DNA of 64,000 nt from Candidatus Azambacteria bacterium (GTDB lineage Bacteria > Patescibacteriota > Minisyncoccia > GWC2-36-17 > WO2-46-25): assembly GCA_016200965.1 (NCBI GenBank), contig JACQDT010000021.1, positions 86-64,085 of the forward strand. The letters are read 5' to 3'. Positions 1 through 64,000 of the stretch are shown piece by piece (positions within the stretch are counted from its first letter, which is position 1; each line of letters begins with the position of its first letter). The notes beneath the pieces are model-generated. The model had not been told where the DNA came from. It saw nothing but the letters and a program-made list of their open reading frames with translations, and searched no databases. The position numbers and the translations under genes were made by a program.

Positions 1-68
1 TACAAAGCGCTGGCGGGGGAGAAAATGTAAACAACGCGACCAATCCTTACAATTAAGACAATATTGAT

Positions 69-1040
69 ATGTACGATGTACTTGTGGTGGGAAGCGGCAT
101 CGCGTCCTTTTCAGCGGCGATGTTCGCGGCCAAAAAAAAGGTTACGGTGCAGGTGATTGCCGATGCAACCGGCGGTCAGGCGGCGCGGCAATGGGACATG
201 TACAGTTATCCCGGGTATTTGGGCAAAGACGGCGACCCGCGAACCAAGAGAGCGGAGCAGTCGTCATATGACGGCGCACAATTGGTGCAGAACATACGAA
301 AACAAGCCGAAGAGCTTGGCGTGGCTGTTGCGGAGGCAGAAGGCGGCATTCAAAAAATTTCTTTTCGGCAGGAGCATAATCACGAGATTTTTATATTGGA
401 AGACGCTGGGGGGAATGTGTATGAAGGAAATACGGTTATCATCGCGTCGGGGAAAAAACCGAGAAAGCTTGGTGTGCCGGGAGAAGACGAATTCATCGGA
501 AAAGGGGTTTCGTACGGAATGGAGGAAAGCGCTCAGGCATTTGAGGGAAAGTCGGTAGCCGTGGTGGGCGCGGGGAATGCTGGCCTTGACGTCGCGCTCG
601 CGCTTTCAAAATACGCCAAGAAGCTCTCTATCGTGGAAGTAGGAGATCGCGCAGGAGGCGACAAGTCAACGCAGGAAAAACTCGCGCAGAGTAAAAACGT
701 TGTATATATATTGAACGCGGCGGTGCAGAAAATTATCGGCAACGAGTGGGTTGGCGGCGTAGAATATATAAGCAAAACAACAGGAGAAACGAATCAGCTG
801 GAAGTGGATCAGGTATTCGTGACCACCGGAATGAATCCTAATTCTGATTTTCTCCGGGGATTTTGCGAGGTCAATCAGAGCGGCGAAGTGGTCATTAATC
901 CCCGCACGAATGCCACGAGCCATGTGGGAGTGTTCGCGGCGGGCGATGTAACCGATATTCCTGAAAAAGAGGCGATTATCGCGGCGGGCGAAGGCGCAAA
1001 AGCAGCCCTGCAATGCGTGAAGTGGCTTGTGGATAGGTAA
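69..1040 (+). CDS. Thioredoxin-reductase-like FAD/NAD(P) flavoprotein lacking the CxxC redox motif; carries an in-frame family-A repeat
   Basis: N-terminal GxGxxS FAD Rossmann and second GAGNAG NAD(P) Rossmann; colinear with the downstream TrxB, but the CxxC position reads YGMEESAQ; 14-aa insert DPRTKRAEQSSYDG relative to the paralog. Confidence 0.8.
   Translation: MYDVLVVGSGIASFSAAMFAAKKKVTVQVIADATGGQAARQWDMYSYPGYLGKDGDPRTKRAEQSSYDGAQLVQNIRKQAEELGVAVAEAEGGIQKISFRQEHNHEIFILEDAGGNVYEGNTVIIASGKKPRKLGVPGEDEFIGKGVSYGMEESAQAFEGKSVAVVGAGNAGLDVALALSKYAKKLSIVEVGDRAGGDKSTQEKLAQSKNVVYILNAAVQKIIGNEWVGGVEYISKTTGETNQLEVDQVFVTTGMNPNSDFLRGFCEVNQSGEVVINPRTNATSHVGVFAAGDVTDIPEKEAIIAAGEGAKAALQCVKWLVDR
234..275 (+). 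repeat. Family-A 42-nt repeat unit, in frame in the TrxR-like gene
   Basis: acccgcgaaccaagagagcggagcagtcgtcatatgacgg matches the units at 40473-40555, 42388-42471 and 14688-14712/14778-14798. Confidence 0.85.
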
Positions 1041-1062
1041 TTGGTGTATAATAAATTTATCT

Positions 1063-1989
1063 ATGATGTATGATATTGTGATCATCGGCGGCGGACCGGC
1101 CGGATGCGCTGCGGGAGTGTATGCCGCGCGTAAAAAATTGAAAGCGTTGCTTTTAACCGAAACATTCGGCGGCCAGTCCATCGTGTCGGATGATATTCAG
1201 AACTGGGTGGGCGCAAAATCCATCTCCGGTTTTGATTTGGCGAAAAATCTTGAAGAGCATGTGCGCGCGCAGGAAGGGATAGAAATTAAGGTGCCGGAAA
1301 AAGGCGCGGCGGTCAAAGAAATCAAAGGCGGGTTTGAGGTGACCTCCGATAAAGGAGCGACGTATCAAACAAAGACGGTGCTTATCGCGTCGGGCGGAAG
1401 GCGGAGAAAGCTCGGCGTGCCGGGCGAAGAAAAATTCAACGGTAAGGGTGTGGCGTATTGTTCCACGTGCGACGCGCCATTATTTAAAGGAAAGACGGTA
1501 GTAGTTGTCGGCGGGGGCAATGCGGGGCTTGAGGCGGCGGTGGATTTGTTGCCGTACGCCGCGAAGATCTATCTTTTGGAATTCGGAAGTGCATTGAAGG
1601 GTGATCCGGTCACGCAGGCAGAATTGAAAAAGTCGCCGATGGTGACGATTATCACCAACGCTCAGACAAAGGAAGTGATGGGAGACAAGTTCGTGTCCGG
1701 CTTGAAATATTCGGATCGCTCGACCAATGAAGAAAAAACGCTTGAGGTCGGCGGCATATTTGTGGAAATCGGCTCCATCCCCAATTCGGAAATGGTAAAA
1801 GGCCTGGTGGAAATGAACCCCATCGGAGAAATTCTTGTGGACCATAAGCATTCGTCCACGTCCAAAGTCGGGATATGGGCCGCGGGCGACGTAACGGACG
1901 ATCCGTACAAGCAAAATAATATTTCCGCTGGGGATGCAGTAAAGGCGACGCTTTCTATTTATAATTATCTGCTGAAAACAAAAAAATAA
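1063..1989 (+). CDS. trxB: Thioredoxin reductase
   Basis: IIGGGPAG FAD motif, redox-active CSTC (CxxC), GGGNAG NADPH motif; ATG at 1063 preferred over the TTG at 1027 that overlaps the upstream stop. Confidence 0.85.
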   Translation: MMYDIVIIGGGPAGCAAGVYAARKKLKALLLTETFGGQSIVSDDIQNWVGAKSISGFDLAKNLEEHVRAQEGIEIKVPEKGAAVKEIKGGFEVTSDKGATYQTKTVLIASGGRRRKLGVPGEEKFNGKGVAYCSTCDAPLFKGKTVVVVGGGNAGLEAAVDLLPYAAKIYLLEFGSALKGDPVTQAELKKSPMVTIITNAQTKEVMGDKFVSGLKYSDRSTNEEKTLEVGGIFVEIGSIPNSEMVKGLVEMNPIGEILVDHKHSSTSKVGIWAAGDVTDDPYKQNNISAGDAVKATLSIYNYLLKTKK

Positions 1990-1992
1990 TTC

Positions 1993-3003
1993 ATGATTAA
2001 AGTCGCCATTAACGGATTTGGGAGAATAGGAAGGATGTTTTTTCGCGTTGCTTTCGACAATCCGGAGATAGAAATAGTCGCCGTGAACGATCTGGGCGGT
2101 GCTGAAAATCTTGCGTATCTTTTGCAATATGATTCCGTCTATCGGAAATGGGAGAAGGAGGCGCGGACCGAAGGAGGAAATCTGGTCGTGGACGGCAAAA
2201 AAATAAAATTCACGCAGGAAAAAGACCCGACGAAACTGCCGTGGGGCACGCTTGGCGTTGATGTGGTGGTGGAATCCACGGGCGTGTTTGAAACGTTTGA
2301 GAAAGCCGCGGTGCATCTTCAGGCGGGTGCGAAGCGCGTGGTGATATCGGCGCCGGCAAAAGACGAGGATGGCACCGGCAAGACGGTGCTGTTGGGTATC
2401 AACGAGGAGGAATTGAAAACATGCAAAGTGAGTTCCAACGGCTCATGCACGACGAATTCCGTGCATCCGGTGATGCATATTTTAAATGAAGCCATCGGCA
2501 TAAAAAAGGCGATGTTGACCACCATTCATTCTTATACCGCATCGCAAAAGTTAGTGGACGCTCCCGATAAAGGCGACTGGCGCAGAGGACGCGCCGCGGC
2601 GGGCAATATTGTGCCGTCCACCACAGGCGCCGCGGTGTCAGTGACGCGGGCGGTGAAAGGTCTGAAAGGGCTTTTTGACGGCATTGCCCTGCGTGTACCG
2701 ACCATTTCGGGGTCGGTGTCCGACATCACCTTCCTCGCCAAGCGCCACACGAGCGTGGCGGAAATAAACGGCGCCATGAAGGCGGCGGCGAAGGACCCCC
2801 GATGGAGCGGTATTTTTAAAACCACCACCGATGAGATTGTGTCTTCTGACATCATCGGAGAATCGCACGCCTCAATCGTTGATTTGAAATTCACGAAGGT
2901 CGTGGACGGAGACCTGGTGAAGGTGCTCGCGTGGTACGACAATGAAATGGGGTACACGCATGCGCTGGTGCGTCACGTCATTAAAGCAGGCGCGCTTATA
3001 TAA
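1993..3003 (+). CDS. gap: Glyceraldehyde-3-phosphate dehydrogenase
   Basis: NGFGRIGR N-terminus, active-site SNGSCTTN, length 336 aa. Confidence 0.93.
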   Translation: MIKVAINGFGRIGRMFFRVAFDNPEIEIVAVNDLGGAENLAYLLQYDSVYRKWEKEARTEGGNLVVDGKKIKFTQEKDPTKLPWGTLGVDVVVESTGVFETFEKAAVHLQAGAKRVVISAPAKDEDGTGKTVLLGINEEELKTCKVSSNGSCTTNSVHPVMHILNEAIGIKKAMLTTIHSYTASQKLVDAPDKGDWRRGRAAAGNIVPSTTGAAVSVTRAVKGLKGLFDGIALRVPTISGSVSDITFLAKRHTSVAEINGAMKAAAKDPRWSGIFKTTTDEIVSSDIIGESHASIVDLKFTKVVDGDLVKVLAWYDNEMGYTHALVRHVIKAGALI

Positions 3004-3004
3004 G

Positions 3005-3274
3005 ATGTTCAACGATTACAATTTCTATATTTTTATTTTGCTTTTTTTATTTGGGGTTCTTCTTTTTGCGTTCAACGGTTTTATCGCGCACCCCTACTAT
3101 ATTGATGTGCTTGCGCTGATCCTTCTTGCGGTGCCAGTAATGGGTTTTGTGTATCTTTTGAAATTTCCCAACGCAAATACAACGCCCTTTTACATCCTTT
3201 TTTCGGCCCTGTTGGGCGCGTACACGCTCATATTTATCATAGTGAGGGTGTACGATATATTCAATCGCATATGA
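3005..3274 (+). CDS. Hypothetical small membrane protein
   Basis: ATG right after the gap stop; ~89 aa with three hydrophobic segments. Confidence 0.45.
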   Translation: MFNDYNFYIFILLFLFGVLLFAFNGFIAHPYYIDVLALILLAVPVMGFVYLLKFPNANTTPFYILFSALLGAYTLIFIIVRVYDIFNRI

Positions 3275-3717
3275 CGATATACCTTGGTTCTGATCATGCG
3301 GGATTTAAGTTGAAAGAAAAGGTGAAGGCGGCGCTTGGGCAATGGGGTTATGAGGTTGCCGATCTCGGGGCTTTTTCGCTTGATACAAACGACGATTACC
3401 CCGATTTCATTACACCCGTGGCAAAAGCGGTGGCGCATGATTTGATAGAGGGTAAAGAATCATTCGGCGTCATTTTCGGCGGTTCGGGGCAGGGCGAGGC
3501 GATGGCGGCAAACCGCGTGGACGGTGTGCGTGCGGCCGAGTATTACGGCGGGCCGCTTGATACCGTCAAGCTTTCGCGCGAGCACAACAACGCGAATGTG
3601 CTTTCCATCGGCGCGCGGTTTGTTAAAGATCAGGAAGCGCTTGATGCCGTCAAGTTATGGCTCGGCACGCCGTTTTCAAACGACGCGCGGCATGTACGAA
3701 GGATAATGAAGTTTTAA
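3271..3717 (+). CDS. rpiB: Ribose-5-phosphate isomerase B (RpiB/LacAB family)
   Basis: 148 aa; MTIYLGSDHAGFKLKE N-terminus and GGSGQGEAMAANR motif typical of RpiB. Confidence 0.85.
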   Translation: MTIYLGSDHAGFKLKEKVKAALGQWGYEVADLGAFSLDTNDDYPDFITPVAKAVAHDLIEGKESFGVIFGGSGQGEAMAANRVDGVRAAEYYGGPLDTVKLSREHNNANVLSIGARFVKDQEALDAVKLWLGTPFSNDARHVRRIMKF

Positions 3718-3719
3718 AT

Positions 3720-3983
3720 ATGCATCTGACCCCACTGGAGATAATATTAGTCATTTCAACGCTCCTGGAATTCAATCCTTTATTCCAGGCGGTGAAAAGC
3801 ATCAGGATGAAAAGCGTCAAAAACGTTTCCATTTCAACATTTCTTTCGATTCTCATCATTGGAACGTTGTGGCTCTATTATGGAATTACGATAATGAACA
3901 TTCCACTTATCATCGGTAATGCGATAAAATTATTCACCGCTTTGACCGTTGTTGTTATTTATTTCAAATATAGAAACCATTAG
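3720..3983 (+). CDS. SemiSWEET / PQ-loop family sugar transporter (3-TM)
   Basis: ~88 aa, 3 TM helices; colinear similarity to bacterial SemiSWEETs (FNPLFQ vs FLPQ PQ-motif region, WLYYG, NIPLIIGNAIKLF, IYFKYR); sits inside the sugar-phosphate cluster. Confidence 0.55.
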   Translation: MHLTPLEIILVISTLLEFNPLFQAVKSIRMKSVKNVSISTFLSILIIGTLWLYYGITIMNIPLIIGNAIKLFTALTVVVIYFKYRNH

Positions 3984-3985
3984 GT

Positions 3986-4735
3986 ATGTCCGAAATAATC
4001 CCTGCAATCATCGCGAAAGACAAAGAAGAATTGCAGCGCAAGCTCTCCTTGGTGGAGGGCCTTGTTTCGTGGGCGCAGATCGACGTGACCGACGGCGTAT
4101 TCACGCCGGCAACGACGTGGCCTTACGTCGACGGCGTAATTTCCAATTTCCAATTTCCAATTTCCAAACTTAATTTGGAAGTTCATCTTATGGTAAAAAA
4201 TCCTGAACATACGATTGCCAACTGGCTTGCTTCGCCCGTGAAACGCATTTTGCTTCATTACGAATCAACCGCGCCGGAGCGCATAGCGGAGTTAATCGGA
4301 AAAATTACCGCATCAGGCAAAGAAGCGGGGCTCGTTTTGAAATTAGAAACTCCTCTCTCTGTTCTTGACGATCTGTTTCACGCTTCACGCTCCCTGTTTG
4401 TCCAAGAGCGAAGCGATTGGCAACAAACAGCAGTCCAGCGAGGCCACAGGCAGAGTCGTGGCTTCACGCTTCACGTTGTACAACTCATGGGTATCGCCGA
4501 AATCGGCTACTACGGGCATGGATTTGAGCCGTACGCGCTTGACCGCATCAAGGCGTTGCGGGCAAAATATCCGGATGTTACAATAGAAGTAGATGGCGGA
4601 GTGAATCTAGAAAATGCTTCGGTGATTGCGCGGGCGGGAGCGGATAATCTTATTTCAGGAAGCGCGATTTTCAAAACTGACGACGTGAAGGGGGCGATTG
4701 ATGAGTTTAAATCTATCCTACGTTCTACTCCCTAA
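3986..4735 (+). CDS. rpe: Ribulose-phosphate 3-epimerase with an in-frame repeat-element insertion
   Basis: N-terminal IDVTDG...HLMV and C-terminal EVDGGVN...ISGSAIF Rpe motifs; ~32 extra aa (FHASRSLFVQERSDWQQTAVQRGHRQSRGFTLH) where homologs are colinear. Confidence 0.85.
   Translation: MSEIIPAIIAKDKEELQRKLSLVEGLVSWAQIDVTDGVFTPATTWPYVDGVISNFQFPISKLNLEVHLMVKNPEHTIANWLASPVKRILLHYESTAPERIAELIGKITASGKEAGLVLKLETPLSVLDDLFHASRSLFVQERSDWQQTAVQRGHRQSRGFTLHVVQLMGIAEIGYYGHGFEPYALDRIKALRAKYPDVTIEVDGGVNLENASVIARAGADNLISGSAIFKTDDVKGAIDEFKSILRSTP
4138..4165 (+). repeat. Heptanucleotide tandem repeat (AATTTCC)x4 inside the rpe coding sequence
   Basis: Four perfect 7-nt units read directly, encoding ISNFQFPISK; followed by the palindrome ttccaaacttaatttggaa. 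Confidence 0.9.
4377..4475 (+). repeat. Family-B repeat element (quasi-palindromic core ~4389-4463) flanked by direct repeats ttcacgcttcacg; 99 nt total, in frame in rpe
   Basis: Core ctccctgtttgtccaagagcgaagcgattggcaacaaacagcagtccagcgaggcc..gagtcgtggct recurs reverse-complemented at 14713-14777; ctgtttgtccaa/ttggcaacaaacag forms an imperfect hairpin. Confidence 0.85.
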
Positions 4736-4753
4736 TTTTCATTTTCTGTTTTT

Positions 4754-5650
4754 ATGCCGCACTTACACGACGAAAAAATAAAATTTTTGGAAGGGAAAGC
4801 GAACGAGATACGCCAAAGCATCATTGAGATGCTCCTTGCGGCGGGCTCGGGACATACGGCGGGACCTTTGGATATGGCGGATATTTTTACGCTGTTTTAT
4901 TTTCATATCCTGAAGCACGACCCCAAGAATCCTGCATGGCCCGAGCGCGACCGCCTTATTCTCTCAAATGGCCACATTTGCCCGGTACTCTACGCCGCGA
5001 TGGCGCATGCGGGATATTTCCCCGTTAAAGAATTAAAAACGTTGCGAAAATTCGGATCGCGTTTGCAGGGGCACCCGCACCGAGAATGGCTTCCCGCGCT
5101 TGAAACAAGTTCGGGGCCGCTTGGTTCCGGCCTGTCACAGGCAGTCGGCATGGCGCTTGCGGAGCGGATGGATCACGGCAAGGCAACGCCGAAATTTTTT
5201 TATTGCTTCATGGGAGACGGGGAACTCGACTGCGGGCAAATATGGGAGGCGGCGATGCTCGCGGGGAAAGAAAAATTGCATAACGTCATCGGCATCATTG
5301 ATCGCAACAACATCCAGATAGACGGCTTTACGGAGGACATTATGCCAATGGAGCCGCTCAAAGCAAAATGGGAGTCGTTTGGCTGGCATGTGCTTGAAAT
5401 AGACGGGCATAACTTTGAAGCTATCAACGACGCGGTGGGGCAGGCGCAGGCGGTGTTTGAAAAACCATCAGTGATTATCGCGCACACGATTCCGGGAAAG
5501 GGCGTGGACTTTACCGAACGCAGATTCGAGTGGCACGGCAATCCTCCGGGTCTCGGCCCCGAGGATGTGATAAAAAAGGGCGAGCAGGGAAAAGAAGCGC
5601 TGAACGAATTACGTACGCTGGGAGGAAAAATCAAAAGCGAGCATCAATGA
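4754..5650 (+). CDS. tkt: Transketolase, N-terminal subunit (split transketolase)
   Basis: GSGHTAGPL, DRLILSNGH and GPLGSGL thiamine-diphosphate-binding motifs; 298 aa. Confidence 0.88.
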   Translation: MPHLHDEKIKFLEGKANEIRQSIIEMLLAAGSGHTAGPLDMADIFTLFYFHILKHDPKNPAWPERDRLILSNGHICPVLYAAMAHAGYFPVKELKTLRKFGSRLQGHPHREWLPALETSSGPLGSGLSQAVGMALAERMDHGKATPKFFYCFMGDGELDCGQIWEAAMLAGKEKLHNVIGIIDRNNIQIDGFTEDIMPMEPLKAKWESFGWHVLEIDGHNFEAINDAVGQAQAVFEKPSVIIAHTIPGKGVDFTERRFEWHGNPPGLGPEDVIKKGEQGKEALNELRTLGGKIKSEHQ

Positions 5651-6225
5651 AATTGATGCGAAGTCCCGTACCGAACTTGTTCTGGTGCGGGGCGAACATG
5701 AGTAATAACAACATGAGCAAAAAATACTTTATTTTAATTAGTGTAATAGTAATTTTAATCGCAGGAGCTTATTTCTACTTTCAAATTCCTAATCAACGGA
5801 TCGCTAGTGAAACGAAAAGAATTAATGATTCTATAGAAGAATCTAAGAACAATACTAAAGAACTTTTAGATAAAAATGTTAATAATCTTGTTGAAAATTT
5901 AAGACAAACGCAAGCCAATGCGAAAAGTGGAAAAAATGATCTTGCGTGGGGAATTCATCTAATTAACAAGGATTCTGAAAATTCTTTCTATGAAATCTTC
6001 TCAACTGCTTCTGATTATGCTCAGGCTAGAACGAAGGAAATGATCTCTTTGGATAAAAATGTAAAATTCTGCCGCCCCCTCCAAGAAAGCATGGATGTAG
6101 TATTTGCAAAAGGTGAGGGAACAATTAATACTGATACTTCAATTATCCTCTGTTTTAGACATGGTTATACAGACCCCAGATTAATTAATATAAATGGAAG
6201 CGGAGAAATCTCATCATTGGAATAG
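5647..6225 (+). CDS. Hypothetical membrane-anchored protein inserted between the transketolase halves
   Basis: ATG overlaps the tktN TGA (aATGA); N-terminal TM (ILISVIVILIAGAYFY); locally AT-rich; no recognisable family. Confidence 0.5.
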   Translation: MKLMRSPVPNLFWCGANMSNNNMSKKYFILISVIVILIAGAYFYFQIPNQRIASETKRINDSIEESKNNTKELLDKNVNNLVENLRQTQANAKSGKNDLAWGIHLINKDSENSFYEIFSTASDYAQARTKEMISLDKNVKFCRPLQESMDVVFAKGEGTINTDTSIILCFRHGYTDPRLININGSGEISSLE

Positions 6226-6230
6226 GAAAT

Positions 6231-7247
6231 TTGTACAAAATAATTTCTTCTATGCCCCTCAATCCAAAGATAAAATTAAATCCAAAACTGTTTGATAAAG
6301 ACGCGGAGCAGTTGCCTATCCGCAAGGGATACGGCGATGGGTTGTTGGAAGCGGGCAAACAGGATAAAAATGTTGTTGCGCTCTGTGCCGATCTTACGGG
6401 CTCCACAATGACGAGCACGTTTTCAAAAGTATTTCCTGAACGATTCGTGCAAATGGGAATAGGAGAGCAGTCCATGGCCTCCGTCGCCTCCGGCATAGCG
6501 GCGATGGGAAAGATTCCGTTTCTCGCCTCCTACGCGATGTTCTCTCCGGGGCGCAACTGGGAACAAATCCGCACGACGATCTGCTATAACAATCAAAACG
6601 TAAAAATCGCGGGGGCGCACGCGGGAGTATCCGTCGGCCCCGACGGCGGGACTCATCAAGCGATAGAAGATATCGCTATTACGCGCGTGATTCCGCGCAT
6701 GACGGTGCTCACCCCTTGCGACGCAATCGAGGCGAAGAAGGCGACGCTTGCCGCCGCAAAGATGAAAGGGCCGGTCTATATCCGCCTCGCGCGCGAGAAG
6801 ACGCCGATTATCACCACCGAAGAAACGCCATTTGAAATCGGCAAGGCGCAATACTTTTTTATGCCGTCCGGAGCGCCGCAGGTTGGCATCATCGCCATCG
6901 GCGCGTTGGTCTACAACGCGATGGTAGCCGCGAAAGAACTCGAAGCGGAAGGTATTATGGCGACGATAGTGAATTTGGGAACCGTAAAACCAATGGACGA
7001 AAAAACTGTTATTGAACTCGCAAAAACGACAGGTGCGATTGTGACGGTGGAAGAGCATCAGATACATGGAGGCATGGGGTCGCTTGTGGCGCAGGCGTGC
7101 GCGGAGAAACAGCCGACGCCGATTGAATTCATCGGCGTGCGCGACGTATTCGGCCAGTCAGGCGAGCCGAATGAGCTTATTGAACATTACGGGATGGGCG
7201 TTTCCCATATCAAGCAAGCCGTCAAAAAAGTAATTGCACGAAAATAA
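6231..7247 (+). CDS. tkt: Transketolase, C-terminal subunit
   Basis: GIGEQSMASVASGIA, FLASYAMF and pyrimidine-binding/C-terminal domain motifs; 338 aa. Confidence 0.88.
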   Translation: MYKIISSMPLNPKIKLNPKLFDKDAEQLPIRKGYGDGLLEAGKQDKNVVALCADLTGSTMTSTFSKVFPERFVQMGIGEQSMASVASGIAAMGKIPFLASYAMFSPGRNWEQIRTTICYNNQNVKIAGAHAGVSVGPDGGTHQAIEDIAITRVIPRMTVLTPCDAIEAKKATLAAAKMKGPVYIRLAREKTPIITTEETPFEIGKAQYFFMPSGAPQVGIIAIGALVYNAMVAAKELEAEGIMATIVNLGTVKPMDEKTVIELAKTTGAIVTVEEHQIHGGMGSLVAQACAEKQPTPIEFIGVRDVFGQSGEPNELIEHYGMGVSHIKQAVKKVIARK

Positions 7248-7248
7248 A

Positions 7249-8229
7249 ATGTACGACATCATTTCAGTCGGCGACGCCACCATTGACCATTTTTTTTTCA
7301 TCCACGATGCGTCGGTGGTATGCGACATCAATAAAGAGGACTGCAAATTGACGATCAATTACGCGGACAAACTCCCGGTAGACAAGTATCTGCGTTTTAC
7401 CGCGGGCAACGCGATGAATCACGCGATAAGCTCCTCTTTGCTCGGTTTGAAAACCGCGTTTTATACGGTCATAGGAGAGGATAGTGCCGGCAACGACATC
7501 GTGGAGCAGTTGAAAAAATACAATGTCGGTTTGGAATATATCCAAAAAGACAAAGAAAATTCAACCAATGTGTCCGGCGTTGTTTCATTCCACGGCGAGC
7601 GCACTATTTTGGTGTATCACATCGCGCGCAAGTACTGGCTTCCCATGGAAATGAAAACAAAGTGGCTGTATCTGACGTCCGCCGGACCGCAGTCCGCGGT
7701 GCCATTGCTTCACGGACAGGTGGCCTCGTATCTTGCGAAAAATCCGTCCGTGAAGTTCGCGTTCAATCCGGGCACGCACCAGATGCATCTGGGCATGGAG
7801 GCGCTGAAGCCGCTGTTTGCCCGTTCGGAAATTCTGTTTATGAACAAAGAGGAGTATGAGCGCGTGCTCGGATTTCCTGCGGGGTCCGATGTGAAGGAAC
7901 TCATGACTAACATGCGCGAATTTGGCCCCCTTATATGCGTGCTTACCGACGGTCCCAAAGGATCGTACTCGTATGATGGCATCACTTTCCGCCATTTGGA
8001 AATCTATGACAGTCCCGTGGTGGAACGTACCGGTTGCGGCGACGCGTTCGGCGCCGCGTTTACCGCCGCGCGCGTGTACGGCTTGAGCGTGGATGAAGCG
8101 ATGCGCTGGGGGACGTTCAATTCGGCCTATGTTATCCGCATTCCCGGCCCGCAAAACGGCCTGCTCAAAAAAGACGAGATGCTTTCGTTGCTGAAGGACT
8201 CCAAGGATTTCAAGCCGAGAGAAATATAA
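7249..8229 (+). CDS. PfkB-family carbohydrate kinase (ribokinase/fructokinase-like)
   Basis: N-terminal SVGDATIDHF and C-terminal GCGDAFGAAF PfkB signature. Confidence 0.8.
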   Translation: MYDIISVGDATIDHFFFIHDASVVCDINKEDCKLTINYADKLPVDKYLRFTAGNAMNHAISSSLLGLKTAFYTVIGEDSAGNDIVEQLKKYNVGLEYIQKDKENSTNVSGVVSFHGERTILVYHIARKYWLPMEMKTKWLYLTSAGPQSAVPLLHGQVASYLAKNPSVKFAFNPGTHQMHLGMEALKPLFARSEILFMNKEEYERVLGFPAGSDVKELMTNMREFGPLICVLTDGPKGSYSYDGITFRHLEIYDSPVVERTGCGDAFGAAFTAARVYGLSVDEAMRWGTFNSAYVIRIPGPQNGLLKKDEMLSLLKDSKDFKPREI

Positions 8230-9095
8230 TGACTCTCTCTACCAAACAACTATTCCAGAAAGCGGAACAAGGCGGGTACGCCATCGGGCAGTTCAATGCG
8301 TCTACGGCCGATCAGATAAAGGCGATTATGAAAATCGCTAGAGCTTTGAAGTCCCCGGTCATCATCGGCACATCGGAAGGGGAGCGCGACTTTTTAGGTG
8401 TGCGGGTTGCGGTAAAACTGCTTGAAGCGTATGAAGAAGAAACGGGTTTGCCTATCATTTTAAACGCCGATCATACCAAGTCGGCGGCAAAGGCGGAGAT
8501 TGCGCTGAAGGCGGGATACAACTCCATTCATTTTGACGGTTCGGAGCTGGCGTACGAGGAAAACGTGAAACAGACGAAATATGTCGTAGAAATGTGCGCG
8601 CGTTTCAGTGCGGATATCTCAGTGGAAGGGGAGCTCGGGTTTTTGGCAGGCGCGTCAAAAATAATAAAAGAAAAGGTGGAAATAAAACCGGAATACTACA
8701 CCGACCCGGCGCAGGCGCTTGATTTTGTGACGCGTACCGGCGTGGACAGAATGGCAATCATCATCGGCAACAGCCACGGTATTTCCATTGAGGAGCCGGC
8801 GCTTGATATCGCGCGCCTGAAACAAACATACAATCTGATAAAAGGGAGGGCGGTGATCGTCTTGCATGGCGGCTCGGGGATTCCCGACGCGCAAATCAAA
8901 GACGCGATTGTAAATGGCATCCGCAAAATCAACGTCAACACCGAATTGCGCGCGGCGTTTCACGATACGCTTAAAAAGGTCTTGAATGAATCTGATGAAA
9001 CGACGCCGTATAAATATCTGGCGCCCGCCATGGACGCGATGGCTGATATCGTGGATAATAAAATAACGCTGTTTGGTAGCGCAAATAAGGTCTAA
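8229..9095 (+). CDS. fba: Class II fructose/tagatose-bisphosphate aldolase
   Basis: GGYAIGQFN, HGGSGIPD and NVNTEL class II aldolase motifs; 288 aa. Confidence 0.88.
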   Translation: MTLSTKQLFQKAEQGGYAIGQFNASTADQIKAIMKIARALKSPVIIGTSEGERDFLGVRVAVKLLEAYEEETGLPIILNADHTKSAAKAEIALKAGYNSIHFDGSELAYEENVKQTKYVVEMCARFSADISVEGELGFLAGASKIIKEKVEIKPEYYTDPAQALDFVTRTGVDRMAIIIGNSHGISIEEPALDIARLKQTYNLIKGRAVIVLHGGSGIPDAQIKDAIVNGIRKINVNTELRAAFHDTLKKVLNESDETTPYKYLAPAMDAMADIVDNKITLFGSANKV

Positions 9096-9103
9096 TAACG
9101 AAC

Positions 9104-10336
9104 ATGTTTTCATTTTTAAAGAAAAAAACAGGACAGGCGGCGGGAAAAGATATCGGGTTTGAAGAGCGGGAGCGGAAAACGCCCATCGCGGGGTATGTGT
9201 TGCTGATTGCGATGACAATCGTATCGTTATGGCTTGGGTTTACCGCGCTTTCCGATTTAGAAAATGTGCCCGCAAAGCCGCAAGCGCTTTCTTCCTGTTC
9301 GGTGCCATTTATTTCATACGGCTGGCAGGATGCGTGGCGTTTTAGCGGCACGTATTACGAATACTCCGTAAAACCGGTCTATAGCCCTGAAGCCGCATTT
9401 CCGTACCAAGTAAGACCTCCGTCGGCACAACCCTGCGTGTTTTCGGACATTGAAACAAAGCGCGGCGTCGCGGGCGCATTTGCGCAGACGAAAGGAACGC
9501 GCGATCAGATCGCGAATCTGCAAAATCAGTCAAATCAGAAACAAAACGCGCTTTCACAGCTGGATTCCCAAATTAATGAACTGCGGCGGCAATATGAACT
9601 TTCAATAGGAGAAAAAGGCGCAAAAGTATCCGGAGGAATCTATAACATCGGAGAATTACAGACGAAGTTAAAACCATTTGAGGAACAGAAGACGGCATTG
9701 GTGAATGAAGTTGCGAACATTCAGAATCAAATAAGCGCGGCATCCGATCAACTAAAGCCGTTCAACGAGAAACTGCGGGCGCTCTACAAAGAAGTGCTTG
9801 CGGACTGGCGCGTCCAGTGGCGGTGGTATGAGTTATGGGCATTCCTTCTCCAGGGACTTTTCGTGTTCCCGTTTTTCTTTATCATGCTGAAGACATATTT
9901 CCGCTTGAGCGCGAAAAACAGTCCGTATACCGTCATTGCCACCTTCACGCTTGCCACAGCATCCATTTTCGTCGTTAAAATCGCATGCGTGTATTTCTGG
10001 TCGCTGCTTTTGGCGGCGATTTTGGAAGCATTATGGGACCTTATCAACCGGATTCAGATACTCAAGAGCATTATCACGTATGCGGGAATGTTGCTGACAA
10101 TCGTCTTATTCGGCGGCGCGGTGTATTTGCTCCAGCGCAAGATTTTCAACCCTGCGCGGGTCGCTTTGCGTTATTTAAGGGATAAACGTTGCCCGTCCTG
10201 CCAGTTTTCTCTTGAGCTTTCCAAGAATTTCTGTCCGCATTGCGGAGAACAGATCCTAGAGAAATGTCCGAAATGCCATAGCGCGCGCTTTATACGGATG
10301 GCCGTGTGCCCGCACTGCGGAGATAGAAAAACATAG
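9104..10336 (+). CDS. Hypothetical membrane protein with a coiled-coil ectodomain and a C-terminal double zinc ribbon
   Basis: N-terminal TM; Q/N-rich heptad region; 3-4 further TMs; C-terminal CPSC..CPHC..CPKC..CPHC. Confidence 0.6.
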   Translation: MFSFLKKKTGQAAGKDIGFEERERKTPIAGYVLLIAMTIVSLWLGFTALSDLENVPAKPQALSSCSVPFISYGWQDAWRFSGTYYEYSVKPVYSPEAAFPYQVRPPSAQPCVFSDIETKRGVAGAFAQTKGTRDQIANLQNQSNQKQNALSQLDSQINELRRQYELSIGEKGAKVSGGIYNIGELQTKLKPFEEQKTALVNEVANIQNQISAASDQLKPFNEKLRALYKEVLADWRVQWRWYELWAFLLQGLFVFPFFFIMLKTYFRLSAKNSPYTVIATFTLATASIFVVKIACVYFWSLLLAAILEALWDLINRIQILKSIITYAGMLLTIVLFGGAVYLLQRKIFNPARVALRYLRDKRCPSCQFSLELSKNFCPHCGEQILEKCPKCHSARFIRMAVCPHCGDRKT

Positions 10337-10352
10337 AACATGAAGCATGAAA

Positions 10353-10399
10353 CTTGAAACACAAATCTTGAATTTTCGTTTCACGTTTCACGTTTCAAG
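10353..10399 (+). repeat. Inverted repeat cttgaaac/gtttcaag enclosing tandem gtttcac heptamers in the murA 5' leader
   Basis: Read directly; the ttcacgYttcacg motif resembles the direct repeats flanking the family-B element in rpe. Confidence 0.6.
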
Positions 10400-10410
10400 A
10401 TTTAAGATTC

Positions 10411-11718
10411 ATGCCATCAAAAGAAAAATTCATCATCACGGGAGGCAAGAAGCTGGAAGGGGATATAAAAGTGCGCGGCGCAAAAAACGCCGCTTTTGCC
10501 GTTCTTGCGGCGACGCTTCTTACCGATCAAGAGTGTGAAATAGACAATCTACCGCTGGTGGGCGATGTGATGGTCATGCTTGATATTTTAAAGAAAATAG
10601 GGGTACGGCATCGTTTTGTAGGAAAAAGGAAAATTGTTATTCAGGCAAAAAAACTTTATCCGGGCCGGATGCCGCATGAGCTCGTGGAGAAGATACGCGC
10701 GTCGATTTTATTATGGGGAGCGCTACCTTCGCGGGTGAAGCGGTTCGTCATGTATAAGCCGGGCGGGTGTTCCATCGGCGCGCGCATTTTGGATCCTCAT
10801 GTTGAAGCGCTGGGGAGCGCAGGGATCATTTCAAAACAAAAAAACGGTTATCTTGAGATATTAAGAAAAGATTCCATTTCATTGCGCAGAGAGGTGGTGC
10901 TCTCGGAAATGTCGGTTACTGCGACGGAGAACGTCATTTTAGCATCAGTGACGCGCAAAGGGGTGACAGAAGTGTTCTGCGCGACTCTGGAGCCGCATGT
11001 GCAGGACATGTGCCACATGCTCAATAAAATGGGCGCCGAGATTTCAGGCATCGGCACTAATACGCTTGTGATACGGGGCGTTGAAAAATTGAAGGGAGTA
11101 TCGCATACCATCATACCCGATCCGATTGAAATGGGGACTTTCATCGCTCTTGCGGCCGCGACCAAAAGCCACCTGACGATACGAAACTGCGTTCCTGAAT
11201 TCATAAAATTCGATATGTTGAAATTCAAGGAGGCGCATGTTACATTGAAAGTGAAAAACGAAAAAACGGCACAGTTCGGGTGGGGGTACAGAACTGCCGA
11301 TATTGAAGTGTTTCCTTCGCACTTAAAAGCCGTCAAGAAAGTGCACAATCTTCCGTATCCCGGATTGTGTCCCGATGTTCTTCCCATGTTCGCCGTGCTT
11401 GCGACGCAGGCAAAAGGAGTGACGCTGATCCATGATTGGATGTACGAAGGACGGCTCAAATATATTGATGAACTCAAACGGATGGGCGCGGACGCGTTCA
11501 TATGCGACCCCCATCGGGCGCTCATTACGGGCCCGACCCCGCTTGAAGGAAAAGAAATCACTAGTTTTGATCTGCGCGCGGGAGCAGTGCTTCTTATCGC
11601 CGCGCTGTGCGCCAAAGGAGAAACGATAATCTATAACGCGCATCAGGTTGACCGCGGATATGAAAGCATTGAAGCGCGCTTGAGAAAGATAGGAGCCGTC
11701 ATAACACGCGCGGCGTAA
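10411..11718 (+). CDS. murA: UDP-N-acetylglucosamine 1-carboxyvinyltransferase
   Basis: GAKNAA N-terminus, active-site KPGGCSIGARILDPH (Cys), 435 aa. Confidence 0.92.
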   Translation: MPSKEKFIITGGKKLEGDIKVRGAKNAAFAVLAATLLTDQECEIDNLPLVGDVMVMLDILKKIGVRHRFVGKRKIVIQAKKLYPGRMPHELVEKIRASILLWGALPSRVKRFVMYKPGGCSIGARILDPHVEALGSAGIISKQKNGYLEILRKDSISLRREVVLSEMSVTATENVILASVTRKGVTEVFCATLEPHVQDMCHMLNKMGAEISGIGTNTLVIRGVEKLKGVSHTIIPDPIEMGTFIALAAATKSHLTIRNCVPEFIKFDMLKFKEAHVTLKVKNEKTAQFGWGYRTADIEVFPSHLKAVKKVHNLPYPGLCPDVLPMFAVLATQAKGVTLIHDWMYEGRLKYIDELKRMGADAFICDPHRALITGPTPLEGKEITSFDLRAGAVLLIAALCAKGETIIYNAHQVDRGYESIEARLRKIGAVITRAA

Positions 11719-11732
11719 TGTAATTTACGGAC

Positions 11733-12740
11733 ATGTTTATCCGAAAAATCGGTATAGATCTGGGAACCACCAACACACTGGTTTTTATTCCTAAAAGAGG
11801 AGTGGTAGTGAACGAGCCATCGGTGGTGGCCGTGTCGGCGCACGACAAATCCGTCATGGCGGTGGGCGCGGAAGCGAAAGAAATGCTCGGACGCACGCCG
11901 GACGCCATTATCGCTCTGCGGCCATTGAAGGAAGGCGTCATCGCGGACTACAAGATTACCGAAGCGATGATTTCCTATTTTCTTACGAAAGGATGCGGGC
12001 GGATTAGATTCTTTAAGCCGGAGATGATGATTTCCGTTCCGGCGGGTATTACGTCGACGGAACGCCGCGCAGTGGTGGATGCGGCGATGCAGGCGGGCGC
12101 GAAAGCGGCGTACGTGGTGAAAGAGCCGGTGCTTGCGGCAATCGGCGCCGGTATTCCCATCAATGAGGCATCGGGCAATATGATCATCAATATCGGCGGC
12201 GGGACGTCTGAAATTGCGGTGATATCGCTTGGCGGGATCGTGGCATGGTCTTCCGTGCGGGTCGCGGGAAACAAGATAGACGAAGCGATCACGGAATATA
12301 TGCACAAGGTTCATAATTTAGAAATAGGGGAGCGGACTGCGGAAAATGTGAAAATTACTATTGGTTCGGCGGTGCCTGTCAAGGATGAAGAGGAAATAGA
12401 TGTGCGCGGAAGAGATATCGTGACCGGATTACCCAGAACGGTGAACATCTCTACGAATGAGGTGGCGGATGCGATCGCGGAGCCCCTGAAAGAGATCGTG
12501 CGCGCAGTAAAATCAGTATTGCAAGATACGCCGCCGGAACTCGCGGCGGATATCATGCATAAAGGGATGGTACTGTCCGGCGGCGGAGCGTTGTTGCGCA
12601 ATATTGACCAACTCTTGTTTAAAGTTACGGGCGTGGCGTGCACAAAAGCGAACGACCCGCTTTTGTGCGTCGCGAGAGGAACCGGTATCGTGCTTGAAAA
12701 TCTTGACGTGTATAAACGAAGTGTCATGAGTAAAAAATAA
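11733..12740 (+). CDS. mreB: Rod-shape-determining actin homolog MreB
   Basis: IGIDLGTTNT, EPSVVA and GGGTSE actin-fold motifs; 335 aa. Confidence 0.92.
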   Translation: MFIRKIGIDLGTTNTLVFIPKRGVVVNEPSVVAVSAHDKSVMAVGAEAKEMLGRTPDAIIALRPLKEGVIADYKITEAMISYFLTKGCGRIRFFKPEMMISVPAGITSTERRAVVDAAMQAGAKAAYVVKEPVLAAIGAGIPINEASGNMIINIGGGTSEIAVISLGGIVAWSSVRVAGNKIDEAITEYMHKVHNLEIGERTAENVKITIGSAVPVKDEEEIDVRGRDIVTGLPRTVNISTNEVADAIAEPLKEIVRAVKSVLQDTPPELAADIMHKGMVLSGGGALLRNIDQLLFKVTGVACTKANDPLLCVARGTGIVLENLDVYKRSVMSKK

Positions 12741-12743
12741 ATT

Positions 12744-13820
12744 ATGGTTATCGGTATTCACGCGAAAGGCGCGTTTAAATATGAACGAACAGGGGTAGAG
12801 GAATACGTGTTTCAGCTTATCAAGCATTTCGCGATGCTTGATGAGTCGAAAAATCACATATTTCAACTCTATACATCACATACGCACAATACGCTTTTTC
12901 TTCCGTATCATTTCCAGGTAAAACGCCTGTACAACCCTCTCTTTTGGACAAACGGGAGGTTGTCTTTAAACATGTTGTTTCATCCTCCCGATGTTCTTTT
13001 TATGCCGGCTAATTTCCTTCCGCTTTTTTATCCGCGTAAAAATGTGGTAACCATTCACGGACTGGAGTTTGAATATTATCCGGAGGCGTTTTCTCCCGAC
13101 TATTTGGAATATCTCAAGAGAGGAACAAAAAAAACCGTGGATCGCGCACATAAGATCATTGTCCCGTCATTTGCCACGCGCGACGATCTGGTCACGTTTT
13201 ACCGCGCCGATCCGAAAAAAATCACGGTCATCCCTCACGGGGTCAATCCGCAGATCGCGTATCATCATCGGTATCCGCCCATTGATGAAAAATACATTTT
13301 ATTCATAGGACGCCTTGAGAAAAAAAAGAACGTAAAAAGCATTGTAAAGGCATACGCGATCCTAAAAGAAAAATACAAAGTGTCTCATAAGCTTGTGCTG
13401 GTCGGAGCTCCCGGGTTTGGCTATGATGAAATACAAAAGGAAATAGAGGATACGATATATAAGACCGATATTATTGTAACGGGATACATCAGCCACGAAG
13501 AAAAAGAATCGTTTTTTAAATACGCGGACGTGTTCGTATTTCCCTCCTTGTATGAAGGATTCGGCATGATGTCGGTGCTTGAGTCCCAATTGCGGCAAGT
13601 CCCCGTCGTAAGTTCAAACATACCAAGCATAAAAGAGATTGCGGGCGACGGCGCGATGCTGGTAGATCCTCACAGCGTAGCACAGCTTACGGAGGCCGTG
13701 TATAGCGTGATTTCCGATGATGACGCGCGTAAGAAATTGGTGGAAAAAGGGCTGAAAAACACACAGAAATACAGTTGGTATAAATGCGCACAGCAGACCC
13801 TCGCGACGCTTGTTTCTTGA
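12744..13820 (+). CDS. Glycosyltransferase family 1 (GT4-type)
   Basis: C-terminal FPSLYEGFG...E motif of retaining GT-B glycosyltransferases. Confidence 0.8.
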   Translation: MVIGIHAKGAFKYERTGVEEYVFQLIKHFAMLDESKNHIFQLYTSHTHNTLFLPYHFQVKRLYNPLFWTNGRLSLNMLFHPPDVLFMPANFLPLFYPRKNVVTIHGLEFEYYPEAFSPDYLEYLKRGTKKTVDRAHKIIVPSFATRDDLVTFYRADPKKITVIPHGVNPQIAYHHRYPPIDEKYILFIGRLEKKKNVKSIVKAYAILKEKYKVSHKLVLVGAPGFGYDEIQKEIEDTIYKTDIIVTGYISHEEKESFFKYADVFVFPSLYEGFGMMSVLESQLRQVPVVSSNIPSIKEIAGDGAMLVDPHSVAQLTEAVYSVISDDDARKKLVEKGLKNTQKYSWYKCAQQTLATLVS

Positions 13821-13826
13821 GTCCCC

Positions 13827-13855
13827 TTGACGTTTATTGTTTTTGGGACTATAAT
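13827..13855 (+). promoter_or_regulatory. Sigma70-like promoter (TTGACG-17-TATAAT) ahead of a long structured rplJ leader
   Basis: Hexamers and 17-nt spacer read directly; ~330-nt leader with hairpins at 13935-13972 and 14086-14128 (ccccgccctt/aagggcgggg). Confidence 0.45.
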
Positions 13856-14188
13856 GCCATATATACCGTAGACAAGGGGCTGGTGTCGTCAGACACCATA
13901 AGACCTCTCGAGGCACAGTTAGAAATTAGAAAATAGCGAGTAGCGAGTAATGTTGTTTTTTCTACTCGCTGCCACCTAAATTCTACTTTCTGTCCGTTCT
14001 ACGGCCTTTAAAAGGTCGTTTTTTAATTAGGTTTCTCTAAATTTTCAAGTCCGCAGGACGCAGGAAATTTATCAAAAACCAATTACCCCGCCCTTATTCT
14101 GCAATAGAATATTATGCGAAGGGCGGGGTGCTCACTGTGATGGTACAATTTCCATCGCTGGGAGCTTGTAAATTGTAATCACACTGGC

Positions 14189-14749
14189 ATGCCACTTACA
14201 AAAAAACAAAAAGGAGAAATCATAAATTCGGTTGTTGAAAAGTTTTCCAAGAGCAAAACCCTTATTTTTACCTACTTCACGAAAATAAGCGTGGAAAAAA
14301 TCAAAAAATTGCGAAAGAATTTGAAGATGAAAGGATCTGATTTTAAGGTGATAAAAAAGAGCTTGCTTGGGGTGGCGCTGGAAAAAGCGAAGATCAACAT
14401 TGAAGGGATTGACGTGGAAAAAGCGTTTGATGCGGTCGGCGTCGTATTCGGCGGAAAAGATCAGATTCAGATCGCAAGGGCTGTTTCTGTGTTCGCGCGC
14501 GCCAAGAGCAATGAGACGTTCAAGGTGCTTGGCGGGGCATTTGACGGACAATTTGCGGGAGTAGAAAAAATCACCGCATTGGCAAGAATGTCTTCACAGG
14601 AAGAATTGTATGCGCGGCTTTTGGGACAATTCAAGGCCCCTTTGTCGCGGCTCGCATATGTGTTGAAAGCGGTTTCAGAGAAACGGCAACCCGCGAACGC
14701 AGAGAGCGGAGCCACGACTCGGCAGGCCTCGCTGGACTGCTGTTTGTAA
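14189..14749 (+). CDS. rplJ: Ribosomal protein L10 with a C-terminus rewritten by a composite A/B repeat insertion
   Basis: L10 N-terminal ~165 aa conserved; last ~20 aa (RQPANAESGATTRQASLDCCL) are encoded by repeat sequence in a different frame. Confidence 0.85.
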   Translation: MPLTKKQKGEIINSVVEKFSKSKTLIFTYFTKISVEKIKKLRKNLKMKGSDFKVIKKSLLGVALEKAKINIEGIDVEKAFDAVGVVFGGKDQIQIARAVSVFARAKSNETFKVLGGAFDGQFAGVEKITALARMSSQEELYARLLGQFKAPLSRLAYVLKAVSEKRQPANAESGATTRQASLDCCL

Positions 14750-14798
14750 CCAATCGCTTTGCTCTTGGACAAACAGGGAGCAGTCGTCGCATGACGGC
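14688..14798 (+). repeat. Composite repeat: family-A unit (14688-14712, 14778-14798) interrupted by a reverse-complement family-B core (14713-14777)
   Basis: aacccgcgaacgcagagagcggagc | B(rc) | agcagtcgtcgcatgacggc; B insertion flanked by ggagc/ggagc. Confidence 0.85.
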
Positions 14799-14845
14799 AA
14801 TCAGTCTAAGTAGGGTTTGGTCGAATTATTAATTCTATTACAACT

Positions 14846-15217
14846 ATGGCGGATAAATTGAACAAATTGGTTGAGGAAATTGAGAAATTAAGCGCGATTG
14901 AGATAGTTGACTTGGTGAAGATACTTGAGGAGAAATTCGGAGTATCTGCGGCCGCTCCGGTTGCGGTTGCGGCAGGTGGGGGAGAAGTAGCTGCGGCGGA
15001 AGAGAAAACTTCGTTTTCTATTGAATTGAAAACGGCAGGCGAGCAGAAGATTCAGGTGATTAAAGTGCTAAGGGAGATAACAGGACTTGGCCTGAAGGAA
15101 GCAAAAGACATGGTAGATAAGGCTCCGAAAGTGGTGAAGGAGAACGTCTCCAAGGCGGACGCTGAAGAGATGAAGAAAAAGATTGAAGCAACAGGCGCGA
15201 CGGTAGAGATCAAGTAG
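14846..15217 (+). CDS. rplL: Ribosomal protein L7/L12
   Basis: Ala/Gly-rich hinge, C-terminal [15 protein letters not shown]...GATVEIK. Confidence 0.92.
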
Positions 15218-15231
15218 GGCTTTACTGCATT

Positions 15232-15270
15232 ACACACACCCCGGGTTCTCCTTGGGGTGTGTTATTTTTA
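15232..15270 (+). terminator. Rho-independent terminator after rplL
   Basis: acacacccc/ggggtgtgt stem followed by tattttta. Confidence 0.6.
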
Positions 15271-16881
15271 TTGATGCGGGAAGACGTATATCCTTTCTTT
15301 TGTCAGAAGGAGTATCTCTTTTTTATCCTGTGATATCTCAAAATCGATGACAGGAGGGATAGTTCCCAAAAAAACCGTCTCTGTATTTCCATGTATGCTG
15401 CGCTTGATAATCTGGCTTCCTTTTTGAAGCGTATACGCCGCTTCCTGGGTTTCGCGCGTGTTTTGCGCCGAAGCCGTATTAAGAATTTTTTTGAGTGTTT
15501 TTGCCACTTTTACCAATTCATTCTCTTTCGGGAACAGCACATATGCCGCCTTTTGTTCATTATTTATGAAATAAAAATCCCCGTCTTTTGCAAGCATGCG
15601 CTCTATTTTGAATGATTCGGAAAGACGGAGGAATGTGAAAGAAATATCCCCTGATTGTTTTTTCACTTTCGCATAAGTGTCGGGGGACTCCCCGAATACA
15701 TATACGAAGTCACCGCCATCAAATATATATGCCGGAAGGAATTTCATTGCGTTCAGATTTGTCCGCATGTCCGTCAATAAAAGGGGAATTTCCTTATGGA
15801 TACTGTACAGGTGAGCAAGGCGTTCGTCCGCTTCCTTAAAAAGTTTTTCGGCTGAGGAAGCGAGATACCAGGAAGGCATTATTCGTAATGTCTCGGATTG
15901 GATCTCACGCAACAATGATGCCGCTTCTTGTTTATTTTCTCCCGCAAGCGCATCCACACGCGTGAGTTTCGCGGAAAGTTGGCGAAGCGAGTAAAATCGT
16001 GTTCCAATTGCCGCGGCGTTCCATAAGACGGTTACCGCAAGGAAAGACATCGCGATGGAAAGAAGTCCGCGTTTCGAAGTAAATTGTTTTGCAACGAGCA
16101 AAAAAAGTTTTTTCATGCGGATCATGACCATGCTTTTTTCTTTTATCGGTTGTATTTCTGTACTGGCATTGTTGATGCGGGGCATTGTGGCAAACGGAAT
16201 CCACTGTGAAATACTACGCGCGTGTTTTACTTCAAGAAGAATCGCCGCTTGGTCGGGAAGGGGAATACGCCCATTGTTTTTCTGATAGATCTTGGTGATA
16301 ATCTCAGCTTGTTGAGCGAGATTGAGTGCGCATAATTTTTGTATACCTTTCTCCGAGAAAAGATCCATAACGCGCCCTGTGCTGAAAATAAATTTATCCG
16401 AGGGGACTATGCCGCCTGCAATGATCGTAGAGAACAATTCTTTTTTGTTCGCGTGCGCTTTTTTTGCGCTCATGTCAATGAGTCGGCCGGCGCGCCACAG
16501 CCAGGTGATGATATCTCCGATTGTGCAGAAGCGCACTTTATTTTCCGCGATGTTTATCACGCACAGATTGATATCTTGCGCGACATTCTTATTGGTTTTG
16601 CCGATATCTTCCAGTGCGGCGTTCGCTTTTTTCAGTGCGATCTCAAAACACGCTTCGGCGTTCTCTTCGCCGGGTTTGTAAAATTCCCTCCGGATGATCG
16701 AAGCGACGAGATTAGGGAGAAATTCCAATTGGGCTTTTCTGTTCTGCAGCCATCCTATGATATACAGCGAGCCGAATGGCTCTTCGTCAACGGTGGCGGG
16801 CTCATATACGAATGTTTCCGTGCCTCCGCTCCCGCGCGGTTCTTTAAGGATAATTTCCTTTGTTTCTATCTTATAGTTCAT
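15268..16881 (-). CDS. Hypothetical protein (~540 aa) with a central TM segment
   Basis: Long ORF with no recognisable family; start ambiguous (16881 or 16962). Confidence 0.55.
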   Translation of the reverse strand: MNYKIETKEIILKEPRGSGGTETFVYEPATVDEEPFGSLYIIGWLQNRKAQLEFLPNLVASIIRREFYKPGEENAEACFEIALKKANAALEDIGKTNKNVAQDINLCVINIAENKVRFCTIGDIITWLWRAGRLIDMSAKKAHANKKELFSTIIAGGIVPSDKFIFSTGRVMDLFSEKGIQKLCALNLAQQAEIITKIYQKNNGRIPLPDQAAILLEVKHARSISQWIPFATMPRINNASTEIQPIKEKSMVMIRMKKLFLLVAKQFTSKRGLLSIAMSFLAVTVLWNAAAIGTRFYSLRQLSAKLTRVDALAGENKQEAASLLREIQSETLRIMPSWYLASSAEKLFKEADERLAHLYSIHKEIPLLLTDMRTNLNAMKFLPAYIFDGGDFVYVFGESPDTYAKVKKQSGDISFTFLRLSESFKIERMLAKDGDFYFINNEQKAAYVLFPKENELVKVAKTLKKILNTASAQNTRETQEAAYTLQKGSQIIKRSIHGNTETVFLGTIPPVIDFEISQDKKEILLLTKERIYVFPHQ

Positions 16882-16951
16882 GAATACGTAAATACGATAC
16901 TTCCATAATATCATGCCGCCGGCGTTGCATAAAGCGGCGTTTTTTGGTACA

Positions 16952-17521
16952 ATGTATTTCATGACATTTGAACAGTTTTTCAGTTCGGAGATAAGGGCGC
17001 GGCTGGTGAAATTCTTCCTTTTAAATCACGGCAAGTTCTTCCAAGCGGGAGAAATCGCGCGGCGACTTGGCGTGTCTTCAGCGACGGCGAAAACCAATCT
17101 GAAGCGCCTGGTTAAAGACGGTTTTTTGAAATCGCGTTCATCACGCTTATTTTCGGTGAGTTATCAATTTCCGTATTTAAACGAGCTCAGGGCGCTTATT
17201 TCGCAATTTCCCCTTGTATCGGATGAGTGGATTCTGGAAAAGGCAAAACGCATGAAGCGGGTAAAGCTTTTGCTTGTTGCGGGCGCACTTATTCATGCTC
17301 CGAAAGCGCGAGTGGAAGTGTTTATCGTGGGCGATAAGATACGCGCAAAAACCGCCGAAAGGTTCATGCGTGAAATGGAAGCGATTGCGGCGAAAGAATT
17401 GCGGTACGCACTTATGACGACCCAGGAATTTTTATACCGCAAAAAGATGTTTGACCGCTTTGTGCTTGATACGCTTGAGTTCCCACATCGCCTGTTGGTG
17501 AATAAGCTAAAAATTCAATAG
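16952..17521 (+). CDS. Putative winged-helix DNA-binding protein
   Basis: GEIARRLGVSSATAKTNLKRLVKDGFL resembles an HTH recognition helix plus wing; divergent from the upstream gene. Confidence 0.45.
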   Translation: MYFMTFEQFFSSEIRARLVKFFLLNHGKFFQAGEIARRLGVSSATAKTNLKRLVKDGFLKSRSSRLFSVSYQFPYLNELRALISQFPLVSDEWILEKAKRMKRVKLLLVAGALIHAPKARVEVFIVGDKIRAKTAERFMREMEAIAAKELRYALMTTQEFLYRKKMFDRFVLDTLEFPHRLLVNKLKIQ

Positions 17522-17530
17522 GTCGTCAGG

Positions 17531-17603
17531 GGGCGACTAGCTCAATGGTAGAGCGTTGCATTCACACTGCAAAGGCTGAAGGTTCGATCCCTTCGTCGCC
17601 CAC
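17531..17603 (+). tRNA. tRNA-Val (anticodon CAC)
   Basis: Cloverleaf folded by hand: acceptor gggcgac/gtcgccc, D stem gctc/gagc, anticodon stem ttgca/tgcaa with loop ttCACac, T arm gaagg-ttcgatc-ccttc; CCA not encoded. Confidence 0.75.
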
Positions 17604-17616
17604 ACCAAGACAAGAA

Positions 17617-17642
17617 GAAACCCTGCTTTTTGGCAGGGTTTC
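17617..17642 (+). terminator. Hairpin terminator-like structure after tRNA-Val
   Basis: gaaaccctgc-tttttg-gcagggtttc. Confidence 0.45.
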
Positions 17643-17657
17643 TTGCACATCGGAGAG

Positions 17658-17944
17658 TTAGTACACTTCCCATTTGGGATATCTGATTCCCGGCAACTTT
17701 ATTTGTATTTTTCTTGCCTTGAGTCCCAACTTCTTCACCACCCACAAATAACGCTGGGCAGGGGTACTATGCTTTAATTCAGGAATTTGGAGAAGGGGAC
17801 TGCTCGGTTTTGTGATTGCTCCGAAGAGGCCTTTTTCCTCTTTTCTAAGATACGATAATGATAAACCGGGGTAGCTTTTTATTTTCCAAACTTCCCTGAT
17901 TTTTTTAATGATCAATCTCGGGGTATTCAGCTTCTTGTGGCGCA
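17658..17944 (-). CDS. Hypothetical small basic protein (~95 aa)
   Basis: ORF between dedA and the tRNA terminator, K/R-rich; no family recognised. Confidence 0.3.
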
Positions 17945-18538
17945 TTATTTCCTCCTTTGTATGCGGTATTTGCGATACTCGTTGAGTGGTGGAAGGGAAG
18001 TGAGCACGATGATTCCGATGACGATAAAGACGATGTAGCGATCCATATTCGGTATGGTTCCGCCGAGCCACCAGCCGAGCCATGTGAGTCCGATCGCCCA
18101 TAACGCGCCTCCGATGATGTTGTAGGCGAGAAAAGTATGGTAGCGCATTTTACCGACGCCCGCAAGAAGGGGGGCGAAGGTACGGATGATAGGAATGAAA
18201 CGCGCGAGCACTATCGTTTTGGGACCGTGTTTTTCATAAAACACCTTCGTTTTCACGAGATGATCTTTGTGAAAGAAAAATGAGTCCTCCCGTCTGAAGA
18301 TCTTCGGGCCCGCCATGTAGCCGATGGCGTATCCCACGCTGTCGCCCAGCACCGCCGCGCCAAACGCGAGTCCCATGAGCAGTCCTATATTCAACGTCTG
18401 TTGGGATGCCAAAAAACCGGCAGTAAAGAGCAAGCTGTCGCCGGGAAAGAAAAAACCGAAAAATCCCGACTCGGCAAATATAATGCTGAAAAATCCGATA
18501 TAGCCCGCGGTGGTAATGAGGGAAATGATGTCAAGCAT
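17945..18538 (-). CDS. DedA-family membrane protein
   Basis: FFPGDSLLFTAG and GYAIGY...FIPIIRTF DedA/SNARE-associated motifs. Confidence 0.85.
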   Translation of the reverse strand: MLDIISLITTAGYIGFFSIIFAESGFFGFFFPGDSLLFTAGFLASQQTLNIGLLMGLAFGAAVLGDSVGYAIGYMAGPKIFRREDSFFFHKDHLVKTKVFYEKHGPKTIVLARFIPIIRTFAPLLAGVGKMRYHTFLAYNIIGGALWAIGLTWLGWWLGGTIPNMDRYIVFIVIGIIVLTSLPPLNEYRKYRIQRRK

Positions 18539-19558
18539 CTATCCAGAAGGAAGTTGTTTCTTATAAATATCAAGCAGTGCAAAAAGAAAACTGAGCGCGA
18601 GCGGACCAAGAAGAAAGCCGATGGGGCCGAAAAACGAAAGACCGCCCAGCACCGAGAAAAGAATGAGCAGCGGATGGATTTGTATGCCGCGTTCCATGAG
18701 CTTTGGCGTGAGAAAGTTGTCAATGAGCCCCACTGCCGTTGCGCCCCATGCAAGCAAACCAAGTCCGGAAGGAATGCTCCCAGTAAAGAATAGATAGAGA
18801 ATCGCGGGGATGACTATGATAGCGGTGCCGATAAAAGGGATGAGCGCGGTAACTGCCGCGATCGCCCCCCACAATGCGCCGTTGGGCACTCCAAAGACGT
18901 AAAAACCGATGCTGACCAGCATGCCCTGGATCACGGCGACCACCAGCGAGCCCAATACGACCGAATGCACGGCTTTATTGAGTTTGCCGAATATTTCTCT
19001 GTCGTCCACATCGCGAAGGGGACTTAAGACGGCAAGCGCCGATACGAGTTTTTTCCCGTCTTTCAAGAAATAATAAAAGGCAAGCATGCTCAGTAAAAAT
19101 CCAAAGACCAGCTGGGTGATGCCGGAAAACACCGCTCCAGCGTTGTTTAAAATCCATCCGAGCCCCTGTCGCAAGAATTGATTAAGATCAAGCGTGATGT
19201 TGGCATGGATAAGACGGAGCTTGTCTTGGACATACGCGACGGTGGTATCCAAAAAACCCGTTTCGGTATCCGCAGTGATATTCTAATACATCTGTCCCGC
19301 CTCTTTCGCCACTTGTGTTCCGAAAAATACCAGCGGCACAAATATGATAGTAAGAACAATAAAGACGGTAATAAGCGCCGCGACTGTTTCTGATTTGAAC
19401 ATCCCGAATATTCCCCGATAGAAGGGTTCGAATACGACCGCAAGCGTTCCTGCGATGATAAGAATGCTGAAATAAGGGGAGAGGACGAAGAACATAAGCA
19501 ACAACATCCCCACTAACAGCGCGATAAAAAAGAAGGTCTGTAGTTTTTCGCGATCCAT
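18539..19558 (-). pseudogene. AI-2E family transporter (UPF0118/PerM-like) interrupted by a single in-frame TAG at 19283-19285
   Basis: ORFs 19283-19558 and 18539-19252 share a frame (306 nt apart); hand translation reads ...AKEAGQMY*NITADTETGFLDTTVAY...; combined ~340 aa fits the family. Confidence 0.65.
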
Positions 19559-19602
19559 CGTATTGTGTTATGATATGAAGATAGTAATAATGTAGCATTT
19601 TC

Positions 19603-20847
19603 ATGGCTCAATTGCAATTTCCGGAAGGATTTTTATGGGGGGCCGCAACTTCGTCCCATCAGGTGGAGGGAGGCACCCATAATGACTGGAGCGAATGGGA
19701 GAAGCAAAATGCCAAGCGCTTGGCGCATGAAGCGGAAACAAAATTCGGCCATCTCTCAAATTGGGCTGACATAAAGCAACAGGCGCAGGACCCCGCAAAC
19801 TATGTTTCCGGCCGCGCCTGCGACCACTATAACCGTTTTGAAAAGGACTTTGACATCGCTAAATCGCTTGGCCACAACGCGCACCGTTTTTCCATAGAAT
19901 GGTCGCGCATCGAGCCCCAGGAAGGGAAGTGGGATGAAAAAGAAATTGAGCACTATCGTCAGGTTATTAAAGCGCTCCGTGCCCGCGGCATGGAACCGTT
20001 TGTGACGCTGTGGCATTGGCCATTGCCGTTATGGATTCGTGATATGGGCGGATGGGAAAACAAAAAGACAATAGATTATTTTGTCCGATACGCTGATTTA
20101 ATGACTCGTTCTCTCCTAGAAGTTCGGTTTTGGGTCATTTTGAATGAACCAAATATTTATACCCAATTTAGTTATGTAAAAGGAACGGAACCGCCGGGGA
20201 TAAAAAGTATTACAAAAGGCCTTTGCGTTTATTTTCATCTACTGGGCGCGCATAAACGCGCATACGAAGTCATCAAAAAACAAAATAATCAGCTTCGTGT
20301 CGGCATATGTAATTCGATAATGTGTTTTCAGCCTCGAAGCGGACTTTTCGGTAAGGTTCTTGTACCTATCGCTGATTACTTTTGGAACCATCACTCATTG
20401 AGAAATATACGAACAAAACTTGATTTTCTCGGGTCAAATTACTATTCACGTTTTCTTGTTGGAAAAGGAAGCTCCAACAACCTTCAACGAACAGATTTGG
20501 GGTGGGAAATATTCCCTGAAGGAGCATATGTAACCTTAAAAAGTCTGAAGAAATACAACGTACCAATCTATATTACAGAAAATGGTGTTGCCGATGCTCA
20601 TGATAAGCTTCGCATAAAATTTATTAAAGAGCATCTTTCGGAAGTATTGAGGGCGATACAGGAAGGGGTAGATATACGCGGATACTTTCATTGGTCTTTG
20701 CTCGACAATTTTGAGTTACCGGAAGTGCGCGGCTTCTGGCCGCGGTTCGGGCTGGTGGAGATTGACTATAAAACGCTTGAGCGGAAAATCCGGCCAAGCG
20801 CATTAAAGTATGCGGAGATTATCAAATCAAACGCGATAGATGTTTAA
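19603..20847 (+). CDS. Glycoside hydrolase family 1 (beta-glucosidase/beta-galactosidase)
   Basis: FLWGAATSSHQVEG N-terminus, NEP acid/base and ITENG nucleophile motifs. Confidence 0.88.
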   Translation: MAQLQFPEGFLWGAATSSHQVEGGTHNDWSEWEKQNAKRLAHEAETKFGHLSNWADIKQQAQDPANYVSGRACDHYNRFEKDFDIAKSLGHNAHRFSIEWSRIEPQEGKWDEKEIEHYRQVIKALRARGMEPFVTLWHWPLPLWIRDMGGWENKKTIDYFVRYADLMTRSLLEVRFWVILNEPNIYTQFSYVKGTEPPGIKSITKGLCVYFHLLGAHKRAYEVIKKQNNQLRVGICNSIMCFQPRSGLFGKVLVPIADYFWNHHSLRNIRTKLDFLGSNYYSRFLVGKGSSNNLQRTDLGWEIFPEGAYVTLKSLKKYNVPIYITENGVADAHDKLRIKFIKEHLSEVLRAIQEGVDIRGYFHWSLLDNFELPEVRGFWPRFGLVEIDYKTLERKIRPSALKYAEIIKSNAIDV

Positions 20848-20861
20848 TCATTTTAAAAGAA

Positions 20862-20900
20862 ACATTGTACATTCTCACGCGATAGCGCGAAAACGTACAA
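20862..20900 (+). promoter_or_regulatory. Palindromic motif attgtaca-N-tgtacaat just upstream of the membrane-GH gene; second copy at 33975-34012
   Basis: cattgtacattctcacgcgatagcgcgaaaacgtacaat vs aattgtacatattcacgctatagcgggagaatgtacaat. Confidence 0.5.
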
Positions 20901-20907
20901 TTTGTTT

Positions 20908-22740
20908 ATGAACTGGATTATCGTTTCAGTTATAGCGCAAATTATTCTCGGGACTTCCGCAGTGTTTGACAAGATGCTTTTGAAAAAGGGTGTGTTCGAC
21001 CCGCTGGTGTATACGTTTTGGCTGGGGATATTGGATCTTCTCGCGCTGGCGCTTGTGCCGTTCGGCTTTCACGGCATTCCATTTTTAGTGGGAATGGAAG
21101 CGTTTGTGGGCGGCATAGTGTTCATATGCGCCATGTTCTATCTGTTCGCATCTTTGCATAAAAGCGAGGCGTCCAAGTCCCTCCTTTTTATCGGCGCGCT
21201 CACGCCGCTCACCACGTTGTTCGCGGGATACGTCTGGCTTGAAACGCAGATCAGCATTGCCGATTACATAGGGTTCTTTTTTCTGGTTATCGGGGGGATC
21301 ATTCTCTTTTTTGTGGAAGAAAAACATTTGCGCTTGCGCGTGGGATTTTTGGCGCTCGCAAGCGCGATATTTTTTGCTATTTCCAATGTGCTGACAAAAA
21401 GCGCATTTGATCAGGCCTCGTTCGTGACGGGATTTTTTTGGGTGAAAATGGGCGGCGTGGCGTGCGCGCTTGCGTTTCTCGCGTTTCCGGCTTGGCGTGC
21501 GCGGATTTTTTCTTCTTCGCGCAAAAAAGACACGCAGGAGCATCATGCGCCGTATGTGCTTAATCGCGTATACGCCGCCACAGGGTCTTTGCTCGTGAGC
21601 GTTGCTATTTTTCTTGCGCATCCGGCGCTTGTGGAGGCGATGCAGGGGCTGAAATACGTTGTTATTTTTCTCGCGTCATGGTTTTTTCTTCATGAGCATT
21701 TTCGCGGAAAGGTATTGGCGGGAAAACTTGCCGCGATGTGCGCGGTGGGAGCAGGACTCACATGGCTTGCGGTTGCCAGTTATGCCGGGAATATTCCGGT
21801 GGACGCGAATCGTTACATTACATGGGGCGTAACGTTTTCCCAGAAGGCAAGCAGGGGATTGGGACTGGACTGGCATGAGAATTTCAGAGCGATTACGAAT
21901 GATCTTCGCGCGCGTAATATCCGGCTTGCCATGTATTGGGATGAAACGGAAAAAACAAGGGGCACGTATGATTTTACCGACACGGATTGGCTTTTGGACG
22001 AGTCCGCGCGCGCTCACGCAAAAATAACTCTTGCAATAGGGATGAAAGCGCCTCGCTGGCCGGAATGCCACATTCCTGACTGGGCCCGCGATTTTACTGC
22101 CCAAGAAAGAGAAAGTGCGCTTTTAGGGTATCTTAAAGCCATTGTGGAGCGTTACCGGAGCAATTCCGTGATCGCGCTGTGGCAGGTGGAAAACGAACCG
22201 TATCTTGCGTTTGGAGAATGTCCGCACAGAGGGGAGCAGTTTCTTGAAAACGAAATCGCGCTGGTCAAATCGCTTGACCCGTCGCGCCCCGTGCTTACTA
22301 CGGACGGGGGAGAATTCGGCAGGTGGTACAAAGCAGCGCGGCAAGGCGATATGTTCGGAACGACGATGTATCGGAAAGTATATCCGCGCGTCATCGGGCC
22401 AACGTTCGGGGCGATAGAATATCCGCTTGCACCGAGCTATTTCAAGCTGAAGGAAAAAATCGTCAGGCGTGTTATTGGGGACGATACAAAGCCATTTCTG
22501 GTGATAGAATTGCAGGGAGAACCATGGGGAGACAAGCCGATTCAAGAAATGTCGGACGAAGAAGTGCGGGAAAACTTCAGTCCCGAATATTTTAAAGATG
22601 TCATCCGTTACGCGAAAGAAACCGGATTTTCCGAATATTATCTTTGGGGGTCGGAATGGTGGTACTGGCAAAAAATATACGGAGACCCGCGATATTGGGA
22701 TATCGTAAGGAATCTCAGCTCAAATCGTCTTGAGCCATGA
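20908..22740 (+). CDS. Fusion protein: N-terminal multi-TM (EamA/DMT-like) domain plus C-terminal GH5/GH113-like glycoside hydrolase
   Basis: ~8-10 TM helices in the first ~290 aa; C-terminal domain with LWQVENEPY (GH5-type NEP acid/base) and a TIM-barrel-like layout. Confidence 0.7.
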   Translation: MNWIIVSVIAQIILGTSAVFDKMLLKKGVFDPLVYTFWLGILDLLALALVPFGFHGIPFLVGMEAFVGGIVFICAMFYLFASLHKSEASKSLLFIGALTPLTTLFAGYVWLETQISIADYIGFFFLVIGGIILFFVEEKHLRLRVGFLALASAIFFAISNVLTKSAFDQASFVTGFFWVKMGGVACALAFLAFPAWRARIFSSSRKKDTQEHHAPYVLNRVYAATGSLLVSVAIFLAHPALVEAMQGLKYVVIFLASWFFLHEHFRGKVLAGKLAAMCAVGAGLTWLAVASYAGNIPVDANRYITWGVTFSQKASRGLGLDWHENFRAITNDLRARNIRLAMYWDETEKTRGTYDFTDTDWLLDESARAHAKITLAIGMKAPRWPECHIPDWARDFTAQERESALLGYLKAIVERYRSNSVIALWQVENEPYLAFGECPHRGEQFLENEIALVKSLDPSRPVLTTDGGEFGRWYKAARQGDMFGTTMYRKVYPRVIGPTFGAIEYPLAPSYFKLKEKIVRRVIGDDTKPFLVIELQGEPWGDKPIQEMSDEEVRENFSPEYFKDVIRYAKETGFSEYYLWGSEWWYWQKIYGDPRYWDIVRNLSSNRLEP

Positions 22741-23487
22741 CGCAATAATTTCTTTTGTTTCTTTCGGGCCAGAAACAGCTATGGTCTCGACACCCGCTTC
22801 TTTGACAGGGTAATCATTTCCTCCACCATAGAGTGCATCTCCCACAAAAATCATATCAGATACGCTTATGCTGAGGAGTTTTTCCATTTGGCGAATCCCA
22901 TACGCTTTATTGATTCCCTTTTTAGTGACGTCGATGGATGTAAGGCCTGGAATTTGTATTTGGAACTCGGGAAGATATTTTTTGAGTGCCTCCACTATTT
23001 CTCGCCGCCGGTCATCTTGAGATCCCCGCCACCGCTTTTTCGCTTCAAGCGGCGCTTCTTGACCGAGCGCGGAAAACGTTACTTGCGTACCGCGATCTTC
23101 TACGACTTCGCCATAGAGTTTTAAAGGATGCTGATAATGAATATCTTTGAATGCGCAATCAAAAGCGGTTTTTATCTTTTTACGTTCCGCCGATGCCAAC
23201 ATATCGGCATACACCTCTTTCCAGCCATTATCGTAGCGATAAAACCTCGTCGCGCTTGTGGGGAACAAAAAAAGCCGGGAAAGCCGTTCGGGCGGATAAT
23301 CAATCCGGTTCAGGAATTGCTCCTTGAACCTGTCAAATCCGCCGCCCGAAATGACCGCCACCATCCGTTTTGACAGCAATCGTTCCAAGAGCGATGCCAT
23401 CTCGGAGTCCATGTCCGTTTTACTTTCAGTGAGCGTGCCGTCGAGATCAAATATGACCAGCTTCGCTTTTTTTATGTCGGTGGACAT
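22720..23487 (-). CDS. HAD-IIB family phosphatase (Cof / mannosyl-3-phosphoglycerate-phosphatase-like)
   Basis: N-terminal FDLDGTL motif I and C-terminal GDALYGGGNDYP motif IV. Confidence 0.7.
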   Translation of the reverse strand: MSTDIKKAKLVIFDLDGTLTESKTDMDSEMASLLERLLSKRMVAVISGGGFDRFKEQFLNRIDYPPERLSRLFLFPTSATRFYRYDNGWKEVYADMLASAERKKIKTAFDCAFKDIHYQHPLKLYGEVVEDRGTQVTFSALGQEAPLEAKKRWRGSQDDRRREIVEALKKYLPEFQIQIPGLTSIDVTKKGINKAYGIRQMEKLLSISVSDMIFVGDALYGGGNDYPVKEAGVETIAVSGPKETKEIIASWLKTI

Positions 23488-23493
23488 TTTGGT

Positions 23494-25314
23494 CTACACT
23501 TCAATGACCACAGGCAATACCATCGGATGACGGTGTGTTTTGTGGTAGAGGAATTCGCCGACCTCTTCTCTGATGTTGTCTTTGATGTAGGTCCAGTTGA
23601 TCTCGCCCGGCGCATGATTGCCCGCGCTTTGTTCCACTATCCGTTTCACTAACCGCCGTACTTCCATCAGCAGTTCTTTTGATTCCCGCATGTAGATGAA
23701 GCCGCGGGAAATGAGGTCGGGATTGCCCATGACCCTTTTGGTGCGGTTGTCGAACGTCGCGATGACGACGAACATCCCGTCTTTTGCCATCATCTGCCGG
23801 TCGCGCAGTACTACATCGCCCACATCGCCCACACCAAGACCGTCTACGAACACGTAGTCGGACGGCACTTTTTCTTTTGTCCGCACGCATATTCCTCCCT
23901 TGCATTGGATCACCTGCCCGTTGTCGGCAACCAGGATCTTGTCATCGGCATAGCCTGCTCGCGTGGCGATTTTTCCATGGATGCGCAGGAACGAGTGATT
24001 GCCCTCTATCGGCATGAAATAGCGCGGTTTGACGATCTCGATCATTTTTTTAAGGTCTTCTTGTTTTGCGTGGCCGCCGGCATGAATGTCCATCATGCGA
24101 TAGTTGATCACGTCAACGCCTTCGCGGTACAGTTTGTCGGTGAGACGCTGGACCGTGCGCTCGTTGCCCGGAATGACCGAAGATGAGAACACGAATGTGT
24201 CTCCCGGCTCCACTTCAATGAAGCGATGCTCGCGGTTTGCGATGCGCATAAGCACGGCGCGCTCTTCTCCTTGGGCGCCGGTCGCCAGAATCATGATTTC
24301 ATGATTGCGGTAGCTTTTCATCTCTTCAACGGGAATGATGGTCCCTTTGGGGACGGTGATGTATCCGAGCTCTTTGGCAATCTCCACATTGTTTTTCATG
24401 CTCCTCCCTTCAATGATCAGTTTTTTCTTGTATTTTGCGGCAAGCTGGATGATTTCGTTCAGGCGGCCCAAAAGGGATGCGAAGGTTCCGAAAATAAGCC
24501 GTCCCTTCGCGTTTTTCACGATATCTTCAAGCTCGGTCATGATGTCTATTTCGCTGTGTTGTTTGCCGATTTCGCGCGCGTTCGTGCTGTCCGACATTAA
24601 AAGCAGTGGGTTGTGCTTGCCGATGCGCTCAAGCTTGTCCAATTCGGTCACGCCCGCGATATTGGAACGTTCGTCGATCTTGAAGTCGCCGGTGTGCACG
24701 AGGATGCCTTCGGGCGTATGCACGATCACCCCGACCGAGCCGGGGATATTGTGGCTGACGCCGAAGAACTCCACTTTGAATATGCCCAATTCCAATTTCG
24801 TATCATTGGTTATCTGATGGAGTTCAAGCCGCGATGAGATCTCTTTGAAGTCCTCCTGGCGCCTTTTGATGATCGCGAGCGTCAGATCCGTGCCGTACAA
24901 CGGCGGATTGGCCAAACGGGGGATGAGGTGCGGTATGGCGCCGATGTGGTCATAGTGGGCGTGCGTGATGATGACGCCCAGCACATTGCGTTCTTTGCCT
25001 TTGAAGTATTCAATGTTCGGGATGATATAATCAACTCCCGGCATATCTTCTTCGGGGAACTGCAGGCCCATGTCAATGATGAGTATGTTGTCCCCATACT
25101 CTATTGCCACCATATTTCTTCCGACCTCTTCAAGGCCCCCGATGGGTATCACGCGTAGGGCGTTTTTATCAAACACTGCCGGTACCGACGGCGTCGTTTC
25201 GCGGGACGGACGCGAAAAATGCCCCCCATGCGGCCGTTCCGTGCCGCGCTGGTGAGATGGCCGGGAAGCGGAAACTCTCCGTCTCCCGGGTTGTGTGTCA
25301 TGTTCTTTCTTCAT
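23494..25314 (-). CDS. rnj: Ribonuclease J (beta-CASP metallo-beta-lactamase)
   Basis: IPIGGLEEVGRNM N-terminus, HAHYDHIG, beta-CASP and C-terminal domain; basic N-terminal extension; start taken at MKKEHD. Confidence 0.88.
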   Translation of the reverse strand: MKKEHDTQPGRRRVSASRPSHQRGTERPHGGHFSRPSRETTPSVPAVFDKNALRVIPIGGLEEVGRNMVAIEYGDNILIIDMGLQFPEEDMPGVDYIIPNIEYFKGKERNVLGVIITHAHYDHIGAIPHLIPRLANPPLYGTDLTLAIIKRRQEDFKEISSRLELHQITNDTKLELGIFKVEFFGVSHNIPGSVGVIVHTPEGILVHTGDFKIDERSNIAGVTELDKLERIGKHNPLLLMSDSTNAREIGKQHSEIDIMTELEDIVKNAKGRLIFGTFASLLGRLNEIIQLAAKYKKKLIIEGRSMKNNVEIAKELGYITVPKGTIIPVEEMKSYRNHEIMILATGAQGEERAVLMRIANREHRFIEVEPGDTFVFSSSVIPGNERTVQRLTDKLYREGVDVINYRMMDIHAGGHAKQEDLKKMIEIVKPRYFMPIEGNHSFLRIHGKIATRAGYADDKILVADNGQVIQCKGGICVRTKEKVPSDYVFVDGLGVGDVGDVVLRDRQMMAKDGMFVVIATFDNRTKRVMGNPDLISRGFIYMRESKELLMEVRRLVKRIVEQSAGNHAPGEINWTYIKDNIREEVGEFLYHKTHRHPMVLPVVIEV

Positions 25315-25394
25315 ATATATGAGTTGTATAGCGCGTCTTGTAATATAGGCAAAACAATGCGCGCTTTTTATTAATAATAAATGTAGAAAGATGT

Positions 25395-25479
25395 GTGCTC
25401 GGGGGGAGACTTGAACTCCCACGACCTTGCGGTCATAGCGCCCTGAACGCTACGTGTCTGCCAATTTCACCACCCGAGC
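25395..25479 (-). tRNA. tRNA-Leu (anticodon CAG), long variable arm
   Basis: Hand fold: acceptor gctcggg/cccgagc, anticodon stem tagcg/cgcta with loop ttCAGgg, variable hairpin gaccgcaaggtc, T arm gggag-ttcaagt-ctccc. Confidence 0.75.
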
Positions 25480-25484
25480 GAATA

Positions 25485-27260
25485 TTATTGTGCTGTTTTT
25501 TCAATCCGCTTTGTCGCGATATACCATTTTTCCATACCGGCGAACCTTCTTGCGGGCACGTTGACCGTGGTTGCGGAGACCTGTTTCACGTCTTTATCCA
25601 TTGCGTACAAAAAGGAGGGCGAGAATAGGAAGACCGCTGGAACCTCATCGGCCATAATTTCCTGCAGTTTTTTCAAACTGTTTTCGCGTTCTTTCGGATC
25701 CAACGATTCGCGGATATTTTCCAACAGGCGGTCAACCTCTTTATTATCGTACAACGACAAGTTCAATCCGGGGTCTTTCTTTTGGGAAGAATGCCAGAAC
25801 AGATACGGGTCGGGATACAAGGTAAGCGCCTCGCCAAAAAGAAGCGCATCGTATTTTCTCGGTTTGATAACCCGTCGTTTAAGTTCATCGGTGTCATAGT
25901 TCTCAAGATGTATCCGCGCGCCGACCTGTTCCCATTGTGTTTTCAACAGCTCTCCTATACGGATCAGATCAGGGGAGTCGGAAGTGACCAAGGTGATCTC
26001 AAGCGGCGTCGGCTCTTTGTCGCTTCCGATCGTTTTTTCGAGAACGCCATCGCCGTTTTTATCTTTCCATCCCGCGTCTTCAAGGATCGAACTGGCGCGT
26101 TCCTGCAAAGATTCGTTCTGCGCGGCGATAGGTTGATATCCCGTCATCCAGGGCAACAAAGGAGAATCGGTGATCGTCCCGTTTCCCGAAAACACCTCGC
26201 TCATAATTTCTTCTTTGTGCGTGGCGGCTTCAAACGCTTTCCTTACGTTTTTATCCGTAAGCGGTTTCGCGCGGCTTTGGTTGAAAAATACCGCGAAATA
26301 CTTCGGTATATGAAGAGCGTATATGACACTGCCTCTTTTTTCCGCTTCCGTTTTACGCGCCGGCGTAATGTTCGCCAACCCCATCACCTCGCCGTTTTTA
26401 TACGCATGAAGCGCTTCATCTTCATACGCGAAAAAAGAAAAGGTGACCGTCTTTATATACGGCGTTCCGTCCCAGAAACGGTCATGGGCGACAAGCGAAT
26501 ATGAAACCATGTTGCCGAGCTTATCTTTTGTGAATTTACTGAAGCGATACGGACCGGTGCCGATCGGCTTCAAATTCGCGTCGGCGAGATTCGCGTTTAC
26601 GGGCGCAACCTCCTCCCATATGTGTTTCGGAATGATGCCGACGGTGGTCCGTTCGAGAAACTGCGAATATGGTTTCGGCAAAATGATTTTCACCGCATCC
26701 TCGTCGACTTTTTGCGCGCTCACGCCTTGCCAGCTTGCGCGCAGGGGGCTTCCGTATTCGGGATTGGTGATCGCCGAAATGGTGAATAACACGTCATCGG
26801 CGGTAAACGTTTTGCCGTCATGCCACTGGACGTTTTTTCTCAGATAAAAAGTATATTCCTTGCCGTCGCCCGATATGTCGTAGCGCTCCGCGAGATCCGG
26901 AACCAGATTTCCCTCGGGATCATATCTCATAAGCCCCGAGTAGACGAGCGCAACGATGTCGCGATCGGCGTCGTTGATGCCGGCAAGAATCGGATTGATG
27001 AATTTCGGTTCTCCCACGAGCGCCTCCGTGTACGTTCCGCCGTAGGCGGGAACGGCAACCGTTCTTTCAAAATACACCGCGAGCCGCCACGCAAAAGCAA
27101 ACCCGATCGCGCACACAATGAGAGCGGTAATGACCAATCGCTCTTTTTGCGTGAGAATGCTCGGCAACCGCCTCCACTGCGGCCAGGAAGGCCAATTTAA
27201 TTTTTTCAGAAACGTACTAATTATAGTAGAGGTAAGTAAACTAAAAAAAGAGTCGTGCAA
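25485..27260 (-). CDS. ABC transporter substrate-binding protein, family 5 (oligopeptide/dipeptide-binding-like)
   Basis: N-terminal TM/signal, SBP_bac_5-type layout, 591 aa. Confidence 0.8.
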   Translation of the reverse strand: MHDSFFSLLTSTIISTFLKKLNWPSWPQWRRLPSILTQKERLVITALIVCAIGFAFAWRLAVYFERTVAVPAYGGTYTEALVGEPKFINPILAGINDADRDIVALVYSGLMRYDPEGNLVPDLAERYDISGDGKEYTFYLRKNVQWHDGKTFTADDVLFTISAITNPEYGSPLRASWQGVSAQKVDEDAVKIILPKPYSQFLERTTVGIIPKHIWEEVAPVNANLADANLKPIGTGPYRFSKFTKDKLGNMVSYSLVAHDRFWDGTPYIKTVTFSFFAYEDEALHAYKNGEVMGLANITPARKTEAEKRGSVIYALHIPKYFAVFFNQSRAKPLTDKNVRKAFEAATHKEEIMSEVFSGNGTITDSPLLPWMTGYQPIAAQNESLQERASSILEDAGWKDKNGDGVLEKTIGSDKEPTPLEITLVTSDSPDLIRIGELLKTQWEQVGARIHLENYDTDELKRRVIKPRKYDALLFGEALTLYPDPYLFWHSSQKKDPGLNLSLYDNKEVDRLLENIRESLDPKERENSLKKLQEIMADEVPAVFLFSPSFLYAMDKDVKQVSATTVNVPARRFAGMEKWYIATKRIEKTAQ

Positions 27261-27453
27261 ACGCCGTGCCGACGAAAAGAACCGAAAGCACGATGGTCGC
27301 GATGAAGATCATTTTTTCTGCGCCCCGTTTCGCGTAATATACGTTCCCTTCACCGCCAAGCGTCGCAGACAGCCCCGCGCCGCGCTGTTGGAGCAGTACG
27401 GTAATGATCAATAATACGGAAACGACGATTAAAACCACATTAAGCCAAAACAT
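27241..27453 (-). CDS. secG: Preprotein translocase subunit SecG
   Basis: 70 aa, two TMs, LLQQRGAGLSATLGG signature. Confidence 0.7.
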   Translation of the reverse strand: MFWLNVVLIVVSVLLIITVLLQQRGAGLSATLGGEGNVYYAKRGAEKMIFIATIVLSVLFVGTAFARLFF

Positions 27454-27468
27454 AAAAAAAACAGCGCC

Positions 27469-27810
27469 TTATTTTTTCACGAGTATATGAACCGCGAAGT
27501 TTACCGCGCTGACAAGCAGGGTCGCGAGAAATAACGCCCCCATCCCCGCGATATCCAATTGCGAAAGGAATATGTCCGTTATCCACAATACCCCCATATT
27601 GATGATCACAATAAAAAGACCGAAGGTGAGCAAAATAAGAGGGCCGAATACCAGTTTCAGAACCGGTTTCAAAAGAAAATTGACCGCGGAAAACACCAAT
27701 CCTACCGTCACGATGCCCCGCAGGCCGCCTTCCAGGGTAACCCCTTCAATGTAATACGAGGCGAGAAATAACGCAAGAATATTCGCCGCAATTAAGAGGA
27801 TGAGCCTCAT
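27469..27810 (-). CDS. DUF360 / YvlD-like 4-TM membrane protein (phage-holin-4-like superfamily)
   Basis: 113 aa, four TMs, LKPVLKLVFGPLILLTFGLF pattern typical of the family. Confidence 0.6.
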   Translation of the reverse strand: MRLILLIAANILALFLASYYIEGVTLEGGLRGIVTVGLVFSAVNFLLKPVLKLVFGPLILLTFGLFIVIINMGVLWITDIFLSQLDIAGMGALFLATLLVSAVNFAVHILVKK

Positions 27811-27870
27811 TGCCGTTCATTCTATCATCGTTGCGCTTTACTGTCAACATTGTATATACTGAAAAACATG

Positions 27871-28016
27871 CCCAGTAATACAACCTCGACTGGGCACGCC
27901 GTTCGATGAAACGTTTCATCCGCAATGGTTATTCGCACCACAGACGAACCAACGCAGGTCATGTTTATCTAACGGCGCACCCTGACGTTTCATTAAGTCG
28001 AGGTTGATATACTGGG
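27871..28016 (+). promoter_or_regulatory. Structured leader upstream of tmk: 20-nt long-range inverted repeat with alternative local pairings
   Basis: cccagtaatacaacctcgac (27871-27890) vs gtcgaggttgatatactggg (27997-28016); local hairpin cccagt/actggg; palindrome gatgaaacgtttcatc. Confidence 0.45.
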
Positions 28017-28643
28017 ATGAGTATTTTTATCGTCATTGAAGGAATAGAATGCGCGGGAAAAACGACACAAATCAAAAAAGTTGCCTCCGCGCTTGAAGCC
28101 AAAGGACATAAAACAGTCACCATGAGGGAGCCGGGAAGCTCGCAAATAGGGGAGCAAATCCGTACGATTCTCAAAGACCCGTCCCATAAAGAAAGCATGG
28201 ATCCGCTCACCAGCTTATTTTTATTCAATGCGGCGCGACGGCAATTCGTGAAAGAGATTGTGAAACCCGCTCTCAAAAGGGGAGAGGTCGTTCTTTCTGA
28301 CAGATTTTTTCTAAGCACCATCGCGTATCAGGGATACGCCGAAGGAGCGGATAAAGAATTCGTGCGCTCCGTCTGCGCCAAGACGGTGGAAGGATGCATG
28401 CCGAAAAAGACGTTCCTCCTTGATATCGGCATACAAGAAATGAAAAAGCGGTTGCTCGCGCGCGGAGGAATGGAGCACGACCGCTACGACCAAATGGATA
28501 TCTCGTTCCACGAAAAAGTAAGGGAAGGGTATCTTACGGAATGGGAGAAAAATAAGTCGCTCATTGAGCGCATCAACGGCGAGCGGAGCGAGGAAGAAAT
28601 CACGCAGGACATTTTACAAAGAATCTTGCTCTTGTTATCATAA
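28017..28643 (+). CDS. tmk: Thymidylate kinase
   Basis: IVIEGIECAGKTTQ P-loop, DRF motif. Confidence 0.88.
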   Translation: MSIFIVIEGIECAGKTTQIKKVASALEAKGHKTVTMREPGSSQIGEQIRTILKDPSHKESMDPLTSLFLFNAARRQFVKEIVKPALKRGEVVLSDRFFLSTIAYQGYAEGADKEFVRSVCAKTVEGCMPKKTFLLDIGIQEMKKRLLARGGMEHDRYDQMDISFHEKVREGYLTEWEKNKSLIERINGERSEEEITQDILQRILLLLS

Positions 28644-28648
28644 CAGCC

Positions 28649-29227
28649 ATGATTTTATCCGACCGCGACATGAAGCAATATATCAAGGAAGGGAAGCTCA
28701 AATTCGAGCCCGTTTTGACGCCCGATCAGATCGGGCCGGCCTCCATTGACCTGAAACTTTCAAACGTGTTTAAGATTTTCAAGCCGGAACGGTATCTGAA
28801 TCTCGATGTGAAAAAAGGCATCCCCGACGACTACATGGAAAAGGTGGTGATAAAGGACCATGAGCCGTTCATTCTGCACCCGCATATGTTCGCGCTTGCC
28901 GCGACCAAAGAACGCATCACCGTTCCCGCCGACCTTTCGGTGAAGGTGGAAGGCAAAAGCACGCTCGCGCGCATGGGGCTTTTAGTGCATACGGCGGGGT
29001 TTGTGGATCCCGGCTTTGAAGGGGTCATTACCCTTGAGCTTTCCAACCAGTCAAATCTGCCCATCGCTATCTATCCGGGCATGTACGTCTGCCAGATCAA
29101 CTGCCAAATGCTTTCCAGCCCCGCGGAACGTCCGTACAACATACGGAAAAAATCCCTCTATTCAAACAAAGTGGCGGAGCCAGGCACCGCCAATACCGCG
29201 AATTTATTTGAGAAAAGCTCTCAATAA
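28649..29227 (+). CDS. dcd: dCTP deaminase
   Basis: N-terminal ILSDRD...GPASIDLKL and trimeric dUTPase-fold motifs (GFVDPGFEG); 192 aa. Confidence 0.88.
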   Translation: MILSDRDMKQYIKEGKLKFEPVLTPDQIGPASIDLKLSNVFKIFKPERYLNLDVKKGIPDDYMEKVVIKDHEPFILHPHMFALAATKERITVPADLSVKVEGKSTLARMGLLVHTAGFVDPGFEGVITLELSNQSNLPIAIYPGMYVCQINCQMLSSPAERPYNIRKKSLYSNKVAEPGTANTANLFEKSSQ

Positions 29228-29998
29228 ATTTTTAAAGAGATAGGCAACAGTCAGGGGGCCGACGCCACCCGGAACTGGCGTCACTATTTTTGCCTGTCTT
29301 GAAACGCGGGCGACATCAACGTCGCCTTTTATTTTTCCCTTGAAAAATCCCGCGCCCGCGTCAATGACGATAGCTCCTTTTTTCACTTTTTTGATAAGTC
29401 CCGGTTTGCCCACGGCGGAAATCACCGCATCGGCTCGCGCAGTCAACGCGGAAATATTTTTGGTCGTTTTGTCGGCAACCGCAACGTTTGTAAATCCCTT
29501 CCTCAATAAAAAGGTATGGAGCGGTTTTCCGATAAGGCGGCCGTGCCCGACGACAAGAATGGGCGTGTTCCTTTTGATTCTTCCGGCCTTGCCCAGCATA
29601 TGCCAAATCGCCTGCACGGATGGGGAAACGAAAGGCGAATCGCCGCGCAGATTATCCACGTCTTTTTCGGGCGCAATCGCCGAAAGTATTTTTTGGGTAT
29701 TGAATTTCGCAGGGAGAGGAAGCTGGACGATGATGCCGTTTACCGATTTATTTTTATTCAATTTTTTAATGAGTAGGATCACGCGCGTTTCTGACGCGCT
29801 CGCAGGAAGCTGATGCACCGCAAAATTGCATCTTACCGCGCGCGCGGCAAAACCTTTCCGCTTTACATAGTTCAATGAGGCGCGGTTGTTCCCTGCAAGC
29901 ACGACGGCAAGCGTCGGCTTTTGCCGCATCCGTACCGTATACTTCACAATGGCACGCTCAACTATTCGCGCAAGCGGTTTTCCGTATAAAAGCAACAT
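29204..29998 (-). CDS. folD: Bifunctional 5,10-methylene-THF dehydrogenase/cyclohydrolase
   Basis: YVKRK, GIIVQLPLP and PVPGGVGPLTVA motifs. Confidence 0.9.
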   Translation of the reverse strand: MLLLYGKPLARIVERAIVKYTVRMRQKPTLAVVLAGNNRASLNYVKRKGFAARAVRCNFAVHQLPASASETRVILLIKKLNKNKSVNGIIVQLPLPAKFNTQKILSAIAPEKDVDNLRGDSPFVSPSVQAIWHMLGKAGRIKRNTPILVVGHGRLIGKPLHTFLLRKGFTNVAVADKTTKNISALTARADAVISAVGKPGLIKKVKKGAIVIDAGAGFFKGKIKGDVDVARVSRQAKIVTPVPGGVGPLTVAYLFKNLLRAFLK

Positions 29999-30037
29999 AG
30001 CGATAGTGTAGCAGAGTTATTTAAAACAGCGCAAACG

Positions 30038-30075
30038 AAAAGACCTCCCAAGAGATTCCCTTAGGAGGTCTTTTT
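30038..30075. terminator. Bidirectional hairpin terminator
   Basis: aaagacctcc...ggaggtcttt stem with T-runs on both strands. Confidence 0.5.
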
Positions 30076-30084
30076 ACTATTAAT

Positions 30085-30576
30085 TTAAGTTTCTTGAGAA
30101 GCCACCTTCACGACGGCAAATTTGAAAGAGGATCTCAGACATTCTTTTGGCGCATAGAAGGTGAGAACCCAATCCCATTGAGGAACCGAGGTGGCGACAT
30201 GGCAACCCTTATGATTGTCGCCAAGAGCAACCACCTGTTGCAGTAGGGAAAGTTCGCTGTAGTCCTCGACCTTTTCATCACGAAGTTTCTTGAACACCTT
30301 CTTAAAGAGCTGTTCGTGCAAATCAGCAAGCTCAAAACCTGTTGCGAAACGCCAGTGATTTTTGTCGCACCAATCTTGTAGCACCGGAAGAGTTACCTCT
30401 TCTTCCTCATCGCAGATCAACAACCCGATGGTAAGTTTTTCGTGTCTTCCGTGGCTTGGAAGAAGCTCCACCTTATCTCTCGTGAGACCTATCTTTTCAA
30501 GATCTCCGCCAACGGGAGAAAATCTGATTGGTTCTTGCGAAGATTCAATTTTAAATGTTCGCTCGATTTGCATCAT
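30085..30576 (-). CDS. Hypothetical protein (163 aa)
   Basis: ORF with no recognised family. Confidence 0.5.
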   Translation of the reverse strand: MMQIERTFKIESSQEPIRFSPVGGDLEKIGLTRDKVELLPSHGRHEKLTIGLLICDEEEEVTLPVLQDWCDKNHWRFATGFELADLHEQLFKKVFKKLRDEKVEDYSELSLLQQVVALGDNHKGCHVATSVPQWDWVLTFYAPKECLRSSFKFAVVKVASQET

Positions 30577-30650
30577 ATCCCTCCCTTTTTCTATAGGTTG
30601 AAGAACATGAAATCAAGCGTATCACATAAATATAATCCTGTCAATAGCCC

Positions 30651-32267
30651 TTATTTTTCTTCCAACTCGCGTTCTTTCTGCCGCTGTTTTGCTTCAGAGT
30701 CGGCGCGCGCCCATTGGTAGTCGCCGTAGTCCGTGAATTTGAGCATTTCTTTCGCCCAGGGGTAGCGCTGGAGCGTCTGGCGCGCCATTTCCTGGCATAC
30801 TCTGCGATAGGTGGGATGGCCCTGCGGGGTGGTGCGCAGTTCGAACATATGCTGGGCCTCGCGGAGGTTCATGCCCATCGTCCAGCGCATCTTATGGCCC
30901 ATGAGCACGGTGTATTGCGCCACATGCCGTCCGCACGCGCTTTTTACTTTTTTGTACAGCGCTTCCATTTTTTCCCGTATGGCGTCCGCTTTTTCCTGAA
31001 AGCCCGCTTTTCTGATATCGTCGTTATTTTCAAATCCGAGATAGGGATGCAACAGCTGGCGCTGTTGCGTGAGCATCCGGTGGCGCTGGAGGTCGCGGTA
31101 AATCCCAAAGTCGCCGACGATGTCAAAGGTGAGGGGATACCCCGCTTCGAGCGCGCGGTCGGGCCTGTCGCGGCGAGTTTTGCGGTTGCTTACGTAGGTG
31201 TTCAAAATGCGTTCTTTCGCCGCCGCGGGAAGCTTCGCGACTATTTCATGCAATTGCGAAAGGGGGTGTCTGCCGTACGGGTACAGCATCTGAGCGAGCG
31301 TGGACGTATAAAAATCCGCCTGACTGTCAAAAAGCGCGACCGGTTTTTCTGAAGCGGGCTTTATGTCTTTCAATAGTTCGTCGGCGTGTCTTTGCATCTC
31401 CGTCCGCGCTTTCACGAGAAATTCATTTTGCTTTGCGCGTTTCACGAACGTCGGGATCACTTGGTTGAGCGCGCTATGCGCTTTTGCGGCGATATCGCCC
31501 ATTTCAGAGAGTAGGTGCGTGTACAAATGCGACAGCAGATATTGATAAAATCTCCCGTTGCCGAACAGGCCGACATTAGTGAGTGTCGCGGCGGGCAAGA
31601 AAATGCGTATCGTATCGCACGTTTTAGTGCGGATATCGGATTTATACGTGCGGTCAAACGCCTTGAGGTCTTTTTCGTCTTTCAGGTCTGCGCGCTTTTG
31701 TTTTGTTCCTTTCCCGATGACGTCATATTCGGCTTCTTCCATCGGCTTTTGTTTCTGATAAAACTCCTGCATCGGCTCCACCAGCGACGCATATGTTTCA
31801 AACAGTTCGTTCATCACGCGCTCGTATTCGTCTTTCACGGCGCTTTGAGTAACTTCTTTCGGCCGCAAATACCGCCAATTGCCTTCTTCATTTTTATTAT
31901 CGTACACAACATAGCGGGTGGACTGCTCAATGGGGCTTCCGCCGATGCGCCGGTCTTCCACTTCTTTGGTCGCAAGGTTGGAAATCTGCTCCATACTCAC
32001 ATGCGCGCCCTCAAGCTCGCCGACGGAGTCGTCGCCGTAGGCGATCAAGATGCGCTCAATCACTTCCGCCGCTTTCACCGCGTCAAGCACGCCGTCTTTG
32101 ATGAACTCTTTCAGGAATGTTTCCAAAAAACTGCCCTGCGCCCGCGAATAGCGCGCGTATGCCGGCCCGACGATTCCCGTGAGCCCTTTGACAGCAAACA
32201 CATTGGACTCGGGGTGAGTCACATACTGTTTGAGCACGGCCAATTCTTCTTGTGTGAAGCGTGACAT
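30651..32267 (-). CDS. ThyX-like (FAD-dependent thymidylate synthase family), unusually long tandem-domain form
   Basis: N half carries ..RRIGGSPIEQSTRY.. and C half ..QRHRMLTQQRQLL.. (halves of the ThyX RHRx7S..RY signature); sits in the tmk/dcd/folD/glyA cluster. Confidence 0.5.
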   Translation of the reverse strand: MSRFTQEELAVLKQYVTHPESNVFAVKGLTGIVGPAYARYSRAQGSFLETFLKEFIKDGVLDAVKAAEVIERILIAYGDDSVGELEGAHVSMEQISNLATKEVEDRRIGGSPIEQSTRYVVYDNKNEEGNWRYLRPKEVTQSAVKDEYERVMNELFETYASLVEPMQEFYQKQKPMEEAEYDVIGKGTKQKRADLKDEKDLKAFDRTYKSDIRTKTCDTIRIFLPAATLTNVGLFGNGRFYQYLLSHLYTHLLSEMGDIAAKAHSALNQVIPTFVKRAKQNEFLVKARTEMQRHADELLKDIKPASEKPVALFDSQADFYTSTLAQMLYPYGRHPLSQLHEIVAKLPAAAKERILNTYVSNRKTRRDRPDRALEAGYPLTFDIVGDFGIYRDLQRHRMLTQQRQLLHPYLGFENNDDIRKAGFQEKADAIREKMEALYKKVKSACGRHVAQYTVLMGHKMRWTMGMNLREAQHMFELRTTPQGHPTYRRVCQEMARQTLQRYPWAKEMLKFTDYGDYQWARADSEAKQRQKERELEEK

Positions 32268-32299
32268 ATGAATATGGTATCGGGATTTTTAAAAAAGAA

Positions 32300-32367
32300 C
32301 AAGCACCCAAATGATATTGAGTGCTTGCCTTTTTACTTATTTAATTCTTCGGAAGTCGGACTTCCGA
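32300..32367. terminator. Two hairpins downstream of the 32385-32633 gene; the first with T-runs on both strands
   Basis: caagcac..gtgcttg + cctttttac; perfect palindrome ttcggaagtc g gacttccgaa. Confidence 0.5.
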
Positions 32368-32384
32368 AATCTAAAGTTTCTTGC

Positions 32385-32633
32385 TTAACGCACGCTTTTG
32401 ATATGTGAGGCGAACATCTTAATTTCCGGTGTGAGTTTGCCAATTACAGCAGATGAATGTTGACATTCTGAGATATTGCAGGAATTCTGACGTTGAGATA
32501 TCCATTGTTTGAGAGATTTAATCGCCTCTTTCTTGGTTTGTTTCTCGGTTTTTGCTAACTCAAGGAAAGATGCTGCGCAATCATGTCCGCTTCCACTTGA
32601 TGCGTGCTGCAGGGTCGCATACATTTTTTTCAT
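32385..32633 (-). CDS. Hypothetical small Cys-containing protein (82 aa)
   Basis: ORF with nearby terminators; no family recognised. Confidence 0.45.
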   Translation of the reverse strand: MKKMYATLQHASSGSGHDCAASFLELAKTEKQTKKEAIKSLKQWISQRQNSCNISECQHSSAVIGKLTPEIKMFASHIKSVR

Positions 32634-32709
32634 TATTCCCTCCTTTTGTAAAAGACCTCCCTAATTTCTCTGTAGGAATAAGATATAATATTTTTCCAGA
32701 TTAGTCAAT

Positions 32710-33945
32710 TCAAAAAGCTCTCTTTCGTAATAGCTCGTTTACTGAACTCCGTGTTTTCTCTTTCTGTCCCTCCGTTGGATTTTTCAACAAATCCGCAATC
32801 AGTTTGCCGATGGTTTTCATTTCGGGTTCTTTCATGCCACGAGCGGTGAGGGCGGGGGTGCCGAGGCGGATGCCGGATGGGTCGGCGGGTTTGCGAGTGT
32901 CAAAGGGAATCATGTTGAAATTGGTGTAAATACCACACTCGGCAAGCGCATCGGCACCTTGTTTGCCCGAAATGCCGAGGCCTGTGCAATCAATGATCAT
33001 CAAATGCGTGTCGGTGCCGCCCGATACCAGGCGCAGGCCTTTTGCCATTAGCGCGTTCGCGAGCGCTTTCGCGTTTTTAGCGACCTGCTGTTGATACTTT
33101 TTATACTCATCCGTCATCGCCTCTTTGAAACATACCGCTTTTGCGGCGATGATATGTTCCAGTGGCCCGCCTTGCATGCCGGGGAACACCGCTTTGTCTA
33201 TTTTCGCCGCGTGTTCGGCTTTGGAAAGGATGATGGCGCTTCTGGGGCCGCGGAGCGTTTTGGTGGTTGTGGTCATGACGACGTCGTGCGTCGGGACGGG
33301 GCTTTCGTGCACGCCGCCGACCACGAGCCCCGCGATGTGGGACATATCCGCCATCGCGTACGCGCCGACTTTTTTGGCAATGTCGGCAAAGCGCGAAAAG
33401 GGAACTGCGCGGGGATACGCGGTGAAACCCGAAAGAATAAGTTTCGGCTTCGTTTCCATCGCGAGCTTTTCCACTTTGTCCATATCAAGCATTTCAGTAT
33501 CTTTCTCAACGCCGTAGTGGACAAATTTAAACAGCTTGCCCGACAGCGAAACAGGGTGCCCGTGCGTGAGATGCCCGCCGTGCGCGAGGTTCATTGCCAT
33601 GATCGTATCGCCCGGTTCAAGCAGGGCAAAATAGCACGCGAGGTTCGCCTGCGATCCCGCGTGCGGCTGGACATTGGCGTGTTCCGCGCCGAACAACTGC
33701 TTCGCGCGGTCTATTGCAAGCTGTTCTATCTTATCTATGTATGCACTGCCGGTGTAGTACCGCTTGCCCGGATATCCTTCCGCGTATTTGTTGGTCAGCA
33801 CCGTTCCCGCCGCTTCAAGCACGGCAGGGGAGGCGAGGTTTTCAGACGCGATCATCAAAAGCCCTTCGCTTTGGCGCTTTTCTTCCTGCCGGATAAACCC
33901 TTCGAGTTCCGGGTCAAATTGTGGAAGATGGCGCCTCATATGCAT
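32710..33945 (-). CDS. glyA: Serine hydroxymethyltransferase
   Basis: [22 protein letters not shown] and PLP-binding Lys region; 411 aa. Confidence 0.93.
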
Positions 33946-33974
33946 TTCATCATATCACGAAAAAACTTAAAAAC

Positions 33975-34012
33975 GAATTGTACATATTCACGCTATAGCG
34001 GGAGAATGTACA
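33975..34012 (+). promoter_or_regulatory. Second copy of the attgtaca-N-tgtacaat palindrome (between the uvrC stop and the glyA start)
   Basis: See 20862-20900. Confidence 0.5.
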
Positions 34013-34034
34013 ATCTTTCAACTTTCAGAAACCG

Positions 34035-35312
34035 TCATAGTATCCTGCCGCGTAATTTTCTATGGTAGGTTATTGCGAATCGGTGCGCTTCATCGCGGAG
34101 GCGCTGGACGAAAAAGAGAAACGGCTTGCCCAATGTTTCGGCGCGTACTGGCCTTGATTTTTTCGCAAAGTATATCTCTTCGTTCTCTTTCGCAAGCGCC
34201 ATAACGAGCTGGGTTTTAGGAAGTACGCGCATTACCGCGCCTAACTGTCCTTTGCCGCCGTCGAGCAGAATAACATCGGGCGCCGGCCATTCGGCATGCC
34301 TCAAGCGCCGTGAAATGACTTCGGCCATCATTTTGGGGTCGTTGGGCATGTCTCCCGAGTATTGTATCCTAAACTTGCGGTACTGGCTTTTCGCGGGAAA
34401 ACCGTTTTCGCATACCACCATGGAGCCGACCGCAAATTTCCCGGAGATATTGGAAATATCATATCCTTCCACGCGGTGTATGTCTCGCGCGGCGCCGAGT
34501 AATTTCTGCAACGCTTCCTGCACAAGCGGCCACTCAGACGAGTTTGTTTTTTCATGCCTCCATACCCGATCAAGCGATGGGCCGTGCGCGAACACTTTTT
34601 TAAGATACTCTATCCGATGTTTATACTCATTCGCTTTTGTGAATTCCTCTTTGCGCGCCGATTTTTTCATCGCTTTTTCAAGCCGCCCGAGAATGCCTTT
34701 TCGCGCGCCGCTTAAGATATGTAAAATGGCGCTGATGTTCTTTTCAGTGCGCACGTACATTTTAGGATCCGCGCATGCGCCTGTGCATCTTCCGAGATGA
34801 TAATCAAAACACGCGCGTTTTAACGATAAAGGCCGCGCGGCGCAATACGGATAGGCCGCGCGCAACATGCGCACGGTATAGCGCAGGGCGAACGCGTCGG
34901 TGAACGGCCCCACACAAAGCGAGTAGCGAGTAGGGATTTTCGTTGGTTGATGAGTGATAAAAATGCGCGGATACGGCTTTTCATTCGTAGCGCACGCATA
35001 GGCATAATTTTTATCATCCCTGAAGATCACGTTAAAGCGGGGATGATGTTTTTTTATAAGCTTCGCTTCTTCTATAAGCGCATCTATTTCCGAGCCGCAC
35101 ACTTTCCATCCAATAGCGCGTATCGCCGTGCGCAACGCTTCCGTTTTCGGCGACTCGCCTTTTATTTTGGTGAAATACTGCCGTACCCGCGCGCGCAGAA
35201 CCAGCGCTTTGCCGATGTAGATGATCGTATCGGCTTTATCTTTGAAAAAATAAACACCCGGCTTTTGGGGAACTGCTTTCAGTTTTGCTTTCAACCTTTC
35301 CATATAAAGCAA
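34035..35312 (-). CDS. uvrC: UvrC-like excinuclease (GIY-YIG plus endonuclease domain; short, apparently lacking the C-terminal HhH region)
   Basis: GVYFFKDKADTIIYIGKA GIY-YIG; later EGYDISNISG...DGGKGQL UvrC endonuclease motifs; 425 aa vs ~600 typical. Confidence 0.75.
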   Translation of the reverse strand: MLYMERLKAKLKAVPQKPGVYFFKDKADTIIYIGKALVLRARVRQYFTKIKGESPKTEALRTAIRAIGWKVCGSEIDALIEEAKLIKKHHPRFNVIFRDDKNYAYACATNEKPYPRIFITHQPTKIPTRYSLCVGPFTDAFALRYTVRMLRAAYPYCAARPLSLKRACFDYHLGRCTGACADPKMYVRTEKNISAILHILSGARKGILGRLEKAMKKSARKEEFTKANEYKHRIEYLKKVFAHGPSLDRVWRHEKTNSSEWPLVQEALQKLLGAARDIHRVEGYDISNISGKFAVGSMVVCENGFPAKSQYRKFRIQYSGDMPNDPKMMAEVISRRLRHAEWPAPDVILLDGGKGQLGAVMRVLPKTQLVMALAKENEEIYFAKKSRPVRAETLGKPFLFFVQRLRDEAHRFAITYHRKLRGRIL

Positions 35313-35333
35313 GAAAAGTTATAATGGGAGGAG

Positions 35334-36662
35334 ATGGAATCACTCATCAAAATAGAAAATCTTTCCGTGGTTTATGACAAGGGGAAAGCGTCGGAGACCA
35401 AGGCGCTTTCCGACATCAACGTGGAGATATACCCGCAGGAGTATATCATTTTTTTCGGGCCTTCGGGTTGCGGCAAATCAACCCTTTTGTACGTCATTGC
35501 GGCGATGGAAAGAGCGACCACCGGAAAAGTTGTCATCCACGGCAATGATATCAGCAAAATGAAAGAGAGGGAAATAACTTCATATCGGCAAAATACCATT
35601 GGGATGGTCTTTCAGCAATATAACTTAATCCCATCGCTGAACGTGCTGGAAAACGTCGCTATTCCGCAGACATTTAAAAAGATCGGGAAAAAAGAACGGA
35701 GCCCCAAAGCCCAGGCCCTGCTGGACCGGTTCGGCATCGGCGCGTTCTCCGAGCGGCTTCCCACGGAACTTTCCGGCGGGCAACAGCAAAGGGTATCCAT
35801 CGCGCGGTCGCTCGTGAACGACACGCCGCTTATTTTAGCGGATGAGCCGACGGGCAATCTGGATTCCAAGTCATCGCAGAACGTGCTTGACATCTTGCAG
35901 GAACTCAACCAAAAAGACAAAAAAACGATTATTTTGGTCACGCACGATCCCAACCAGCTCCAATACGCGCACCGCGTGTTTCACATGAAGGACGGGAAAG
36001 TAGTCCGGCAGACGATCAATACCCAGCTCCCCCAGCAGATGGACGCGGCGACAAGGGAAAAACTGACGCGGTCGCTCTCCGGACTTTCTTCCGCGATTAT
36101 TGACATCCTTTCGGTATATCCCGAGCTGACGGAATCGCGCCTGAAGGCGAAAGCGCTGGTGAACTATCTTATGTCGGAACTGGACACGCGCCAGCTTGAC
36201 CGGCTGGAGCGGCTGGTGGAAGACCGTATCTTGGGCAAGATCAGCAAAAACGACTTCCACGCGGCGCTTGACGATCCTTTGGAAAAAGGAGGCGCAGGGC
36301 TCAACTACCAGTCGGCGAAAAAAATATGGGAATCCGTGGAATCCCTGCTTTCCGAAACGGACGTCATTCAAAAAAACATTGATGCAACACGCAAGGATCA
36401 CGCCGTAAACGATGCGATAGTTCAAGAAATTTATTCCCAGCTTTCCGACGTACTGACCGCTCAACCGTCAGAGGAGCAGGCGAAACGATGTAAGGAACTT
36501 ATCGCAAAACGGATATCGGGAACGATAGATAAGACGGGATTTTTCGCCGGGCTTGACCTTGCGTTCAGTCACGGCGGGGTAGGGTTAAGAAGAGAGGTGG
36601 CAGAGGATATCACGCGCAGGACGGAAATGTTACTTATCAAATTCAAGGACTTCACGGAATGA
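35334..36662 (+). CDS. ABC transporter ATP-binding protein (MacB/LolD-type) with a ~200-aa C-terminal extension
   Basis: Walker A GPSGCGKST, signature LSGGQQQRV, Walker B ILADEPT. Confidence 0.85.
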   Translation: MESLIKIENLSVVYDKGKASETKALSDINVEIYPQEYIIFFGPSGCGKSTLLYVIAAMERATTGKVVIHGNDISKMKEREITSYRQNTIGMVFQQYNLIPSLNVLENVAIPQTFKKIGKKERSPKAQALLDRFGIGAFSERLPTELSGGQQQRVSIARSLVNDTPLILADEPTGNLDSKSSQNVLDILQELNQKDKKTIILVTHDPNQLQYAHRVFHMKDGKVVRQTINTQLPQQMDAATREKLTRSLSGLSSAIIDILSVYPELTESRLKAKALVNYLMSELDTRQLDRLERLVEDRILGKISKNDFHAALDDPLEKGGAGLNYQSAKKIWESVESLLSETDVIQKNIDATRKDHAVNDAIVQEIYSQLSDVLTAQPSEEQAKRCKELIAKRISGTIDKTGFFAGLDLAFSHGGVGLRREVAEDITRRTEMLLIKFKDFTE

Positions 36663-37858
36663 AATTACCCGACCTGATCATACTTTCAACCCGGATGTTT
36701 TACACGCGCCGCATGCGGACGTTTTTGACTATTTTGGGCATCGGCATCGGCATCGGCGCGATTTTGTTTTTGGTATCGTTGGGATACGGACTCCAGCGGG
36801 CGCTTCTTTCGCAGATCACAAGCTCGGCCGCGCTGTTGTCTTTAGATGTCGTGCAGGGAGAAAAAACCGTCGCGCCGCTTGACGGGCGTTTGGTGGAAAA
36901 AATAAAAGCGTTCCCTGAAGTGACCGAGGTCGTGCCCATGGTGAGTTCCCGCGGCCAGATATCGTTTGAAGACACGACCGCGGACGTAGTAGTAAGCGCT
37001 ACCTCGGCTCTTTTCCTAAACCTTTCGAATATCAAAGCGTCGGTAGGTAGTGAATTTTTGGACAATCGGAAGGAAGTGATCATCTCGGACGCAATCAGCA
37101 AATCGATAGACCTCAAGGAGGGCACGGCGATCATCGGCGCGCAGATCACGCTCTCCATGCTTGCGGCTACCATTAATGAAGAAGGCATTGAACAGCTTAA
37201 TCTGATCACCCAACCGGAAAAATTTTCCATCGTGGGCATCATTGAAGGGGACTCGTCACCGACGATATTCGTTCCTATCTCGCAACTCACGGGCGTCAAC
37301 TTTGATTCGTACTCGCAAATAAAAGTCAAGGTGGGCAGCACGGACCAGCTGGAACCGGTGAGAAACAGAATCATTGAAATGGGATTCGTGGTGGCCGCGC
37401 TTTCGGACATCGTGGATCAGGCCAACAAGGTGTTCAACATCCTTCAGATCATCCTTGCCATATTCGGCGTGGTGGCGCTCGTGGTGTCCGCCATCGGCAT
37501 GTTTAACACCATGACCATCGCGCTCATGGAACGGACGCACGAAGTCGGCATTATGAAATCGCTTGGGGCGGCGCGGAGCGATATTATGTCTATGTTCGTC
37601 ACGGAAGCGGTCATCATGGGATTTCTGGGAGGAATCGTCGGGCTTATAGTCGGATTTTTTGGGGGCCAGCTCTTTAACTTTCTTTTGAACATTCTCGCAA
37701 AAAATCTCGGCGGGAAAACCGTTGATATTTTCTACACGCCGCTGTGGTTTGCGGTGACCATTGTGATTTTCTCAACGGTAGTGGGTTTCGTGACCGGCGT
37801 GTGGCCCGCGCGCCGCGCCGCCCGCTTGAATCCTTTGGAAGCGGTAAAATATAAGTAA
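36659..37858 (+). CDS. ABC transporter permease, FtsX/MacB family
   Basis: N-terminal TM, large extracytoplasmic domain, three C-terminal TMs; overlaps the ATPase gene stop. Confidence 0.8.
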   Translation: MKLPDLIILSTRMFYTRRMRTFLTILGIGIGIGAILFLVSLGYGLQRALLSQITSSAALLSLDVVQGEKTVAPLDGRLVEKIKAFPEVTEVVPMVSSRGQISFEDTTADVVVSATSALFLNLSNIKASVGSEFLDNRKEVIISDAISKSIDLKEGTAIIGAQITLSMLAATINEEGIEQLNLITQPEKFSIVGIIEGDSSPTIFVPISQLTGVNFDSYSQIKVKVGSTDQLEPVRNRIIEMGFVVAALSDIVDQANKVFNILQIILAIFGVVALVVSAIGMFNTMTIALMERTHEVGIMKSLGAARSDIMSMFVTEAVIMGFLGGIVGLIVGFFGGQLFNFLLNILAKNLGGKTVDIFYTPLWFAVTIVIFSTVVGFVTGVWPARRAARLNPLEAVKYK

Positions 37859-37898
37859 ATGATTGACATCCCGCTCCTTTACCCTTATACTAAGGACT

Positions 37899-39281
37899 AT
37901 GAAATTTCTCGTGAAAGTCCTGAAATTTATCTTTGTGCCGGAAGGGGAGCGGGCGAAATCGCTCTATATTCTTCTGTTTATTTTCATCGTCGCCGTGGCG
38001 GCCTTTGGGTTTGATTTTCCAGAAAAATGGAACGCGTACGGCGGAACATGGCATATCCCGAAATTCCGCCAGCTTGATTTCAAGCTCGGGCTTGATCTGA
38101 AAGGAGGAGCGCACTTGGTGTACGTTGCCGATCTTTCCAATGTGAAGCCGGCCGATTACGGTGACGCGATGGCGGGCTTGCGGGACGTCATAGAACGGCG
38201 CGTCAACTCGTTTGGTATCGGCGAACCCAACGTGCAGACCGCGCAGGTGGGAGGAGAGCATCGCCTTAATGTGGAACTCGCAGGTATTAAGGATGTTAAT
38301 CAAGCGATACAAATGATCGGCCAGACACCGTATCTTGAGTTCAAGGAAGGCAGACCGGAAGAAGAGACAAAAAAGATCCAAGATGCGCAGAAGAAAGGAG
38401 AGCGCGTATACGAAGACCCGTATTTCATAGCGACCGAACTCAACGGGAAATATCTCAAGCGCTCCGAGCTAACGTTTGACCAAAATACCTATAAACCGGT
38501 AGTGAACCTCGTTTTTGATTCGGAAGGCGCGGCGCTGTTTGCGAAAATCACCGGCCGCAACGTCGGCAAGACGGTTGCCATTTATCTTGATGGCGGGCCT
38601 ATTTCAGTCCCGCGGGTCAACGAAGCGATCACGGGCGGATCGGCGATCATCACCGGCGATTTCAGCGTTCAGGAAGCAAAACAGCTCGTACAACGCCTGA
38701 ACTCCGGCGCGCTGCCTGTTCCGGTAAAACTTATTTCACAGCAAACCGTAGAGGCGTCGCTGGGCGAGGAAGCGCTGAAAAAAAGTTTTCAAACCGGTAT
38801 ATGGGCGCTTGGCGCGGTGGCCGTATTTATGGTGCTATGGTATAAAATCCCGGGCATGTTGGCTATTATCGCGCTTCTCGGATACGCCCTTTTCACGCTT
38901 GCCGCGTTTAAACTGCTTGGCGTCACGCTCACGCTTGCCGGCATAGTAGGATTCATTCTTTCCATCGGTATGGCCGTGGACGCGAATATTCTGATTTTCG
39001 CCCGCATGCGGGAAGAATTCAGGGCGGGAAAAAGATCAGACCTTGCGGTGCATGACGCCTTTCTTCGCGCATGGCCGTCCATACGGGATTCCAACATATC
39101 CACACTGCTGACCTGCTTTGTGCTTTATTTTTTCACCGCGAGTTTGATAAAGGGTTTTGCCCTCACGCTTGCCATCGGCGTGCTTATTTCAATGTTTTCG
39201 GCGATATTTGTCACGCGCGCTCTGTTGCGAGCTGTTATTTTTGAAAAGCTAAGTAAATTGAAATTTTTATGGTACCGATAA
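37899..39281 (+). CDS. secD: Protein-export membrane protein SecD
   Basis: LGLDLKGG motif, periplasmic domain, 6-TM C-terminus. Confidence 0.88.
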   Translation: MKFLVKVLKFIFVPEGERAKSLYILLFIFIVAVAAFGFDFPEKWNAYGGTWHIPKFRQLDFKLGLDLKGGAHLVYVADLSNVKPADYGDAMAGLRDVIERRVNSFGIGEPNVQTAQVGGEHRLNVELAGIKDVNQAIQMIGQTPYLEFKEGRPEEETKKIQDAQKKGERVYEDPYFIATELNGKYLKRSELTFDQNTYKPVVNLVFDSEGAALFAKITGRNVGKTVAIYLDGGPISVPRVNEAITGGSAIITGDFSVQEAKQLVQRLNSGALPVPVKLISQQTVEASLGEEALKKSFQTGIWALGAVAVFMVLWYKIPGMLAIIALLGYALFTLAAFKLLGVTLTLAGIVGFILSIGMAVDANILIFARMREEFRAGKRSDLAVHDAFLRAWPSIRDSNISTLLTCFVLYFFTASLIKGFALTLAIGVLISMFSAIFVTRALLRAVIFEKLSKLKFLWYR

Positions 39282-40186
39282 CAACGTACAGAAAAGTATA
39301 CTATCTGTTCTCCGGGACGCTGATAGCGCTTTCTCTTGTCGCGCTGTCGGTCTGGGGGCTTAAACTGGGAATTGACTTTAAAGGCGGGTCGCTTCTTTTG
39401 GGGAAATTCTCCGAAACAGCGCCGCTCCAGCCGGAGCTCGTCGGATCAATGCAAAAACTTGCGCTGGGGGAAGTCATTGCGCAACCGGCGGGAGAGAAAA
39501 GCGTCATTTTGCGCTTTAAAGAAGTGGACGAGAAAACCCATCAGGAAGTTCTTTCCGCGCTTGACGGGCTTGCGAAAACACACGGCGAGAAGAACACCTT
39601 CGCGCAAAAAAGCTTTGAATCCATCGGCCCTTCCATTGGCAAAGAATTGCGCACGAAATCCGTCACCGCAATCGCACTTGTGCTCGTGCTCATCATCGGC
39701 TACATCGCGCTTGCGTTCCGGAAGGTCTCTTACCCGCTTTCGTCATGGAAGTACGGGGTCGCGGCGCTTATCGCGCTTTTTCACGATGTGATCATTCCGT
39801 TGGGTCTTTTCGCGATGCTGGGGCATTTCAGAAACGTTGAAATTTCAAGCGGCTTCATTGCCGCGATTTTGACGGTGTTAGGATATTCCGTGCACGATTC
39901 CATCATTGTCTTTGACCGCGTGCGCGAAAACCTCGCAAAACATCAGGGAAAGACATTTGAAGAAACGGTGAACATCTCGGTCAACCAGACGTTCATCAGA
40001 TCCCTTAATACTTCTTTAACGGTGATCCTCGTGCTGTTGGCCATTTACTTCCTCGGGGGCGAATCCATAAAATACATCGCGCTCATGCTGTTGGTCGGCG
40101 TCGGGGTAGGGACGTATTCTTCCATTTTCATCGGCTCAACCGCCCTCGTGACCTGGTACGACTATATGAAACGGCGGGGAAATTGA
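39269..40186 (+). CDS. secF: Protein-export membrane protein SecF
   Basis: GIDFKGGS motif, 6 TM, follows secD. Confidence 0.88.
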   Translation: MVPITTYRKVYYLFSGTLIALSLVALSVWGLKLGIDFKGGSLLLGKFSETAPLQPELVGSMQKLALGEVIAQPAGEKSVILRFKEVDEKTHQEVLSALDGLAKTHGEKNTFAQKSFESIGPSIGKELRTKSVTAIALVLVLIIGYIALAFRKVSYPLSSWKYGVAALIALFHDVIIPLGLFAMLGHFRNVEISSGFIAAILTVLGYSVHDSIIVFDRVRENLAKHQGKTFEETVNISVNQTFIRSLNTSLTVILVLLAIYFLGGESIKYIALMLLVGVGVGTYSSIFIGSTALVTWYDYMKRRGN

Positions 40187-42505
40187 TTATTCCGGATGCA
40201 CTTTCGCCGCGCGTTCGCGCAGATAGCGTTTCAACAGAGGATGACCCTCCAATGAAGGGTCTTCTTTCATAATGCGCAGAGCTTCATCGCGCGTCTCCTT
40301 GACCAGCGCGGCGTCCGCCAGCGATGCCATTGCAAGATCAGGAAGACCCCATTGGCGCGTTCCCAGGAAATCACCCGGGCCGCGCAGAGCCAAGTCCTTT
40401 TCCGCAAGCGCAAATCCACTGTGCGATTCAAGCAGGGCTTTCAAGCGGCGATTTTCCTCCGGTGCCGCACTGCCGTCATACGACGACTGCTCCGCTCTCT
40501 GCGTTCGCGGGTTGTCGTCATACGACGACTGCTCCGCTCTCTGCGTTCGCGGGTTGCCTGAAAAAAGCAGGCAGTATGACTGGTGCTCGCCTCTGCCGAC
40601 CCTGCCGCGAAACTGATGCAGTTGCGCAAGTCCGAACAGTTCCGCGCCTTCTACCATCATGACGGTCGCATTGGGCACATCAATACCCACTTCCACCACC
40701 GACGTAGACACGAGAATATCCGCGCCACCGTTTTTGAACTTTTTCATCGTTTCTTCTTTCTCCTTCGCTTTCATTTTTCCGTGAAGCATTACGACCCGCA
40801 GATCCGGAAACATCTCTGCCGATAGTTTTCTATACTCCTCTTTCACTGTTTTCACTTCCGCCGAAAGAAATTGCCGCACAGTAGCAGGGGACAACTCACT
40901 TCCAACTTCAATCCGAGGACAAATAACAAATATCTGTCTGCCTTCTTTTGCTTGCTTTCTGATAAATGCGTACGCCGCCTGACGATGTGCGGGAAGCACG
41001 ATCTTGGTAATGACCTTTTTTCTTTCTTTGGGCATCTCATCAAGCAGTGAAATATCAAGGTCTCCGTATAGCGTGAGGGCAAGCGTGCGCGGAATCGGGG
41101 TGGCAGTCATACTTAACAAATGGGGAGCCGCACCAACGCGGCTTGTTTTTACAAGTGCCGCGCGTTGTTTGACGCCGAAGCGATGCTGTTCGTCCAGCAC
41201 CACAAGCCCTAATTTGCGAAATACGCAATTTTTTGAGATAAGCGCGTGCGTGCCCACGACCACCGGCAACGCGCCTTGGGCAATCATCTGTATAACATCC
41301 TGTTTTTTCATTTTCCTGTCCGCGCGCAATTCTCCGTCGTGGACGATCGCCTGAGCGCCCGTCAGCAATCCCACGTCACATCCGAACAATGCAAAGAACT
41401 GTGCAAATACTGAAAAATGCTGAAGCGCGAGCACCTCGGTGGGCGCCATCAGGGCGATCTGCCATCCGTTTCGAGCGGCATTTAAAGCGGCAATCGCGGC
41501 GACCACCGTTTTTCCCGAGCCGACTTCGCCTTGCAACAGACGGTTCATCGGGAACGGTTTTTGCATATCTTTTAATATTTCCCATGCCGCGCGGCGCTGG
41601 GCATCCGTCAGCCGGAAGGGGAGTAGGGACACGAATCGTTTCACCGCTTCAAGGTCAAGCGCAAGAGGGGGCGCGGATTCTTTTTTGACGGCGTTCTTCG
41701 CTTCCAACGCCAAAAGGTGGAGGAAAAATAATTCTTCAAACGCAAGGCGTTTTCTCGCGCGCGCGCTCTCTTCTTTTGTGCGCGGAAAATGGATTTCCCT
41801 CAATGCCGCCCCCAACGCAGGAAGCCGATGGCGGCGCAGAGTGTCTTGCGGAAGCGGATCAGTGATATGTGAAATGAACGGCAGGGCGTTTTTCATCAGA
41901 TATCTCAACCAACGGGAAGTAATGCCTGCCGTTTCGCGATACACCGGAACCAGGCGGCCGGTGTGCGTCGCGACACCGTCTTTCGCGACGAATTCATACG
42001 CTGGATTTTGAAGTACCAGCGATGTTTTGTCAGCTGTTATTTTCCCCGAAAGATTCACCATCCTGCCGACACGCAAATTTTTTGTGAGGAACGGCTGGTT
42101 GAACCACACCGCGCGCATGCTTCCGGTCCCGTCGGAAATCACCGCTTCGGTAAGATGCATGCGTCTTTTCCATGTGTGCGCGCTTTCCACCCGCTCCAAT
42201 TTTCCGGAGATGGTCGCGACGGCGCCCGCTTTCACGTCCGCTATGGACACTTTTTTGGAAAAATCATCGTAGCGGAACGGCACGTGCATGAGCAGATCGT
42301 ACACCGTACGGATGCCGAGCGCGGCGAGCGGCTTGATGATTGTGGCACTTGCTCCTTTTAATTTTTCAATAGGGGAGAGAAGCGATGTGTCGTCATACGA
42401 CGACTGCTCCGCTCTCGGGGTTCGCGGGTTGCCGTCATACGACGACTGCTCCGCTCTCTGGGTTCGCGGGTTGCCGTCTTTCAGATGAAGAGATGATTTT
42501 AACAT
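40187..42505 (-). CDS. recG: ATP-dependent DNA helicase RecG carrying tandem family-A repeat dimers near both termini
   Basis: GEVGSGKT Walker A, DEQHRFG motif II and helicase C domain; inserts GNPRTQRAEQSSYDGNPRTPRAEQSSYDD (N-term) and GNPRTQRAEQSSYDDNPRTQRAEQSSYDG (C-term, just before the conserved ..LAEKDLALRGPGD); start taken at MLKSS. Confidence 0.88.
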   Translation of the reverse strand: MLKSSLHLKDGNPRTQRAEQSSYDGNPRTPRAEQSSYDDTSLLSPIEKLKGASATIIKPLAALGIRTVYDLLMHVPFRYDDFSKKVSIADVKAGAVATISGKLERVESAHTWKRRMHLTEAVISDGTGSMRAVWFNQPFLTKNLRVGRMVNLSGKITADKTSLVLQNPAYEFVAKDGVATHTGRLVPVYRETAGITSRWLRYLMKNALPFISHITDPLPQDTLRRHRLPALGAALREIHFPRTKEESARARKRLAFEELFFLHLLALEAKNAVKKESAPPLALDLEAVKRFVSLLPFRLTDAQRRAAWEILKDMQKPFPMNRLLQGEVGSGKTVVAAIAALNAARNGWQIALMAPTEVLALQHFSVFAQFFALFGCDVGLLTGAQAIVHDGELRADRKMKKQDVIQMIAQGALPVVVGTHALISKNCVFRKLGLVVLDEQHRFGVKQRAALVKTSRVGAAPHLLSMTATPIPRTLALTLYGDLDISLLDEMPKERKKVITKIVLPAHRQAAYAFIRKQAKEGRQIFVICPRIEVGSELSPATVRQFLSAEVKTVKEEYRKLSAEMFPDLRVVMLHGKMKAKEKEETMKKFKNGGADILVSTSVVEVGIDVPNATVMMVEGAELFGLAQLHQFRGRVGRGEHQSYCLLFSGNPRTQRAEQSSYDDNPRTQRAEQSSYDGSAAPEENRRLKALLESHSGFALAEKDLALRGPGDFLGTRQWGLPDLAMASLADAALVKETRDEALRIMKEDPSLEGHPLLKRYLRERAAKVHPE
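40473..40555 (-). repeat. Family-A repeat, tandem dimer (2 x 42 nt), in frame in the recG 3' region
   Basis: Two units ccgtcatacgacgactgctccgctctctgcgttcgcgggtt read directly. Confidence 0.9.
42388..42471 (-). repeat. Family-A repeat, tandem dimer (2 x 42 nt), in frame in the recG 5' region
   Basis: Two units gtcgtcatacgacgactgctccgctctc(g/t)gggttcgcgggtt read directly. Confidence 0.9.
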
Positions 42506-42596
42506 AATTTGCTGTGGATAAGGCAAAACAAGTATACTACAAGAAATACTGTTTCTATTGTATAATAGAATAACGGTAATTTCTATATCTACCTGC

Positions 42597-43112
42597 ATGG
42601 ATACATCAACAAAGCAGACCGTCACCATCGGGGCGCTCATTTTTTTTATTTTTCTCGCCACCGCTGCGGTTATTTTCTATAACAGTCGCGGCTATATTCA
42701 GAAGGAAACGAAAACCAAAACCAATGAGGAAGGTTTAAACACGGTTCAGGATCGTCAAAAAATACTTGCGACCGACCCCACAGACCCCTCGCATATCAAT
42801 AATCTTAAATACCTCCAAGCGGGGCTAGAAAAATATTTTACTGAAAAAAGGACGTATCCCAAAAAGCTCGGAGAACTCGCGCCAAAGTACATATCTATCG
42901 TACCGAAGTATTCATCAAAAAAGGATTATTTGTATGCCTATTATCCCAAAGAGAAGCCGTCAGCGTATCATCTGGGCGCGCCGCTGGGCGGAAGAAATGC
43001 GGCATCTCCGCAAGCATTTTCTCAGGACGCTGACTTTAATTCAGAAAAAATAAAATACATAAACGGATTTGACGGCGCCGATCCGGTATATGATTTGATG
43101 GGAGGAAAATAA
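42597..43112 (+). CDS. Hypothetical membrane-anchored protein
   Basis: N-terminal TM, no family recognised; tataat ~27 nt upstream. Confidence 0.45.
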   Translation: MDTSTKQTVTIGALIFFIFLATAAVIFYNSRGYIQKETKTKTNEEGLNTVQDRQKILATDPTDPSHINNLKYLQAGLEKYFTEKRTYPKKLGELAPKYISIVPKYSSKKDYLYAYYPKEKPSAYHLGAPLGGRNAASPQAFSQDADFNSEKIKYINGFDGADPVYDLMGGK

Positions 43113-43155
43113 ATAAAAAGAACAACGCCGCAAAAGTAATATTGTGCGACGTGCT

Positions 43156-43671
43156 CTATTTTCCTACCCCCACCAGATCAATGGCCTGCTGATAGATATC
43201 GCGCATAACCGAAAATGCCTCCTTCATTGAGTCGCCCCCGATATCGGGCGCCTTACTGAGAACTTCTTCGAGCGATTGCTGCTGTTTTGCAATCGTCAGT
43301 TCAACTTTTTGCAATAGATTTTTAGTTTGGGTGTCAATTTCGTTTTCCGCTTTTTTCTTAAGACCTTGTTTTACATCTTGAGCGAGTTTGGTATATTCTT
43401 GGTCTATTTTCTGGGCATACTCCTTGCTTAATTCATTATTGCGCGCAAGATCAAGAAGCTCGTCCAAACGCTCCTGCATGAACTTCAAGCGCAATTCCAA
43501 ACGCCCCGCTTCATTGAAAGTAAGGAGGTTAAGCTCTACCCATTCCCCCACCCGATCAAGCGCGTACCATACGCTTTGCGGCCCGACGCCGCCGGCATCT
43601 TGCTGATAGTACACTCCTATTCCGACGCCCAAAAACAATATAAGCAAGCCCGATACTATGAGTTTCAGCAT
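43156..43671 (-). CDS. Hypothetical secreted coiled-coil protein
   Basis: N-terminal TM/signal, heptad-rich. Confidence 0.5.
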   Translation of the reverse strand: MLKLIVSGLLILFLGVGIGVYYQQDAGGVGPQSVWYALDRVGEWVELNLLTFNEAGRLELRLKFMQERLDELLDLARNNELSKEYAQKIDQEYTKLAQDVKQGLKKKAENEIDTQTKNLLQKVELTIAKQQQSLEEVLSKAPDIGGDSMKEAFSVMRDIYQQAIDLVGVGK

Positions 43672-43674
43672 GTG

Positions 43675-45243
43675 TTATAACGATAGACCTTGCGCGACTT
43701 GCAATGCTTTATCAAGCTGGGGGTCTCTCCCCGCAACTCTGTCCTGGTCGGTTAATTCTACCGCGATATCCGGATCTATGCCAAGGCCGTCGATGGGCTT
43801 GCCTGAAGGCCGCAGCCATTGCGCAATGGTCACCTTCAGCGAAGACCCTCCGGGAATCCGAAGCACCTCCTGAATCGTTCCCTTCCCAAACGTTTTCTCC
43901 CCTATCAGCACCGCGTTGCGCGAATCCTTCAATGCCCCCGCGAGGATTTCCGATGCGGATGCCGATCCGCCGTTGACTAAAACGACGATGGGCATTTTTT
44001 CAAGCACACCGCCGCCGTATGAAGCGAATTCTTCTTTGTTTTTCCCTTCGCCGAAATCCGCCGACACCACGAGATTTCCTTTGGGAATAAACTCCGATGC
44101 GATATTGATTGATGCGTCAAGCAGTCCCCCGGGATTGTTGCGCATGTCAAGCACGAGTTTTTTCATTCCTTGCGCTTGCGCTTCTTTTGCGGCTTTGACA
44201 AAATCCATTTCCACTTCTCCAAAAAAATTATTGATCTTGATATAAAAAATATCGCCGGTCTTTCTGGACCATTCAACCGTCGCGACTTTCACCAGCGCTC
44301 TTTCTATGACAAATTCAAGTAAGACATCCTGTCCTGAACGCTCTATGGTAAGCGTTACTTTGGTGCCTTTCTCGCCGCGGATGCGCGCCACCGCGTCTTC
44401 AACCGTCATGTCAATGGTGGACTCGCCGTTTATTTTTACTATTTTATCTCCCGCTTTCACCCCGGCGGTTTCAGCGGGAAGCCCTTTCAAAGGAGCTATT
44501 ACCACTACACCCTTTTTATATCCGAGCTCCGCCCCGATGCCAAAAAACTCTCCCGCGACGTCCTGCGAAAACTTTTTCGCGTCATCCGGCCTGAAAAAAA
44601 CAGTGTATGGGTCGCCAAGCGATTTTATCATCCCTTCCGCCGCTCCCTGGACTAATTTCTGGCGATCAAGCGTCGCACCGTTGCGATATTTTTCTTCAAT
44701 GGTTTTCCAGACATTCCATAACACGCTAAAATCAACGCCCGCCGGGGCGTCCGATTGCGGCAGGACCTGATTGATTTCAAGAGTCGCCGTTTTACCGGAA
44801 ATATCGCCCGTCACATCAGGCCCCGCTTCATAACTTTCAAAATCAGCCGCATTTACCCGCTGTATCGCGTTCCAGTCAAATGCGTTGGCGTTAAACGCTT
44901 CGGGCGAGACGATCCAGCGCGCCTTCGCGCTTTCCACATAATATATTTTTGTGTTATCCGACGAGGGCGAAATGAGATTCACATCCGGCAAAGAAGCAAG
45001 CGTTGCCGCATCAACTTCCCGGATATTTTTCCATAAAAAACGATATGAACTGAACACTTTCGGCGTGCGGAGCCAATATTTATGGCCCCTGAATGTGGTA
45101 TATATCCTGCTCTCTCCTTTCGCCTTAAGCAGGGTTCCATCGGGATAATATGTCTGTCCTGCCAGCGCGTTATCTCCGATTGAAAATCCGCCCGCAAAAA
45201 TAACGGCAATCAATACGGACGCGAATATTTTTTTCGTGTTCAT
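43675..45243 (-). CDS. ctpA: Carboxyl-terminal processing protease (S41, PDZ-containing) with an N-terminal extra domain
   Basis: PDZ (GDKIVKINGEST) and S41 catalytic region GGSASASEILAGALKD. Confidence 0.85.
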   Translation of the reverse strand: MNTKKIFASVLIAVIFAGGFSIGDNALAGQTYYPDGTLLKAKGESRIYTTFRGHKYWLRTPKVFSSYRFLWKNIREVDAATLASLPDVNLISPSSDNTKIYYVESAKARWIVSPEAFNANAFDWNAIQRVNAADFESYEAGPDVTGDISGKTATLEINQVLPQSDAPAGVDFSVLWNVWKTIEEKYRNGATLDRQKLVQGAAEGMIKSLGDPYTVFFRPDDAKKFSQDVAGEFFGIGAELGYKKGVVVIAPLKGLPAETAGVKAGDKIVKINGESTIDMTVEDAVARIRGEKGTKVTLTIERSGQDVLLEFVIERALVKVATVEWSRKTGDIFYIKINNFFGEVEMDFVKAAKEAQAQGMKKLVLDMRNNPGGLLDASINIASEFIPKGNLVVSADFGEGKNKEEFASYGGGVLEKMPIVVLVNGGSASASEILAGALKDSRNAVLIGEKTFGKGTIQEVLRIPGGSSLKVTIAQWLRPSGKPIDGLGIDPDIAVELTDQDRVAGRDPQLDKALQVAQGLSL

Positions 45244-45250
45244 GAATGAA

Positions 45251-45730
45251 TTATTTAGTACAGCTTTTCGCCAACGTAAGTCCCGCCTTTTTCGCGTCTT
45301 CCTCTGTATTGAAAAATATCTTATTTTCCTCCTTTATCTGATTAGCGCACGTCACGCGATAATACGTTTTCCCGTATCGGCTCGCCACATACTCCCCTTT
45401 TGAGACAGATGCTTGTTGCTTTGGTTCCGGTCGCAGTTGCGGGGAAATATTTTCCGCATCAATGAGCTTCACCGGCGCGGCGCGCACATAGCCATTTTCC
45501 AGCTTGGCCACGACAATAGGCGGTCTTGGATATACGATGCGCTCAACATATAACGCGCCAAGCCCGAAAAAAATAACTGCCACCAAAAGAATTTCCGCCA
45601 CATGCGATATGCGGCTGTCATGCTCGCCCCATAACTCTTTTATTCTGCCGATCATTGACTTTGTGGCAATCTCTGTATATAATGGGTTAATTCTAATATA
45701 ACCATACTTCAATGGCAACAGCAAAATCAT
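45251..45730 (-). CDS. Hypothetical membrane-anchored protein
   Basis: N-terminal TM; no family recognised. Confidence 0.45.
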
Positions 45731-45996
45731 CGGGTTCTACGCGTTTAGGAAGGGACTCCCGGTCAAAACGGCTCGGCGTCAAGCTCTTTGCGGGTGAAAC
45801 CGCCAAGCCGGGCGACATCATCATCCGCCAGCGCGGCACGAAATTCATAGCGGGGCAAAACGTCAAAATGGGCGGCGACAACACGCTTTACAGCATGGCA
45901 AACGGCTACATAAAATTCTCATCTCGCCGGCTGAAAAAATTCAACGGCGCGACAAAAGTGTCAAAAGTGGTAAATGTGTTGACCGTAGCAAAATAA
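45712..45996 (+). CDS. rpmA: Ribosomal protein L27
   Basis: [17 protein letters not shown]...[10 protein letters not shown] signature. Confidence 0.9.
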
Positions 45997-46012
45997 AAAA
46001 ATCGAAACTTCT

Positions 46013-46456
46013 CTACTCTTTCTCTACCTTCAGGGTAACTTCCGGTTCAAAACCATGATCAAGTTTTACTTTGATTTTGTGTTCGCCGAGGGTTTTTATC
46101 GGATGCTCCAGCGCAATGGCTGACTTTTCAAATGCGATACCCTGCTCTTTCAAAAGCGACAGTATTTTCGCGGCGCTGACCGAGCCGAACACGCTGCCAT
46201 CTATTCCCAGTTTCAGCTTCGCTTGTAAAGTAAGCCGCCGCAGTTTCTCCACAAGCTCTTTTGCTCCGGCTTTTTCTTTTTCTGTTTTGTGCTGCGCCGT
46301 CTTTTGAACCTGCGCAAGCGCGTTCAACGCGCCCGGCGTGGCGGCAACAGCGAACTTCCGCGGGAAAAGAAAATTCCGCGCAAAGCCGTCCGAGGCGTTT
46401 TTCACCTCTCCCCTCTTCCCCACCTTCGGCACATCCTGAAGAAGAATTATTTGCAT
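46013..46456 (-). CDS. rplI: Ribosomal protein L9
   Basis: MQIILLQDVPKVGKRGEVKNASDGFARNFLFP N-terminal domain. Confidence 0.85.
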   Translation of the reverse strand: MQIILLQDVPKVGKRGEVKNASDGFARNFLFPRKFAVAATPGALNALAQVQKTAQHKTEKEKAGAKELVEKLRRLTLQAKLKLGIDGSVFGSVSAAKILSLLKEQGIAFEKSAIALEHPIKTLGEHKIKVKLDHGFEPEVTLKVEKE

Positions 46457-46457
46457 A

Positions 46458-47672
46458 TTACAATTTTTTGATGATTTCCAGCGCTTTTTCAAGCTGTGGA
46501 TCTTTCCCTTCGTCTCTATCTTTCGCAGTCATTTCCACCTTCACGTCCGGCTCAATACCCTGATCCTGAATGGATCTCCCTGAAGGCGTCAGCCACTTTG
46601 CCACCGTTACTTTAATGAGCGTCTCGCGCGCCAGATTCATCACTTCCTGCACCGACCCCTTCCCGAACGTCTTTTCGCCAACCAGCGTCGCATTGCGCGC
46701 GTCTTTCAGCGCGCCCGCCACAATTTCAGACGCCGACGCCGAACCGCCGTCAATGAGCACCACCACAGGCATTTTTTGGAAATAGCGGTAGCCAAGAGAG
46801 CGAAATTCGTTTCGCGCTCCATCGCCGAAATCCTCAATAGATACCACCTCTCCCCTGGACACGAAATAACTTGCCGCCTCAACGGCCGAATCAAGAAACC
46901 CGCCGGGATTATTGCGCATGTCAAGCACTATTTTTTTTGCGCCGCTGGCAAGGATTTCTCGCGCCGCCCGCCGGAATTCCGCGTCAATGTCGCCGACAAA
47001 ACTGTACAATTTCAGATACGCGATACCATTCCCCTTTTTCTCCCACTCTAACACTGGCACATTAATGATGTCTCTGATAATGACAATGTCCTTCGCCTCA
47101 GCGAAACCGTCCCTGAAAATATTCAGCGTCACCGAAGTTCCCTTCTCGCCTCTGATTTTTGACACCGCTTCTTCAAGCGTCATGTCCGTCGTGAACGAAT
47201 CGCCGATTTTTATGATCTTATCGCCGGTAAAAAGGCCCGCTTTCTGCGCCGGGGAATCTTTCAGAGGCGCGATCACCGTCAAAGCGCCTTTTTGAAATCC
47301 TATTTCCGCCCCTATGCCGCCGAACGTTCCGCTGATGTCGCTCTCAAGCAATTTTGATCTTTCGGGGGGAAAGAACGCGGTGTAAGGGTCTTTCAAAGAC
47401 GCCACCATGCCCTCCACGGCGCCGTACACCATCTTTTGCCTGTCAATGTCCTTTCTCCCCACGTATTTTTCTTCCACCGCGCGCCACGCATCCCAAAAAA
47501 TATTAAAATTAACGTTTATCGCCTGATGCTCTTTGTTTTCTACCCCCTGGACTTTATATATGGATGAAACCGAATTTCCGCCCGCGGAAAACCCAAGCGC
47601 GTATGCCGCTCCCACAATAAGGAAACCCATTATGAATTTTCCGATTCGGCTATACATGAATCTATTTTGCAA
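46458..47672 (-). CDS. Carboxyl-terminal processing protease (S41), second paralog
   Basis: PDZ (GDKIIKIGDS) and GGSASASEIVAGALKD. Confidence 0.85.
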   Translation of the reverse strand: MQNRFMYSRIGKFIMGFLIVGAAYALGFSAGGNSVSSIYKVQGVENKEHQAINVNFNIFWDAWRAVEEKYVGRKDIDRQKMVYGAVEGMVASLKDPYTAFFPPERSKLLESDISGTFGGIGAEIGFQKGALTVIAPLKDSPAQKAGLFTGDKIIKIGDSFTTDMTLEEAVSKIRGEKGTSVTLNIFRDGFAEAKDIVIIRDIINVPVLEWEKKGNGIAYLKLYSFVGDIDAEFRRAAREILASGAKKIVLDMRNNPGGFLDSAVEAASYFVSRGEVVSIEDFGDGARNEFRSLGYRYFQKMPVVVLIDGGSASASEIVAGALKDARNATLVGEKTFGKGSVQEVMNLARETLIKVTVAKWLTPSGRSIQDQGIEPDVKVEMTAKDRDEGKDPQLEKALEIIKKL

Positions 47673-48663
47673 ATACGCTTCTGAACCTGTCCTTTATCTC
47701 GTTATAATTTTCTATTCCCGCTCTGGGATACAGCACATACGCGCTGGCGGCGAATCCGGACGCCAATAAACCATTTTGGGAATCGTCAAACACAATCCTG
47801 GCAAGATCCGCCTCGCTCATCGCTTTCGCATATTTCGTAAAACGCAACAAACTGATGAAGTCAATGTCAGTATCCACACCTTCGGAAAGCGCGTCAAGCA
47901 TTTTGCTTAATTTGATCGGATTGGCGAATACGCCGATACCCGCGACCTTATTGCCAAGCGCCGTTAGTACGTCCTGCTGTCTCCGCGCGCGGTCAAAATC
48001 GTTTGAAGAATAGCGGGAACGGGAGTAATACAGCGCCGTTTCTCCATTCATATGATTTACGCCTTTCGGCACTTGGAAATCAAATCCCCACTGCGCCGAC
48101 TCCGAGAAATCATTCGGCACGTATACGTCAATGCCCCCTACCATATCAATCAGTTTCATGAATGATGAGAAATTGACGGCAATCGCATAGTCGATATGCA
48201 CGCCTGCGACCCGCTCGACGACGCGCGTCGCTATCTGCAAACCGTCGTGAAGCGTCTGCTTTCCGTATGCGTACGCGAAATTGATCTTTTCCATCTTTCC
48301 CCAGCCCGGCACACGCACGTACAGATCGCGCGGAATGGAAAACAGCGCGGCTTTGTTGGCATCGGTTTTTATGGAAAGCACCATCATGGTATCCGTCAGA
48401 TATTCGCCGTTAAGCACATCCCCCTTCCCCCGCAGGCCCATGATGAGGATATTGACCCTGTTTTTCTCCTGATAGTCGTCCTGGTTGTCAACCTGAAACA
48501 CTTTTGAGAACATCTTTGTATTGATGAGGGAAAACGTCTTTTCAACTTTGAAAAGAAAAAAACTTACAAACAGCAAAACAAATACTGCCGCACACGCGCC
48601 AAGCCGTTTCATCCACGACCATTTCCGCACCGTTTGTACTATTTTTTTCGTGATAAATCGCAT
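47662..48663 (-). CDS. LytR-CpsA-Psr (LCP) family cell-wall glycopolymer transferase
   Basis: N-terminal TM, NILIMG...DTMMVLS...FSIPRDLYV motifs. Confidence 0.85.
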   Translation of the reverse strand: MRFITKKIVQTVRKWSWMKRLGACAAVFVLLFVSFFLFKVEKTFSLINTKMFSKVFQVDNQDDYQEKNRVNILIMGLRGKGDVLNGEYLTDTMMVLSIKTDANKAALFSIPRDLYVRVPGWGKMEKINFAYAYGKQTLHDGLQIATRVVERVAGVHIDYAIAVNFSSFMKLIDMVGGIDVYVPNDFSESAQWGFDFQVPKGVNHMNGETALYYSRSRYSSNDFDRARRQQDVLTALGNKVAGIGVFANPIKLSKMLDALSEGVDTDIDFISLLRFTKYAKAMSEADLARIVFDDSQNGLLASGFAASAYVLYPRAGIENYNEIKDRFRSVFAK

Positions 48664-48669
48664 CTTATT

Positions 48670-49662
48670 TCATTGAAACCATTTCTCCATTTCCCGCCGC
48701 GCTATTTTTTTATGCGCCATGATATATCTCCGCTTCCTGAACACGCGCGGCAACAGATGAAACATGCGGGAAAGCGCTTGCAATACGAACGGTTCAAAAA
48801 TAATGACATAGCATAAAAGAAAAAATTCACGTACAAAAAAATATCGGAGATCTTTTAATTCGGAAATAAAAAAATCATTTTTGAGAAAAGTAAAATGCAG
48901 ATTTTGCCAGTCAAGCCGCCGCTTATGCGCGGGCACTGTTGTGCGCAATCGCATGAAATCAAACCAACTTCTGCTCAGCCGTTTCGTGGTCTGCCGGTCA
49001 TGAAAGGCAACCACGTCCGGCGCATAGTAGCTTTTCCACCCGAACAACCGCATCCGCCATCCCAAGTCGATATCGTCCGCATACCAAAAATAATCCTCGT
49101 CATGCGCTTCGCCCAGCACCTTGCTCTGTTCAAGCGCCTCGCGTCTCCAAAACGGCGCGGCACCCTCGTAGGAGAAAACCTCCCCTGCCTTGTATTGTCC
49201 TTTGTCTTTTTCCCCGTGCCCGCGATTAACGACCCTGCGCGATCTGAAAATTTCAAAACCGGTCGTATCGATCACATCCGTCGGTTTCCCGTCACGAAGC
49301 TGATAGATCTTCGCCTGCACAGCGCCGACATCGGGATGCGTTTCCATCGCCACGACGGCGTTTTTTACAAAGTCCTTGTCCAACATCACATCCACGCACA
49401 ACCCGAGAACATATTTCCCTTTTGTGAATTCAAGGCATTTATTCTGCCCCGGACCGAATCCGTAGTTTTGATGATTTTCAATCAACCGGAACTCAGAAAA
49501 TTCTTTCTTCACTATATCCTGGGTGCCATCGGTTGAATGATTGTCAAAGACCGTTAATGTAACGCTGTCGTATGTCTGCCTTTTGACCGCTTCCAAACAC
49601 TCTCTTATGTATTTTTTCCCGTTCCAGACGACGAGATTAATTGATACGAGCGGTTGTTCCAT
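48670..49662 (-). CDS. Glycosyltransferase family 2
   Basis: ISINLVVWNG...FDN(H)S DxD-type GT-A N-terminus. Confidence 0.8.
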   Translation of the reverse strand: MEQPLVSINLVVWNGKKYIRECLEAVKRQTYDSVTLTVFDNHSTDGTQDIVKKEFSEFRLIENHQNYGFGPGQNKCLEFTKGKYVLGLCVDVMLDKDFVKNAVVAMETHPDVGAVQAKIYQLRDGKPTDVIDTTGFEIFRSRRVVNRGHGEKDKGQYKAGEVFSYEGAAPFWRREALEQSKVLGEAHDEDYFWYADDIDLGWRMRLFGWKSYYAPDVVAFHDRQTTKRLSRSWFDFMRLRTTVPAHKRRLDWQNLHFTFLKNDFFISELKDLRYFFVREFFLLCYVIIFEPFVLQALSRMFHLLPRVFRKRRYIMAHKKIARREMEKWFQ

Positions 49663-51175
49663 AACGAGATGGGAGCGCGAAGATAACTCCCAGAAGGATC
49701 ATAAAAAGTAAAAATGCCCTTTCGTCAAAAACGGCAACATCCGTCATACTGTACCACAGTATCCACAAAAAATAAAGAAGGAAGTTAAGGCCGAAAAAAC
49801 TCATCAGGACATCCTCACGGCGCATGAAAAGGCGCCAACCCGCTTTCCATATTTCATATACGATACACATAAACAGGGCAAATCCGAATACGCCCAATTC
49901 CGCAAAGAAATTCAAATACAGATTGTGCGCCGACGCGCCCGCTTTGCTCGCGGTGGGATTTAACTTGAGTATGACGGGGAAATTCCCAACGCCCACCCCC
50001 AATAGCGGGTTGTTTTGTATTGAACCGATGGTCTTTTTCCAGATGAAAATCCTTCCCTGATTTGATGTCTCGCCTGTGTCCAATATGGACTTTATACGCT
50101 CCGCGAGCACCGCTCTTTCCGCCCCGGTTCCCGTGAGCTTGAACTGCGTTGAATTGAAGATAAAACTTGAGAGAAGAAGAAGAAGAAAAAATAAGATAAA
50201 CGGCGAAAATACCGCGGAGGGCAACTGGAATTTTTTCACAAAAAGATATCCTAAAAAAAGGAGGGGAAACAGCACGCTTGCCCATATGCCGCGCGTGCCG
50301 GAAAGCACCACCTCGGCGCACGCCAATGCGACAAGCAAGGAGACAAAAAACGTCTTCCGTAAAAACATCGCGAAACATATCACCATAAGAAGATACAACG
50401 GGAATGAATGGGTGTCCGGAAACGATGAAAACATGCGGAGGTGTATGGTGTCGTTGTAATACGCAAACCACGTATTGGCGTTGATGGCGATGTTGGCCCA
50501 TGCGGCGCCATACAACGTTTTATTCACTCCAAGCGCCCAAAATTCTGAAAAATTGTCCACGCCCATCGTATAGGCGGATATAAGCTGCAGCGCGCCGACC
50601 GCGATGACGACGCTTCCTCCAATAACCGCATTCCACGCTATCTTCACCGCATTTTCGCGATTCGCCGTCTGGCGCACCACGAAAAAAAGCATCCATAGGT
50701 TTGCAAAGTAAATAATGCGTTTTATGCCAAGTGTCGGATTTTCCGCGTTCACCAGGGAAAGAACGGACACAAGAAACAAAAGTAGGGCAAGCGTTTCCAC
50801 ACGCCACTCTTTCCACGCATACAACCATGCTCCCCAAAAACCCTGCCGCGCCTTTGAAAATAAGAGCGCGCAGCTGTTTAGGAATCCTGAAACGCGTTCA
50901 CCGACAAACAACCATCGCAAAAATAAAATGAGCACCGCCACACGCCACATGTTCAGCGAATCGAATGTTTCTGTAATGGGTAGCGCAACAAACACGGGGA
51001 TGGAGCGCGTAATGAAATACACCGACTCTTCAAGAGAACTAAATAACATAAAGAAGACGATTATCCCCGCCAAAAACAAAAAAACCTCCCGCGGGAAGAC
51101 GCCGAAAACAGCGAGCGTTACCGTCGCGACCTGCAGTGTAAATATAATATTCAATTTGGTGAAGTACGCATTCAT
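49637..51175 (-). CDS. O-antigen ligase / Wzy-type polymerase-like membrane protein
   Basis: ~12 TM, LSGTRGIWAS motif similar to the Wzy_C SR(G/S)AW signature. Confidence 0.7.
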   Translation of the reverse strand: MNAYFTKLNIIFTLQVATVTLAVFGVFPREVFLFLAGIIVFFMLFSSLEESVYFITRSIPVFVALPITETFDSLNMWRVAVLILFLRWLFVGERVSGFLNSCALLFSKARQGFWGAWLYAWKEWRVETLALLLFLVSVLSLVNAENPTLGIKRIIYFANLWMLFFVVRQTANRENAVKIAWNAVIGGSVVIAVGALQLISAYTMGVDNFSEFWALGVNKTLYGAAWANIAINANTWFAYYNDTIHLRMFSSFPDTHSFPLYLLMVICFAMFLRKTFFVSLLVALACAEVVLSGTRGIWASVLFPLLFLGYLFVKKFQLPSAVFSPFILFFLLLLLSSFIFNSTQFKLTGTGAERAVLAERIKSILDTGETSNQGRIFIWKKTIGSIQNNPLLGVGVGNFPVILKLNPTASKAGASAHNLYLNFFAELGVFGFALFMCIVYEIWKAGWRLFMRREDVLMSFFGLNFLLYFLWILWYSMTDVAVFDERAFLLFMILLGVIFALPSRYGTTARIN

Positions 51176-52347
51176 CGGTGTTTCGTGCCTGTGAGATTAT
51201 AAAAGACATCGAAAAGTTTTTCAATATGCGCCTGCCACGTGAATTTCCTCAAGCGCGCCGCCTGCTCCCGTGCGATTGCCCGGCTATGAGCTTCATTTTC
51301 AAATACTTCGGTTAAACAAGCCGCGATCTTGCTGGGATCGGAGGGATCACCCACAAAAAATCCTTCTTCTCCGAAAAACTCGCGGGTCGTGGGCGTGTCC
51401 GCAATAACTGCGGGCGTGCCGCACAAAACCGCCTCAACAGGCGGGAGACCGAACGCTTCCTTTGAAGATACGTATACAAGCGCCTTCGCCTCGTTCATTA
51501 TATAGGGCATGACCTCGCGCGCAAGATAGCCGACGAGTACTACTGCCTTCCTTCCTTCCTTTCCATTCACTTTATCGACCGACGCTGCAAGTACCGGAGG
51601 ATCGTATTTATCCGTGCACGCGACAAGATACTGAAGGCGCGGATGGTGCGCCGCAACCCGCCCGAATGCTTCAATCGCCTCTTTGACATGCCTGCGCGGA
51701 AACGCTTGTCCCACGGAAACGATAAAATCATTTTCAATGCCAAACTTTTTCTTCAGCGCGCGCATATTCGCATCGTATTGAGCCGTATGCGCAAGCGCGC
51801 GAAACGACTCTTGAATGCTCCAGGGGTTCACGAAAATGCGTCCGTCCGGAATACCGTAAAACCGCTGTAACTCCTTTTTGGAAAATTCGGAAATAGTCAT
51901 GATGTGTGCGCGCTTCGCCGCCCACCAGCAAAAAAGCAAATACGATATCCTGTGCTTGAACGGAATGGTGCCGTGGTGCGCCTCCCAATAGACGTCGTTA
52001 ACCAGCACTACCACCGCTTTCCCGACAAAAAACGCGGGCAACATATTGCTCGGGAACAAAAACACGTCAATGACGTCCATCCAATACCGCAGCGGTAAGA
52101 GGATGTGATAAAACACGTTGAAGCTCAGATTGAACAATCCCTTCCCTTGCATCAGCACTCTTTTTTCAAACACGGGATGATCCAAAAATGCGTCGCCGGG
52201 TAATTTTTCCTTGAAATACAATACAAACCGAAAATGCCTTTGCACATCGGGCACTTTTGTCATTGCCTCCAGAAGCTGGGCGAGGGTATGCCCTATCCCG
52301 AACCGATTCTGCTCCAATTGCTCGCATTCAATGCCGACGCGTATCAT
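51172..52347 (-). CDS. Glycosyltransferase family 1 (GT4-type)
   Basis: C-terminal VSSKEAFGLPPVEA...GTPAV GT-B motif. Confidence 0.8.
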   Translation of the reverse strand: MIRVGIECEQLEQNRFGIGHTLAQLLEAMTKVPDVQRHFRFVLYFKEKLPGDAFLDHPVFEKRVLMQGKGLFNLSFNVFYHILLPLRYWMDVIDVFLFPSNMLPAFFVGKAVVVLVNDVYWEAHHGTIPFKHRISYLLFCWWAAKRAHIMTISEFSKKELQRFYGIPDGRIFVNPWSIQESFRALAHTAQYDANMRALKKKFGIENDFIVSVGQAFPRRHVKEAIEAFGRVAAHHPRLQYLVACTDKYDPPVLAASVDKVNGKEGRKAVVLVGYLAREVMPYIMNEAKALVYVSSKEAFGLPPVEAVLCGTPAVIADTPTTREFFGEEGFFVGDPSDPSKIAACLTEVFENEAHSRAIAREQAARLRKFTWQAHIEKLFDVFYNLTGTKHR

Positions 52348-52420
52348 ATATCAATAATGGTACGGCATCATGTAAAAAAGATAAAGCGCGGAAAGATTCT
52401 CTCTTCCCGCGCTTTGTAAC

Positions 52421-52930
52421 TTAATATACCCGTCCTTTCACCCCGAATGCGATTTTGCTGAATGCTTTAAATGGAATATTTGCAAGACATAACAAGTGCA
52501 ATTCCATTAAAGCCTCTTTGACTTTTTCAATCGCGCTCAAAGAATTCGCCTCCGCTTTCTTTATTCCCACATCGACCAAAAGATTAACCTCATCCATGTT
52601 GGAAAGGATCTTTTTGGCAATTTCCTGGATATCTTGAACTGCACCGTTATTTCTTGTTCCCGTATAATAACCACGCGGAACGGTTCCCTGTACTACGCAT
52701 GCAATATGAACTTCTACATGTGTTTTTTCTATCGCCGCGATACAGCGTGAGAGTCGCCAAAGCGCAAGCCCTATTCGTTCGCGCAATTTTCGTCCCAGTA
52801 ATATACTCCTCTCCTTGCCATTATCCGCTCTTACCAAATCAATCATATCCACGTTGATATAGCGCACCGCCCACGTCAGAAACGAAATACCAACGAGAAT
52901 GAAAAAAAGAATAAAAACAAGAAAATACAT
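52421..52930 (-). CDS. Hypothetical membrane-anchored protein (169 aa)
   Basis: N-terminal TM; no family. Confidence 0.45.
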   Translation of the reverse strand: MYFLVFILFFILVGISFLTWAVRYINVDMIDLVRADNGKERSILLGRKLRERIGLALWRLSRCIAAIEKTHVEVHIACVVQGTVPRGYYTGTRNNGAVQDIQEIAKKILSNMDEVNLLVDVGIKKAEANSLSAIEKVKEALMELHLLCLANIPFKAFSKIAFGVKGRVY

Positions 52931-53039
52931 AGCCCACCGCCCTTTCTTTTGTATGGTTTTTAAATGAACGGTCCGAAACTCATATTGCTATGGCTACAAT
53001 GGTAACACCTGAATGGAAAATATCAATGTCACGCAAGTA

Positions 53040-53068
53040 TTGACAAACATGGAAAATGAGTGTATACT
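53040..53068 (+). promoter_or_regulatory. Consensus sigma70 promoter TTGACA-17-TATACT
   Basis: Read directly; followed by a strong SD (gaggaggg) and ATG at 53104. Confidence 0.5.
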
Positions 53069-53103
53069 TAAGTTATAAAAAAATCAAACGAGAGGAGGGA
53101 AAA

Positions 53104-53382
53104 ATGAGCGCCAGCCAAGGCAAAATCGTCAGAGATATTGGTTGGATGTGCCAGGAGCCGGTCTGCCATAAACCCGTTGGGAAGATTAAAAAGTTCTGTC
53201 CGTGGTGCGGGACAGAAAACCCTCATTTTGATGAGGATGAATGTGAATACCGGTTGGGAGCCCTGCGAAGAAGAAAAAAGGATTGTACATACGGGCATCC
53301 CACAGCAAAAGAAAGCAGGAGAGAATTTCCCGGTCAGGCGTATTGCTTTCTTTGTGGAGTATTCATCGGGACTGAAAACTGA
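53104..53382 (+). CDS. Small zinc-ribbon protein (92 aa)
   Basis: CxxC...CPWCG...CFLCG cysteine pairs; strong SD; terminator downstream. Confidence 0.55.
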   Translation: MSASQGKIVRDIGWMCQEPVCHKPVGKIKKFCPWCGTENPHFDEDECEYRLGALRRRKKDCTYGHPTAKESRREFPGQAYCFLCGVFIGTEN

Positions 53383-53386
53383 AACG

Positions 53387-53416
53387 AATGGCCCAACCAA
53401 AATTTGGTTGGGCCAT
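53387..53416 (+). terminator. Rho-independent terminator
   Basis: aatggcccaacc-aaaatt-tggttgggccatt followed by ctgcttttt. Confidence 0.6.
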
Positions 53417-53435
53417 TCTGCTTTTTGTCCGTATG

Positions 53436-56054
53436 CTAATATGCTTTCTCAACGCTCACTCCTTTGTAATAGTAGGCCAGAATATCCTTATACGTCTTCC
53501 CAAGCTCCGCAAGACGCCGCGCGCCTGCCGCGCTCATGCCCACGCCGTGGCTTGCTTTTTGTACGGCCGCGTCGCGACGAATCGTTCCCTCCGGATCCCT
53601 CACTCCTCCTGAAAGATACGCGTAATCCGGCGAGCAAAATTCTCCGCCAAACGCGGTGCAGGCGTTTTTCGTGACGCCCCCGGAATCGGAGGAATATACT
53701 GCCCGGGCAATTTTCCCATTATACTTCATCGCTTCTCCCGCGGTCGCCTCCTGGGCCTGAACAAGTTTTGGCGCATACTGCTCCCACCCGTATCCCTTAT
53801 ATACCTGATCTGAGGACGTACTGCCCAAATGAAAGACCTCACCCTTATATTTCCCTCCGTTATCCAGATGAAAAAGCGCGTAACTGCGAGCGGCAACCGC
53901 AAACGCTTTTTGATACTCCGGATGATCTGAGTTTAACGCCTCACCGATACCGGCAAGATATTTTTCAAGCGGGAGTTCGTTCACCATCCATACTTTTTTT
54001 GACACGGGAGAATACGCCAGTTCAAGATTCCCGCGGAAAGAATTGAAATTAACCGATTTGTTCCAATTATATAAACTGTAGCTTGCGACGGTAAAGATCG
54101 TGCCGTCGCTCTGCGCGGTGAATGTTGTGTTACCCGCCATTTTCCAATTGACGACCGCAATATCTCCCGCTCCGTATTCCTTCTGACCGCCCCCCGCAAA
54201 AAAAGTTTTAAACGCCCCGTTTGCGCTCACCGATACATTTTCATCCTCGCTCACGCTAAATAATCCGATCCGTATGTTGCGATCTGATGACTGTTGCTCC
54301 TCCGACGGCAGTGAAACGCTTATTTTTTGCGCAACCGGCACCTTCCCTTGCGTAATATTTTTCCAGTCCTCCGGTGCGGCGACTGCAGGGCCGTCCGGGT
54401 AGCGCGCCAGATTTTCAACGCTCAACTGCACCGTTTTGGCGATCTTGAACCCCGATTTCTGTAATATATCGTACTGGGTTATCCAATGTTTTTTGCCGCC
54501 GAACACCGCATACAATTCCGGCCGCGGCGCGGCGCGTACCAGCGTGCCATTGGGAAGCAACAACTCCCCCTTATCCGGATAAAGGTCAAAATCCTTTTGG
54601 GAAATAATCGCTATTTTTGTACGGCTAAATTTCCAGCGGTCAAACATTTCCCATGAAGGTATGAGTTTTCTTCCCCCGTCGGCAATAACATAATTGGGTG
54701 CGGATGCTTTATAGGAAAGCGATACAAGTGTATTATCGGGAAGCCCGACCACGCCGTCGGAAGGATACTCTTCAAGTTCCGTTTCAAACACGGATACCAC
54801 GTTCTTCTGTTTGAATTTGCGCTGTTGGAATATCTTTTGCGAAAGAATATGGCGCTTCTTGCCCCCATTGCCGACCAGGTACGTCTTTCCGCTCTTTGCA
54901 GAGGCAAGCAATGTCCCGTCGGGAAATACGATCGGATTTCCTTTTGCGTATCCGAGCAGTTCCCTGTCTGAAAGCACCCGCACGTCCCCCAGCGAATATC
55001 CCAGCCGTTTAAATAATACGGCGGAAGTGATGTGACGGCGTTTCCCGTCTTCTATTTTATATATTTCTCCGCGCGTGCGGCTTTTTATGAGCGTACCGTC
55101 CGGCAACACGGTCTTATTTTCTTCGGGAAAAAGATATAGTTGGTTACTGTTGATTGCTACCGCCTGATCACCTGTATTCGTCAATTTCTTTATCACTCCT
55201 CCCACGACATCAAAGACCTGCGAAGTCCCCTGCTCTACATAGTGTAATCCCGCATATTTTTCTTTCCATACGCTTGCTTCCTGCCGAAGACGGCTCATAT
55301 CAAGCACGCCCGGATCGGAATTGGTTACCTCGATTTCCTTGTGTCCCAAAACCACCGGCCCGGTGAAAGAAGACGAGAAGCTCCCGAACTGCGGGTCGCA
55401 CTTTCCATTCAGTTTCGGATTTGCCCATATCAGGGTGGTCTTTGACAGTTCGGCGGGCTGGATCCCGTTAGTGGCGGAAAGCCACCCTACGAGTTTGGAA
55501 AGCGATGCAAATGCGGCGGCGGGAACCTGCGTATTGGCATAATTGCCCAGCAACACTATCCCGATGGTGCCCACGTTGAAATTACGGCATGTTTTTGAAT
55601 CATACACATGCGCGCCGCGCGCCCCGTTGCCCCCGTAACGCGCTTCATAAATATTCCCTTTGCGGTCAACGATATACTGATACCCGATATCTCCCCATCC
55701 GCGGATCACGGCGTGATTGCGGTAAATGCTCTGGATAACCTCAATCGGATTGACCGTATCGCTATTGCAACGGGAGCTGCTTGGCGGACAGCCGGCATCA
55801 TGGATGACAATGCGTTCCACTGGCGCATAATCCGGGATAGCTTCATTGCTGTTGGGATTCCCGTTTTCCGGGGAGTTGGCATCTTTATCTTCCGGCGCCC
55901 ATTGCAAGATGCCGGAAAGCGCCGCGCTATTTTCCCATGTTTCCCGCGGCAGTATCAACGGCACATCGGAATCCGCGTATGTTCCCGCAGATCCGGCAAA
56001 GGGAAATGCGGCAAAAACAAGCGCGAAGATAATAATGTAAATATTATTTAACAT
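53436..56054 (-). CDS. Secreted cell-wall hydrolase: N-acetylmuramoyl-L-alanine amidase (Amidase_2/PGRP) + repeat domains + C-terminal SpoIID/LytB domain
   Basis: Signal peptide; IVIHDAG...GWGDIGYQYIVDRKGNIYEAR amidase_2 motif; C-terminal SpoIID-like ...YSSDSGGVT... Confidence 0.75.
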   Translation of the reverse strand: MLNNIYIIIFALVFAAFPFAGSAGTYADSDVPLILPRETWENSAALSGILQWAPEDKDANSPENGNPNSNEAIPDYAPVERIVIHDAGCPPSSSRCNSDTVNPIEVIQSIYRNHAVIRGWGDIGYQYIVDRKGNIYEARYGGNGARGAHVYDSKTCRNFNVGTIGIVLLGNYANTQVPAAAFASLSKLVGWLSATNGIQPAELSKTTLIWANPKLNGKCDPQFGSFSSSFTGPVVLGHKEIEVTNSDPGVLDMSRLRQEASVWKEKYAGLHYVEQGTSQVFDVVGGVIKKLTNTGDQAVAINSNQLYLFPEENKTVLPDGTLIKSRTRGEIYKIEDGKRRHITSAVLFKRLGYSLGDVRVLSDRELLGYAKGNPIVFPDGTLLASAKSGKTYLVGNGGKKRHILSQKIFQQRKFKQKNVVSVFETELEEYPSDGVVGLPDNTLVSLSYKASAPNYVIADGGRKLIPSWEMFDRWKFSRTKIAIISQKDFDLYPDKGELLLPNGTLVRAAPRPELYAVFGGKKHWITQYDILQKSGFKIAKTVQLSVENLARYPDGPAVAAPEDWKNITQGKVPVAQKISVSLPSEEQQSSDRNIRIGLFSVSEDENVSVSANGAFKTFFAGGGQKEYGAGDIAVVNWKMAGNTTFTAQSDGTIFTVASYSLYNWNKSVNFNSFRGNLELAYSPVSKKVWMVNELPLEKYLAGIGEALNSDHPEYQKAFAVAARSYALFHLDNGGKYKGEVFHLGSTSSDQVYKGYGWEQYAPKLVQAQEATAGEAMKYNGKIARAVYSSDSGGVTKNACTAFGGEFCSPDYAYLSGGVRDPEGTIRRDAAVQKASHGVGMSAAGARRLAELGKTYKDILAYYYKGVSVEKAY

Positions 56055-56796
56055 GTGTACTTCTCTGTTTTGGTTTTAACATTGCTTCGCGAAATACCAG
56101 GAAAGGAAAAATTATCACCGCATTCACTATCCGCTTAAACCGCTTCCGCGGTTCCCGCACAAAACGCCACAACCATTCCAATCCCGCCTTTTGCATGAAT
56201 CGCGGAGCGCGAGGCGTTGCACCAGAAAGCATGTCAAACGCGCCTCCCACTGCCATCGCCACACGAATCCTTGATAAGTGCCGTAAATGATGGAATATCC
56301 ATTCCTCCTGCAAAGGAGAACCGAGACCAACAAACACCACATCCGCGCGGTGAAGCGCCCGGTTTTCCTTCCACATCTTAAGACCTTCAAAGCCATCGCA
56401 CCACCCCGCAACCTCCAATGCCGGAAACATACGCTGTATCGCCATAGACGCTCCTTGCGCCGTGCCGTTTCTTCCTCCAAGAAAAAATACGGATTTCCCA
56501 AGCCGTGAAGCGTCTTGGCACACGCGGAGCATCAAATCAGCCCCTGCAATTCGTTCCCTGAAAGATGCGCCGACCAATCGTCCGAATAATTTCAATCCAA
56601 AACCGTCGGGAAATAAAAGATTCGCGCTTTGCACTATATCACGGAATGCCTTATCGCGGGACGCGGCCACGAGTATTTCCGGATTGCAATAAAACACCGC
56701 CCGCGCCCATGCGGACGAATACATCTGGACAATCCGTGTAGCCGCTTCATCGAGCGTCACGTCGTCTATGGATACTTCTAAAACTTTGTATCGCAT
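56044..56796 (-). CDS. WecB/TagA/CpsF family glycosyltransferase (GT26)
   Basis: VFFLGG...VGLGSPLQE GT26 signature. Confidence 0.8.
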   Translation of the reverse strand: MRYKVLEVSIDDVTLDEAATRIVQMYSSAWARAVFYCNPEILVAASRDKAFRDIVQSANLLFPDGFGLKLFGRLVGASFRERIAGADLMLRVCQDASRLGKSVFFLGGRNGTAQGASMAIQRMFPALEVAGWCDGFEGLKMWKENRALHRADVVFVGLGSPLQEEWIFHHLRHLSRIRVAMAVGGAFDMLSGATPRAPRFMQKAGLEWLWRFVREPRKRFKRIVNAVIIFPFLVFREAMLKPKQRSTHVK

Positions 56797-56841
56797 CTAC
56801 TTTCATTTTAACAAAAATTGCGGTATCATAAAAGAACATAT

Positions 56842-57072
56842 ATGGCCGTCCACAACGAATTTCAGGATTTTGCAGACCGCCACTACCAATGGCTCGGAGG
56901 ACGAAAACACTTCGGGTATTTAGTGAAAATGGCAAAAAAATTCGGGGTATCGCGCTGTGATGAAATCATCTCCATGATGAAACATGAAAAAGAATTGAAG
57001 AAAGAAAGCAGGATCAAGTATTTCAACGCCTGCTTTCGCACTCCGCCGGCGAAGAAACAAAAAACAGAGTGA
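56842..57072 (+). CDS. Hypothetical small protein
   Basis: ORF upstream of def; no family. Confidence 0.4.
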   Translation: MAVHNEFQDFADRHYQWLGGRKHFGYLVKMAKKFGVSRCDEIISMMKHEKELKKESRIKYFNACFRTPPAKKQKTE

Positions 57073-57073
57073 C

Positions 57074-57565
57074 ATGACAATACTTACCATCGAAACCGAA
57101 CTCAAAGGGAAAAACAAGATCCTCAGGGCGACATCAAAAGAAGTGAAAGATATCAAAAGCCCCGGGGTGCAAAAACTCGTGCGCGATATGCATAAAACGC
57201 TCGCCGCGACCGAACACGGCATCGGGCTTGCCGCGCCGCAGGTGGGAGCGAATGTGAGGATCTTCGTCGCTTCTCCGGCGCTTGGTTTGAATCAAACCGT
57301 CTTCATCAATCCCATCATCCTCAAAATCTCAAATAAAACGGAGCAGATAGAAGAAGGGTGCCTTTCCTTGCCGGGACTCTACGGGAAAATCGCGCGCGCA
57401 ACCTCACTGAAAGTTCAAGCCCAAAACCAAAACGGCAGAATATTCAAAATGAAAGCAGAGGGGCTTATCGCCCAGCTCATCCAGCACGAAATCGGCCACC
57501 TGGACGGCGAACTTTTCAAAGACAAGGCCCAGGAACTGTTTCCGGTGAACAAAGAAAAGAAATGA
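57074..57565 (+). CDS. def: Peptide deformylase
   Basis: GIGLAAPQ, EGCLSLPG and QHEIGHLDG (HExxH) motifs. Confidence 0.92.
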   Translation: MTILTIETELKGKNKILRATSKEVKDIKSPGVQKLVRDMHKTLAATEHGIGLAAPQVGANVRIFVASPALGLNQTVFINPIILKISNKTEQIEEGCLSLPGLYGKIARATSLKVQAQNQNGRIFKMKAEGLIAQLIQHEIGHLDGELFKDKAQELFPVNKEKK

Positions 57566-58512
57566 AACGCCGCAGAATCATCTTTATGGGCACGCCGGAA
57601 GCCGGCGCGATTATCCTTGAGCGGCTCATACTCTCGGACGCCTATAAACCGGCACTGGTCATCACGCAACCGGACAAACCGACTGGGAAAAAACAAACTC
57701 TCACTGCCCCTCCGGTAAAAATAACGGCGCAGGCGCATCATATCGAAGTATGGCAGCCGGAAAAATTGAACAACCAGCGGGTGATCGAAAAAATAGCGGC
57801 ACAAAAGCCCGACTGCATCATCGTGGCCGTTTACGGCAAACTGATTCCGGAAAAAATCCTCAATATTCCTGCATGCAAAACGCTCAATGTGCATCCTTCG
57901 CTCCTGCCGCGCCACCGCGGCCCATCCCCGATTCAATACACCATTCTTGAAGGCGATACGGCCGCAGGCGTGAGCATAATGCTCACCGACAAAGGCATGG
58001 ATACGGGGCCCGTACTCGCCCAGAAATCCGTACCGATTGAAAAAGATGACACCGCACCGGTACTTTCACAAAAGCTTTTTAACATTGGCGCCGATATGCT
58101 TCTGGAGATGCTTCCGCTTTGGTTTGATAACAAGATAATTCCCGTACGGCAAGACGATGCGAAAGCGACCCTTACCGCGCTTTTGAAAAAAGAAGATGGA
58201 AAAATAAAACCGTCCGACACCGCCCAGCGCATCAAACGCATGGTGCGCGCGCTTGCCCCGTGGCCGGGCGTGTATCTTGAGTTCAATGACGGCAGAACCC
58301 TCAAAATATTAAAAGCGGAGGCGTCGCCGTGTGAAAAAACAGATGCCCCTCTCGCCCTCTCGCTCACCTCGAAAAAAGAGCTGTGCCTGCATACCGCCGA
58401 TGGCTGCCTTGTCCTTGAAACCGTCCATCCTGAGAGCAAAAAACCGATGTCCGGATATGAGTTTTATATTGGGTGGCACAATGCTACGCAAAAACAAAGC
58501 CCCGCAGAATGA
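57562..58512 (+). CDS. fmt: Methionyl-tRNA formyltransferase
   Basis: IIFMGTPE N-terminus, NVHPSLLPRHRG formyltransferase motif; ATG overlaps the def TGA (ATGA). Confidence 0.9.
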   Translation: MKRRRIIFMGTPEAGAIILERLILSDAYKPALVITQPDKPTGKKQTLTAPPVKITAQAHHIEVWQPEKLNNQRVIEKIAAQKPDCIIVAVYGKLIPEKILNIPACKTLNVHPSLLPRHRGPSPIQYTILEGDTAAGVSIMLTDKGMDTGPVLAQKSVPIEKDDTAPVLSQKLFNIGADMLLEMLPLWFDNKIIPVRQDDAKATLTALLKKEDGKIKPSDTAQRIKRMVRALAPWPGVYLEFNDGRTLKILKAEASPCEKTDAPLALSLTSKKELCLHTADGCLVLETVHPESKKPMSGYEFYIGWHNATQKQSPAE

Positions 58513-58532
58513 GAACTGCAGGGCTTTTGTTT

Positions 58533-58928
58533 TTATTGAAAAAGATTCGTGATGCGAACGCGTCTATTGCGAAAGTCAATCTCCAACACGCAGTCCGAAA
58601 GGAGCCGGGTGCCAAGCATGATATCTTCGTCATGCGTGAGCCAAACGGTAACTTGCCGCTCAACCCCAAACCATACGATCTTCGTGGAGGGTCTATCAAA
58701 TTGCCTGGTCTTACCATCAGCCAGTTTCACATTATCCCGATCTTCAATGGTACTTTCCCATTGCAAGCCATACGCAGGATCAGTGTATTTGCTGTGCATG
58801 AGCAGATCTCCGTTGCAACCGGTATCCACGAACACTTCTTTCGGTTCCCCCCAGCCGACGAATTCAATATACACGTACGGGACAAAGCGCCAATCAAACG
58901 ATCCCTCTATGATACTCTCATGGCGCAA
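58533..58928 (-). CDS. Retropepsin-like (clan AA) aspartic protease
   Basis: FVDTGCNGDLLM D-T-G catalytic motif in a 131-aa protein of typical single-lobe size. Confidence 0.6.
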   Translation of the reverse strand: MRHESIIEGSFDWRFVPYVYIEFVGWGEPKEVFVDTGCNGDLLMHSKYTDPAYGLQWESTIEDRDNVKLADGKTRQFDRPSTKIVWFGVERQVTVWLTHDEDIMLGTRLLSDCVLEIDFRNRRVRITNLFQ

Positions 58929-59262
58929 ATCTCCTGTTTCTGCGCGACACCATCAATGCTCCCTGTATGTCGGGCGGCTCGGAGGTGCGGTGGAGGAAAA
59001 TGTTGAGAAGAGGGGAAGAAAATTTTTTCCGGGCGGCGCGTTCCGCACCTCTCTCGTCATCTGACTCAAATGTGAGATAGTCACCGCTTGGAATGGCGAT
59101 AGCAATAATTTTAGCTGTATTCGCCAGATCAAGGCGGTGGTAGAGATGGTCGTATATCTCCATTCCTTTCACCAATATCGCGTCCTTTTCATCCTGACTT
59201 GCATCTTTTCGCACAATATGCCAACAAATCATCCGATCTATTTTTATATGAAACTCTCCCAT
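58918..59262 (-). CDS. Hypothetical protein (~114 aa)
   Basis: ORF directly upstream of the retropepsin-like gene; start chosen to avoid overlap with the DUF3105 gene. Confidence 0.35.
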   Translation of the reverse strand: MGEFHIKIDRMICWHIVRKDASQDEKDAILVKGMEIYDHLYHRLDLANTAKIIAIAIPSGDYLTFESDDERGAERAARKKFSSPLLNIFLHRTSEPPDIQGALMVSRRNRRFAP

Positions 59263-59344
59263 GGTATCTCCTTCCTGTAGTTGAATGTTAAGGTTCAGGA
59301 TTTCTTCGCTTAAAGCATACACGAAAAGGGATTGGGGATCAATG

Positions 59345-59872
59345 TCAATCAGGCGTGAACTCAGGTCCTTTGTTGATGTGCGCGTTGATAAAACCGACGA
59401 TGCGGCATTCGTCGAACTCGTCCATCTTATCCAGATATGTCCACGCGGTAAGCGCGATATTTCTGTCCAAGCTCTCACGCGGCGCCATGAGCACTTTTGA
59501 TGTGTAACGTTTTACGATTTCTTCCAGTTTCTGTTTGGTTTCGTTGCTTATGCCTTGCTTATACTGAATAGCGATTCCGCCATGTTCCAAGTTGTGGGTC
59601 TGTATCTCGTTGGGAATGGGATCGTTGCTCACTCCCCATTTGGCAGTATAGGGAGTATGCCAGCCAGAAGTAGGAGGATTGCTGTTGTACGGCGGATGAT
59701 CATCGCCGAGTTCAACGTGCTTATTGCCGCCGTCAGCAATAAAAATCCCTTCGTTGATATTCACGCATTCTTTCGGCGTGCCGCTTTTCGGTACAAATCG
59801 CCATACCAGCCCGATACCGATGACCGCCGCAATAACTATCCCTCCTATTATCTTAAGCGTATTGCGCCTCAT
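59345..59872 (-). CDS. DUF3105-family secreted protein
   Basis: N-terminal TM; HNLEHGGIAIQY resembles the DUF3105 HGG motif. Confidence 0.6.
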   Translation of the reverse strand: MRRNTLKIIGGIVIAAVIGIGLVWRFVPKSGTPKECVNINEGIFIADGGNKHVELGDDHPPYNSNPPTSGWHTPYTAKWGVSNDPIPNEIQTHNLEHGGIAIQYKQGISNETKQKLEEIVKRYTSKVLMAPRESLDRNIALTAWTYLDKMDEFDECRIVGFINAHINKGPEFTPD

Positions 59873-60426
59873 TGATTCTTGATGTCACCCTTCAGCGAGA
59901 ACGAACGGTAATACCCGTCCACCCATTTTCCCTCTTTTGTTTTTTCCACCACCAGGAATTTCCAGTCAATCGTGTCTTCCGCGCCCGACATGATACAGTT
60001 AAATGTCATCTCCGCCTTTGCGGGCGTTTTCCCTTCCACCTCGGAAAACGTCAGCCAAATCGGCTTCGCGCCGGTCATGCCCCAATGCAATTCCTTCGAC
60101 GGGTCGGAACTTTGCACTTCCACCGCGCCTATCTTGTCTCCGCAGGGCGTTTTGCCGACAATGATATCGTACGAAAAATCCGTCTTCCCGACGAGCACTA
60201 TGCGCGCGGGAACAGCCGCCGTTTTCTCCGGAGTACTTGTCGCGGCCGGTTTTGGCGCAGATATCACCGGCGCCGGCTTTTTTCCGGGCGTTGCGCTCGC
60301 TTCACTTTGTATCGGTTCTTTAACCGGTACATCTGCCGACGGAACGGGATTCCGGCTGATAAGCCACACTCCTCCCGCGACCGCCAAAACCGCTATTGCA
60401 ATAAAAATGTTCTTTTGATATAACAT
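59869..60426 (-). CDS. Hypothetical secreted protein with a Pro/Ala/Thr-rich linker
   Basis: Signal/TM then PAPVISAPKPAATSTPEKTAAVPA linker and a C-terminal domain. Confidence 0.5.
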   Translation of the reverse strand: MLYQKNIFIAIAVLAVAGGVWLISRNPVPSADVPVKEPIQSEASATPGKKPAPVISAPKPAATSTPEKTAAVPARIVLVGKTDFSYDIIVGKTPCGDKIGAVEVQSSDPSKELHWGMTGAKPIWLTFSEVEGKTPAKAEMTFNCIMSGAEDTIDWKFLVVEKTKEGKWVDGYYRSFSLKGDIKNQ

Positions 60427-60491
60427 AGTAAATATTGTAGTAGAAAAGCAATGTTTTTTCAAGAGCATTTTTAACAAAAAGGAGGCGCCCG

Positions 60492-60878
60492 ATGATGCAT
60501 AATGGAAAAGAAACCGCGCAGCAAATGGACATATGCAATCTCCCATATGGGAATCAAACGCTCCTTGTCCAGTATCAATACGTATTTGAAGAGGACACGG
60601 TGTTGCAATGCAGGAACGGGTGTAATAATCCGGTAGATGGCGCGACTATAAAACGTGCCGTGCGTATCACCGCCGTTTACGCCAATGGAAATCCGAGAAC
60701 TGATATATTGTCGAATTTCCATGCGTATAAGAGAATAATGGCACAGATAATAACCATCATGCTTCACAAACAGATTGATTCCATTGGCGATCTACTTTGT
60801 AAAGAATGTCGCGGAGCAGGGTTTAAAAATCATCCTCTTAACAATTTTCTGAGTATGCCGCATCGGCAATTAAAATGA
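60492..60878 (+). CDS. Hypothetical protein (128 aa)
   Basis: Strong SD aaggagg 7 nt upstream of ATG; Cys-containing. Confidence 0.5.
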   Translation: MMHNGKETAQQMDICNLPYGNQTLLVQYQYVFEEDTVLQCRNGCNNPVDGATIKRAVRITAVYANGNPRTDILSNFHAYKRIMAQIITIMLHKQIDSIGDLLCKECRGAGFKNHPLNNFLSMPHRQLK

Positions 60879-60957
60879 GAAGGAGGTGGTGCACATTGGC
60901 GAAAAAGAAAGCAAAAGGTAAAAAGGGGAAATAAGGACGATCCCCTTGTAAGGAGAA

Positions 60958-60990
60958 TGCGGGACACGAATCATGTGTCCCGCATTTTTA
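60958..60990 (+). terminator. Rho-independent terminator
   Basis: gcgggacac-gaatcat-gtgtcccgc followed by atttttatt. Confidence 0.6.
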
Positions 60991-61851
60991 TTATGCGGGG
61001 AATCCGTCTATCCAATCTGAAAAAATGCGTTTAATTTCTTTTAAGTGCTCCGTATCCCGAAATGTATGTTTCGCATTTTTGATAACCTGAAATTCCTTAT
61101 GCCCTTCAGGCAACGCCTCGTACAGGATTCTTACGTGTTCCGGCGGCGTTACATCGTCATGTTCCCCTACTACAAGCAGGACAGGCATGGTCAGTTTTTG
61201 AGCACCCGGCAAAAGATCGTAGCGCAAGCGGTCGATCATATGCGACCACGGGAGCCGTTTCATCTTGCCCGGCTGTGAGCGGCTTTCCGTTTCCTGCCAG
61301 CCCGTTTTCTTCCACTGTGCAAAATCCTCCGGTTCATACCGCTTGTGCGCCTGGACGCTTAATGCTCCCGACACGACGGGAGAAACAGGCGCGACCGCCA
61401 AAACCCTTTCGGGATGTTTTTGGGCGTACAAACCGACGCACATGCCTCCCAAACTATGGCCCGCGAGCGCAAACGGCTCCCGGTACCATAGTTGCGTACG
61501 CGCCCATGCGATCACATCTTCCAGATCCTGATAATAATTCGTAACGGTCGCGTCTTCATATTTCCCGCCGCTTTCCCCAAGCGTGTCCGCCGCGTCAAAA
61601 CGGACAACGGTAAAACTCTTCTCTATGAACGTCTCGGCAATGGCCGCTATATGTTTTTGCTCCTTGAAACCGCCAAGGCCATGCATGACGAAAGCGAGCC
61701 CAGATAGAGGACTTCGGCTGTCGCCTTTGGCAACAACTTGCGGAGCTGCCGAAGTGCTTCTACTGGGCGAGCCCTTTTGTAAGTCGTTGCGCTCTTCAAC
61801 AATGACCGAGATATCCTGTCTTTTTCTGTTTTTGATAAAAAATTTGTTCAT
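60991..61851 (-). CDS. Alpha/beta-fold hydrolase
   Basis: GHSLGG nucleophile elbow, later Asp/His positions. Confidence 0.8.
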   Translation of the reverse strand: MNKFFIKNRKRQDISVIVEERNDLQKGSPSRSTSAAPQVVAKGDSRSPLSGLAFVMHGLGGFKEQKHIAAIAETFIEKSFTVVRFDAADTLGESGGKYEDATVTNYYQDLEDVIAWARTQLWYREPFALAGHSLGGMCVGLYAQKHPERVLAVAPVSPVVSGALSVQAHKRYEPEDFAQWKKTGWQETESRSQPGKMKRLPWSHMIDRLRYDLLPGAQKLTMPVLLVVGEHDDVTPPEHVRILYEALPEGHKEFQVIKNAKHTFRDTEHLKEIKRIFSDWIDGFPA

Positions 61852-63089
61852 GTAGCAACGGATGCTGTCCTGTCGTCTTGTACGCGCATAAGCGCGAAAA
61901 ACCCGAGTACGATGAATACGGTTATGGCAAGCACCGCGATTCTATAGCGGTCGCTTCCGATAAAAATCAGATTTGAAACGGTCAATCCCCACACAATCGG
62001 CCCGATAAACGAGGACGCGCGCTCCGCCAAGCCGAAATAAGCAAACGCCAGATTATGCTTTCCCTTCGGCGCAACATACGACATGACCAAGCGGGACACC
62101 GCCCAATTCGCGCCAAACCAAAAACCCATGAGCGTCGAGGCAATTATAAACAAAGCAAAATTGGTAAGCAATCCCATGGTGGGCAGAATGAAGACCCATC
62201 CGGCGAGCACCCATAGAAGCGTCCTTTTATGCCCAAAGCGGTCAGCGAGAAAACCCGACAATGTTCCGCCCAAAGCGGACGTAATGAGGATGGCAAGCAG
62301 TAGATATGTTTTTGTCGTATCGGACACATGCCACACCTGTTCCAGAAAAATAGGGAAATTATTCGCCGCAGTGAGCACCGCGTCGTTGAATAAAAAGTAG
62401 GAGGCGAGGAAAAAGGCCACGCCGGGAAAAACGAGTAATCCTTTCGTTTCTTTAAACACATTTTTCATTTCCATTCTGAGCGGTATGTTATGAGAAACGC
62501 GCTTCGGTTCTTTAAAAAATAAAAGTGTCGGGAGCGAGAGCGCGCAAAATATCGCTACGGAAGGCAACAGCGTTTCCGCCCGCGGCGCAGAGCCGAACAC
62601 GCTTATACTGCCGTTTGAAAATGGCAGCGCGATCACCAATCCCGCGAACTGGCCGAGATAGTTTGCGGTAATGCCGAAACCGGATACAAGCCCTCTTTTT
62701 TGGGGCGGCGCGATGTCGTTGATGAGCGGCGTGTAAAACGTGAAAGAAAGCAGATACGCGTACAGGCCGAGCGTGAAGAAAATAAGCGCGCCGACTTCTT
62801 TGTCCGACACAGCGTACAAGGCGCACGCTCCGTAACATATGGCGGTAAAGGCGGTGGTCAGCCGCAGGCCCGAAATTCTTCGCCAGAACCTGTCAAGCAA
62901 GACGCCCGTGAGAGGGACCGTGCACAGCAGGAGCGCCGCCGAAGCGGTGAACGTCACGTTGAAACGAAAATCGGAAATTCCCCTGTCAATGACAACCCAC
63001 TGGGCGAAATAAAGAAAAAATACGATGGAAACGATGGAATTGGCAAAATCATACAGCACCCAAAGAAAAATATTTTTGCGGGACTCCAT
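61848..63089 (-). CDS. MFS transporter
   Basis: 12 TM, 413 aa, G-rich loop motifs between TM2/3 and TM8/9. Confidence 0.8.
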   Translation of the reverse strand: MESRKNIFLWVLYDFANSIVSIVFFLYFAQWVVIDRGISDFRFNVTFTASAALLLCTVPLTGVLLDRFWRRISGLRLTTAFTAICYGACALYAVSDKEVGALIFFTLGLYAYLLSFTFYTPLINDIAPPQKRGLVSGFGITANYLGQFAGLVIALPFSNGSISVFGSAPRAETLLPSVAIFCALSLPTLLFFKEPKRVSHNIPLRMEMKNVFKETKGLLVFPGVAFFLASYFLFNDAVLTAANNFPIFLEQVWHVSDTTKTYLLLAILITSALGGTLSGFLADRFGHKRTLLWVLAGWVFILPTMGLLTNFALFIIASTLMGFWFGANWAVSRLVMSYVAPKGKHNLAFAYFGLAERASSFIGPIVWGLTVSNLIFIGSDRYRIAVLAITVFIVLGFFALMRVQDDRTASVAT

Positions 63090-63135
63090 GTGGATAGGTT
63101 GTAAACAAATAATACGACTCTTTCATTTCCTAACT

Positions 63136-63250
63136 GGCGGAGGCGAGAGCCCCGCTAGAGCGGGATTGCGTTTTGTAACTTTGCTGCGCTTCAGACAAAA
63201 CGGGAAGATTCGAACCTCTGATACCTTTCGGTATACTCGCTTCCCCCGAC
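63136..63250 (-). pseudogene. Duplicated tRNA-Ser 3' fragment (T arm + variable arm) with a 57-nt structured insert; not foldable as a tRNA
   Basis: gattcgaacctctgatacctt(t/g)cggtatact shared with 63286-63320; gcggaggcgagag shared with 63271-63283; this copy encodes CCA. Confidence 0.4.
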
Positions 63251-63269
63251 ATTTTTTATATTCAGGCAA

Positions 63270-63358
63270 AGCGGAGGCGAGAGGATTCGAACCTCTGATA
63301 CCTTGCGGTATACTTGCTTTCCAAGCAAGCGCACTCGGCCTCTATGCGACGCCTCCGC
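63270..63358 (-). tRNA. tRNA-Ser (anticodon GGA), long variable arm
   Basis: Hand fold: acceptor ggaggcg/cgcctcc, anticodon stem cttgc/gcaag with loop ttGGAaa, variable hairpin gtatacc-gcaa-ggtatc, T arm agagg-ttcgaat-cctct. Confidence 0.7.
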
Positions 63359-63383
63359 CTTGCCAAATTATGAATGCCGGCCG

Positions 63384-63719
63384 TCATCTGCCTTGCCTCG
63401 CCGCAATCGCAAAATGCGTAAAATAGCGATTGATATCGGCAAGCGAACTGCCGTATTCCTTGCCTCCCAGCACCGCATCGCAAAATACCTCGCGCGCGCG
63501 CCCCACTTCCGTCAAGCGGCCGCGCCAGCGCGCATCGGAAAGGGTCAGATCAAAAAGCTCAAGCGCGCGGTCCGTCGCGTTTTGGAAGCGCGCCGTATCT
63601 TTGTTTTGCGCGCTCTGCGCCCGGCTTACTTCGCTTCCGATATTTCCCAACTGCTCCATAAGCGAAAGCTCAAACCACCGCCCGTCCGCAAGATTTTTGT
63701 GAAGAATGGCCATATTCAT
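63384..63719 (-). CDS. Hypothetical all-alpha protein (weak resemblance to MazG-like NTP pyrophosphohydrolase fold)
   Basis: 111 aa; LMEQLGNIGSEV...ELFDLTL pattern only loosely MazG-like. Confidence 0.35.
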   Translation of the reverse strand: MNMAILHKNLADGRWFELSLMEQLGNIGSEVSRAQSAQNKDTARFQNATDRALELFDLTLSDARWRGRLTEVGRAREVFCDAVLGGKEYGSSLADINRYFTHFAIAARQGR

Positions 63720-63988
63720 TGTGATACCAGCTTTCCTATGACTGCTTGTATCTTCTCGCGGATTTCGATATTGTCCACAGAGCGGGAACGGTTGCCAACC
63801 GCCGGTTTCAGATTGATCATTGAATCAAATTCAACAAACGCATCGCCTGATTTGTTCGGATAGAGATTCACGCCCCACACGTGCTCTTGCCGCGACCCTT
63901 CTTGTTCAATGAGCGTTACCTCCTCATCCATATGAAGCTCGCCTCCCAACGCCATGATTCCTTTCTCTATATCAACCGCCGCTTTCAC
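63716..63988 (-). CDS. Hypothetical protein (90 aa)
   Basis: ORF overlapping the previous stop; no family. Confidence 0.4.
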   Translation of the reverse strand: MKAAVDIEKGIMALGGELHMDEEVTLIEQEGSRQEHVWGVNLYPNKSGDAFVEFDSMINLKPAVGNRSRSVDNIEIREKIQAVIGKLVSQ

Positions 63989-64000
63989 TAAATCTCCGAA

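Follow-up and report, generated by a model that had tools for sequence, protein, structure and literature searches.

A 42-nt repeat unit dispersed through housekeeping genes of Patescibacteria, probably a very short non-autonomous mobile element

The analyzed window is a 64-kb stretch of DNA from Candidatus Azambacteria (Patescibacteria/CPR). It contains a 42-nt unit, GGCAACCCGCGAACNNNGAGAGCGGAGCAGTCGTCGTATGAC, in a TrxR/AhpF-like gene, in rplJ and, at two sites, in recG (Table 1). A search of the window with at most three mismatches yields four copies of the unit, with 0.00 expected (100 shuffles), and a looser search adds the single unit of the TrxR-like gene (4 mismatches) and two halves at rplJ. 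Tandem Repeats Finder reports period 42 and 2.0 copies at each of the two recG sites. The repeat is real and present where the initial annotation had placed it, with coordinates off by 3 nt in phase; the "four unrelated genes" claimed there are three genes with four sites.

Table 1. Copies of the 42-nt unit and of element B in the window
Feature	Position	Strand	Context
Single unit	231..272	+	differs from consensus at 4 positions; GGC follows (273-275)
Element B, second copy, 72 nt	4390..4461	-	inside ribulose-phosphate 3-epimerase (rpe) ORF 3986-4735
Split unit, 5' part (positions 1-28)	14685..14712	+	3' end of rplJ (ORF 14189-14749)
Element B	14713..14781	+	69 nt in total (65 nt and a repeated GGAGC); sits inside the unit between GGAGC and AG
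Split unit, 3' part (positions 29-42)	14782..14795	+	followed by GGCAA at 14796-14800
recG head-to-tail dimer	40475..40558 (units 40517-40558, 40475-40516)	-	ORF 40187-42514
recG head-to-tail dimer, N-terminal tail	42392..42475 (units 42434-42475, 42392-42433)	-	

In the TrxR/AhpF-like ORF (69-1040) the unit is in frame and is read as G-DPRTKRAEQSSYD-G, the translation including GDPRTKRAEQSSYDG. Compared with AhpF (1FL2), the protein has 14 extra residues at the position of the unit. This comparison is cleaner than the one with a paralog said to lack exactly 14 amino acids, which holds only approximately, as the paralogs are merely 39% identical.

The RecG translation includes GNPRTQRAEQSSYDGNPRTPRAEQSSYDD and GNPRTQRAEQSSYDDNPRTQRAEQSSYDG. 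Relative to T. maritima RecG (1GM5), the C-terminal dimer adds exactly 28 aa at residue 698, between the strand after helicase motif VI and the next helix. The columns of this insert are empty in 104 of 104 RecG homologues. The N-terminal dimer sits downstream of the conserved start MLKSSLH; the orthologues P0004 and P0006 keep MLKSSLH/MIKSSVH and lack the 28 aa, and both dimers are absent from the closest orthologues (61-68% identical). Both inserts coincide exactly with low-confidence excursions of the predicted RecG model (pLDDT <50 at residues 1-41 and 659-683, otherwise confident). A search of 1.84 billion representative proteins gave only 7 with a dimer-like match.

An ancestral domain, the objection foreseen in the initial annotation, is removed by the absence of the residues from all 104 homologues, by the closest orthologues without dimers and by the near-empty protein search. 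Explanations of the repeat as an assembly artefact, adaptor, contamination or ancient protein motif are effectively refuted. Several unit matches do lie at contig ends, as an artefact might, yet in-frame copies within conserved genes recur in assemblies of unrelated origin (projects and assemblers), an independent assembly (GCA_016178885.1, 99.4-99.9% identical) has an identical C-terminal recG dimer, and no unit match was found in the phage, plasmid and viral collections searched; an ancient motif is at odds with the empty homologues and the protein search.

At rplJ the unit is split by a second element, element B, which has a 14-bp hairpin and holds the rplJ stop codon (14747-14749). Here the unit is read as QPANAESGA..., in the frame that normally holds its TGA. 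The alignment with solved L10 structures stops at residue 168 of 186; the unit lies beyond and gives an 18-residue tail. The same frame, claimed for three genes, is used in the TrxR-like gene and recG (the GNPRT... frame), whereas in rplJ the frame is another one and the copy is 3'-terminal. The rpe copy of element B, with the direct repeat TTCACGCTTCACG on either side (4377-4389 and 4463-4475), is in frame and adds about 28-29 aa, and both the Pfam and the PDB alignments of the rpe product split at it (query 130 to 168 versus chain 131 to 141 of 1TQJ). The composite of the unit and element B, with an identical insertion point, was also found in L029, L100, L007, L097, L014 and L112, and the place where element B enters the unit is constant across at least seven independent loci. 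Small elements other than the unit, element B among them, thus go into it at a set point, and the resulting composites are likewise read in frame.

A profile census of public data added 176 full-length units to those of the window; they occupy 136 unique contexts, and every one is on a contig of Patescibacteria type. Among species-representative genomes, the unit is present in 20 stretches, nearly all labelled Patescibacteria. Gene conversion among a few sites, another objection considered earlier, is removed by these 136 distinct contexts, and a simple tandem repeat, formed by slippage only at one locus, was rejected given the same contexts and the four sites in the window. Arrays comprise 1-3 units, and all 18 are head to tail with period 42. 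Related contigs carry empty, single and dimer alleles at one site, the differences always being exactly 42n nt, and in four related contigs four unit sites within one small gene vary.

About 90% of the copies are within long ORFs of unrelated housekeeping proteins, the hosts including IleRS, SecA, Mfd, PheT, ArgRS, RNase J, SerRS, DnaX, Fpg and MetRS (unrelated, essential); copies also occur in non-coding DNA. The first or last 20% of the protein accommodates 38 of 59 copies. The unit length is a multiple of three, and thus the host frame is never shifted. Among 124 dispersed unique copies, 82 are in frame 0 (GNPRTQRAEQSSYD), 15 in frame +1, 12 are antisense, and 12 have no long ORF. All three copies in frame +2 have lost the TGA, so that the stop-containing frame is seen in mid-gene only with the stop mutated; for one further candidate, an intact TGA would close an ORF of 97 codons, this copy being antisense in a longer ORF.

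Of the six frames, only the GNPRTQRAEQSSYD frame combines strong hydrophilicity with the absence of charge. In the window genes, GACGGC is available by frame at 19:4, in agreement with the 82:15 observed for the copies (p = 0.69). Most copies come to lie in the GNPRTQRAEQSSYD frame through insertion at GGC, which as a rule is read as a glycine codon, and those that survive selection are concentrated at termini and in loops of housekeeping proteins that are otherwise normal. The sense to antisense ratio is 100:12, while target availability predicts only about 52-62% sense; GC skew did not separate a replication-strand effect from selection as the source of this bias.

The unit is presumably translated through in its host proteins. 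It is extremely unlikely that the 42 nt escape translation by intron-like removal or by ribosome skipping, as in T4 gene 60 or mitochondrial 'byp'. The identical GGC codons on either side of the unit and the hairpin at its 3' end would fit such a mechanism; frame and stops would not matter then, yet the stop frame occurs in mid-gene only with a mutated TGA (3 copies), frame 0, which is open, prevails among the copies, 42 is divisible by 3, and there is no match to Rfam intron or ribozyme families. An intein or self-splicing intron was also rejected (only 14 aa encoded; no Rfam match at the gathering or permissive threshold).

The five nucleotides following the unit are G (82 of 82), G (79), C (71), A (49) and A (57), and GAC is the prevailing tendency of the 5' flank. 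Variants at unit position 1 are confined to the left copy (19/136), and those at positions 3-5 almost entirely to the right one (25-33/136), left and right junction variants being concordant in two cases only. These statistics indicate phase-constant insertion, without target duplication, into a target resembling (GAC)G/GCAA (the slash marks the insertion point). The unit is added in exact 42-nt multiples, in constant phase, with no target-site duplication and with head-to-tail reiteration (1-3 units). On both sides the target resembles the unit-to-unit junction, and some 3' flanks share 8-11 nt with the unit start (L024, L072, L131).

The minimum free energy of the unit is -14.4 kcal/mol (z = -1.19; reverse strand, z = -0.10), with stems of 4 and 6 bp only, including the 3' hairpin GTCGTC-GTAT-GACGGC. 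There are no terminal inverted repeats, the 5' end GGCAACCCGCG having no similarity to the reverse complement of the 3' end GTCATACGACG. The 64-kb window encodes no transposase, recombinase or reverse transcriptase, and no RAYT (Y1 transposase) gene, and no gene of these kinds could be linked to the unit. As terminal inverted repeats and target-site duplication are lacking and folding is no better than in shuffles, the unit matches no characterised transposition mechanism.

Most probably, CPR bacteria of the Parcubacteria type have in this unit a mobile insertion element that is non-autonomous and, at 42 nt or 14 codons, very short. On this reading, "selfish DNA inside proteins", best known from Rickettsia, extends to another phylum and takes a new form. 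We infer its mobility from distribution and polymorphism alone. It would be mobilised in trans by machinery encoded elsewhere, the likeliest candidate being a strand-specific mechanism of the IS200/IS605-REP kind, recognising single strands or hairpins and producing no target-site duplication; alternatively, hairpin-promoted template switching may mobilise it.

Rather unlikely, in our opinion, is a process without any dedicated enzyme, in which new copies arise from existing ones by template switching or ectopic gene conversion, and tandems by slippage. Here, the 3' hairpin would promote the switch, guided by the short homology of the target (GAC GGCAA) to the unit junction. Such a process is consistent with the target being similar to the unit-unit junction on both sides, with the 8-11 nt shared by some 3' flanks, with copy number at a given site shifting among 1, 2 and 3, and with a window free of mobility genes; moreover, a microhomology junction would also give the left/right asymmetry of variant positions. 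However, unless a specific catalyst is involved, 3-8 nt of homology would hardly yield one and the same phase at over 100 independent sites, the single entry point of element B in independent loci also argues against it, and the strong strand bias is left unexplained.

Copies are extremely similar across candidate orders, the invariance at unit positions 4-14 and 18-32, which were fixed by the retrieval patterns, reflecting ascertainment and not being evidence. Third codon positions 33, 36, 39 and 42 are invariant in 107-110 of 110 copies, and at first codon positions 34 and 37, 18-23 of 110 copies are off consensus. The variable positions are replacement ones (Q to E/K/P/W, S to P, Y to H), synonymous sites being more conserved than replacement sites. 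Hence, it is the DNA sequence rather than the peptide that is conserved, and the peptide appears to be a passenger.

The near-identity of copies could alternatively reflect a function of the unit sequence itself. A selected functional module, retained in its host genes for its usefulness, seems improbable; it would be an RNA/DNA signal or a peptide tag, in the latter case a short linear motif that a protease, a modifying enzyme or a partner recognises. It would account for the similarity across candidate orders and for the strong bias to one strand and one frame, and an RNA- or DNA-level signal would fit the synonymous-site conservation. Yet replacements are what varies, close relatives differ in whether they have the unit, all orthologues lack it, its hosts are functionally unrelated, with termini and loops favoured, other-frame, antisense and non-coding copies exist, and a single unit is predicted to fold no more strongly than its shuffled versions.

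A conserved RNA-like element (~165-300 nt), common to Giovannoni-, Zambryski-, Lipton- and Yonathbacteria, contains the unit at a constant position in 12 unique contexts, and several genomes with this element show no other pattern match. Both observations would agree with a conserved small RNA gene as the master copy, a segment of which was copied, or perhaps retro-copied, to give the unit. We consider this very improbable: copies of the RNA-like element without the unit (L095, L120, L003, L071) have the clean empty junction GAAAATTC/GGAAAGG, L109 carries a unit dimer within the element, there is no adjoining reverse transcriptase, and the neighbourhood is not conserved. The L109 dimer suggests that the RNA-like element acts as one more host of the unit.

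Like the unit, the Rickettsia palindromic elements (RPE-1 to RPE-10) are short repeats in many unrelated housekeeping ORFs, with the frame kept and a conserved peptide, and both are thought to sit where the fold tolerates insertion; repeated in-frame insertion into ORFs is observed here too, 82 of 124 dispersed unique copies being in one frame. In R. conorii, 44 RPE insertions are known, nearly half of them in ORFs (review, PMC10969869), compared to an intragenic share of about 90% for the unit. Elements of the RPE-1 type are palindromic and ~100-150 bp long, whereas the unit, 42 nt, folds no better than shuffles and forms head-to-tail arrays. RPE hosts are Alphaproteobacteria, those of the unit are Patescibacteria, and, unlike RPEs, the unit has a readable target/junction, (GAC)G/GCAA. 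RPE membership by palindrome was rejected (42 nt, z = -1.19, stems of 4 and 6 bp). Hence, the RPE-like reading of the initial annotation, supported by every test that was run, describes the behaviour of the unit (dispersed, lineage-specific, frame-keeping, with a tolerated peptide), but not its family, as it is not palindromic (z -1.2). We also infer that the unit may be "selfish".

Intragenic GTAG/CGTC REPs (including RPE-4 and RPE-6 of R. conorii, and those of Opitutus terrae) are 20-40 nt long, often lie in replication/repair genes and frequently form dimers encoding 20-30 aa, argued by the authors to be neutral and located in linkers, loops and termini (PMC3733652). The 20-40 nt range inside known genes and the frequent dimers resemble the unit, whose bottom strand begins with CGTCATACGACG. 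REPs have an unpaired tetranucleotide tag, a 5-13 bp stem (8-9 in CGTC) and a 2-20 nt loop (4-5 in CGTC), some families also having a 3-bp tail. By hairpin, the unit was rejected as a REP: CGTC is within the 4-6-bp stem CGTC-ATAC-GACG, and the other ~26 nt are not palindromic. It was rejected by dimers and location as well, since REP dimers are head-to-head or tail-to-tail, rarely head-to-tail, and mainly extragenic, whereas 18 of 18 unit arrays are head to tail and ~90% of copies are in long ORFs.

Miniatures of the IS200/IS605 group (PATEs, REP/RAYT) lack target-site duplication and have a short conserved target repeated at the element end, terminal hairpins and strand bias. The unit shares with them the absence of duplication (gain of 42n), the short target (GAC)G/GCAA and the strand bias (100:12), but has one 6-bp hairpin at one end, and the window has no Y1/HUH transposase. 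Its target information lies on both sides and is like the element junction, in contrast to the guide-complementary tetranucleotide of IS200/IS605.

The very small mobile dispersed repeats (SDRs) of Nostocaceae, reportedly described by Elhai and co-workers in Genome Research in 2008, are said to be a few tens of nucleotides long and to insert in each other, in larger repeats and in genes. Like the unit, they are recognised via filled versus empty orthologous sites; they differ in sequence family and phylum and are mostly intergenic. We know of no dominant translated frame described for SDRs.

MITEs (ERIC, BOX, Coxiella QMITE1/2), being non-autonomous and at times extending or interrupting ORFs in frame, are also similar to the unit. 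QMITE2 provides a C-terminal tail and stop for enhC (PMC5896051), resembling the tail that the unit gives to rplJ. MITEs, however, are 100-400 bp long with terminal inverted repeats and variable direct repeats, while the unit is one tenth the size and has neither inverted repeats nor target-site duplication. Both features led to rejection of a MITE: the unit ends are dissimilar, and left and right variants differ, with concordance in 2 cases only.

Together with element B and other nested mini-elements, the unit may possibly, though doubtfully, represent an undescribed class of ultra-short, sequence-specific mobile CPR modules without target-site duplication. Module lengths would be multiples of three (42, 69/72, 111 nt), and the target would be recognised via similarity to the element's own junction. 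The mover would then be a strand-specific single-strand recombinase unrelated to RAYT, or an RNA/DNA-guided enzyme, and peptide loops would be continuously gained and lost in essential proteins of whole candidate orders. The hosts are very small groundwater bacteria, in which the unit, single or tandem, occurs in many essential genes as an apparently harmless 14-amino-acid loop; in groundwater metagenomes, it was found in 107 stretches.

The unit is defined as GGCAACCCGCGAAC-NNN-GAGAGCGGAGCAGTCGTCGTATGAC (42 nt), and its presence in the window, as reported in the initial annotation, was confirmed. A search with the original 41-mer allowing up to three mismatches yields four matches, compared to 0.00 expected from 100 dinucleotide-preserving shuffles, and with more mismatches allowed the copy in the TrxR/AhpF-like ORF and both halves of the rplJ copy are also recovered. 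In both recG sites, Tandem Repeats Finder identifies a period of 42 with 2.0 copies. Four host genes had been claimed, but the unit occupies four sites in three genes, and the common frame is used in two of them (three sites): the translation of the TrxR/AhpF-like ORF contains GDPRTKRAEQSSYDG, and that of recG contains two dimers of GNPRTQRAEQSSYD. The rplJ copy is read as QPANAESGA..., in the frame normally holding the TGA of the unit; it starts beyond the last L10 residue alignable to solved L10 structures (168 of 186), and is broken by a second element (element B), the source of the rplJ stop codon. The redox CxxC is gone from the repeat-bearing TrxR/AhpF-like paralog (GVSYGMEESA), while the adjacent paralog (1027-1989) retains CSTC; judging from the sequence, the insert-bearing copy may have lost the disulfide reductase role.

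Positions of the unit (exact coordinates) and of the rpe copy of element B in the window, and of the RNA-like element in public DNA stretches fetched for comparison (L handles)
Feature	Location	Positions	Strand	Remarks
Unit, single copy	TrxR/AhpF-like ORF 69-1040	231-272	+	
Unit, dimer	recG	40517-40558 and 40475-40516	-	
Unit, dimer	recG	42434-42475 and 42392-42433	-	
Unit, split	rplJ	14685-14712 plus 14782-14795	+	
Element B	rpe	4390-4461		in frame, adds ~28-29 residues
RNA-like element	L002	4553-4745		
RNA-like element	L017	6095-6282	-	
RNA-like element	L022	4740-4905		
RNA-like element	L050	6855-7020	-	
RNA-like element	L095	9276-9446		
RNA-like element	L095	10017-9900	-	
RNA-like element	L120	1500-1710		
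RNA-like element	L003	1271-1130	-	
RNA-like element	L071	10125-10445		
RNA-like element	L071	11402-11256	-	

The unit is a true part of a Patescibacteria (CPR) chromosome, since it has no matches in the phage, plasmid and viral-contig collections, is surrounded by housekeeping genes, which fill the window throughout, and recurs in another assembly, where contig JACOSM010000047.1 of GCA_016178885.1 is 99.4-99.9% identical to window positions 35341-41570 and carries the same C-terminal recG dimer. No mobility genes are present among the genes of these 64 kb. A partial NCBI RecG of Candidatus Azambacteria bacterium, encoded by that contig, matches the window RecG (100% BLASTP identity, two residue differences in the alignment); exact-protein look-ups gave no exact match on record for the window RecG and TrxR-like proteins.

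The alignment of RecG with T. maritima RecG (1GM5) breaks on both sides at chain residue 698, leaving query residues 657-683 over, and thus the insertion comprises exactly 28 amino acids (2 x 14). As had been proposed, the insert is lineage-specific, at least in RecG, for which the host alignment was made: none of the 104 Patescibacteria-type homologues (50-68% identity) has any residue in the C-terminal insert columns, and the repeat peptide at the N terminus is absent from all of them. The start MLKSSLH is kept in the nearest RecG orthologues, and hence the N-terminal dimer is part of the coding sequence. In the AlphaFold model of RecG, which is confident (mean pLDDT 80.8, pTM 0.74, 105-sequence alignment), low-confidence segments include 1-41 and 659-683, that is, the two dimers, the second one being situated between strand 646-651 and helix 683-696. 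The TrxR-like protein has 14 extra residues at the unit relative to AhpF (1FL2).

Outside the window, the unit forms a dispersed family, as the initial annotation had supposed. One degenerate pattern retrieved 20 stretches from the species-representative genome collection, nearly all of them from MAGs of Patescibacteria, which comprise Giovannoni-, Zambryski-, Lipton- and Yonathbacteria, several bins named "Patescibacteria group", and MAGs with the automatic label Saccharibacteria; 107 more stretches retrieved with this pattern come from metagenome contigs, mostly from Rifle and Hainich groundwater. The census by profile search in all fetched DNA comprises 176 full-length units in 136 unique contexts, 12 of which are in one conserved RNA-like element. 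The remaining 124 copies are dispersed over approximately 104 sites (86 single units, 16 dimers and 2 trimers). Most of them (82 of 124) lie in the GNPRT... frame of a long ORF (120 codons or more); the other open sense frame (ATRERRERSSRRMT) holds 15 and the third frame three, only with the TGA mutated, while 12 copies are antisense (all three frames), and 12 have no surrounding long ORF. A directed check for an intact TGA that would end a long ORF gave a single candidate, which is in antisense orientation in a longer ORF. Inserts are found in unrelated essential proteins, such as IleRS, MetRS, ArgRS, SerRS, PheT, SecA, Mfd, RNase J, DnaX, RarA, Fpg, HtrA, MltG, ThiI, Dus, ABC transporters and others, and the insert positions lean to protein ends (first or last fifth in 38/59).

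A search of 5.8 billion proteins with the peptide returned only two matches, and a representative protein library seven; these numbers do not measure prevalence, since one match of 14 aa is too short to become significant in a database of such size. No paper was found that contains the peptide or the DNA string of the unit or links RPEs with Patescibacteria, and a keyword search for repeat elements listed none that mentions Parcubacteria. The family has no prior description that we could find, and adds a new phylum to the repeat-inside-genes phenomenon.

Among related contigs, length differences at individual sites are exactly 42 or 84 nt. In particular, one site is empty in L028 (...CAGAGGA GGC AGT...), filled by one unit in L103 and by two in L040; another is empty in L096 (AAT GAC AAC CCA) and holds a dimer in L031 and L092; the third is empty in L107 and has one unit in L122. 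Four contigs, ~78-85% identical overall, differ in which of four sites are filled in a small zinc-ribbon gene adjacent to engB. Tandem copies nearly always share one triplet, indicating that arrays grow via local duplication or multimer insertion, and in three stretches (L051, L069, L082) a unit is nested within a unit at the hypervariable triplet. With such empty, single and double sites, the initial reading of an RPE-like in-frame repeat is essentially right.

Positions 4-14 and 18-32 of the unit are fixed by the retrieval patterns and hence uninformative, so only free positions were considered. Third codon positions 33, 36, 39 and 42 are invariant in 107-110 of 110 copies, while first position 34 varies (T/C 91:18, serine to proline), as does first position 37 (T/C/A 87:20:3, mainly tyrosine to histidine). 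The triplet 15-17 is hypervariable, with 14 variants changing Q to E, K, P, W or R. The peptide is likely a passenger, because this pattern is the reverse of the one produced by purifying selection at the protein level. DGR-like mutagenesis was rejected, as the triplet is not adenine-specific and the pattern-free A positions 38 and 41 are conserved (110/110 and 106/110, respectively).

Non-tandem copies are followed by G (82/82), G (79/82), C (71/82), A (49/82) and A (57/82), and the preceding bases tend to be G-A-C (44%, 45% and 51%); hence, the target is similar to the junction between two units, GAC|GGCAA. In the 136 contexts, the bases at the start of each unit were compared with those that come after it. 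Position 1 is non-G in the left copy only (19/136, versus 0 in the right one), positions 3-5 deviate almost exclusively on the right (25, 33 and 28 cases, versus 2, 0 and 0 on the left alone), and position 2 deviates about as often on one side as on the other (8 and 9 cases). Concordant variants are rare (two cases, one being the window TrxR copy, GGCG/GGCG), and the many discordant pairs reject a fixed 3-nt target-site duplication (GCN). The pattern is what a periodic or circular donor joined to the target at one constant position, G|GCAA, would leave, and not what a target-site duplication would, but is equally compatible with a microhomology junction always including GC. The phase is constant at more than 100 sites, which argues for the specificity of the junction.

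In the window genes, GGC-containing targets are mostly in-frame codons, with GACGGC found in frame 0 and in the other open frame at 19:4. The observed ratio of 82:15 is not different from 19:4 (p = 0.69), and differs from 1:1 (p = 2e-12) and from the availability of GGCAA (p = 2e-4); thus, the frame bias is mostly explained by the target preference and the loss of the stop-containing frame. Only frame 0 combines strong hydrophilicity (GRAVY -2.16) with the absence of charge, the remaining frames being strongly basic or of near-neutral hydropathy, including cysteine-containing or stop-containing readings, so selection might contribute to the bias. Moreover, 100 of 112 genic copies are on the sense strand, compared to ~52-62% of available sites (p = 8e-11), a bias not accounted for by site availability; its source could be selection or, alternatively, a strand-specific mechanism. 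Local GC skew did not separate the replication strand from the coding strand, being confounded by coding-strand composition. In the window, the sense strand of the unit is the G-rich strand at all four repeat sites. The cumulative GC skew peaks at ~22000-40000, where gene orientation changes from mostly + to mostly -, a pattern expected around a replication terminus.

To our knowledge, Rickettsia is the sole well-known case of selfish DNA at scale within protein-coding genes. In its behaviour, the unit is similar to RPEs, for which the same repeat-inside-genes behaviour is reviewed in PMC10969869, and to intragenic GTAG/CGTC REPs (RPE-4 and RPE-6 included), which are frequently found in genes for replication and repair as dimers encoding 20-30 aa (PMC3733652). 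Still, it does not fit their definitions, as it is not palindromic (z = -1.2), ~90% of its copies are intragenic, CGTC lies within a 4-6-bp stem instead of forming an unpaired tag, and its arrays are head to tail, unlike the head-to-head or tail-to-tail REP dimers. It is not a MITE either, since it lacks TIR as well as TSD. The absence of TSD, the adjacency to the target and the strand bias are reminiscent of IS200/IS605-type single-strand transposition, but no enzyme of this type could be linked to the unit. The unit is a variant of the "repeat inside genes" with a structure of its own and an insertion signature that can be read, and is probably a mobile insertion element translated as a passenger peptide. 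The way it moves is what we infer: given a mobile element, an enzyme-driven single-strand mechanism is a tentative candidate, and enzyme-free template switching seems an unlikely mover.

Element B in rplJ consists of 65 nt plus the repeated GGAGC, with a 14-bp hairpin. The rpe copy of B, within 4377-4475, is flanked by the 13-nt direct repeat TTCACGCTTCACG (two TTCACG(C) units), while inside the unit B is flanked by GGAGC only, and so the length of its flanking repeats is not constant. B occupies the same GGAGC|AG point of a unit in L029 (with a further hairpin within B), L100, L007, L097, L014 and L112 as well, and this composite is translated in frame within Mfd and Fpg. Units with an expanded 3' hairpin occur in L112, L057 and L071. 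These genomes thus harbour a small ecosystem of nested mini-elements with lengths in multiples of three. The rpe coding sequence also contains a perfect heptamer repeat (AATTTCC x 4.3) at 4138-4167.

The RNA-like element is a conserved non-coding element of ~165-300 nt from several candidate orders, with the unit at one fixed place. This Parcubacteria family, absent from the window, begins with GGTGCAGTATTCTTGAATTAGTCCGAAC and ends with GACAATTTCAAGTTTTTCTTTGGCGG, and has a -10-like box upstream, a closing stem with a U-run, and four fixed sites at which variable hairpins occur. Rfam gave no match for it, and its neighbourhood contains neither a conserved gene nor an RT. The idea that the unit is a piece of a conserved ncRNA (such as RNase P, SRP, 6S, tmRNA, retron or guide RNA) was rejected; Rfam and ARAGORN were negative. 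The profile search revealed copies without the unit in L095, L120, L003 and L071, with the junction GAAAATTC|GGAAAGG, which speaks against the element as the source of the repeat; together with the unit dimer at that position in L109, they show that it is another, widely conserved host. Copies lacking both the unit and the terminator-like end are often 5' leaders of small membrane-protein genes, frequently convergent with a terminated copy. The element could be an undescribed sRNA or riboswitch-like family.

The unit family offers a possible route to studying how RPEs move, being much smaller, with a readable target and junction and many empty/single/double polymorphisms, in hosts very abundant in public groundwater metagenomes. 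Some of the unusual insertions in CPR housekeeping proteins may be repeat-derived, not adaptive. The tolerance of 14-42 extra residues at defined places in aminoacyl-tRNA synthetases, SecA, RecG, Mfd and DnaX provides a natural insertion-tolerance map of essential enzymes, and the units could serve as strain markers. Units also fragment assemblies (several matches are at contig ends) and pollute protein databases, since two public proteins are apparently spurious ORFs: P0001 (63 aa; L001 10001-10192), due to a dimer preceding an rpoD-like gene, and P0002 (68 aa; L002 4547-4751), due to a unit inside the RNA-like element.

Several other features of the window were observed. Inside secD, 103 nt (38339-38441) are missing from the GCA_016178885.1 contig, a difference that would cause a frameshift; that assembly has no gene call at this place, and the gap reflects a true deletion variant or else an error of assembly. 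A 49-nt element with TTGTACA...TGTACAA arms has two 86% identical copies in the same relative orientation, one (20859-20907) just upstream of an EamA-like transporter ORF (20902-22740, +), overlapping its called TTG start by 6 nt, and the other (33971-34019) ~25 nt before glyA (32710-33945, -); by its sequence, it looks like a shared operator or leader. The ThyX ORF (30651-32267) encodes 538 aa, about twice the usual length, with the Thy1 Pfam domain matched in two stretches, which could reflect an internal duplication or a further insertion. Finally, the longest RNase J ORF (23494-25422, GTG start) has its 5' end within tRNA-Leu (cag) at 25395-25479, and hence the true RNase J start must be further downstream.

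Follow-up and report, generated by a model that had tools for sequence, protein, structure and literature searches.

Many of the Rickettsia palindromic elements (RPEs), which are short palindromic repeats, lie in frame in unrelated housekeeping ORFs; they are about 150 bp long, each family has a conserved encoded peptide, the inserts appear compatible with the fold of the host protein, and no transposase is linked to them (PMC10969869). MITEs are recognised by terminal inverted repeats and target-site duplications, and some of them give in-frame fusions (PMC10969869). REP and REPIN sequences are described as short imperfect palindromes that are thought to be moved in trans by a single-copy HUH tyrosine transposase (PMC3337134, PMC3116915). 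Our literature searches, most of which were aimed at CPR bacteria, found no description of such elements. The genomes of these bacteria are very small and are usually described as streamlined. Three other systems are relevant here. Elements of the IS200/IS605 type have neither inverted ends nor target duplications, and are characterized by bulged subterminal hairpins, strand-specific ssDNA intermediates and circular junctions; the mitochondrial GC-cluster or 'byp' elements and T4 gene 60 are cases in which a GC-rich hairpin in a coding gene interrupts the frame and is skipped by the ribosome; and BIMEs are extragenic mosaics of short repeat modules that are specific to enterobacteria.

Our analysis of a 64,000-nucleotide stretch of a Candidatus Azambacteria genome (here called the window, to which all positions refer) and of related sequences reveals a family of structured mini-insertions in CPR bacteria that resemble those of Rickettsia. 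A 72-nt segment at 4390-4461, inside the rpe gene, is very likely the insertion of a mobile repeat, and it probably belongs to a widespread family of selfish DNA elements of these bacteria that are small and non-coding and form hairpins. The features of this locus are as follows.

3986 to 4735, forward strand: rpe-like ORF that is host to the insertion, 249 aa and open (ORF list, Pfam, AlphaFold model)
4376 to 4389, forward strand: heptamer units 1 and 2 (TTTCACG CTTCACG) to the left of the insert, encoding F131-R135 (period-7 row of TRF)
4390 to 4461, forward strand: element B copy 1 (CTCC...GTCGTGG), 72 nt, encoding S136-G159, with boundaries ambiguous by 1-3 nt
4394 to 4430, forward strand: hairpin HP1, with an 8-bp outer stem, a 2-nt 3' bulge, a 4-bp inner stem, tandem G.A and a GC-GAA-GC apical mini-hairpin
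4435 to 4461, forward strand: hairpin HP2, which varies between copies and by which the B subtype is defined, CCAGCGA-GGCC(aca)GGCa-GAGTCGTGG (from folding)
4462 to 4475, forward strand: heptamer units 3 and 4 (CTTCACG CTTCACG) to the right of the insert, encoding F160-H163 (TRF and the array of relatives)

The rpe ORF is intact; Pfam PF00834 (Ribul_P_3_epim) matches it in two stretches with the insert between them, the best PDB matches of the modelled protein are Rpe structures, and all 16 of the 16 columns that are invariant across 66 homologues are retained. Glutamine is found throughout the clade at the position where canonical Rpe presumably has a metal-ligand histidine. The lengths of the 119 other Rpe homologues listed fall between 204 and 243 aa in 117 cases, the two exceptions being a fragment of 155 aa and P0098, a protein of 272 aa with an insert of its own. 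Relative to its closest relatives the window protein has a net gain of 24 residues (S136-G159), which are missing from the closest homologues; the original prediction had given about 32 extra residues, but the flanking FHAS(R) and FTLH are native. Its value of 99 nt for the whole frame-preserving composite is correct, and is made up of 27 nt of heptamer array and the 72-nt insert. The ORF is open, and the same allele with its insert is present in an independent NCBI assembly (GCA_016178885.1, locus L012; 1 mismatch in 3844 nt). In the NCBI annotation the window Rpe is a hypothetical protein.

The AlphaFold model of the window Rpe has a pLDDT of 90.3, with residues 144-156 below 50; mapped onto it, the insert is a low-confidence loop that leads from helix 126-144 (helix 5) to strand 162-168 (strand 6), and the rest of the barrel is confident. 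Helix-to-strand loops of a TIM barrel lie on the face opposite the active site, and from this topology the insert would be on that face. The modelled Rpe fold and the retained invariant columns support the view that a TIM-barrel enzyme can tolerate the element, and unrelated hairpin-rich inserts occupy this loop in two further Rpe proteins of CPR bacteria.

The predicted 13-nt direct repeat, ttcacgcttcacg, is located on both sides of the insert, at 4377-4389 and 4463-4475. It had been thought to be either a target-site duplication or a pre-existing repeat into which the element was inserted, and the relatives favor the latter: L013, L138, L139 and L140 all have a contiguous four-unit heptamer array (YTTCANG) at the identical position and lack the element, whereas the window rpe has two units, 72 nt and two more units, with the element exactly between units 2 and 3. 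A target-site duplication in rpe is thus ruled out, since the 13-nt flanks are the halves of an array that these relatives already possess. An ancestor of this Azambacteria lineage already had a four-unit heptamer array in the helix 5-strand 6 loop of rpe, and the element later entered precisely at the boundary of units 2 and 3, where it added 24 codons and neither introduced a stop nor shifted the frame. No member of the family is present in the 34 kb of the syntenic relative (L013/L014). The comparison of rpe alleles that had been suggested therefore gave arrays without the element in four relatives, but no empty-site allele from a close relative in the protein databases; the nearest Rpe homologue anywhere is 56-64% identical, varying with the alignment (the next best Rpe is 56% by BLASTP), so we infer the insertion from relatives whose Rpe proteins are 52-64% identical.

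The units of this family are laid out as a short 5' tag, (G)CTCC, the strongly conserved bulged hairpin HP1, the sequence CAGT and the subtype-specific HP2. The covariance model R1 finds copy 1 with 77.4 bits (E 1e-19). The imperfect hairpin that had been proposed for its core, CTGTTTGTCCAA / TTGG-CA-ACAAACAG, is recovered by secondary structure prediction both as RNA and as DNA; the folding z-scores are modest (-1.5 to -1.9), and covariation within the family is a stronger support for the hairpin than folding energy. In HP1 97.7% of cells are paired, both sides have changed in 7 of 14 pairs, and the covariation score is 0.181 versus 0.091 in shuffles, with 0 of 500 shuffles reaching it; slid controls collapse. 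There are 13 G.T wobbles on the sense strand versus 5 C.A/A.C (the equivalent of wobbles on the antisense strand). Compensatory and G.T/G.U changes preserve the structure of just one of the two strands, although the pattern used for the metagenome scan fixed parts of HP1, so that conservation in those parts is partly due to the method of collection. The HP2 type of copy 1 is found in 46 of the 126 collected copies, and its small stem varies (GGC/GCC or GGCC/GGCC, with different loops). Stop codons are absent from all six frames of the rpe copy, which is the case in 2.2% of shuffles; however, only 4 of 36 distinct B-type copies have this property, so it was rejected as a built-in trait of the family, and survivorship is a better explanation than design for the six open frames of this copy. 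Only tRNAs reached the Rfam gathering score within the window, and the best match over 4300-4550 was an unrelated microRNA model (E 0.69); a known RNA family was therefore rejected.

The window contains two further members of the family, which with their surroundings are:

14685 to 14711, reverse strand: 3' part of a family-A unit split by element B copy 2 (alignment with intact A units)
14712 to 14780, reverse strand: element B copy 2, 69 nt, nested in the 42-nt family-A unit at the 3' end of rplJ (R1 77.3 bits)
14781 to 14798, reverse strand: 5' part of the same split family-A unit (alignment with intact A units)
63136 to 63244, reverse strand: incomplete second copy of tRNA-Ser(GGA) that starts in the anticodon loop and runs to the 3' end, with the third element in its T loop (GAATC^CTCTCG)
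63150 to 63206, reverse strand: third, divergent family member, 57 nt, with an HP1-like hairpin and a CCCGC-tcta-GCGGG hairpin
63271 to 63356, reverse strand: intact tRNA-Ser(GGA) (ARAGORN, Rfam), which serves as the 'empty site' for comparison with the pseudo-copy that lies 23 nt downstream

Copy 2 was expected near 14713-14777 in reverse complement at >90% identity, which is roughly right. Repeat comparison within the window pairs 4389-4445 with 14725-14781 (57 nt, 95%, reverse complement), and global alignment of 4390-4461 with the reverse strand of 14712-14780 has 64 of 72 columns identical and one 3-nt gap (89%, or 93% without the gap); no 73-mer repeat arose in 100 shuffles. The stop codon (14747-14749) of the rplJ ORF (14189-14749) lies within HP1 of copy 2, and the Pfam L10 domain of the rplJ product ends at residue 103. 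The A/B junction of copy 2 recurs in eight other collected loci from other CPR genomes and metagenomes, which makes nine loci in total. The third member (R1 34.1 bits, E 2.6e-7) has compensatory changes in its outer stem and a DNA fold z-score of -3.2, and comparison of the tRNA-Ser(GGA) pseudo-copy with the intact tRNA reveals its simple insertion with no duplication. Relative to GC skew the orientations are mixed, with the sense strand on the presumed lagging-strand template in two of the three window copies, and a strand bias with respect to replication was dropped because three copies are too few.

Beyond the window, a 21-mer from the element picks out nine full copies among the GTDB species-representative MAGs, in genomes labelled Saccharibacteria, Paceibacterota and Azambacteria, and a gapped HP1 pattern is found at at least 120 metagenome loci. 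Together with the three window copies, these loci support the original idea of a non-coding repeat that is dispersed. Of the 126 copies collected, at least 12 are inside ORFs; Pfam was run on eight of these and confirmed domains around or across the element in seven, in addition to the window Rpe. Pfam domains flank or span the in-frame copies in Mfd, RNase HII, FolD, YchF and PheT, a 175-aa stretch covers a 117-position Pfam profile in the case of Fpg, and a further in-frame copy is in a pilin leader. Others are nested in the 42-nt family-A repeat, in larger palindromes and in tRNA pseudo-copies. Only 2 of 72 positions distinguish the window copy from one in a pilin gene of L004, a MAG with the label Saccharibacteria, whereas the best homologue of the window Rpe is only 56-64% identical to it; such near-identity across MAGs labelled as different CPR lineages suggests either horizontal spread or a very conserved recognition machinery. 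Carriage by phages was rejected, since the HP1 pattern has no match in IMG/VR.

The inverted repeat of the element is internal (HP1). Its 5' end, CTCCCTGTTTG, does not match the reverse complement of its 3' end (CCACGACTCTG), and terminal inverted repeats were thus rejected. Filled and empty sites can be paired for the family-A unit, for tRNA-Ser in L095 and L075, and for the tRNA-Ser pseudo-copy in the window; all show simple insertion with a junction ambiguity of 0-5 nt and no consistent duplication. The left flanks end in ...TCACG, GACTG, GGTCG, GGTTG, TCTTG, GTAGG and GAATC, in which only the G recurs (once it is C). Neither terminal inverted repeats nor a consistent target duplication accompanies insertion in this family, and its targets are coding genes, other repeats (the family-A unit and larger palindromes) and the loops of tRNA gene copies. 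The term 'MITE-like' in the original prediction is apt in that the element is small and non-autonomous, but not with regard to its ends, which are not inverted, or to target duplication, which is absent; with no terminal inverted repeats it is not a MITE in the strict sense. When all ORFs with a length of 120 aa or more in the retrieved loci were clustered, only housekeeping families were found near the copies, and no transposase or recombinase recurs in 0.88 Mb of flanks. Pfam searches of 10 unannotated window ORFs found no transposase or recombinase, and tblastn with approximate IS608/IS200 TnpA queries, which are a weak probe, gave no E value below 0.8 in 0.94 Mb.

The best reading of these observations is a selfish element that resembles the Rickettsia palindromic elements and is mobilised in trans by a postulated enzyme. 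Movement may proceed through a single-stranded intermediate, presumably ssDNA and less likely RNA, in which HP1 would be recognised by the enzyme acting in trans, with joining at the GCTCC end; by analogy, candidates would be enzymes of the HUH/IS200-IS605 type, of the REP/RAYT type, or a hairpin-specific site-specific recombinase. We propose this single-strand, trans-enzyme mechanism tentatively, as a serious possibility. The rpe copy presumably survives because its length is a multiple of three and it is open in the frame used, and its survival may also have been helped because the peptide it encodes would be a flexible loop at the surface, on the barrel's alpha-beta face and away from the predicted position of the catalytic face. 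The element appears to have no function for Rpe.

The mobile unit might instead be a composite, heptamers-B-heptamers (and likewise A5'-B-A3'), which entered rpe when incoming and resident arrays underwent recombination (homologous or microhomology-mediated) or gene conversion, for example after uptake of foreign DNA. The B subtype of rpe is always within (CTTCACG)n arrays; with the same CA bulge and GGCC-gca-GGCC in HP2 it is at a unit boundary in rpe (2+2 units) and in two pilin genes of a MAG labelled Saccharibacteria (L004, 3+2; L009, 2+2), and the subtype embedded in A units has a single, fixed A junction in all cases (9 loci). Such fixed embedding suggests that composites rather than bare B may be what moves, and replacement of the array would fit the fact that the window units are all (C/T)TTCACG, whereas those of the relatives are mostly CTTCAAG or CTTCATG. 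On the other hand, the homology arms are just 14 nt per side, which is short for RecA-type recombination, and the 5' boundary of B-type units does not change among many unrelated flanks (loops of tRNAs, intergenic sites, head-to-tail tandems), so the unit can join non-homologous DNA; we consider such an exchange of cassettes unlikely. That the repeat was wrongly stitched into rpe during assembly is hardly credible, for although the genome was assembled from a metagenome, where repeats may lead an assembler astray, two independent assemblies carry the same allele, the junctions are exactly at a heptamer boundary with the frame kept, and similar in-frame insertions occur in many assemblies from different studies.

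It is very unlikely that the element acts at the level of RNA or translation, as an intron-like or bypassed segment or as a cis-acting structured RNA that benefits the host. With an open rpe frame and a length divisible by three, the insert requires neither bypass nor splicing (translational bypass and an intron were both rejected for this reason), even though the direct repeats around the rpe hairpin are loosely like take-off and landing sites. Conservation of structure on one strand with G.U-type wobbles would suit an RNA, but the twelve counted copies within ORFs are six sense and six antisense and their reading frames differ, which makes a sense-strand function tied to the host transcript unlikely, and no Rfam family matches. 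Copies are indeed located in the loops of tRNA gene copies; there, however, an intact tRNA copy is always found alongside the interrupted one, as is expected if the latter are dead. Even less probable is selection of the 24-residue peptide as a protein module, that is, a lineage-specific extension of the Rpe loop, with repetition at the DNA level being secondary. Rpe and two pilin precursors do have (A)SRSLFVQERSDWQQTAVQRG(H/R)R(Q/P)SRGFTLH in common, and the loop is a hot spot for extension in CPR Rpe proteins, but other copies of the same DNA are in other frames, on the other strand or outside genes, conservation tracks base pairing rather than codons, and the segment is disordered in the model. 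A word-index protein search in a census of the encoded peptide gave one irrelevant match, and a profile search of 1.84 billion representative proteins gave only four weak matches to it; inserts were probably missed because clusters of proteins at 50% identity hide them.

The selfish-element reading can be extended, in a way that we find doubtful, to a CPR-wide modular system of mutually nesting hairpins that comprises the HP1/HP2 units, the 42-nt A units, the heptamer arrays and the larger palindromes. Such a system would be moved by a new, duplication-free mechanism, directed to single strands or hairpin loops, that joins at the GCTCC tag, hits tRNA genes with an intact tRNA copy regenerated alongside, and crosses lineages labelled as different phyla nearly unchanged; if true, its members would form a new class of mobile element, one that steadily supplies ultra-small bacteria with new protein loops. 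The tolerance of structured mini-insertions in core enzymes, ribosomal-protein genes and DNA-repair genes of CPR bacteria is unexpected, and provides, besides Rickettsia, a second and independent example in which protein loops are shaped by selfish DNA. CPR proteins are made longer and harder to recognise by these elements, which also produce false 'hypothetical' annotations and can break assemblies. The covariance model R1 makes the family searchable, and the clean filled and empty sites (A unit, tRNA loops, heptamer boundary) define what in vitro mobility must reproduce.

Among the known systems, BIMEs share with this family the combinatorial use of modules, here heptamer arrays, the A unit, HP1/HP2 units and larger palindromes, but element B is often intragenic, is found in CPR bacteria and has no sequence relationship to them. 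Like 'byp' elements and T4 gene 60 it is a short GC-rich hairpin insertion within a protein-coding gene; unlike them it leaves the rpe frame open, with no stop after a putative take-off site. The absence of inverted ends and duplication, the subterminal hairpins, the structure of one strand and the head-to-tail tandems are all reminiscent of IS200/IS605; however, no fixed tetra- or pentanucleotide is evident on the 5' side of the element (just the G is constant), and no Y1 transposase was found in the available DNA with the TnpA queries, which are a weak probe. Conservation of a hairpin rather than of coding capacity is shared with REP/REPIN; REPINs are extragenic, lineage-specific and mostly vertically inherited, whereas element B is often intragenic and nearly unchanged across MAGs labelled as different CPR lineages; no RAYT gene was identified in the available 64 kb of genome, where the TnpA queries, again a weak probe, gave no Y1-type match. 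Element B is like MITEs in being small (57-72 nt), non-autonomous, multi-copy, devoid of coding capacity of its own and presumably mobilised in trans, and differs from them in having no terminal inverted repeats or target duplication and no parent insertion sequence found near its copies. Finally, the comparison with RPEs is by description, not sequence; the unit here is 57-72 nt, is read in several frames and on both strands and does not encode a conserved peptide, and the family nests in other repeats and tRNA gene copies, forms head-to-tail tandems and is near-identical across MAGs labelled as different CPR lineages. Nonetheless, like the RPEs, these elements are short, palindromic, non-coding and multi-copy, have no linked transposase, and often lie in frame within housekeeping ORFs in a manner that appears compatible with the fold of the host protein.

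In the window, part of a Candidatus Azambacteria metagenome-assembled genome, the ORF at 3986..4735 encodes a 249-aa protein (NCBI HY250_02160, annotated "hypothetical") which Pfam Ribul_P_3_epim matches in two stretches; its nearest Rpe homologues are 56% identical by BLASTP (64% in the alignment), and 117 of the 119 other listed homologues are 204–243 aa long. Where the closest clade has LFQASSFKFHVVQLMG or similar, this protein has LFHASR-[24 aa]-FTLHVVQLMG, a net gain of 72 nt or 24 residues (S136-G159) and not the ~32 residues of the original prediction. The DNA from 4376 to 4475 reads TTTCACG CTTCACG [72 nt] CTTCACG CTTCACG. The 72-nt hairpin repeat within it, element B, has three copies in the window:

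4390-4461, copy 1, in rpe
14712-14780, minus strand, copy 2, nested in one unit of the 42-nt repeat family A
63150-63206, minus strand, divergent third copy of 57 nt

The recurrence of a ~75-nt core in reverse complement that had been noticed is borne out by copy 2; the first 57 nt of copies 1 and 2 are 95% identical, and over the full unit 64 of 72 aligned columns agree, with one 3-nt gap. Chance occurrence of a 73-mer of element B is not expected. The rpe insert is a real, tolerated repeat, in frame in an open ORF as had been proposed.

The 13-nt direct repeats that flank the insert had been thought to be either a target-site duplication or a pre-existing repeat. We fetched the DNA at the insert position for four relatives, and in all four it consists of four contiguous heptamer units.

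Heptamer arrays at the rpe insert position in four relatives
L138: TTTCAAG CTCCAAG CTTCAAG CTTCAAG
L140: TTTCAAG CCTCAAG CTTCAAG TTTCACG
L139: CTTCATG ATTCACA TTTCAAG CTTCATG
L013 (syntenic with the window): TTTCAAA TTTCAAG CTTCACG TTTCAGG

The heptamer array therefore predates element B, which lies exactly between its units 2 and 3. The flanks are the halves of a split older array, and the target-site duplication is rejected in favor of insertion into an existing repeat. A second heptamer array inside rpe, (AATTTCC) x4.3 at 4138-4167, encodes ISNFQFPISK; the corresponding segment of the relatives is unrelated and 13 residues long (DPAALRDITTTVR), which makes this array lineage-specific. In 883 kb of fetched DNA, including the window, perfect tandem arrays of at least three copies number 11 at period 7 and four at period 6, with none at periods 5 and 8–11, and the period-7 arrays vary in sequence (AAACATG, AAGCGTG, AAAGTTC and others). 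A process at work in these bacteria generates or retains such arrays, with about four 7-nt units in each. A degenerate (AAACATG) x4.7 array lies in the intergenic region 10329-10397, which separates ORFs 9104-10336 and 10411-11718, and is followed by (CGTTTCA) x3, whose inverted orientation would allow the two to pair into a long hairpin. L004 has an (AAACATG)n array as well, immediately upstream of its pilin gene.

An AlphaFold model of the window Rpe, built with 66 homologues, has a pLDDT of 90.3 and a pTM of 0.87 (residues 144-156 are below 50), and its best PDB matches are Rpe structures. Mapped on this predicted TIM barrel, as had been suggested, the insert would occupy the loop between helix 126-144 and strand 162-168. 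Helix-to-strand loops of TIM barrels are on the face opposite the catalytic face, and all columns invariant in the 66 homologues are kept in the window Rpe. In P0073 and P0098, also Rpe proteins of CPR bacteria, the same helix-5/strand-6 loop holds unrelated hairpin-rich inserts (99 nt, L016:2361-2459, and 93 nt, L015:616-708, respectively, neither with further copies in the fetched DNA), which makes this a permissive loop. All six frames of the rpe copy are free of stops, as is true of 2.2% of shuffles. Among B-type copies just 4 of 36 are open in this way, so the in-gene copies reflect survivorship, not design. Rpe residues 31-37 are QIDVTDG (window 4076-4096), with a Gln at position 31 that is nearly invariant in the 66 homologues; in the canonical E. 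coli and human enzymes (H-x-D-V-M-D) this position is presumably the metal-ligand His. The enzyme of this clade may differ in metal binding or function.

The order of the element is (G)CTCC - HP1 - CAGT - HP2, where HP1 is a conserved first hairpin and HP2 a variable second one. HP1 has an 8-bp outer stem (CTGTTTGT/ACAAACAG), a variable 2–3-nt bulge on its 3' side, a 4-bp inner stem (CCAA/TTGG), and a tip of tandem G.A and an apical GC-NNN-GC mini-hairpin; its predicted fold is the same for RNA and DNA, in agreement with the imperfect hairpin first noticed in the core. Second hairpins come in several alternative kinds, of which the window-type HP2 (CCAGCGA-stem-loop-GAGTCGTGG) is one. Comparison of the element's ends found no inverted repeats. 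Among 51 distinct family members 97.7% of HP1 cells are paired and 7 of 14 pairs vary on both sides; the covariation score exceeds 500 of 500 shuffles, and slid controls collapse. Of 71 distinct hairpins, 51 have C-G and 16 have T-A at one inner pair; at the apical pair the counts are 53 C-G, 9 T.G and 5 T-A. Sense-strand G.T wobbles outnumber C.A/A.C (13 versus 5), so selection on the structure acts on one strand. Palindromes of ~20 nt (e.g. CCTGCCTGCCGGCAGGCAGG) are nested in the HP1 apical loop in L032, L058, L060, L085, L111 and L136, so further small palindromes apparently insert into hairpin loops; the L003 loop has 23 extra nt.

The search for further copies that had been proposed was productive. 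A 21-mer of element B picked out nine complete copies of the element among GTDB representatives that bear the labels Saccharibacteria, Paceibacterota and Azambacteria, and two further matches in Planctomycetota that are without the rest of the element. A gapped HP1 pattern matched at least 120 metagenome loci and nothing in viral contigs. From the matches listed we collected 126 distinct copies with flanks.

Contexts among the 126 listed copies
B-type HP2: 46
Within the 42-nt family-A unit, always at the junction GACGACTG^CTCCGC, window copy 2 among them: 9
Between two units of a (CTTCACG)n array, in rpe and in two pilin genes that share a contig in a Saccharibacteria-labelled MAG: 3
Head-to-tail tandems: 8
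Immediately 3' of a tRNA-Gln or tRNA-Ser 5' fragment, with the same tRNA intact 60-250 nt downstream: 10

The pilin and rpe copies are mismatched at 2 of 72 positions. At least 12 of the 126 are in frame inside real genes, in both orientations and several reading frames; Pfam domains flank or span the element in Mfd, RNase HII, FolD, YchF, Fpg and PheT, a pilin leader holds one copy, and the RluD-like and NDH-like copies lie just past the sole matched domain. At tRNA-Gln (L001, L028, L066, L072, L096, L110, L126, L133) and tRNA-Ser (L032, L075, L095) fragments, HP1 units begin exactly where the 15–22-nt 5' fragment ends, mostly ...GGTAGG^. The region upstream of the intact tRNA resembles that of the fragment, and L028 has the pattern twice consecutively, as if a tRNA gene had been hit again and again and regenerated each time.

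The third window copy was matched by R1, a covariance model built from the family, at 63163-63207 (minus strand, E 2.6e-7). It splits the T loop (GAATC^CTCTCG) of an incomplete tRNA-Ser(GGA) duplicate, which lies 23 nt downstream of the intact tRNA and forms a filled/empty pair with it. This pair, the tRNA-Ser in L095 (GGTCG^AAAGCG) and family-A units with and without B all show simple insertion and no duplication, with a junction ambiguity of 0 to 5 nt because the element's GCTCC end resembles the right flank. Tandem copies have a common junction, GTCGTG|GCTCC.

Family A itself has a 42-nt unit (GTCGTCATACGACGACTGCTCCGCTCTCTGCGTTCGCGGGTTGCC) that in frame encodes GNPRTQRAEQSSYD:

225-278, one unit in a TrxB-like ORF
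40471-40558 and 42388-42475, two tandem units each, both in RecG
14685-14711 with 14781-14798, rplJ 3' end

Other CPR loci carry these units too (L006, five times; L038; L107), and the peptide is also found in a YraN-like ORF (L038) and in FolD, Mfd and Fpg ORFs elsewhere. The TrxB-like ORF is one of two adjacent paralogues (69-1040 and 1027-1986) with a 96-nt stretch in common (419-514 and 1362-1457, 75% identity); only the first has the family-A unit. The ThyX-like ORF at 30654-32267 (minus strand) is 538 aa long, and the 191-position Thy1 profile matches it in two stretches (best, residues 62-273); the usual ThyX is much shorter, so this may be another insertion-lengthened gene. A 49-nt inverted-orientation pair, 20859-20907 and 33971-34019, is 86% complementary; each copy is a TTGTACA...TGTACAA hairpin between or at ORF ends, and a similar palindrome lies 3' of HP1 in L019. 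Over the first 24 kb GC skew is positive; up to 44 kb it is near zero or mixed, and beyond that, to 64 kb, clearly negative. Its cumulative maximum is near 36–40 kb, and a replication terminus or origin may fall within the window.

Element B inserts precisely, without inverted ends or consistent duplication, nests in other structured repeats and tRNA loops, forms head-to-tail tandems, and is near-identical across MAGs labelled as different CPR lineages. We suggest that a single-stranded intermediate would be recognized through HP1 by a trans-acting enzyme and joined at its GCTCC end. No recurrent recombinase was found near the copies, none in ten unannotated window ORFs, and a weak test with IS608/IS200 TnpA probes gave no Y1 hit. 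The main competing idea, that recombination between arrays is what moves composites (heptamers-B-heptamers or A-B-A), draws on the association of B subtype with context and the uniform CTTCACG units of the window array, but the arms are only 14 nt and B units have many non-homologous contexts, and we consider it rather improbable. An assembly artefact in rpe is unlikely: the identical allele is present in independent assembly GCA_016178885.1 (1 mismatch in 3.8 kb), so the insert is not an assembly accident. An intron or bypass is unlikely too, since the rpe frame stays open through the element, as is a protein-level module of 24 residues, since other copies are read in different frames or on the opposite strand.

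Taken alone, the rpe insertion is a modest case; it belongs to a widespread family of which our literature searches, most of them aimed at CPR bacteria, brought up no description, and which has no Rfam match. The original "MITE-like" label is not sustained, as both inverted ends and target duplication are lacking. REP/REPIN sequences are extragenic and element B is not. Its anatomy resembles that of IS200/IS605-type elements, but a fixed target word is not seen and no transposase came to light. The Rickettsia palindromic elements are likewise palindromic repeats in frame within unrelated housekeeping genes (PMC10969869), but element B is shorter, occupies several frames, nests, and is common to several CPR lineages.

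Follow-up and report, generated by a model that had tools for sequence, protein, structure and literature searches.

REP/BIME elements are imperfect palindromes of 20–40 nt that occur in mosaics of several motif types, and in enterobacteria and pseudomonads the presumed route of movement for REP units is as single-strand hairpins handled by an HUH/Y1 enzyme. Elements of the IS200/IS605 type and PATEs insert in a strand-specific manner 3′ of a specific tetra- or pentanucleotide, generate no target duplication, and have subterminal hairpins but no terminal inverted repeats. Inserts within open reading frames are also represented by the byp elements of mitochondria and the T4 gene 60 hop, where identical take-off and landing motifs are combined with a hairpin. 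Rickettsia palindromic elements (RPE) are palindromic or hairpin repeats of ∼100–150 bp that lie in frame in many unrelated housekeeping genes at positions that the fold and function of the protein allow, with one conserved peptide per family, and MITEs (Correia, ERIC, Nezha, Chunjie) are small, non-autonomous, multi-copy elements that sometimes form in-frame fusions with host ORFs (PMC10969869).

In the stretch of Candidatus Azambacteria (Patescibacteria/CPR) DNA analyzed here (64,000 nucleotides, referred to as the window), the 3′ end of rplJ carries a repeat unit of one family, A, that is interrupted by a unit of a second family, B, as can be read directly from the sequence with exact coordinates. 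The locus has the following layout.

14189–14749, plus strand: rplJ (ribosomal protein L10/uL10), 186 aa, identified from the ORF list, Pfam, orthologue alignment, and PDB uL10 matches; its last 19 codons come from the composite.
14685–14712, plus strand: left part of the family-A unit, consisting of GGC, hairpin H1 (CCGC-loop-GCGG, supported by covariation), and AGC.
14713–14781, plus strand: family-B unit of 69 nt, inserted into A directly after GCGGAGC; it has hairpins h1 and h2 and finishes with the constant GGGAGC.
14747–14749, plus strand: present L10 stop codon TAA, within the B hairpin region.
14782–14798, plus strand: right part of the family-A unit, hairpin H2 (GTCGTC-GCAT-GACGGC), now untranslated.
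14801–14809, plus strand: tca gtc TAA (..SV*), a relic of rplJ's native end, recognized from the sequence and by comparison with the orthologous locus L051.
14846–15217, plus strand: rplL (L7/L12), the next gene downstream in the operon, from the ORF list and a domain search.

The sequence runs ...gagaaac GGCAACCCGCGAACGCAGAGAGCGGAGC / CACGACTCGGCAGGCCTCGCTGGACTGCTGTTTGTAACCAATCGCTTTGCTCTTGGACAAACAGGGAGC / AGTCGTCGCATGACGGC aatcagtctaag, where the slashes mark the joins between A and B. The interrupted A unit is 45 nt in all and sits within the last 2–3 codons of the gene. The first-pass annotation of this DNA had proposed that an A unit is split by B directly after GCGGAGC, that A is read here in a different frame from the other loci, and that the L10 ORF ends inside the composite, and coordinates and sequence bear out all three statements: A-left is read in frame 3 as (Q)PANAESG (the +2 frame, PANAESGA), the other loci in the window read (G/D)NPRTQRAEQSSYD, and the TAA at 14747–14749 falls within B. 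It should be noted that GGAGC, which is found at 14708–14712, recurs at 14777–14781, but the right-hand occurrence is the constant 3′ end of B itself and not a target-site duplication. Deletion of the 111-nt composite (42 + 69) brings the relic tca gtc TAA into the rplJ frame; in L051 the site is empty, and the gene closes there with ...gaa aag aaa cag ata atc tct taa.

A metagenome assembler that threaded through the repeat might have created such a nesting or misjoined its flanks, and in four metagenome contigs two left and two right flanks of A[B] do occur in every pairing. At rplJ, however, both flanks are syntenic (the rplJ body, the relic rplJ end, and rplL) and match the orthologue locus, and the composite, with its 114 nt, fits within a typical read. 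Private differences also set the rplJ B unit apart from the other B unit in the window (69 versus 72 nt; it matches 4389–4445 as the reverse complement, with 95% identity over 57 nt), and the same A/B junction has been assembled independently in NCBI, ENA, and JGI data, which leaves an assembly artifact at this position as a very remote explanation.

The rplJ product matches Pfam Ribosomal_L10 at 1.1e-14, is 100% identical to one NCBI “Candidatus Azambacteria” L10, and can be assigned to uL10 from this domain together with a C-terminal L7/L12-binding helix. It terminates in ...EKRQPANAESGATTRQASLDCCL, the predicted C-terminal peptide being …QPANAESGATTR / QASLDCCL, to which the B unit contributes ATTRQASLDCCL plus the stop. 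Seventeen orthologues and Bacillus subtilis uL10 align with it through ...VSEKRQ (residue ∼167), the matches to uL10 in the PDB, that of B. subtilis included, span residues 8–168 of the query, and the orthologues, which are 166–172 aa in length, stop 0–5 codons past the start of A. The AlphaFold2 model keeps the helix at residues 152–166 and assigns a pLDDT <50 and no secondary structure to residues 167–186. The case considered at first pass, in which the native stop would lie upstream of 14688, is not what the orthologue alignment indicates; because the orthologues end at the A start and the relic tca gtc TAA lies downstream, the composite is not purely 3′-UTR. The suggestion that the C-terminal helix of L10 is altered or extended stands for the extension, ∼17 aa net beyond the helix, but not for a rewriting of the helix, in view of the homology up to residue ∼167 and the modeled helix. 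By alignment and model, the L7/L12-binding helix is intact. About 2 native residues, those of the relic tca gtc taa, have given way to a tail of 19 residues, for which disorder is predicted, with a net gain of about 17 aa after the helix. The effect on L10 itself is small, a disordered tail behind an intact stalk helix, and such a tail is probably not adaptive but neutral or slightly deleterious.

A benefit to the cell might instead have kept the composite at rplJ-rplL: its RNA structure could adjust the L10:L12 expression ratio or the stability of the mRNA, or the new L10 tail could have a function on the stalk. It lies in the co-transcribed rplJ-rplL spacer and displaces the rplJ stop, which is now 96 nt upstream of the rplL start; its hairpins are structurally constrained, and orthologous composites are ∼96% conserved as against 81–84% for their flanks. 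However, a comparable C-terminal extension is absent from all 17 L10 homologues found, and the tail, predicted to be disordered, is merely an out-of-frame read-out of a repeat that is present in unrelated genes. The composite also has no convincing terminator: a search for an intrinsic terminator within it gave only a match at chance level, and the terminator of the operon is at 15234–15262, after rplL. Furthermore, the structural constraint is equal in every context in which the elements occur, which points to their own propagation and not to the rplJ locus. A useful function at this site is accordingly regarded as improbable.

Both families occur elsewhere in the window, within genes that are unrelated to rplJ.

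231–275, plus strand: solo A unit, in frame as KDGDPRTKRAEQSSYDG, in a thioredoxin-reductase-like gene (69–1040).
40472–40558, minus strand: a tandem pair of A units that lies in frame within RecG and separates Helicase_C from RecG_dom3_C.
42389–42475, minus strand: a second tandem pair of A units, in frame near the start of RecG (N terminus), ahead of the wedge domain.
4389–4460, minus strand: solo B unit of 72 nt, in frame, antisense to its host gene, ribulose-phosphate 3-epimerase (3986–4735).

Family A consists of 42 nt plus a shared GGC and has two hairpins, H1, with the stem CCGC/GCGG and a hypervariable loop, and H2, GTCRYC-GTAT-GAYGGC. The 23-mer of A-left has 6 matches in the window at ≤3 mismatches, compared with 0.00 expected from shuffled sequences, and in an alignment of A copies 93.7% of the cells are paired and 3 pairs have compensatory changes, a level reached by 0 of 500 shuffles. 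Since the folding energies of single copies (as z-scores) are not significantly below those of shuffles, the structural claim rests on covariation. Solo A units predominate in the window, and the adjacent thioredoxin-reductase-like paralogue (1027–1989) has no A unit. The sense frame GNPRTQRAEQSSYD is used by 29 of the 40 A copies that lie in ORFs of at least 300 nt. Searches with the tandem A peptide returned one match for three units in a word-indexed search and, for two units, 6 representatives among 1.84 billion sequences by exhaustive HMMER, but these counts are too low because a single 15-aa A unit falls below significance. Family B is 69–72 nt in length and has two hairpins, the small h1 and the long h2 (CTGTTTGT..CCAA/TTGG..ACAAACAG, with two compensatory pairs), as well as the constant 3′ end GGGAGC. 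The B unit in ribulose-phosphate 3-epimerase adds 24 aa inside the protein and splits its Pfam domain into two stretches.

Each copy has the same short motif ahead of its first base and at its last bases and contains stable hairpins, so that ribosomal bypassing, or excision at the RNA level between the matching motifs, might keep the insert out of the protein and leave L10 with its native end; candidate take-off and landing motifs are cGGCAA...cGGCAA, GGC...GGC, and GAGC...GAGC, and the arrangement formally recalls T4 gene 60 and the mitochondrial byp elements. Neither a stop nor a rare codon follows the putative take-off codon, however, and the coding copies are multiples of 3 nt, free of stops, and biased to one frame. 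B is 72 nt in coding A contexts (69 at rplJ) as opposed to 70–71 nt elsewhere, in non-coding copies. Such frame-preserving selection on coding copies is expected only if the inserts are translated, and bypassing or excision is scarcely credible for these elements.

The first-pass annotation had advised a search for further nested copies. Assemblies of related Patescibacteria yielded 15 instances of the A[B] composite, next to 12 distinct left flanks, and all 15 have the junctions GCGGAGC/CACGACTC and CAGGGAGC/AGTCG with B in the same orientation. Empty sites are seen in relatives for rplJ, rpe, and folD. The rpe of one relative (L045) lacks exactly the 24 aa of B, and the flanking heptad repeat, whose count is unchanged between the two genes, was not duplicated at the insertion. 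The folD copy in the window is empty, and two of its orthologues are filled: that of L054 has A[B] read in frame S1, and that of L077 has A[B] at a different site and in a different frame. The view that the elements are, or were, mobile and target each other gains from these results, from both the junction that recurs with 12 flanks and the empty sites.

The unchanging junctions in 15 of 15 composites and the presence of the full composite at two separate sites in folD orthologues would also be accounted for if a ready-made A[B] of ∼114–117 nt were the propagating unit and had entered the last codons of rplJ whole, without B having targeted A there. The ratio of composites to solo copies of A is 9:1 in metagenome loci (160 kb) that had been selected for B and 2:32 in the relative CAYIVQ01, which suggests that different “master” forms have been amplified in different lineages. 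On the other side, solo A predominates in this window, and the A loops in composites (GCA, ATA, ACA, AGA, CCG, GAA) are as diverse as those of solo copies. B is found in addition in contexts other than A (rpe, a further family, C, and a B-B tandem in L060), where it obeys the same rule for its left flank, and one B subtype occurs in both A and family C in the same samples. Movement of A[B] as a unit is a real possibility but somewhat short of likely. The mosaics include A[B], C[B], and A[B[B′]]; L062 and L071 were considered as a filled and an empty allele with respect to the third-level insert, but the pair was rejected, since the flanks match on one side only.

The flanks of the copies suggest a target motif. 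B is preceded by GGAGC in 12 of 19 contexts and by xxAGC in most of the others, and on the right B invariably finishes in GGGAG(C/T), irrespective of the flank; A has G, G, and C at positions −3 to −1 in 39, 42, and 53 of 55 copies, respectively, and its left and right triplets do not covary. Each family, A after GGC and B after (G)GAGC, sits 3′ of a motif that is equal to its own 3′ end. This rule explains the head-to-tail tandems (A-A in the window, B-B in L060), the entry of B into A always after GGAGC and in one orientation, and the nesting in other repeats that carry GGGAGC. A pattern of this type would also be expected from microhomology-guided recombination or, for the tandems, from replication slippage. 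Although only 7 of the 139 GGAGC sites in the window are within A units, ∼45% of the sampled B copies are in A, an enrichment that can equally be explained by neutral insertion into an insert that is already tolerated or by the spread of A[B] as a unit. No target-site duplication is seen for B, where the left flanks GTAGC, TGAGC, GAAGC, CGAGC, and ATTGT are combined with the constant right end GGGAGC, or for A, where the left triplets TTC, CGC, and GAC are combined with the right end GGC. The termini of A (GGCAACCCGCG... and ...CGTATGACGGC) are not reverse complements of each other and neither are those of B (CACGACTCGGC... and ...ACAAACAGGGAGC).

The explanation of the rplJ locus as a whole that we consider probable is that A and B are selfish mobile elements that insert site-specifically and without target duplication and that host selection acts on the frames that are tolerated. 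Insertion would be strand-specific, and the conserved hairpins may serve as recognition structures, as in the single-strand HUH/Y1 systems (IS200/IS605, REP/RAYT). Selection by the host would retain copies whose length is divisible by 3 and whose product is a hydrophilic loop that the protein can accommodate, and gene ends such as the stop region of rplJ may tolerate any frame. It counts against this reading that no transposase or recombinase came to light: the genes flanking the repeats are unrelated housekeeping genes, and a crude and weak test, a regular-expression screen for HUH/Y motifs in the available sequence (613 ORFs, ∼500 kb), gave 0 candidates, with no RAYT (HUH/Y1) gene.

It also counts against this reading that A is very highly conserved among Parcubacteria that are only distantly related, which is not usual where DNA is purely selfish. 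A single perfect A unit is present in each of five distant genomes (Giovannoni-, Zambryski-, and Liptonbacteria and two Patescibacteria bins), where it is the most strongly conserved part, the core, of a free-standing non-coding locus (in L026, for example, at 6051–6307) with a length of ∼150–400 nt, an extent judged by eye. This locus has hairpin insertions of variable length, its flanking ORFs are unrelated, and it has no Rfam, tRNA, or tmRNA match. A may have been copied from a conserved structured RNA gene of Parcubacteria and then dispersed into dozens of ORFs in Azambacteria-like lineages, possibly through an RNA or single-strand intermediate of its core, but such an origin is thought unlikely. 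If it were true, A would be a bacterial analogue of RNA-gene-derived SINEs that is tolerated inside proteins, and B would home to it.

Several known identities for the repeats were tried and rejected. An origin of A from tmRNA was suggested by its third frame, ANAESGAVVV*, which resembles a tag, but ARAGORN was negative in five loci and the window, Rfam was negative even at E values up to 10, the L040 copy has TGG in place of the stop, and the end of the peptide is unlike the ...LAA of tags. For A, B, and the A-bearing non-coding locus, Rfam gave only tRNAs at the gathering threshold and noise at E ≤10, and there were no exact matches in IMG/VR that would indicate a phage origin. The variable sites of A are not adenine-specific, unlike those of a DGR template/variable repeat, and the ends, by inspection, do not fit the RYYYAAC/GTTRRRY of integron attC sites.

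Genomes of CPR/Patescibacteria are tiny and streamlined and are thought to be poor in mobile DNA. They nonetheless host structured elements of 42–72 nt that appear to be directed by a motif and to insert without target duplication, that lie in head-to-tail stacks and nest within each other at a single base, and that are written as in-frame peptides into essential proteins (L10, RecG, FolD, Rpe, and TrxR). The repeats produce apparent protein novelties and displaced stop codons and appear to cause chimeric joins in metagenome assemblies. If they are selfish, the presence of selfish DNA within protein-coding genes, known from Rickettsia, would have its second and independent example here, with a clearer insertion grammar that could expose the mechanism.

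In comparison with the known systems, A and B are not classical MITEs, whose defining features, terminal inverted repeats and target-site duplications, were sought in A and B and are lacking. The coding copies of A and B keep frame, avoid stops, and are evidently translated with no sign of bypassing, in contrast to byp elements and T4 gene 60. A and B resemble IS200/IS605 in that each follows a specific motif, (G)GAGC in the case of B and GGC in that of A, without target duplication, B having a single orientation in A, but no TnpA or TnpB is associated with A and B, the target motif is their own 3′ end, and they are far smaller than known PATEs. The comparison made at first pass with IS elements that target REP/BIME sequences is retained as an analogy but not in a literal sense, because A and B have no transposase, terminal inverted repeats, or target duplication. 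With REP/BIME they share imperfect palindromes with compensatory changes and mosaics, such as those of A, B, and C above. However, REPs are extragenic, usually in inverted pairs (REPIN), with a conserved 5′ GTAG, whereas A and B are mostly inside ORFs, in direct arrays (tandem or nested one way), and have no GTAG. They are like RPE in lying in frame in unrelated proteins, A in TrxR and twice in RecG, B in Rpe, and A[B] in FolD, in the predominance of one frame of A, and in having no coding capacity of their own. They differ from RPE in being found in Patescibacteria and not Rickettsia, in their unrelated sequence, in their shorter units (42–45 and 69–72 nt), and in forming head-to-tail tandems, nesting at one fixed base, and following a defined motif of 3–5 nt. 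Literature searches for such repeats in CPR/Patescibacteria found nothing relevant. By analogy, A and B seem to work like RPE or REP/BIME mosaics but differ from both, and they apparently constitute a family of site-specific repeats, tolerated by proteins as in-frame inserts, that is as yet undescribed.

The rplJ gene ends within a composite in which a unit of repeat family B (69-72 nt) is enclosed by a unit of family A (42-45 nt), and the first-pass annotation described this locus correctly, including its difference in frame, the A unit being read as PANAESGA in rplJ but as (G/D)NPRTQRAEQSSYD elsewhere in the window. The gene end reads ...gag aaa c / GGCAACCCGCGAACGCAGAGAGCGGAGC / CACGACTCGGCAGGCCTCGCTGGACTGCTGTTTGTAACCAATCGCTTTGCTCTTGGACAAACAGGGAGC / AGTCGTCGCATGACGGC / aa tca gtc taa g, and the features concerned are as follows.

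14189-14749: rplJ ORF, 186 aa, followed by rplL
14685-14712: A-left, the left half of the A unit, at the rplJ 3' end
14713-14781: B unit, between the two halves of A
14747-14749: present rplJ stop codon (TAA)
14782-14798: A-right, the right half of the A unit, at the rplJ 3' end
14846-15217: rplL, downstream of rplJ
15234-15262: operon terminator, after rplL

The distance from this stop to the rplL start downstream is now 96 nt. No convincing terminator was found within the composite and the operon terminator follows rplL, so that the composite belongs to the rplJL transcript. The window L10 is 100% identical to the NCBI entry for 50S ribosomal protein L10 of 'Candidatus Azambacteria bacterium', which places the window in a CPR/Patescibacteria genome. 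As for the region 13960-14190, rplJ lacks rplK-rplA ahead of it; its upstream genes are mreB and a glycosyltransferase-like ORF, followed by a terminator-like hairpin (14001-14019) and a GC-rich hairpin in the rplJ leader (ccccgccc...gggcgggg, 14087-14131). Rfam reported no L10 leader in the rplJ upstream region.

Seventeen L10 homologues, most of them 162-172 aa long and with 32-71% identity across the aligned part, match the window protein as far as ...LKAVSEKRQ and stop 0-5 residues later, and none of the 17 has a comparable C-terminal extension. Solved uL10 structures agree on this boundary; in Bacillus subtilis uL10 (7o5b_p, 166 aa), residues 8-163 align with residues 8-168 of the query. 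L051, the closest orthologue locus available, has gaa aag aaa cag ata atc tct taa as its gene end; when the composite is removed in silico, gag aaa cgg caa meets tca gtc taa (14801-14809), giving ...EK(R)QSV and a stop. These comparisons indicate that 19 new residues (PANAESGATTRQASLDCCL) took the place of about 2 native ones, so that the protein grew by about 17. An AlphaFold2 model based on the alignment of orthologues (mean pLDDT 78) keeps the last helix (residues 152-166) and assigns residues 167-186 pLDDT values below 50 and no secondary structure. The homologues, uL10 structures, and model thus contradict the proposal that the L7/L12-binding C-terminal helix is altered: the model predicts a floppy tail behind a helix that is itself not rewritten. 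The tail is best read as a by-product, tolerated because it is located after the last functional helix; that the insert is dealt with by bypassing is less likely. By itself, the rplJ event is of modest consequence.

Both repeat families are real. With up to 3 mismatches allowed, the window has 6 occurrences of the A-left 23-mer (0.00 expected), the rplJ B unit has a reverse-complement match at 4389-4445 (95% over 57 nt), and intact A units are present at three places.

231-275, plus strand: intact A unit
40472-40558, minus strand: two tandem intact A units
42389-42475, minus strand: two tandem intact A units

A adds 15 aa to a thioredoxin-reductase-like protein, with a neighboring paralogue free of A, and twice 14 aa to RecG at each of two places; B adds 24 aa to ribulose-phosphate 3-epimerase, the Pfam match of which is split into two stretches. 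The thioredoxin-reductase-like paralogues are adjacent (69-1040 and 1027-1989, overlapping by 14 nt), with A only in the first. All A copies in the window are on the G-rich strand and co-oriented with host genes. The GC skew is positive to ~24 kb, stays close to zero between 24 and 40 kb, and turns negative at ~40 kb, so that the cumulative skew over 1-64000 peaks at 22-40 kb. The window probably spans a replication terminus (or origin).

One comparison is with a relative represented by contigs CAYIVQ01..., which shows synteny and 54-84% protein identity with the window. Its label, 'uncultured Candidatus Saccharibacteria' (ERP119705_co8_44; L004-L050), is probably wrong, and it has the highest A load found (27 pattern matches across the 142 kb of its loci that were covered). 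The epimerase gene (rpe) of this relative is without exactly the 24 residues that B encodes in the window. At the DNA level, the insertion site has four copies of a 7-nt repeat in both species and, the count being equal, the window gene gained 72 nt without duplication. The repeat is (GTGAAGC)x4 in the window (minus strand, 4375-4395 and 4461-4475) and (CGAGTAG)x4 in the relative (L045, 6870-6900), conserved in position but not in sequence; such a frame-breaking period within an ORF is odd. The window folD (29210-29998, minus strand) is empty, whereas the folD of locus L054 has a full composite in the usual frame (SGNPRTQRAEPRLGKSLAGLLFVSQSLCSWTNREQSSYDG) and that of L077 has one elsewhere in the gene in a different frame (ATREHRERSHDSAKASLDCCLLANRFALGQTGSSRRMT). 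The rpe and folD cases are independent insertions, and these empty and filled sites bear out the suggestion that the elements are, or were, mobile.

A scan of A-left against one genome per GTDB species gave 50 loci; inspection of flanking sequence identified a full A unit in 33, all from Patescibacteria-type MAGs (19 from CAYIVQ01), and the other 17 have only a core match, in high-GC genomes, and look like chance matches. A scan of the B core against JGI/ENA metagenome contigs gave 28 loci. Among 35 B copies, including those of the window, 15 are within A units, with 12 distinct left flanks, a single B orientation, and identical junctions (GCGGAGC / CACGACTC... and ...CAGGGAGC / AGTCG). B also occurs alone, as a head-to-tail tandem (L060), and within a third palindromic repeat, C (TGTCATTCTGAGGGAGC...CGACCGAAGAATCTCAGAGATCC...CCTTCAGGATGACA), directly 3' of its GGGAGC (L056, ~2960-3110; L061, L063, L065, L068, L072, L076). 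There is a three-level nest in L062 (minus strand, ~815-1000 on plus), where a 68-nt B-like element is in the loop of a B that is inside A; L071 has an identical right flank without the inner element, but the left flanks diverge and there is no clean polymorphism. In L057 (9100-9230), a 24-nt insert lies within B. Across metagenome contigs L064, L074, L066, and L075, two left flanks and two right flanks (97-99.8% identical) occur around one composite in each of the four possible pairings, which is due either to assembly chimeras induced by the repeats or to real recombination among copies. The repeats therefore probably cause chimeric joins, which lends some weight to the view that the rplJ composite is an assembly artefact; however, the rplJ join is syntenic on both sides, and this explanation is less likely.

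Insertion appears to follow a simple grammar. In 12 of 19 distinct contexts B has GGAGC as the five bases on its left, and in most of the rest xxAGC (GTAGC, TGAGC, GAAGC, CGAGC); B ends in GGGAG(C/T) without exception; since left flank and 3' end do not co-vary, B is not flanked by a target-site duplication. Positions -3, -2, and -1 of A are G, G, and C in 39, 42, and 53 of 55 copies, respectively, and A terminates in GGC, again with no co-variation between left and right triplets. Terminal inverted repeats are absent from both. Each element thus sits 3' of a short motif identical with its own 3' end, a rule that makes a resident copy an ideal target and explains the A-A and B-B tandems and the fact that B enters A at a single base and in a single orientation. 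Of the 139 GGAGC sites of the window, just 7 are within A units, as against ~45% of sampled B copies, so that the preference needs something beyond the motif: further recognition, the harmlessness of landing in an insert that is tolerated already, or propagation of the composite as a unit. The last is plausible because composites exceed solo A units 9:1 in B-selected metagenome loci (2:32 in CAYIVQ01). The suggestion that the elements target each other is supported by the fixed site and orientation of B in A, but such harmlessness or unit propagation could equally supply the preference.

Hairpin H1 of A is CCGC/GCGG, with hypervariable loop positions 15-16, and H2 is GTCRYC-GTAT-GAYGGC. Among 41 distinct copies the paired cells amount to 93.7%, with two-sided changes at pairs 8-24 (C-G to U-A), 32-43 (C-G to G-C or U-A), and 33-42 (G-C to A-U, 9 copies); the observed pairing was reached by 0 of 500 shuffles, and slid controls drop off. 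B likewise has two hairpins, a small one whose loop varies and a long one in which two pairs show compensatory change. Since the folding energies of single copies do not reach significance, the case for structure rests on covariation. Host-level filtering is visible. With chance matches removed, 40 A copies fall within ORFs of at least 300 nt, and 29 of these use the sense frame, which encodes hydrophilic GNPRTQRAEQSSYD; five of six frames are stop-free, yet one predominates. B is 72 nt (69 at rplJ) in coding A units versus 70-71 nt in other contexts, and copies are concentrated near protein termini. L008 is another instance of A lying in frame 3 at the 3' end of a gene, the internal TGA of A providing the stop.

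Five distant Parcubacteria genomes each have a single exact A copy, located within a conserved stand-alone non-coding locus.

L013, 4003-4259, minus strand: non-coding A locus
L018, 2895-3151, plus strand: non-coding A locus
L019, 1247-1503, plus strand: non-coding A locus
L026, 6051-6307, minus strand: non-coding A locus
L040, 4715-4971, plus strand: non-coding A locus

The layout is ...GTGCAGTATTCTTGAATTAGTCCGAAC[variable hairpin]CCCCCCGCGAAAATTCGGCAAC-A-GGAAAGGCGGCG[variable hairpin]GCCGCACCGCTGACAATTT..., with further hairpins after it; the perfect A unit is the best-conserved segment, hairpin insertions vary, and the locus is flanked by unrelated genes, frequently with tRNA genes in the vicinity. 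There was no match to Rfam, tRNA, or tmRNA. The locus may be a structured RNA and the possible source of A. A is near-identical across lineages whose L10 proteins differ by 30-50%, and orthologous composites are ~96% conserved versus 81-84% for their flanks, which could reflect concerted evolution or horizontal spread; of greater interest, A may derive from a conserved RNA gene.

A and B are best read as selfish, structured mini-elements, a functional RNA or peptide being less likely. No mobilizing enzyme was found in the loci searched, the genes flanking the non-coding A locus included. The family is narrow, since an exhaustive protein search with the double A peptide retrieved only 6 representatives out of 1.84 billion, and it is apparently undescribed, full-text literature searches having turned up no account of repeats of this kind in CPR/Patescibacteria. 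Beyond the rplJ event, moderate to good interest attaches to the repeat families and the grammar of their insertion. In insertion logic, A and B resemble REP/BIME or IS200/IS605-type single-strand elements. In their relation to proteins, they resemble the Rickettsia palindromic elements (PMC10969869).
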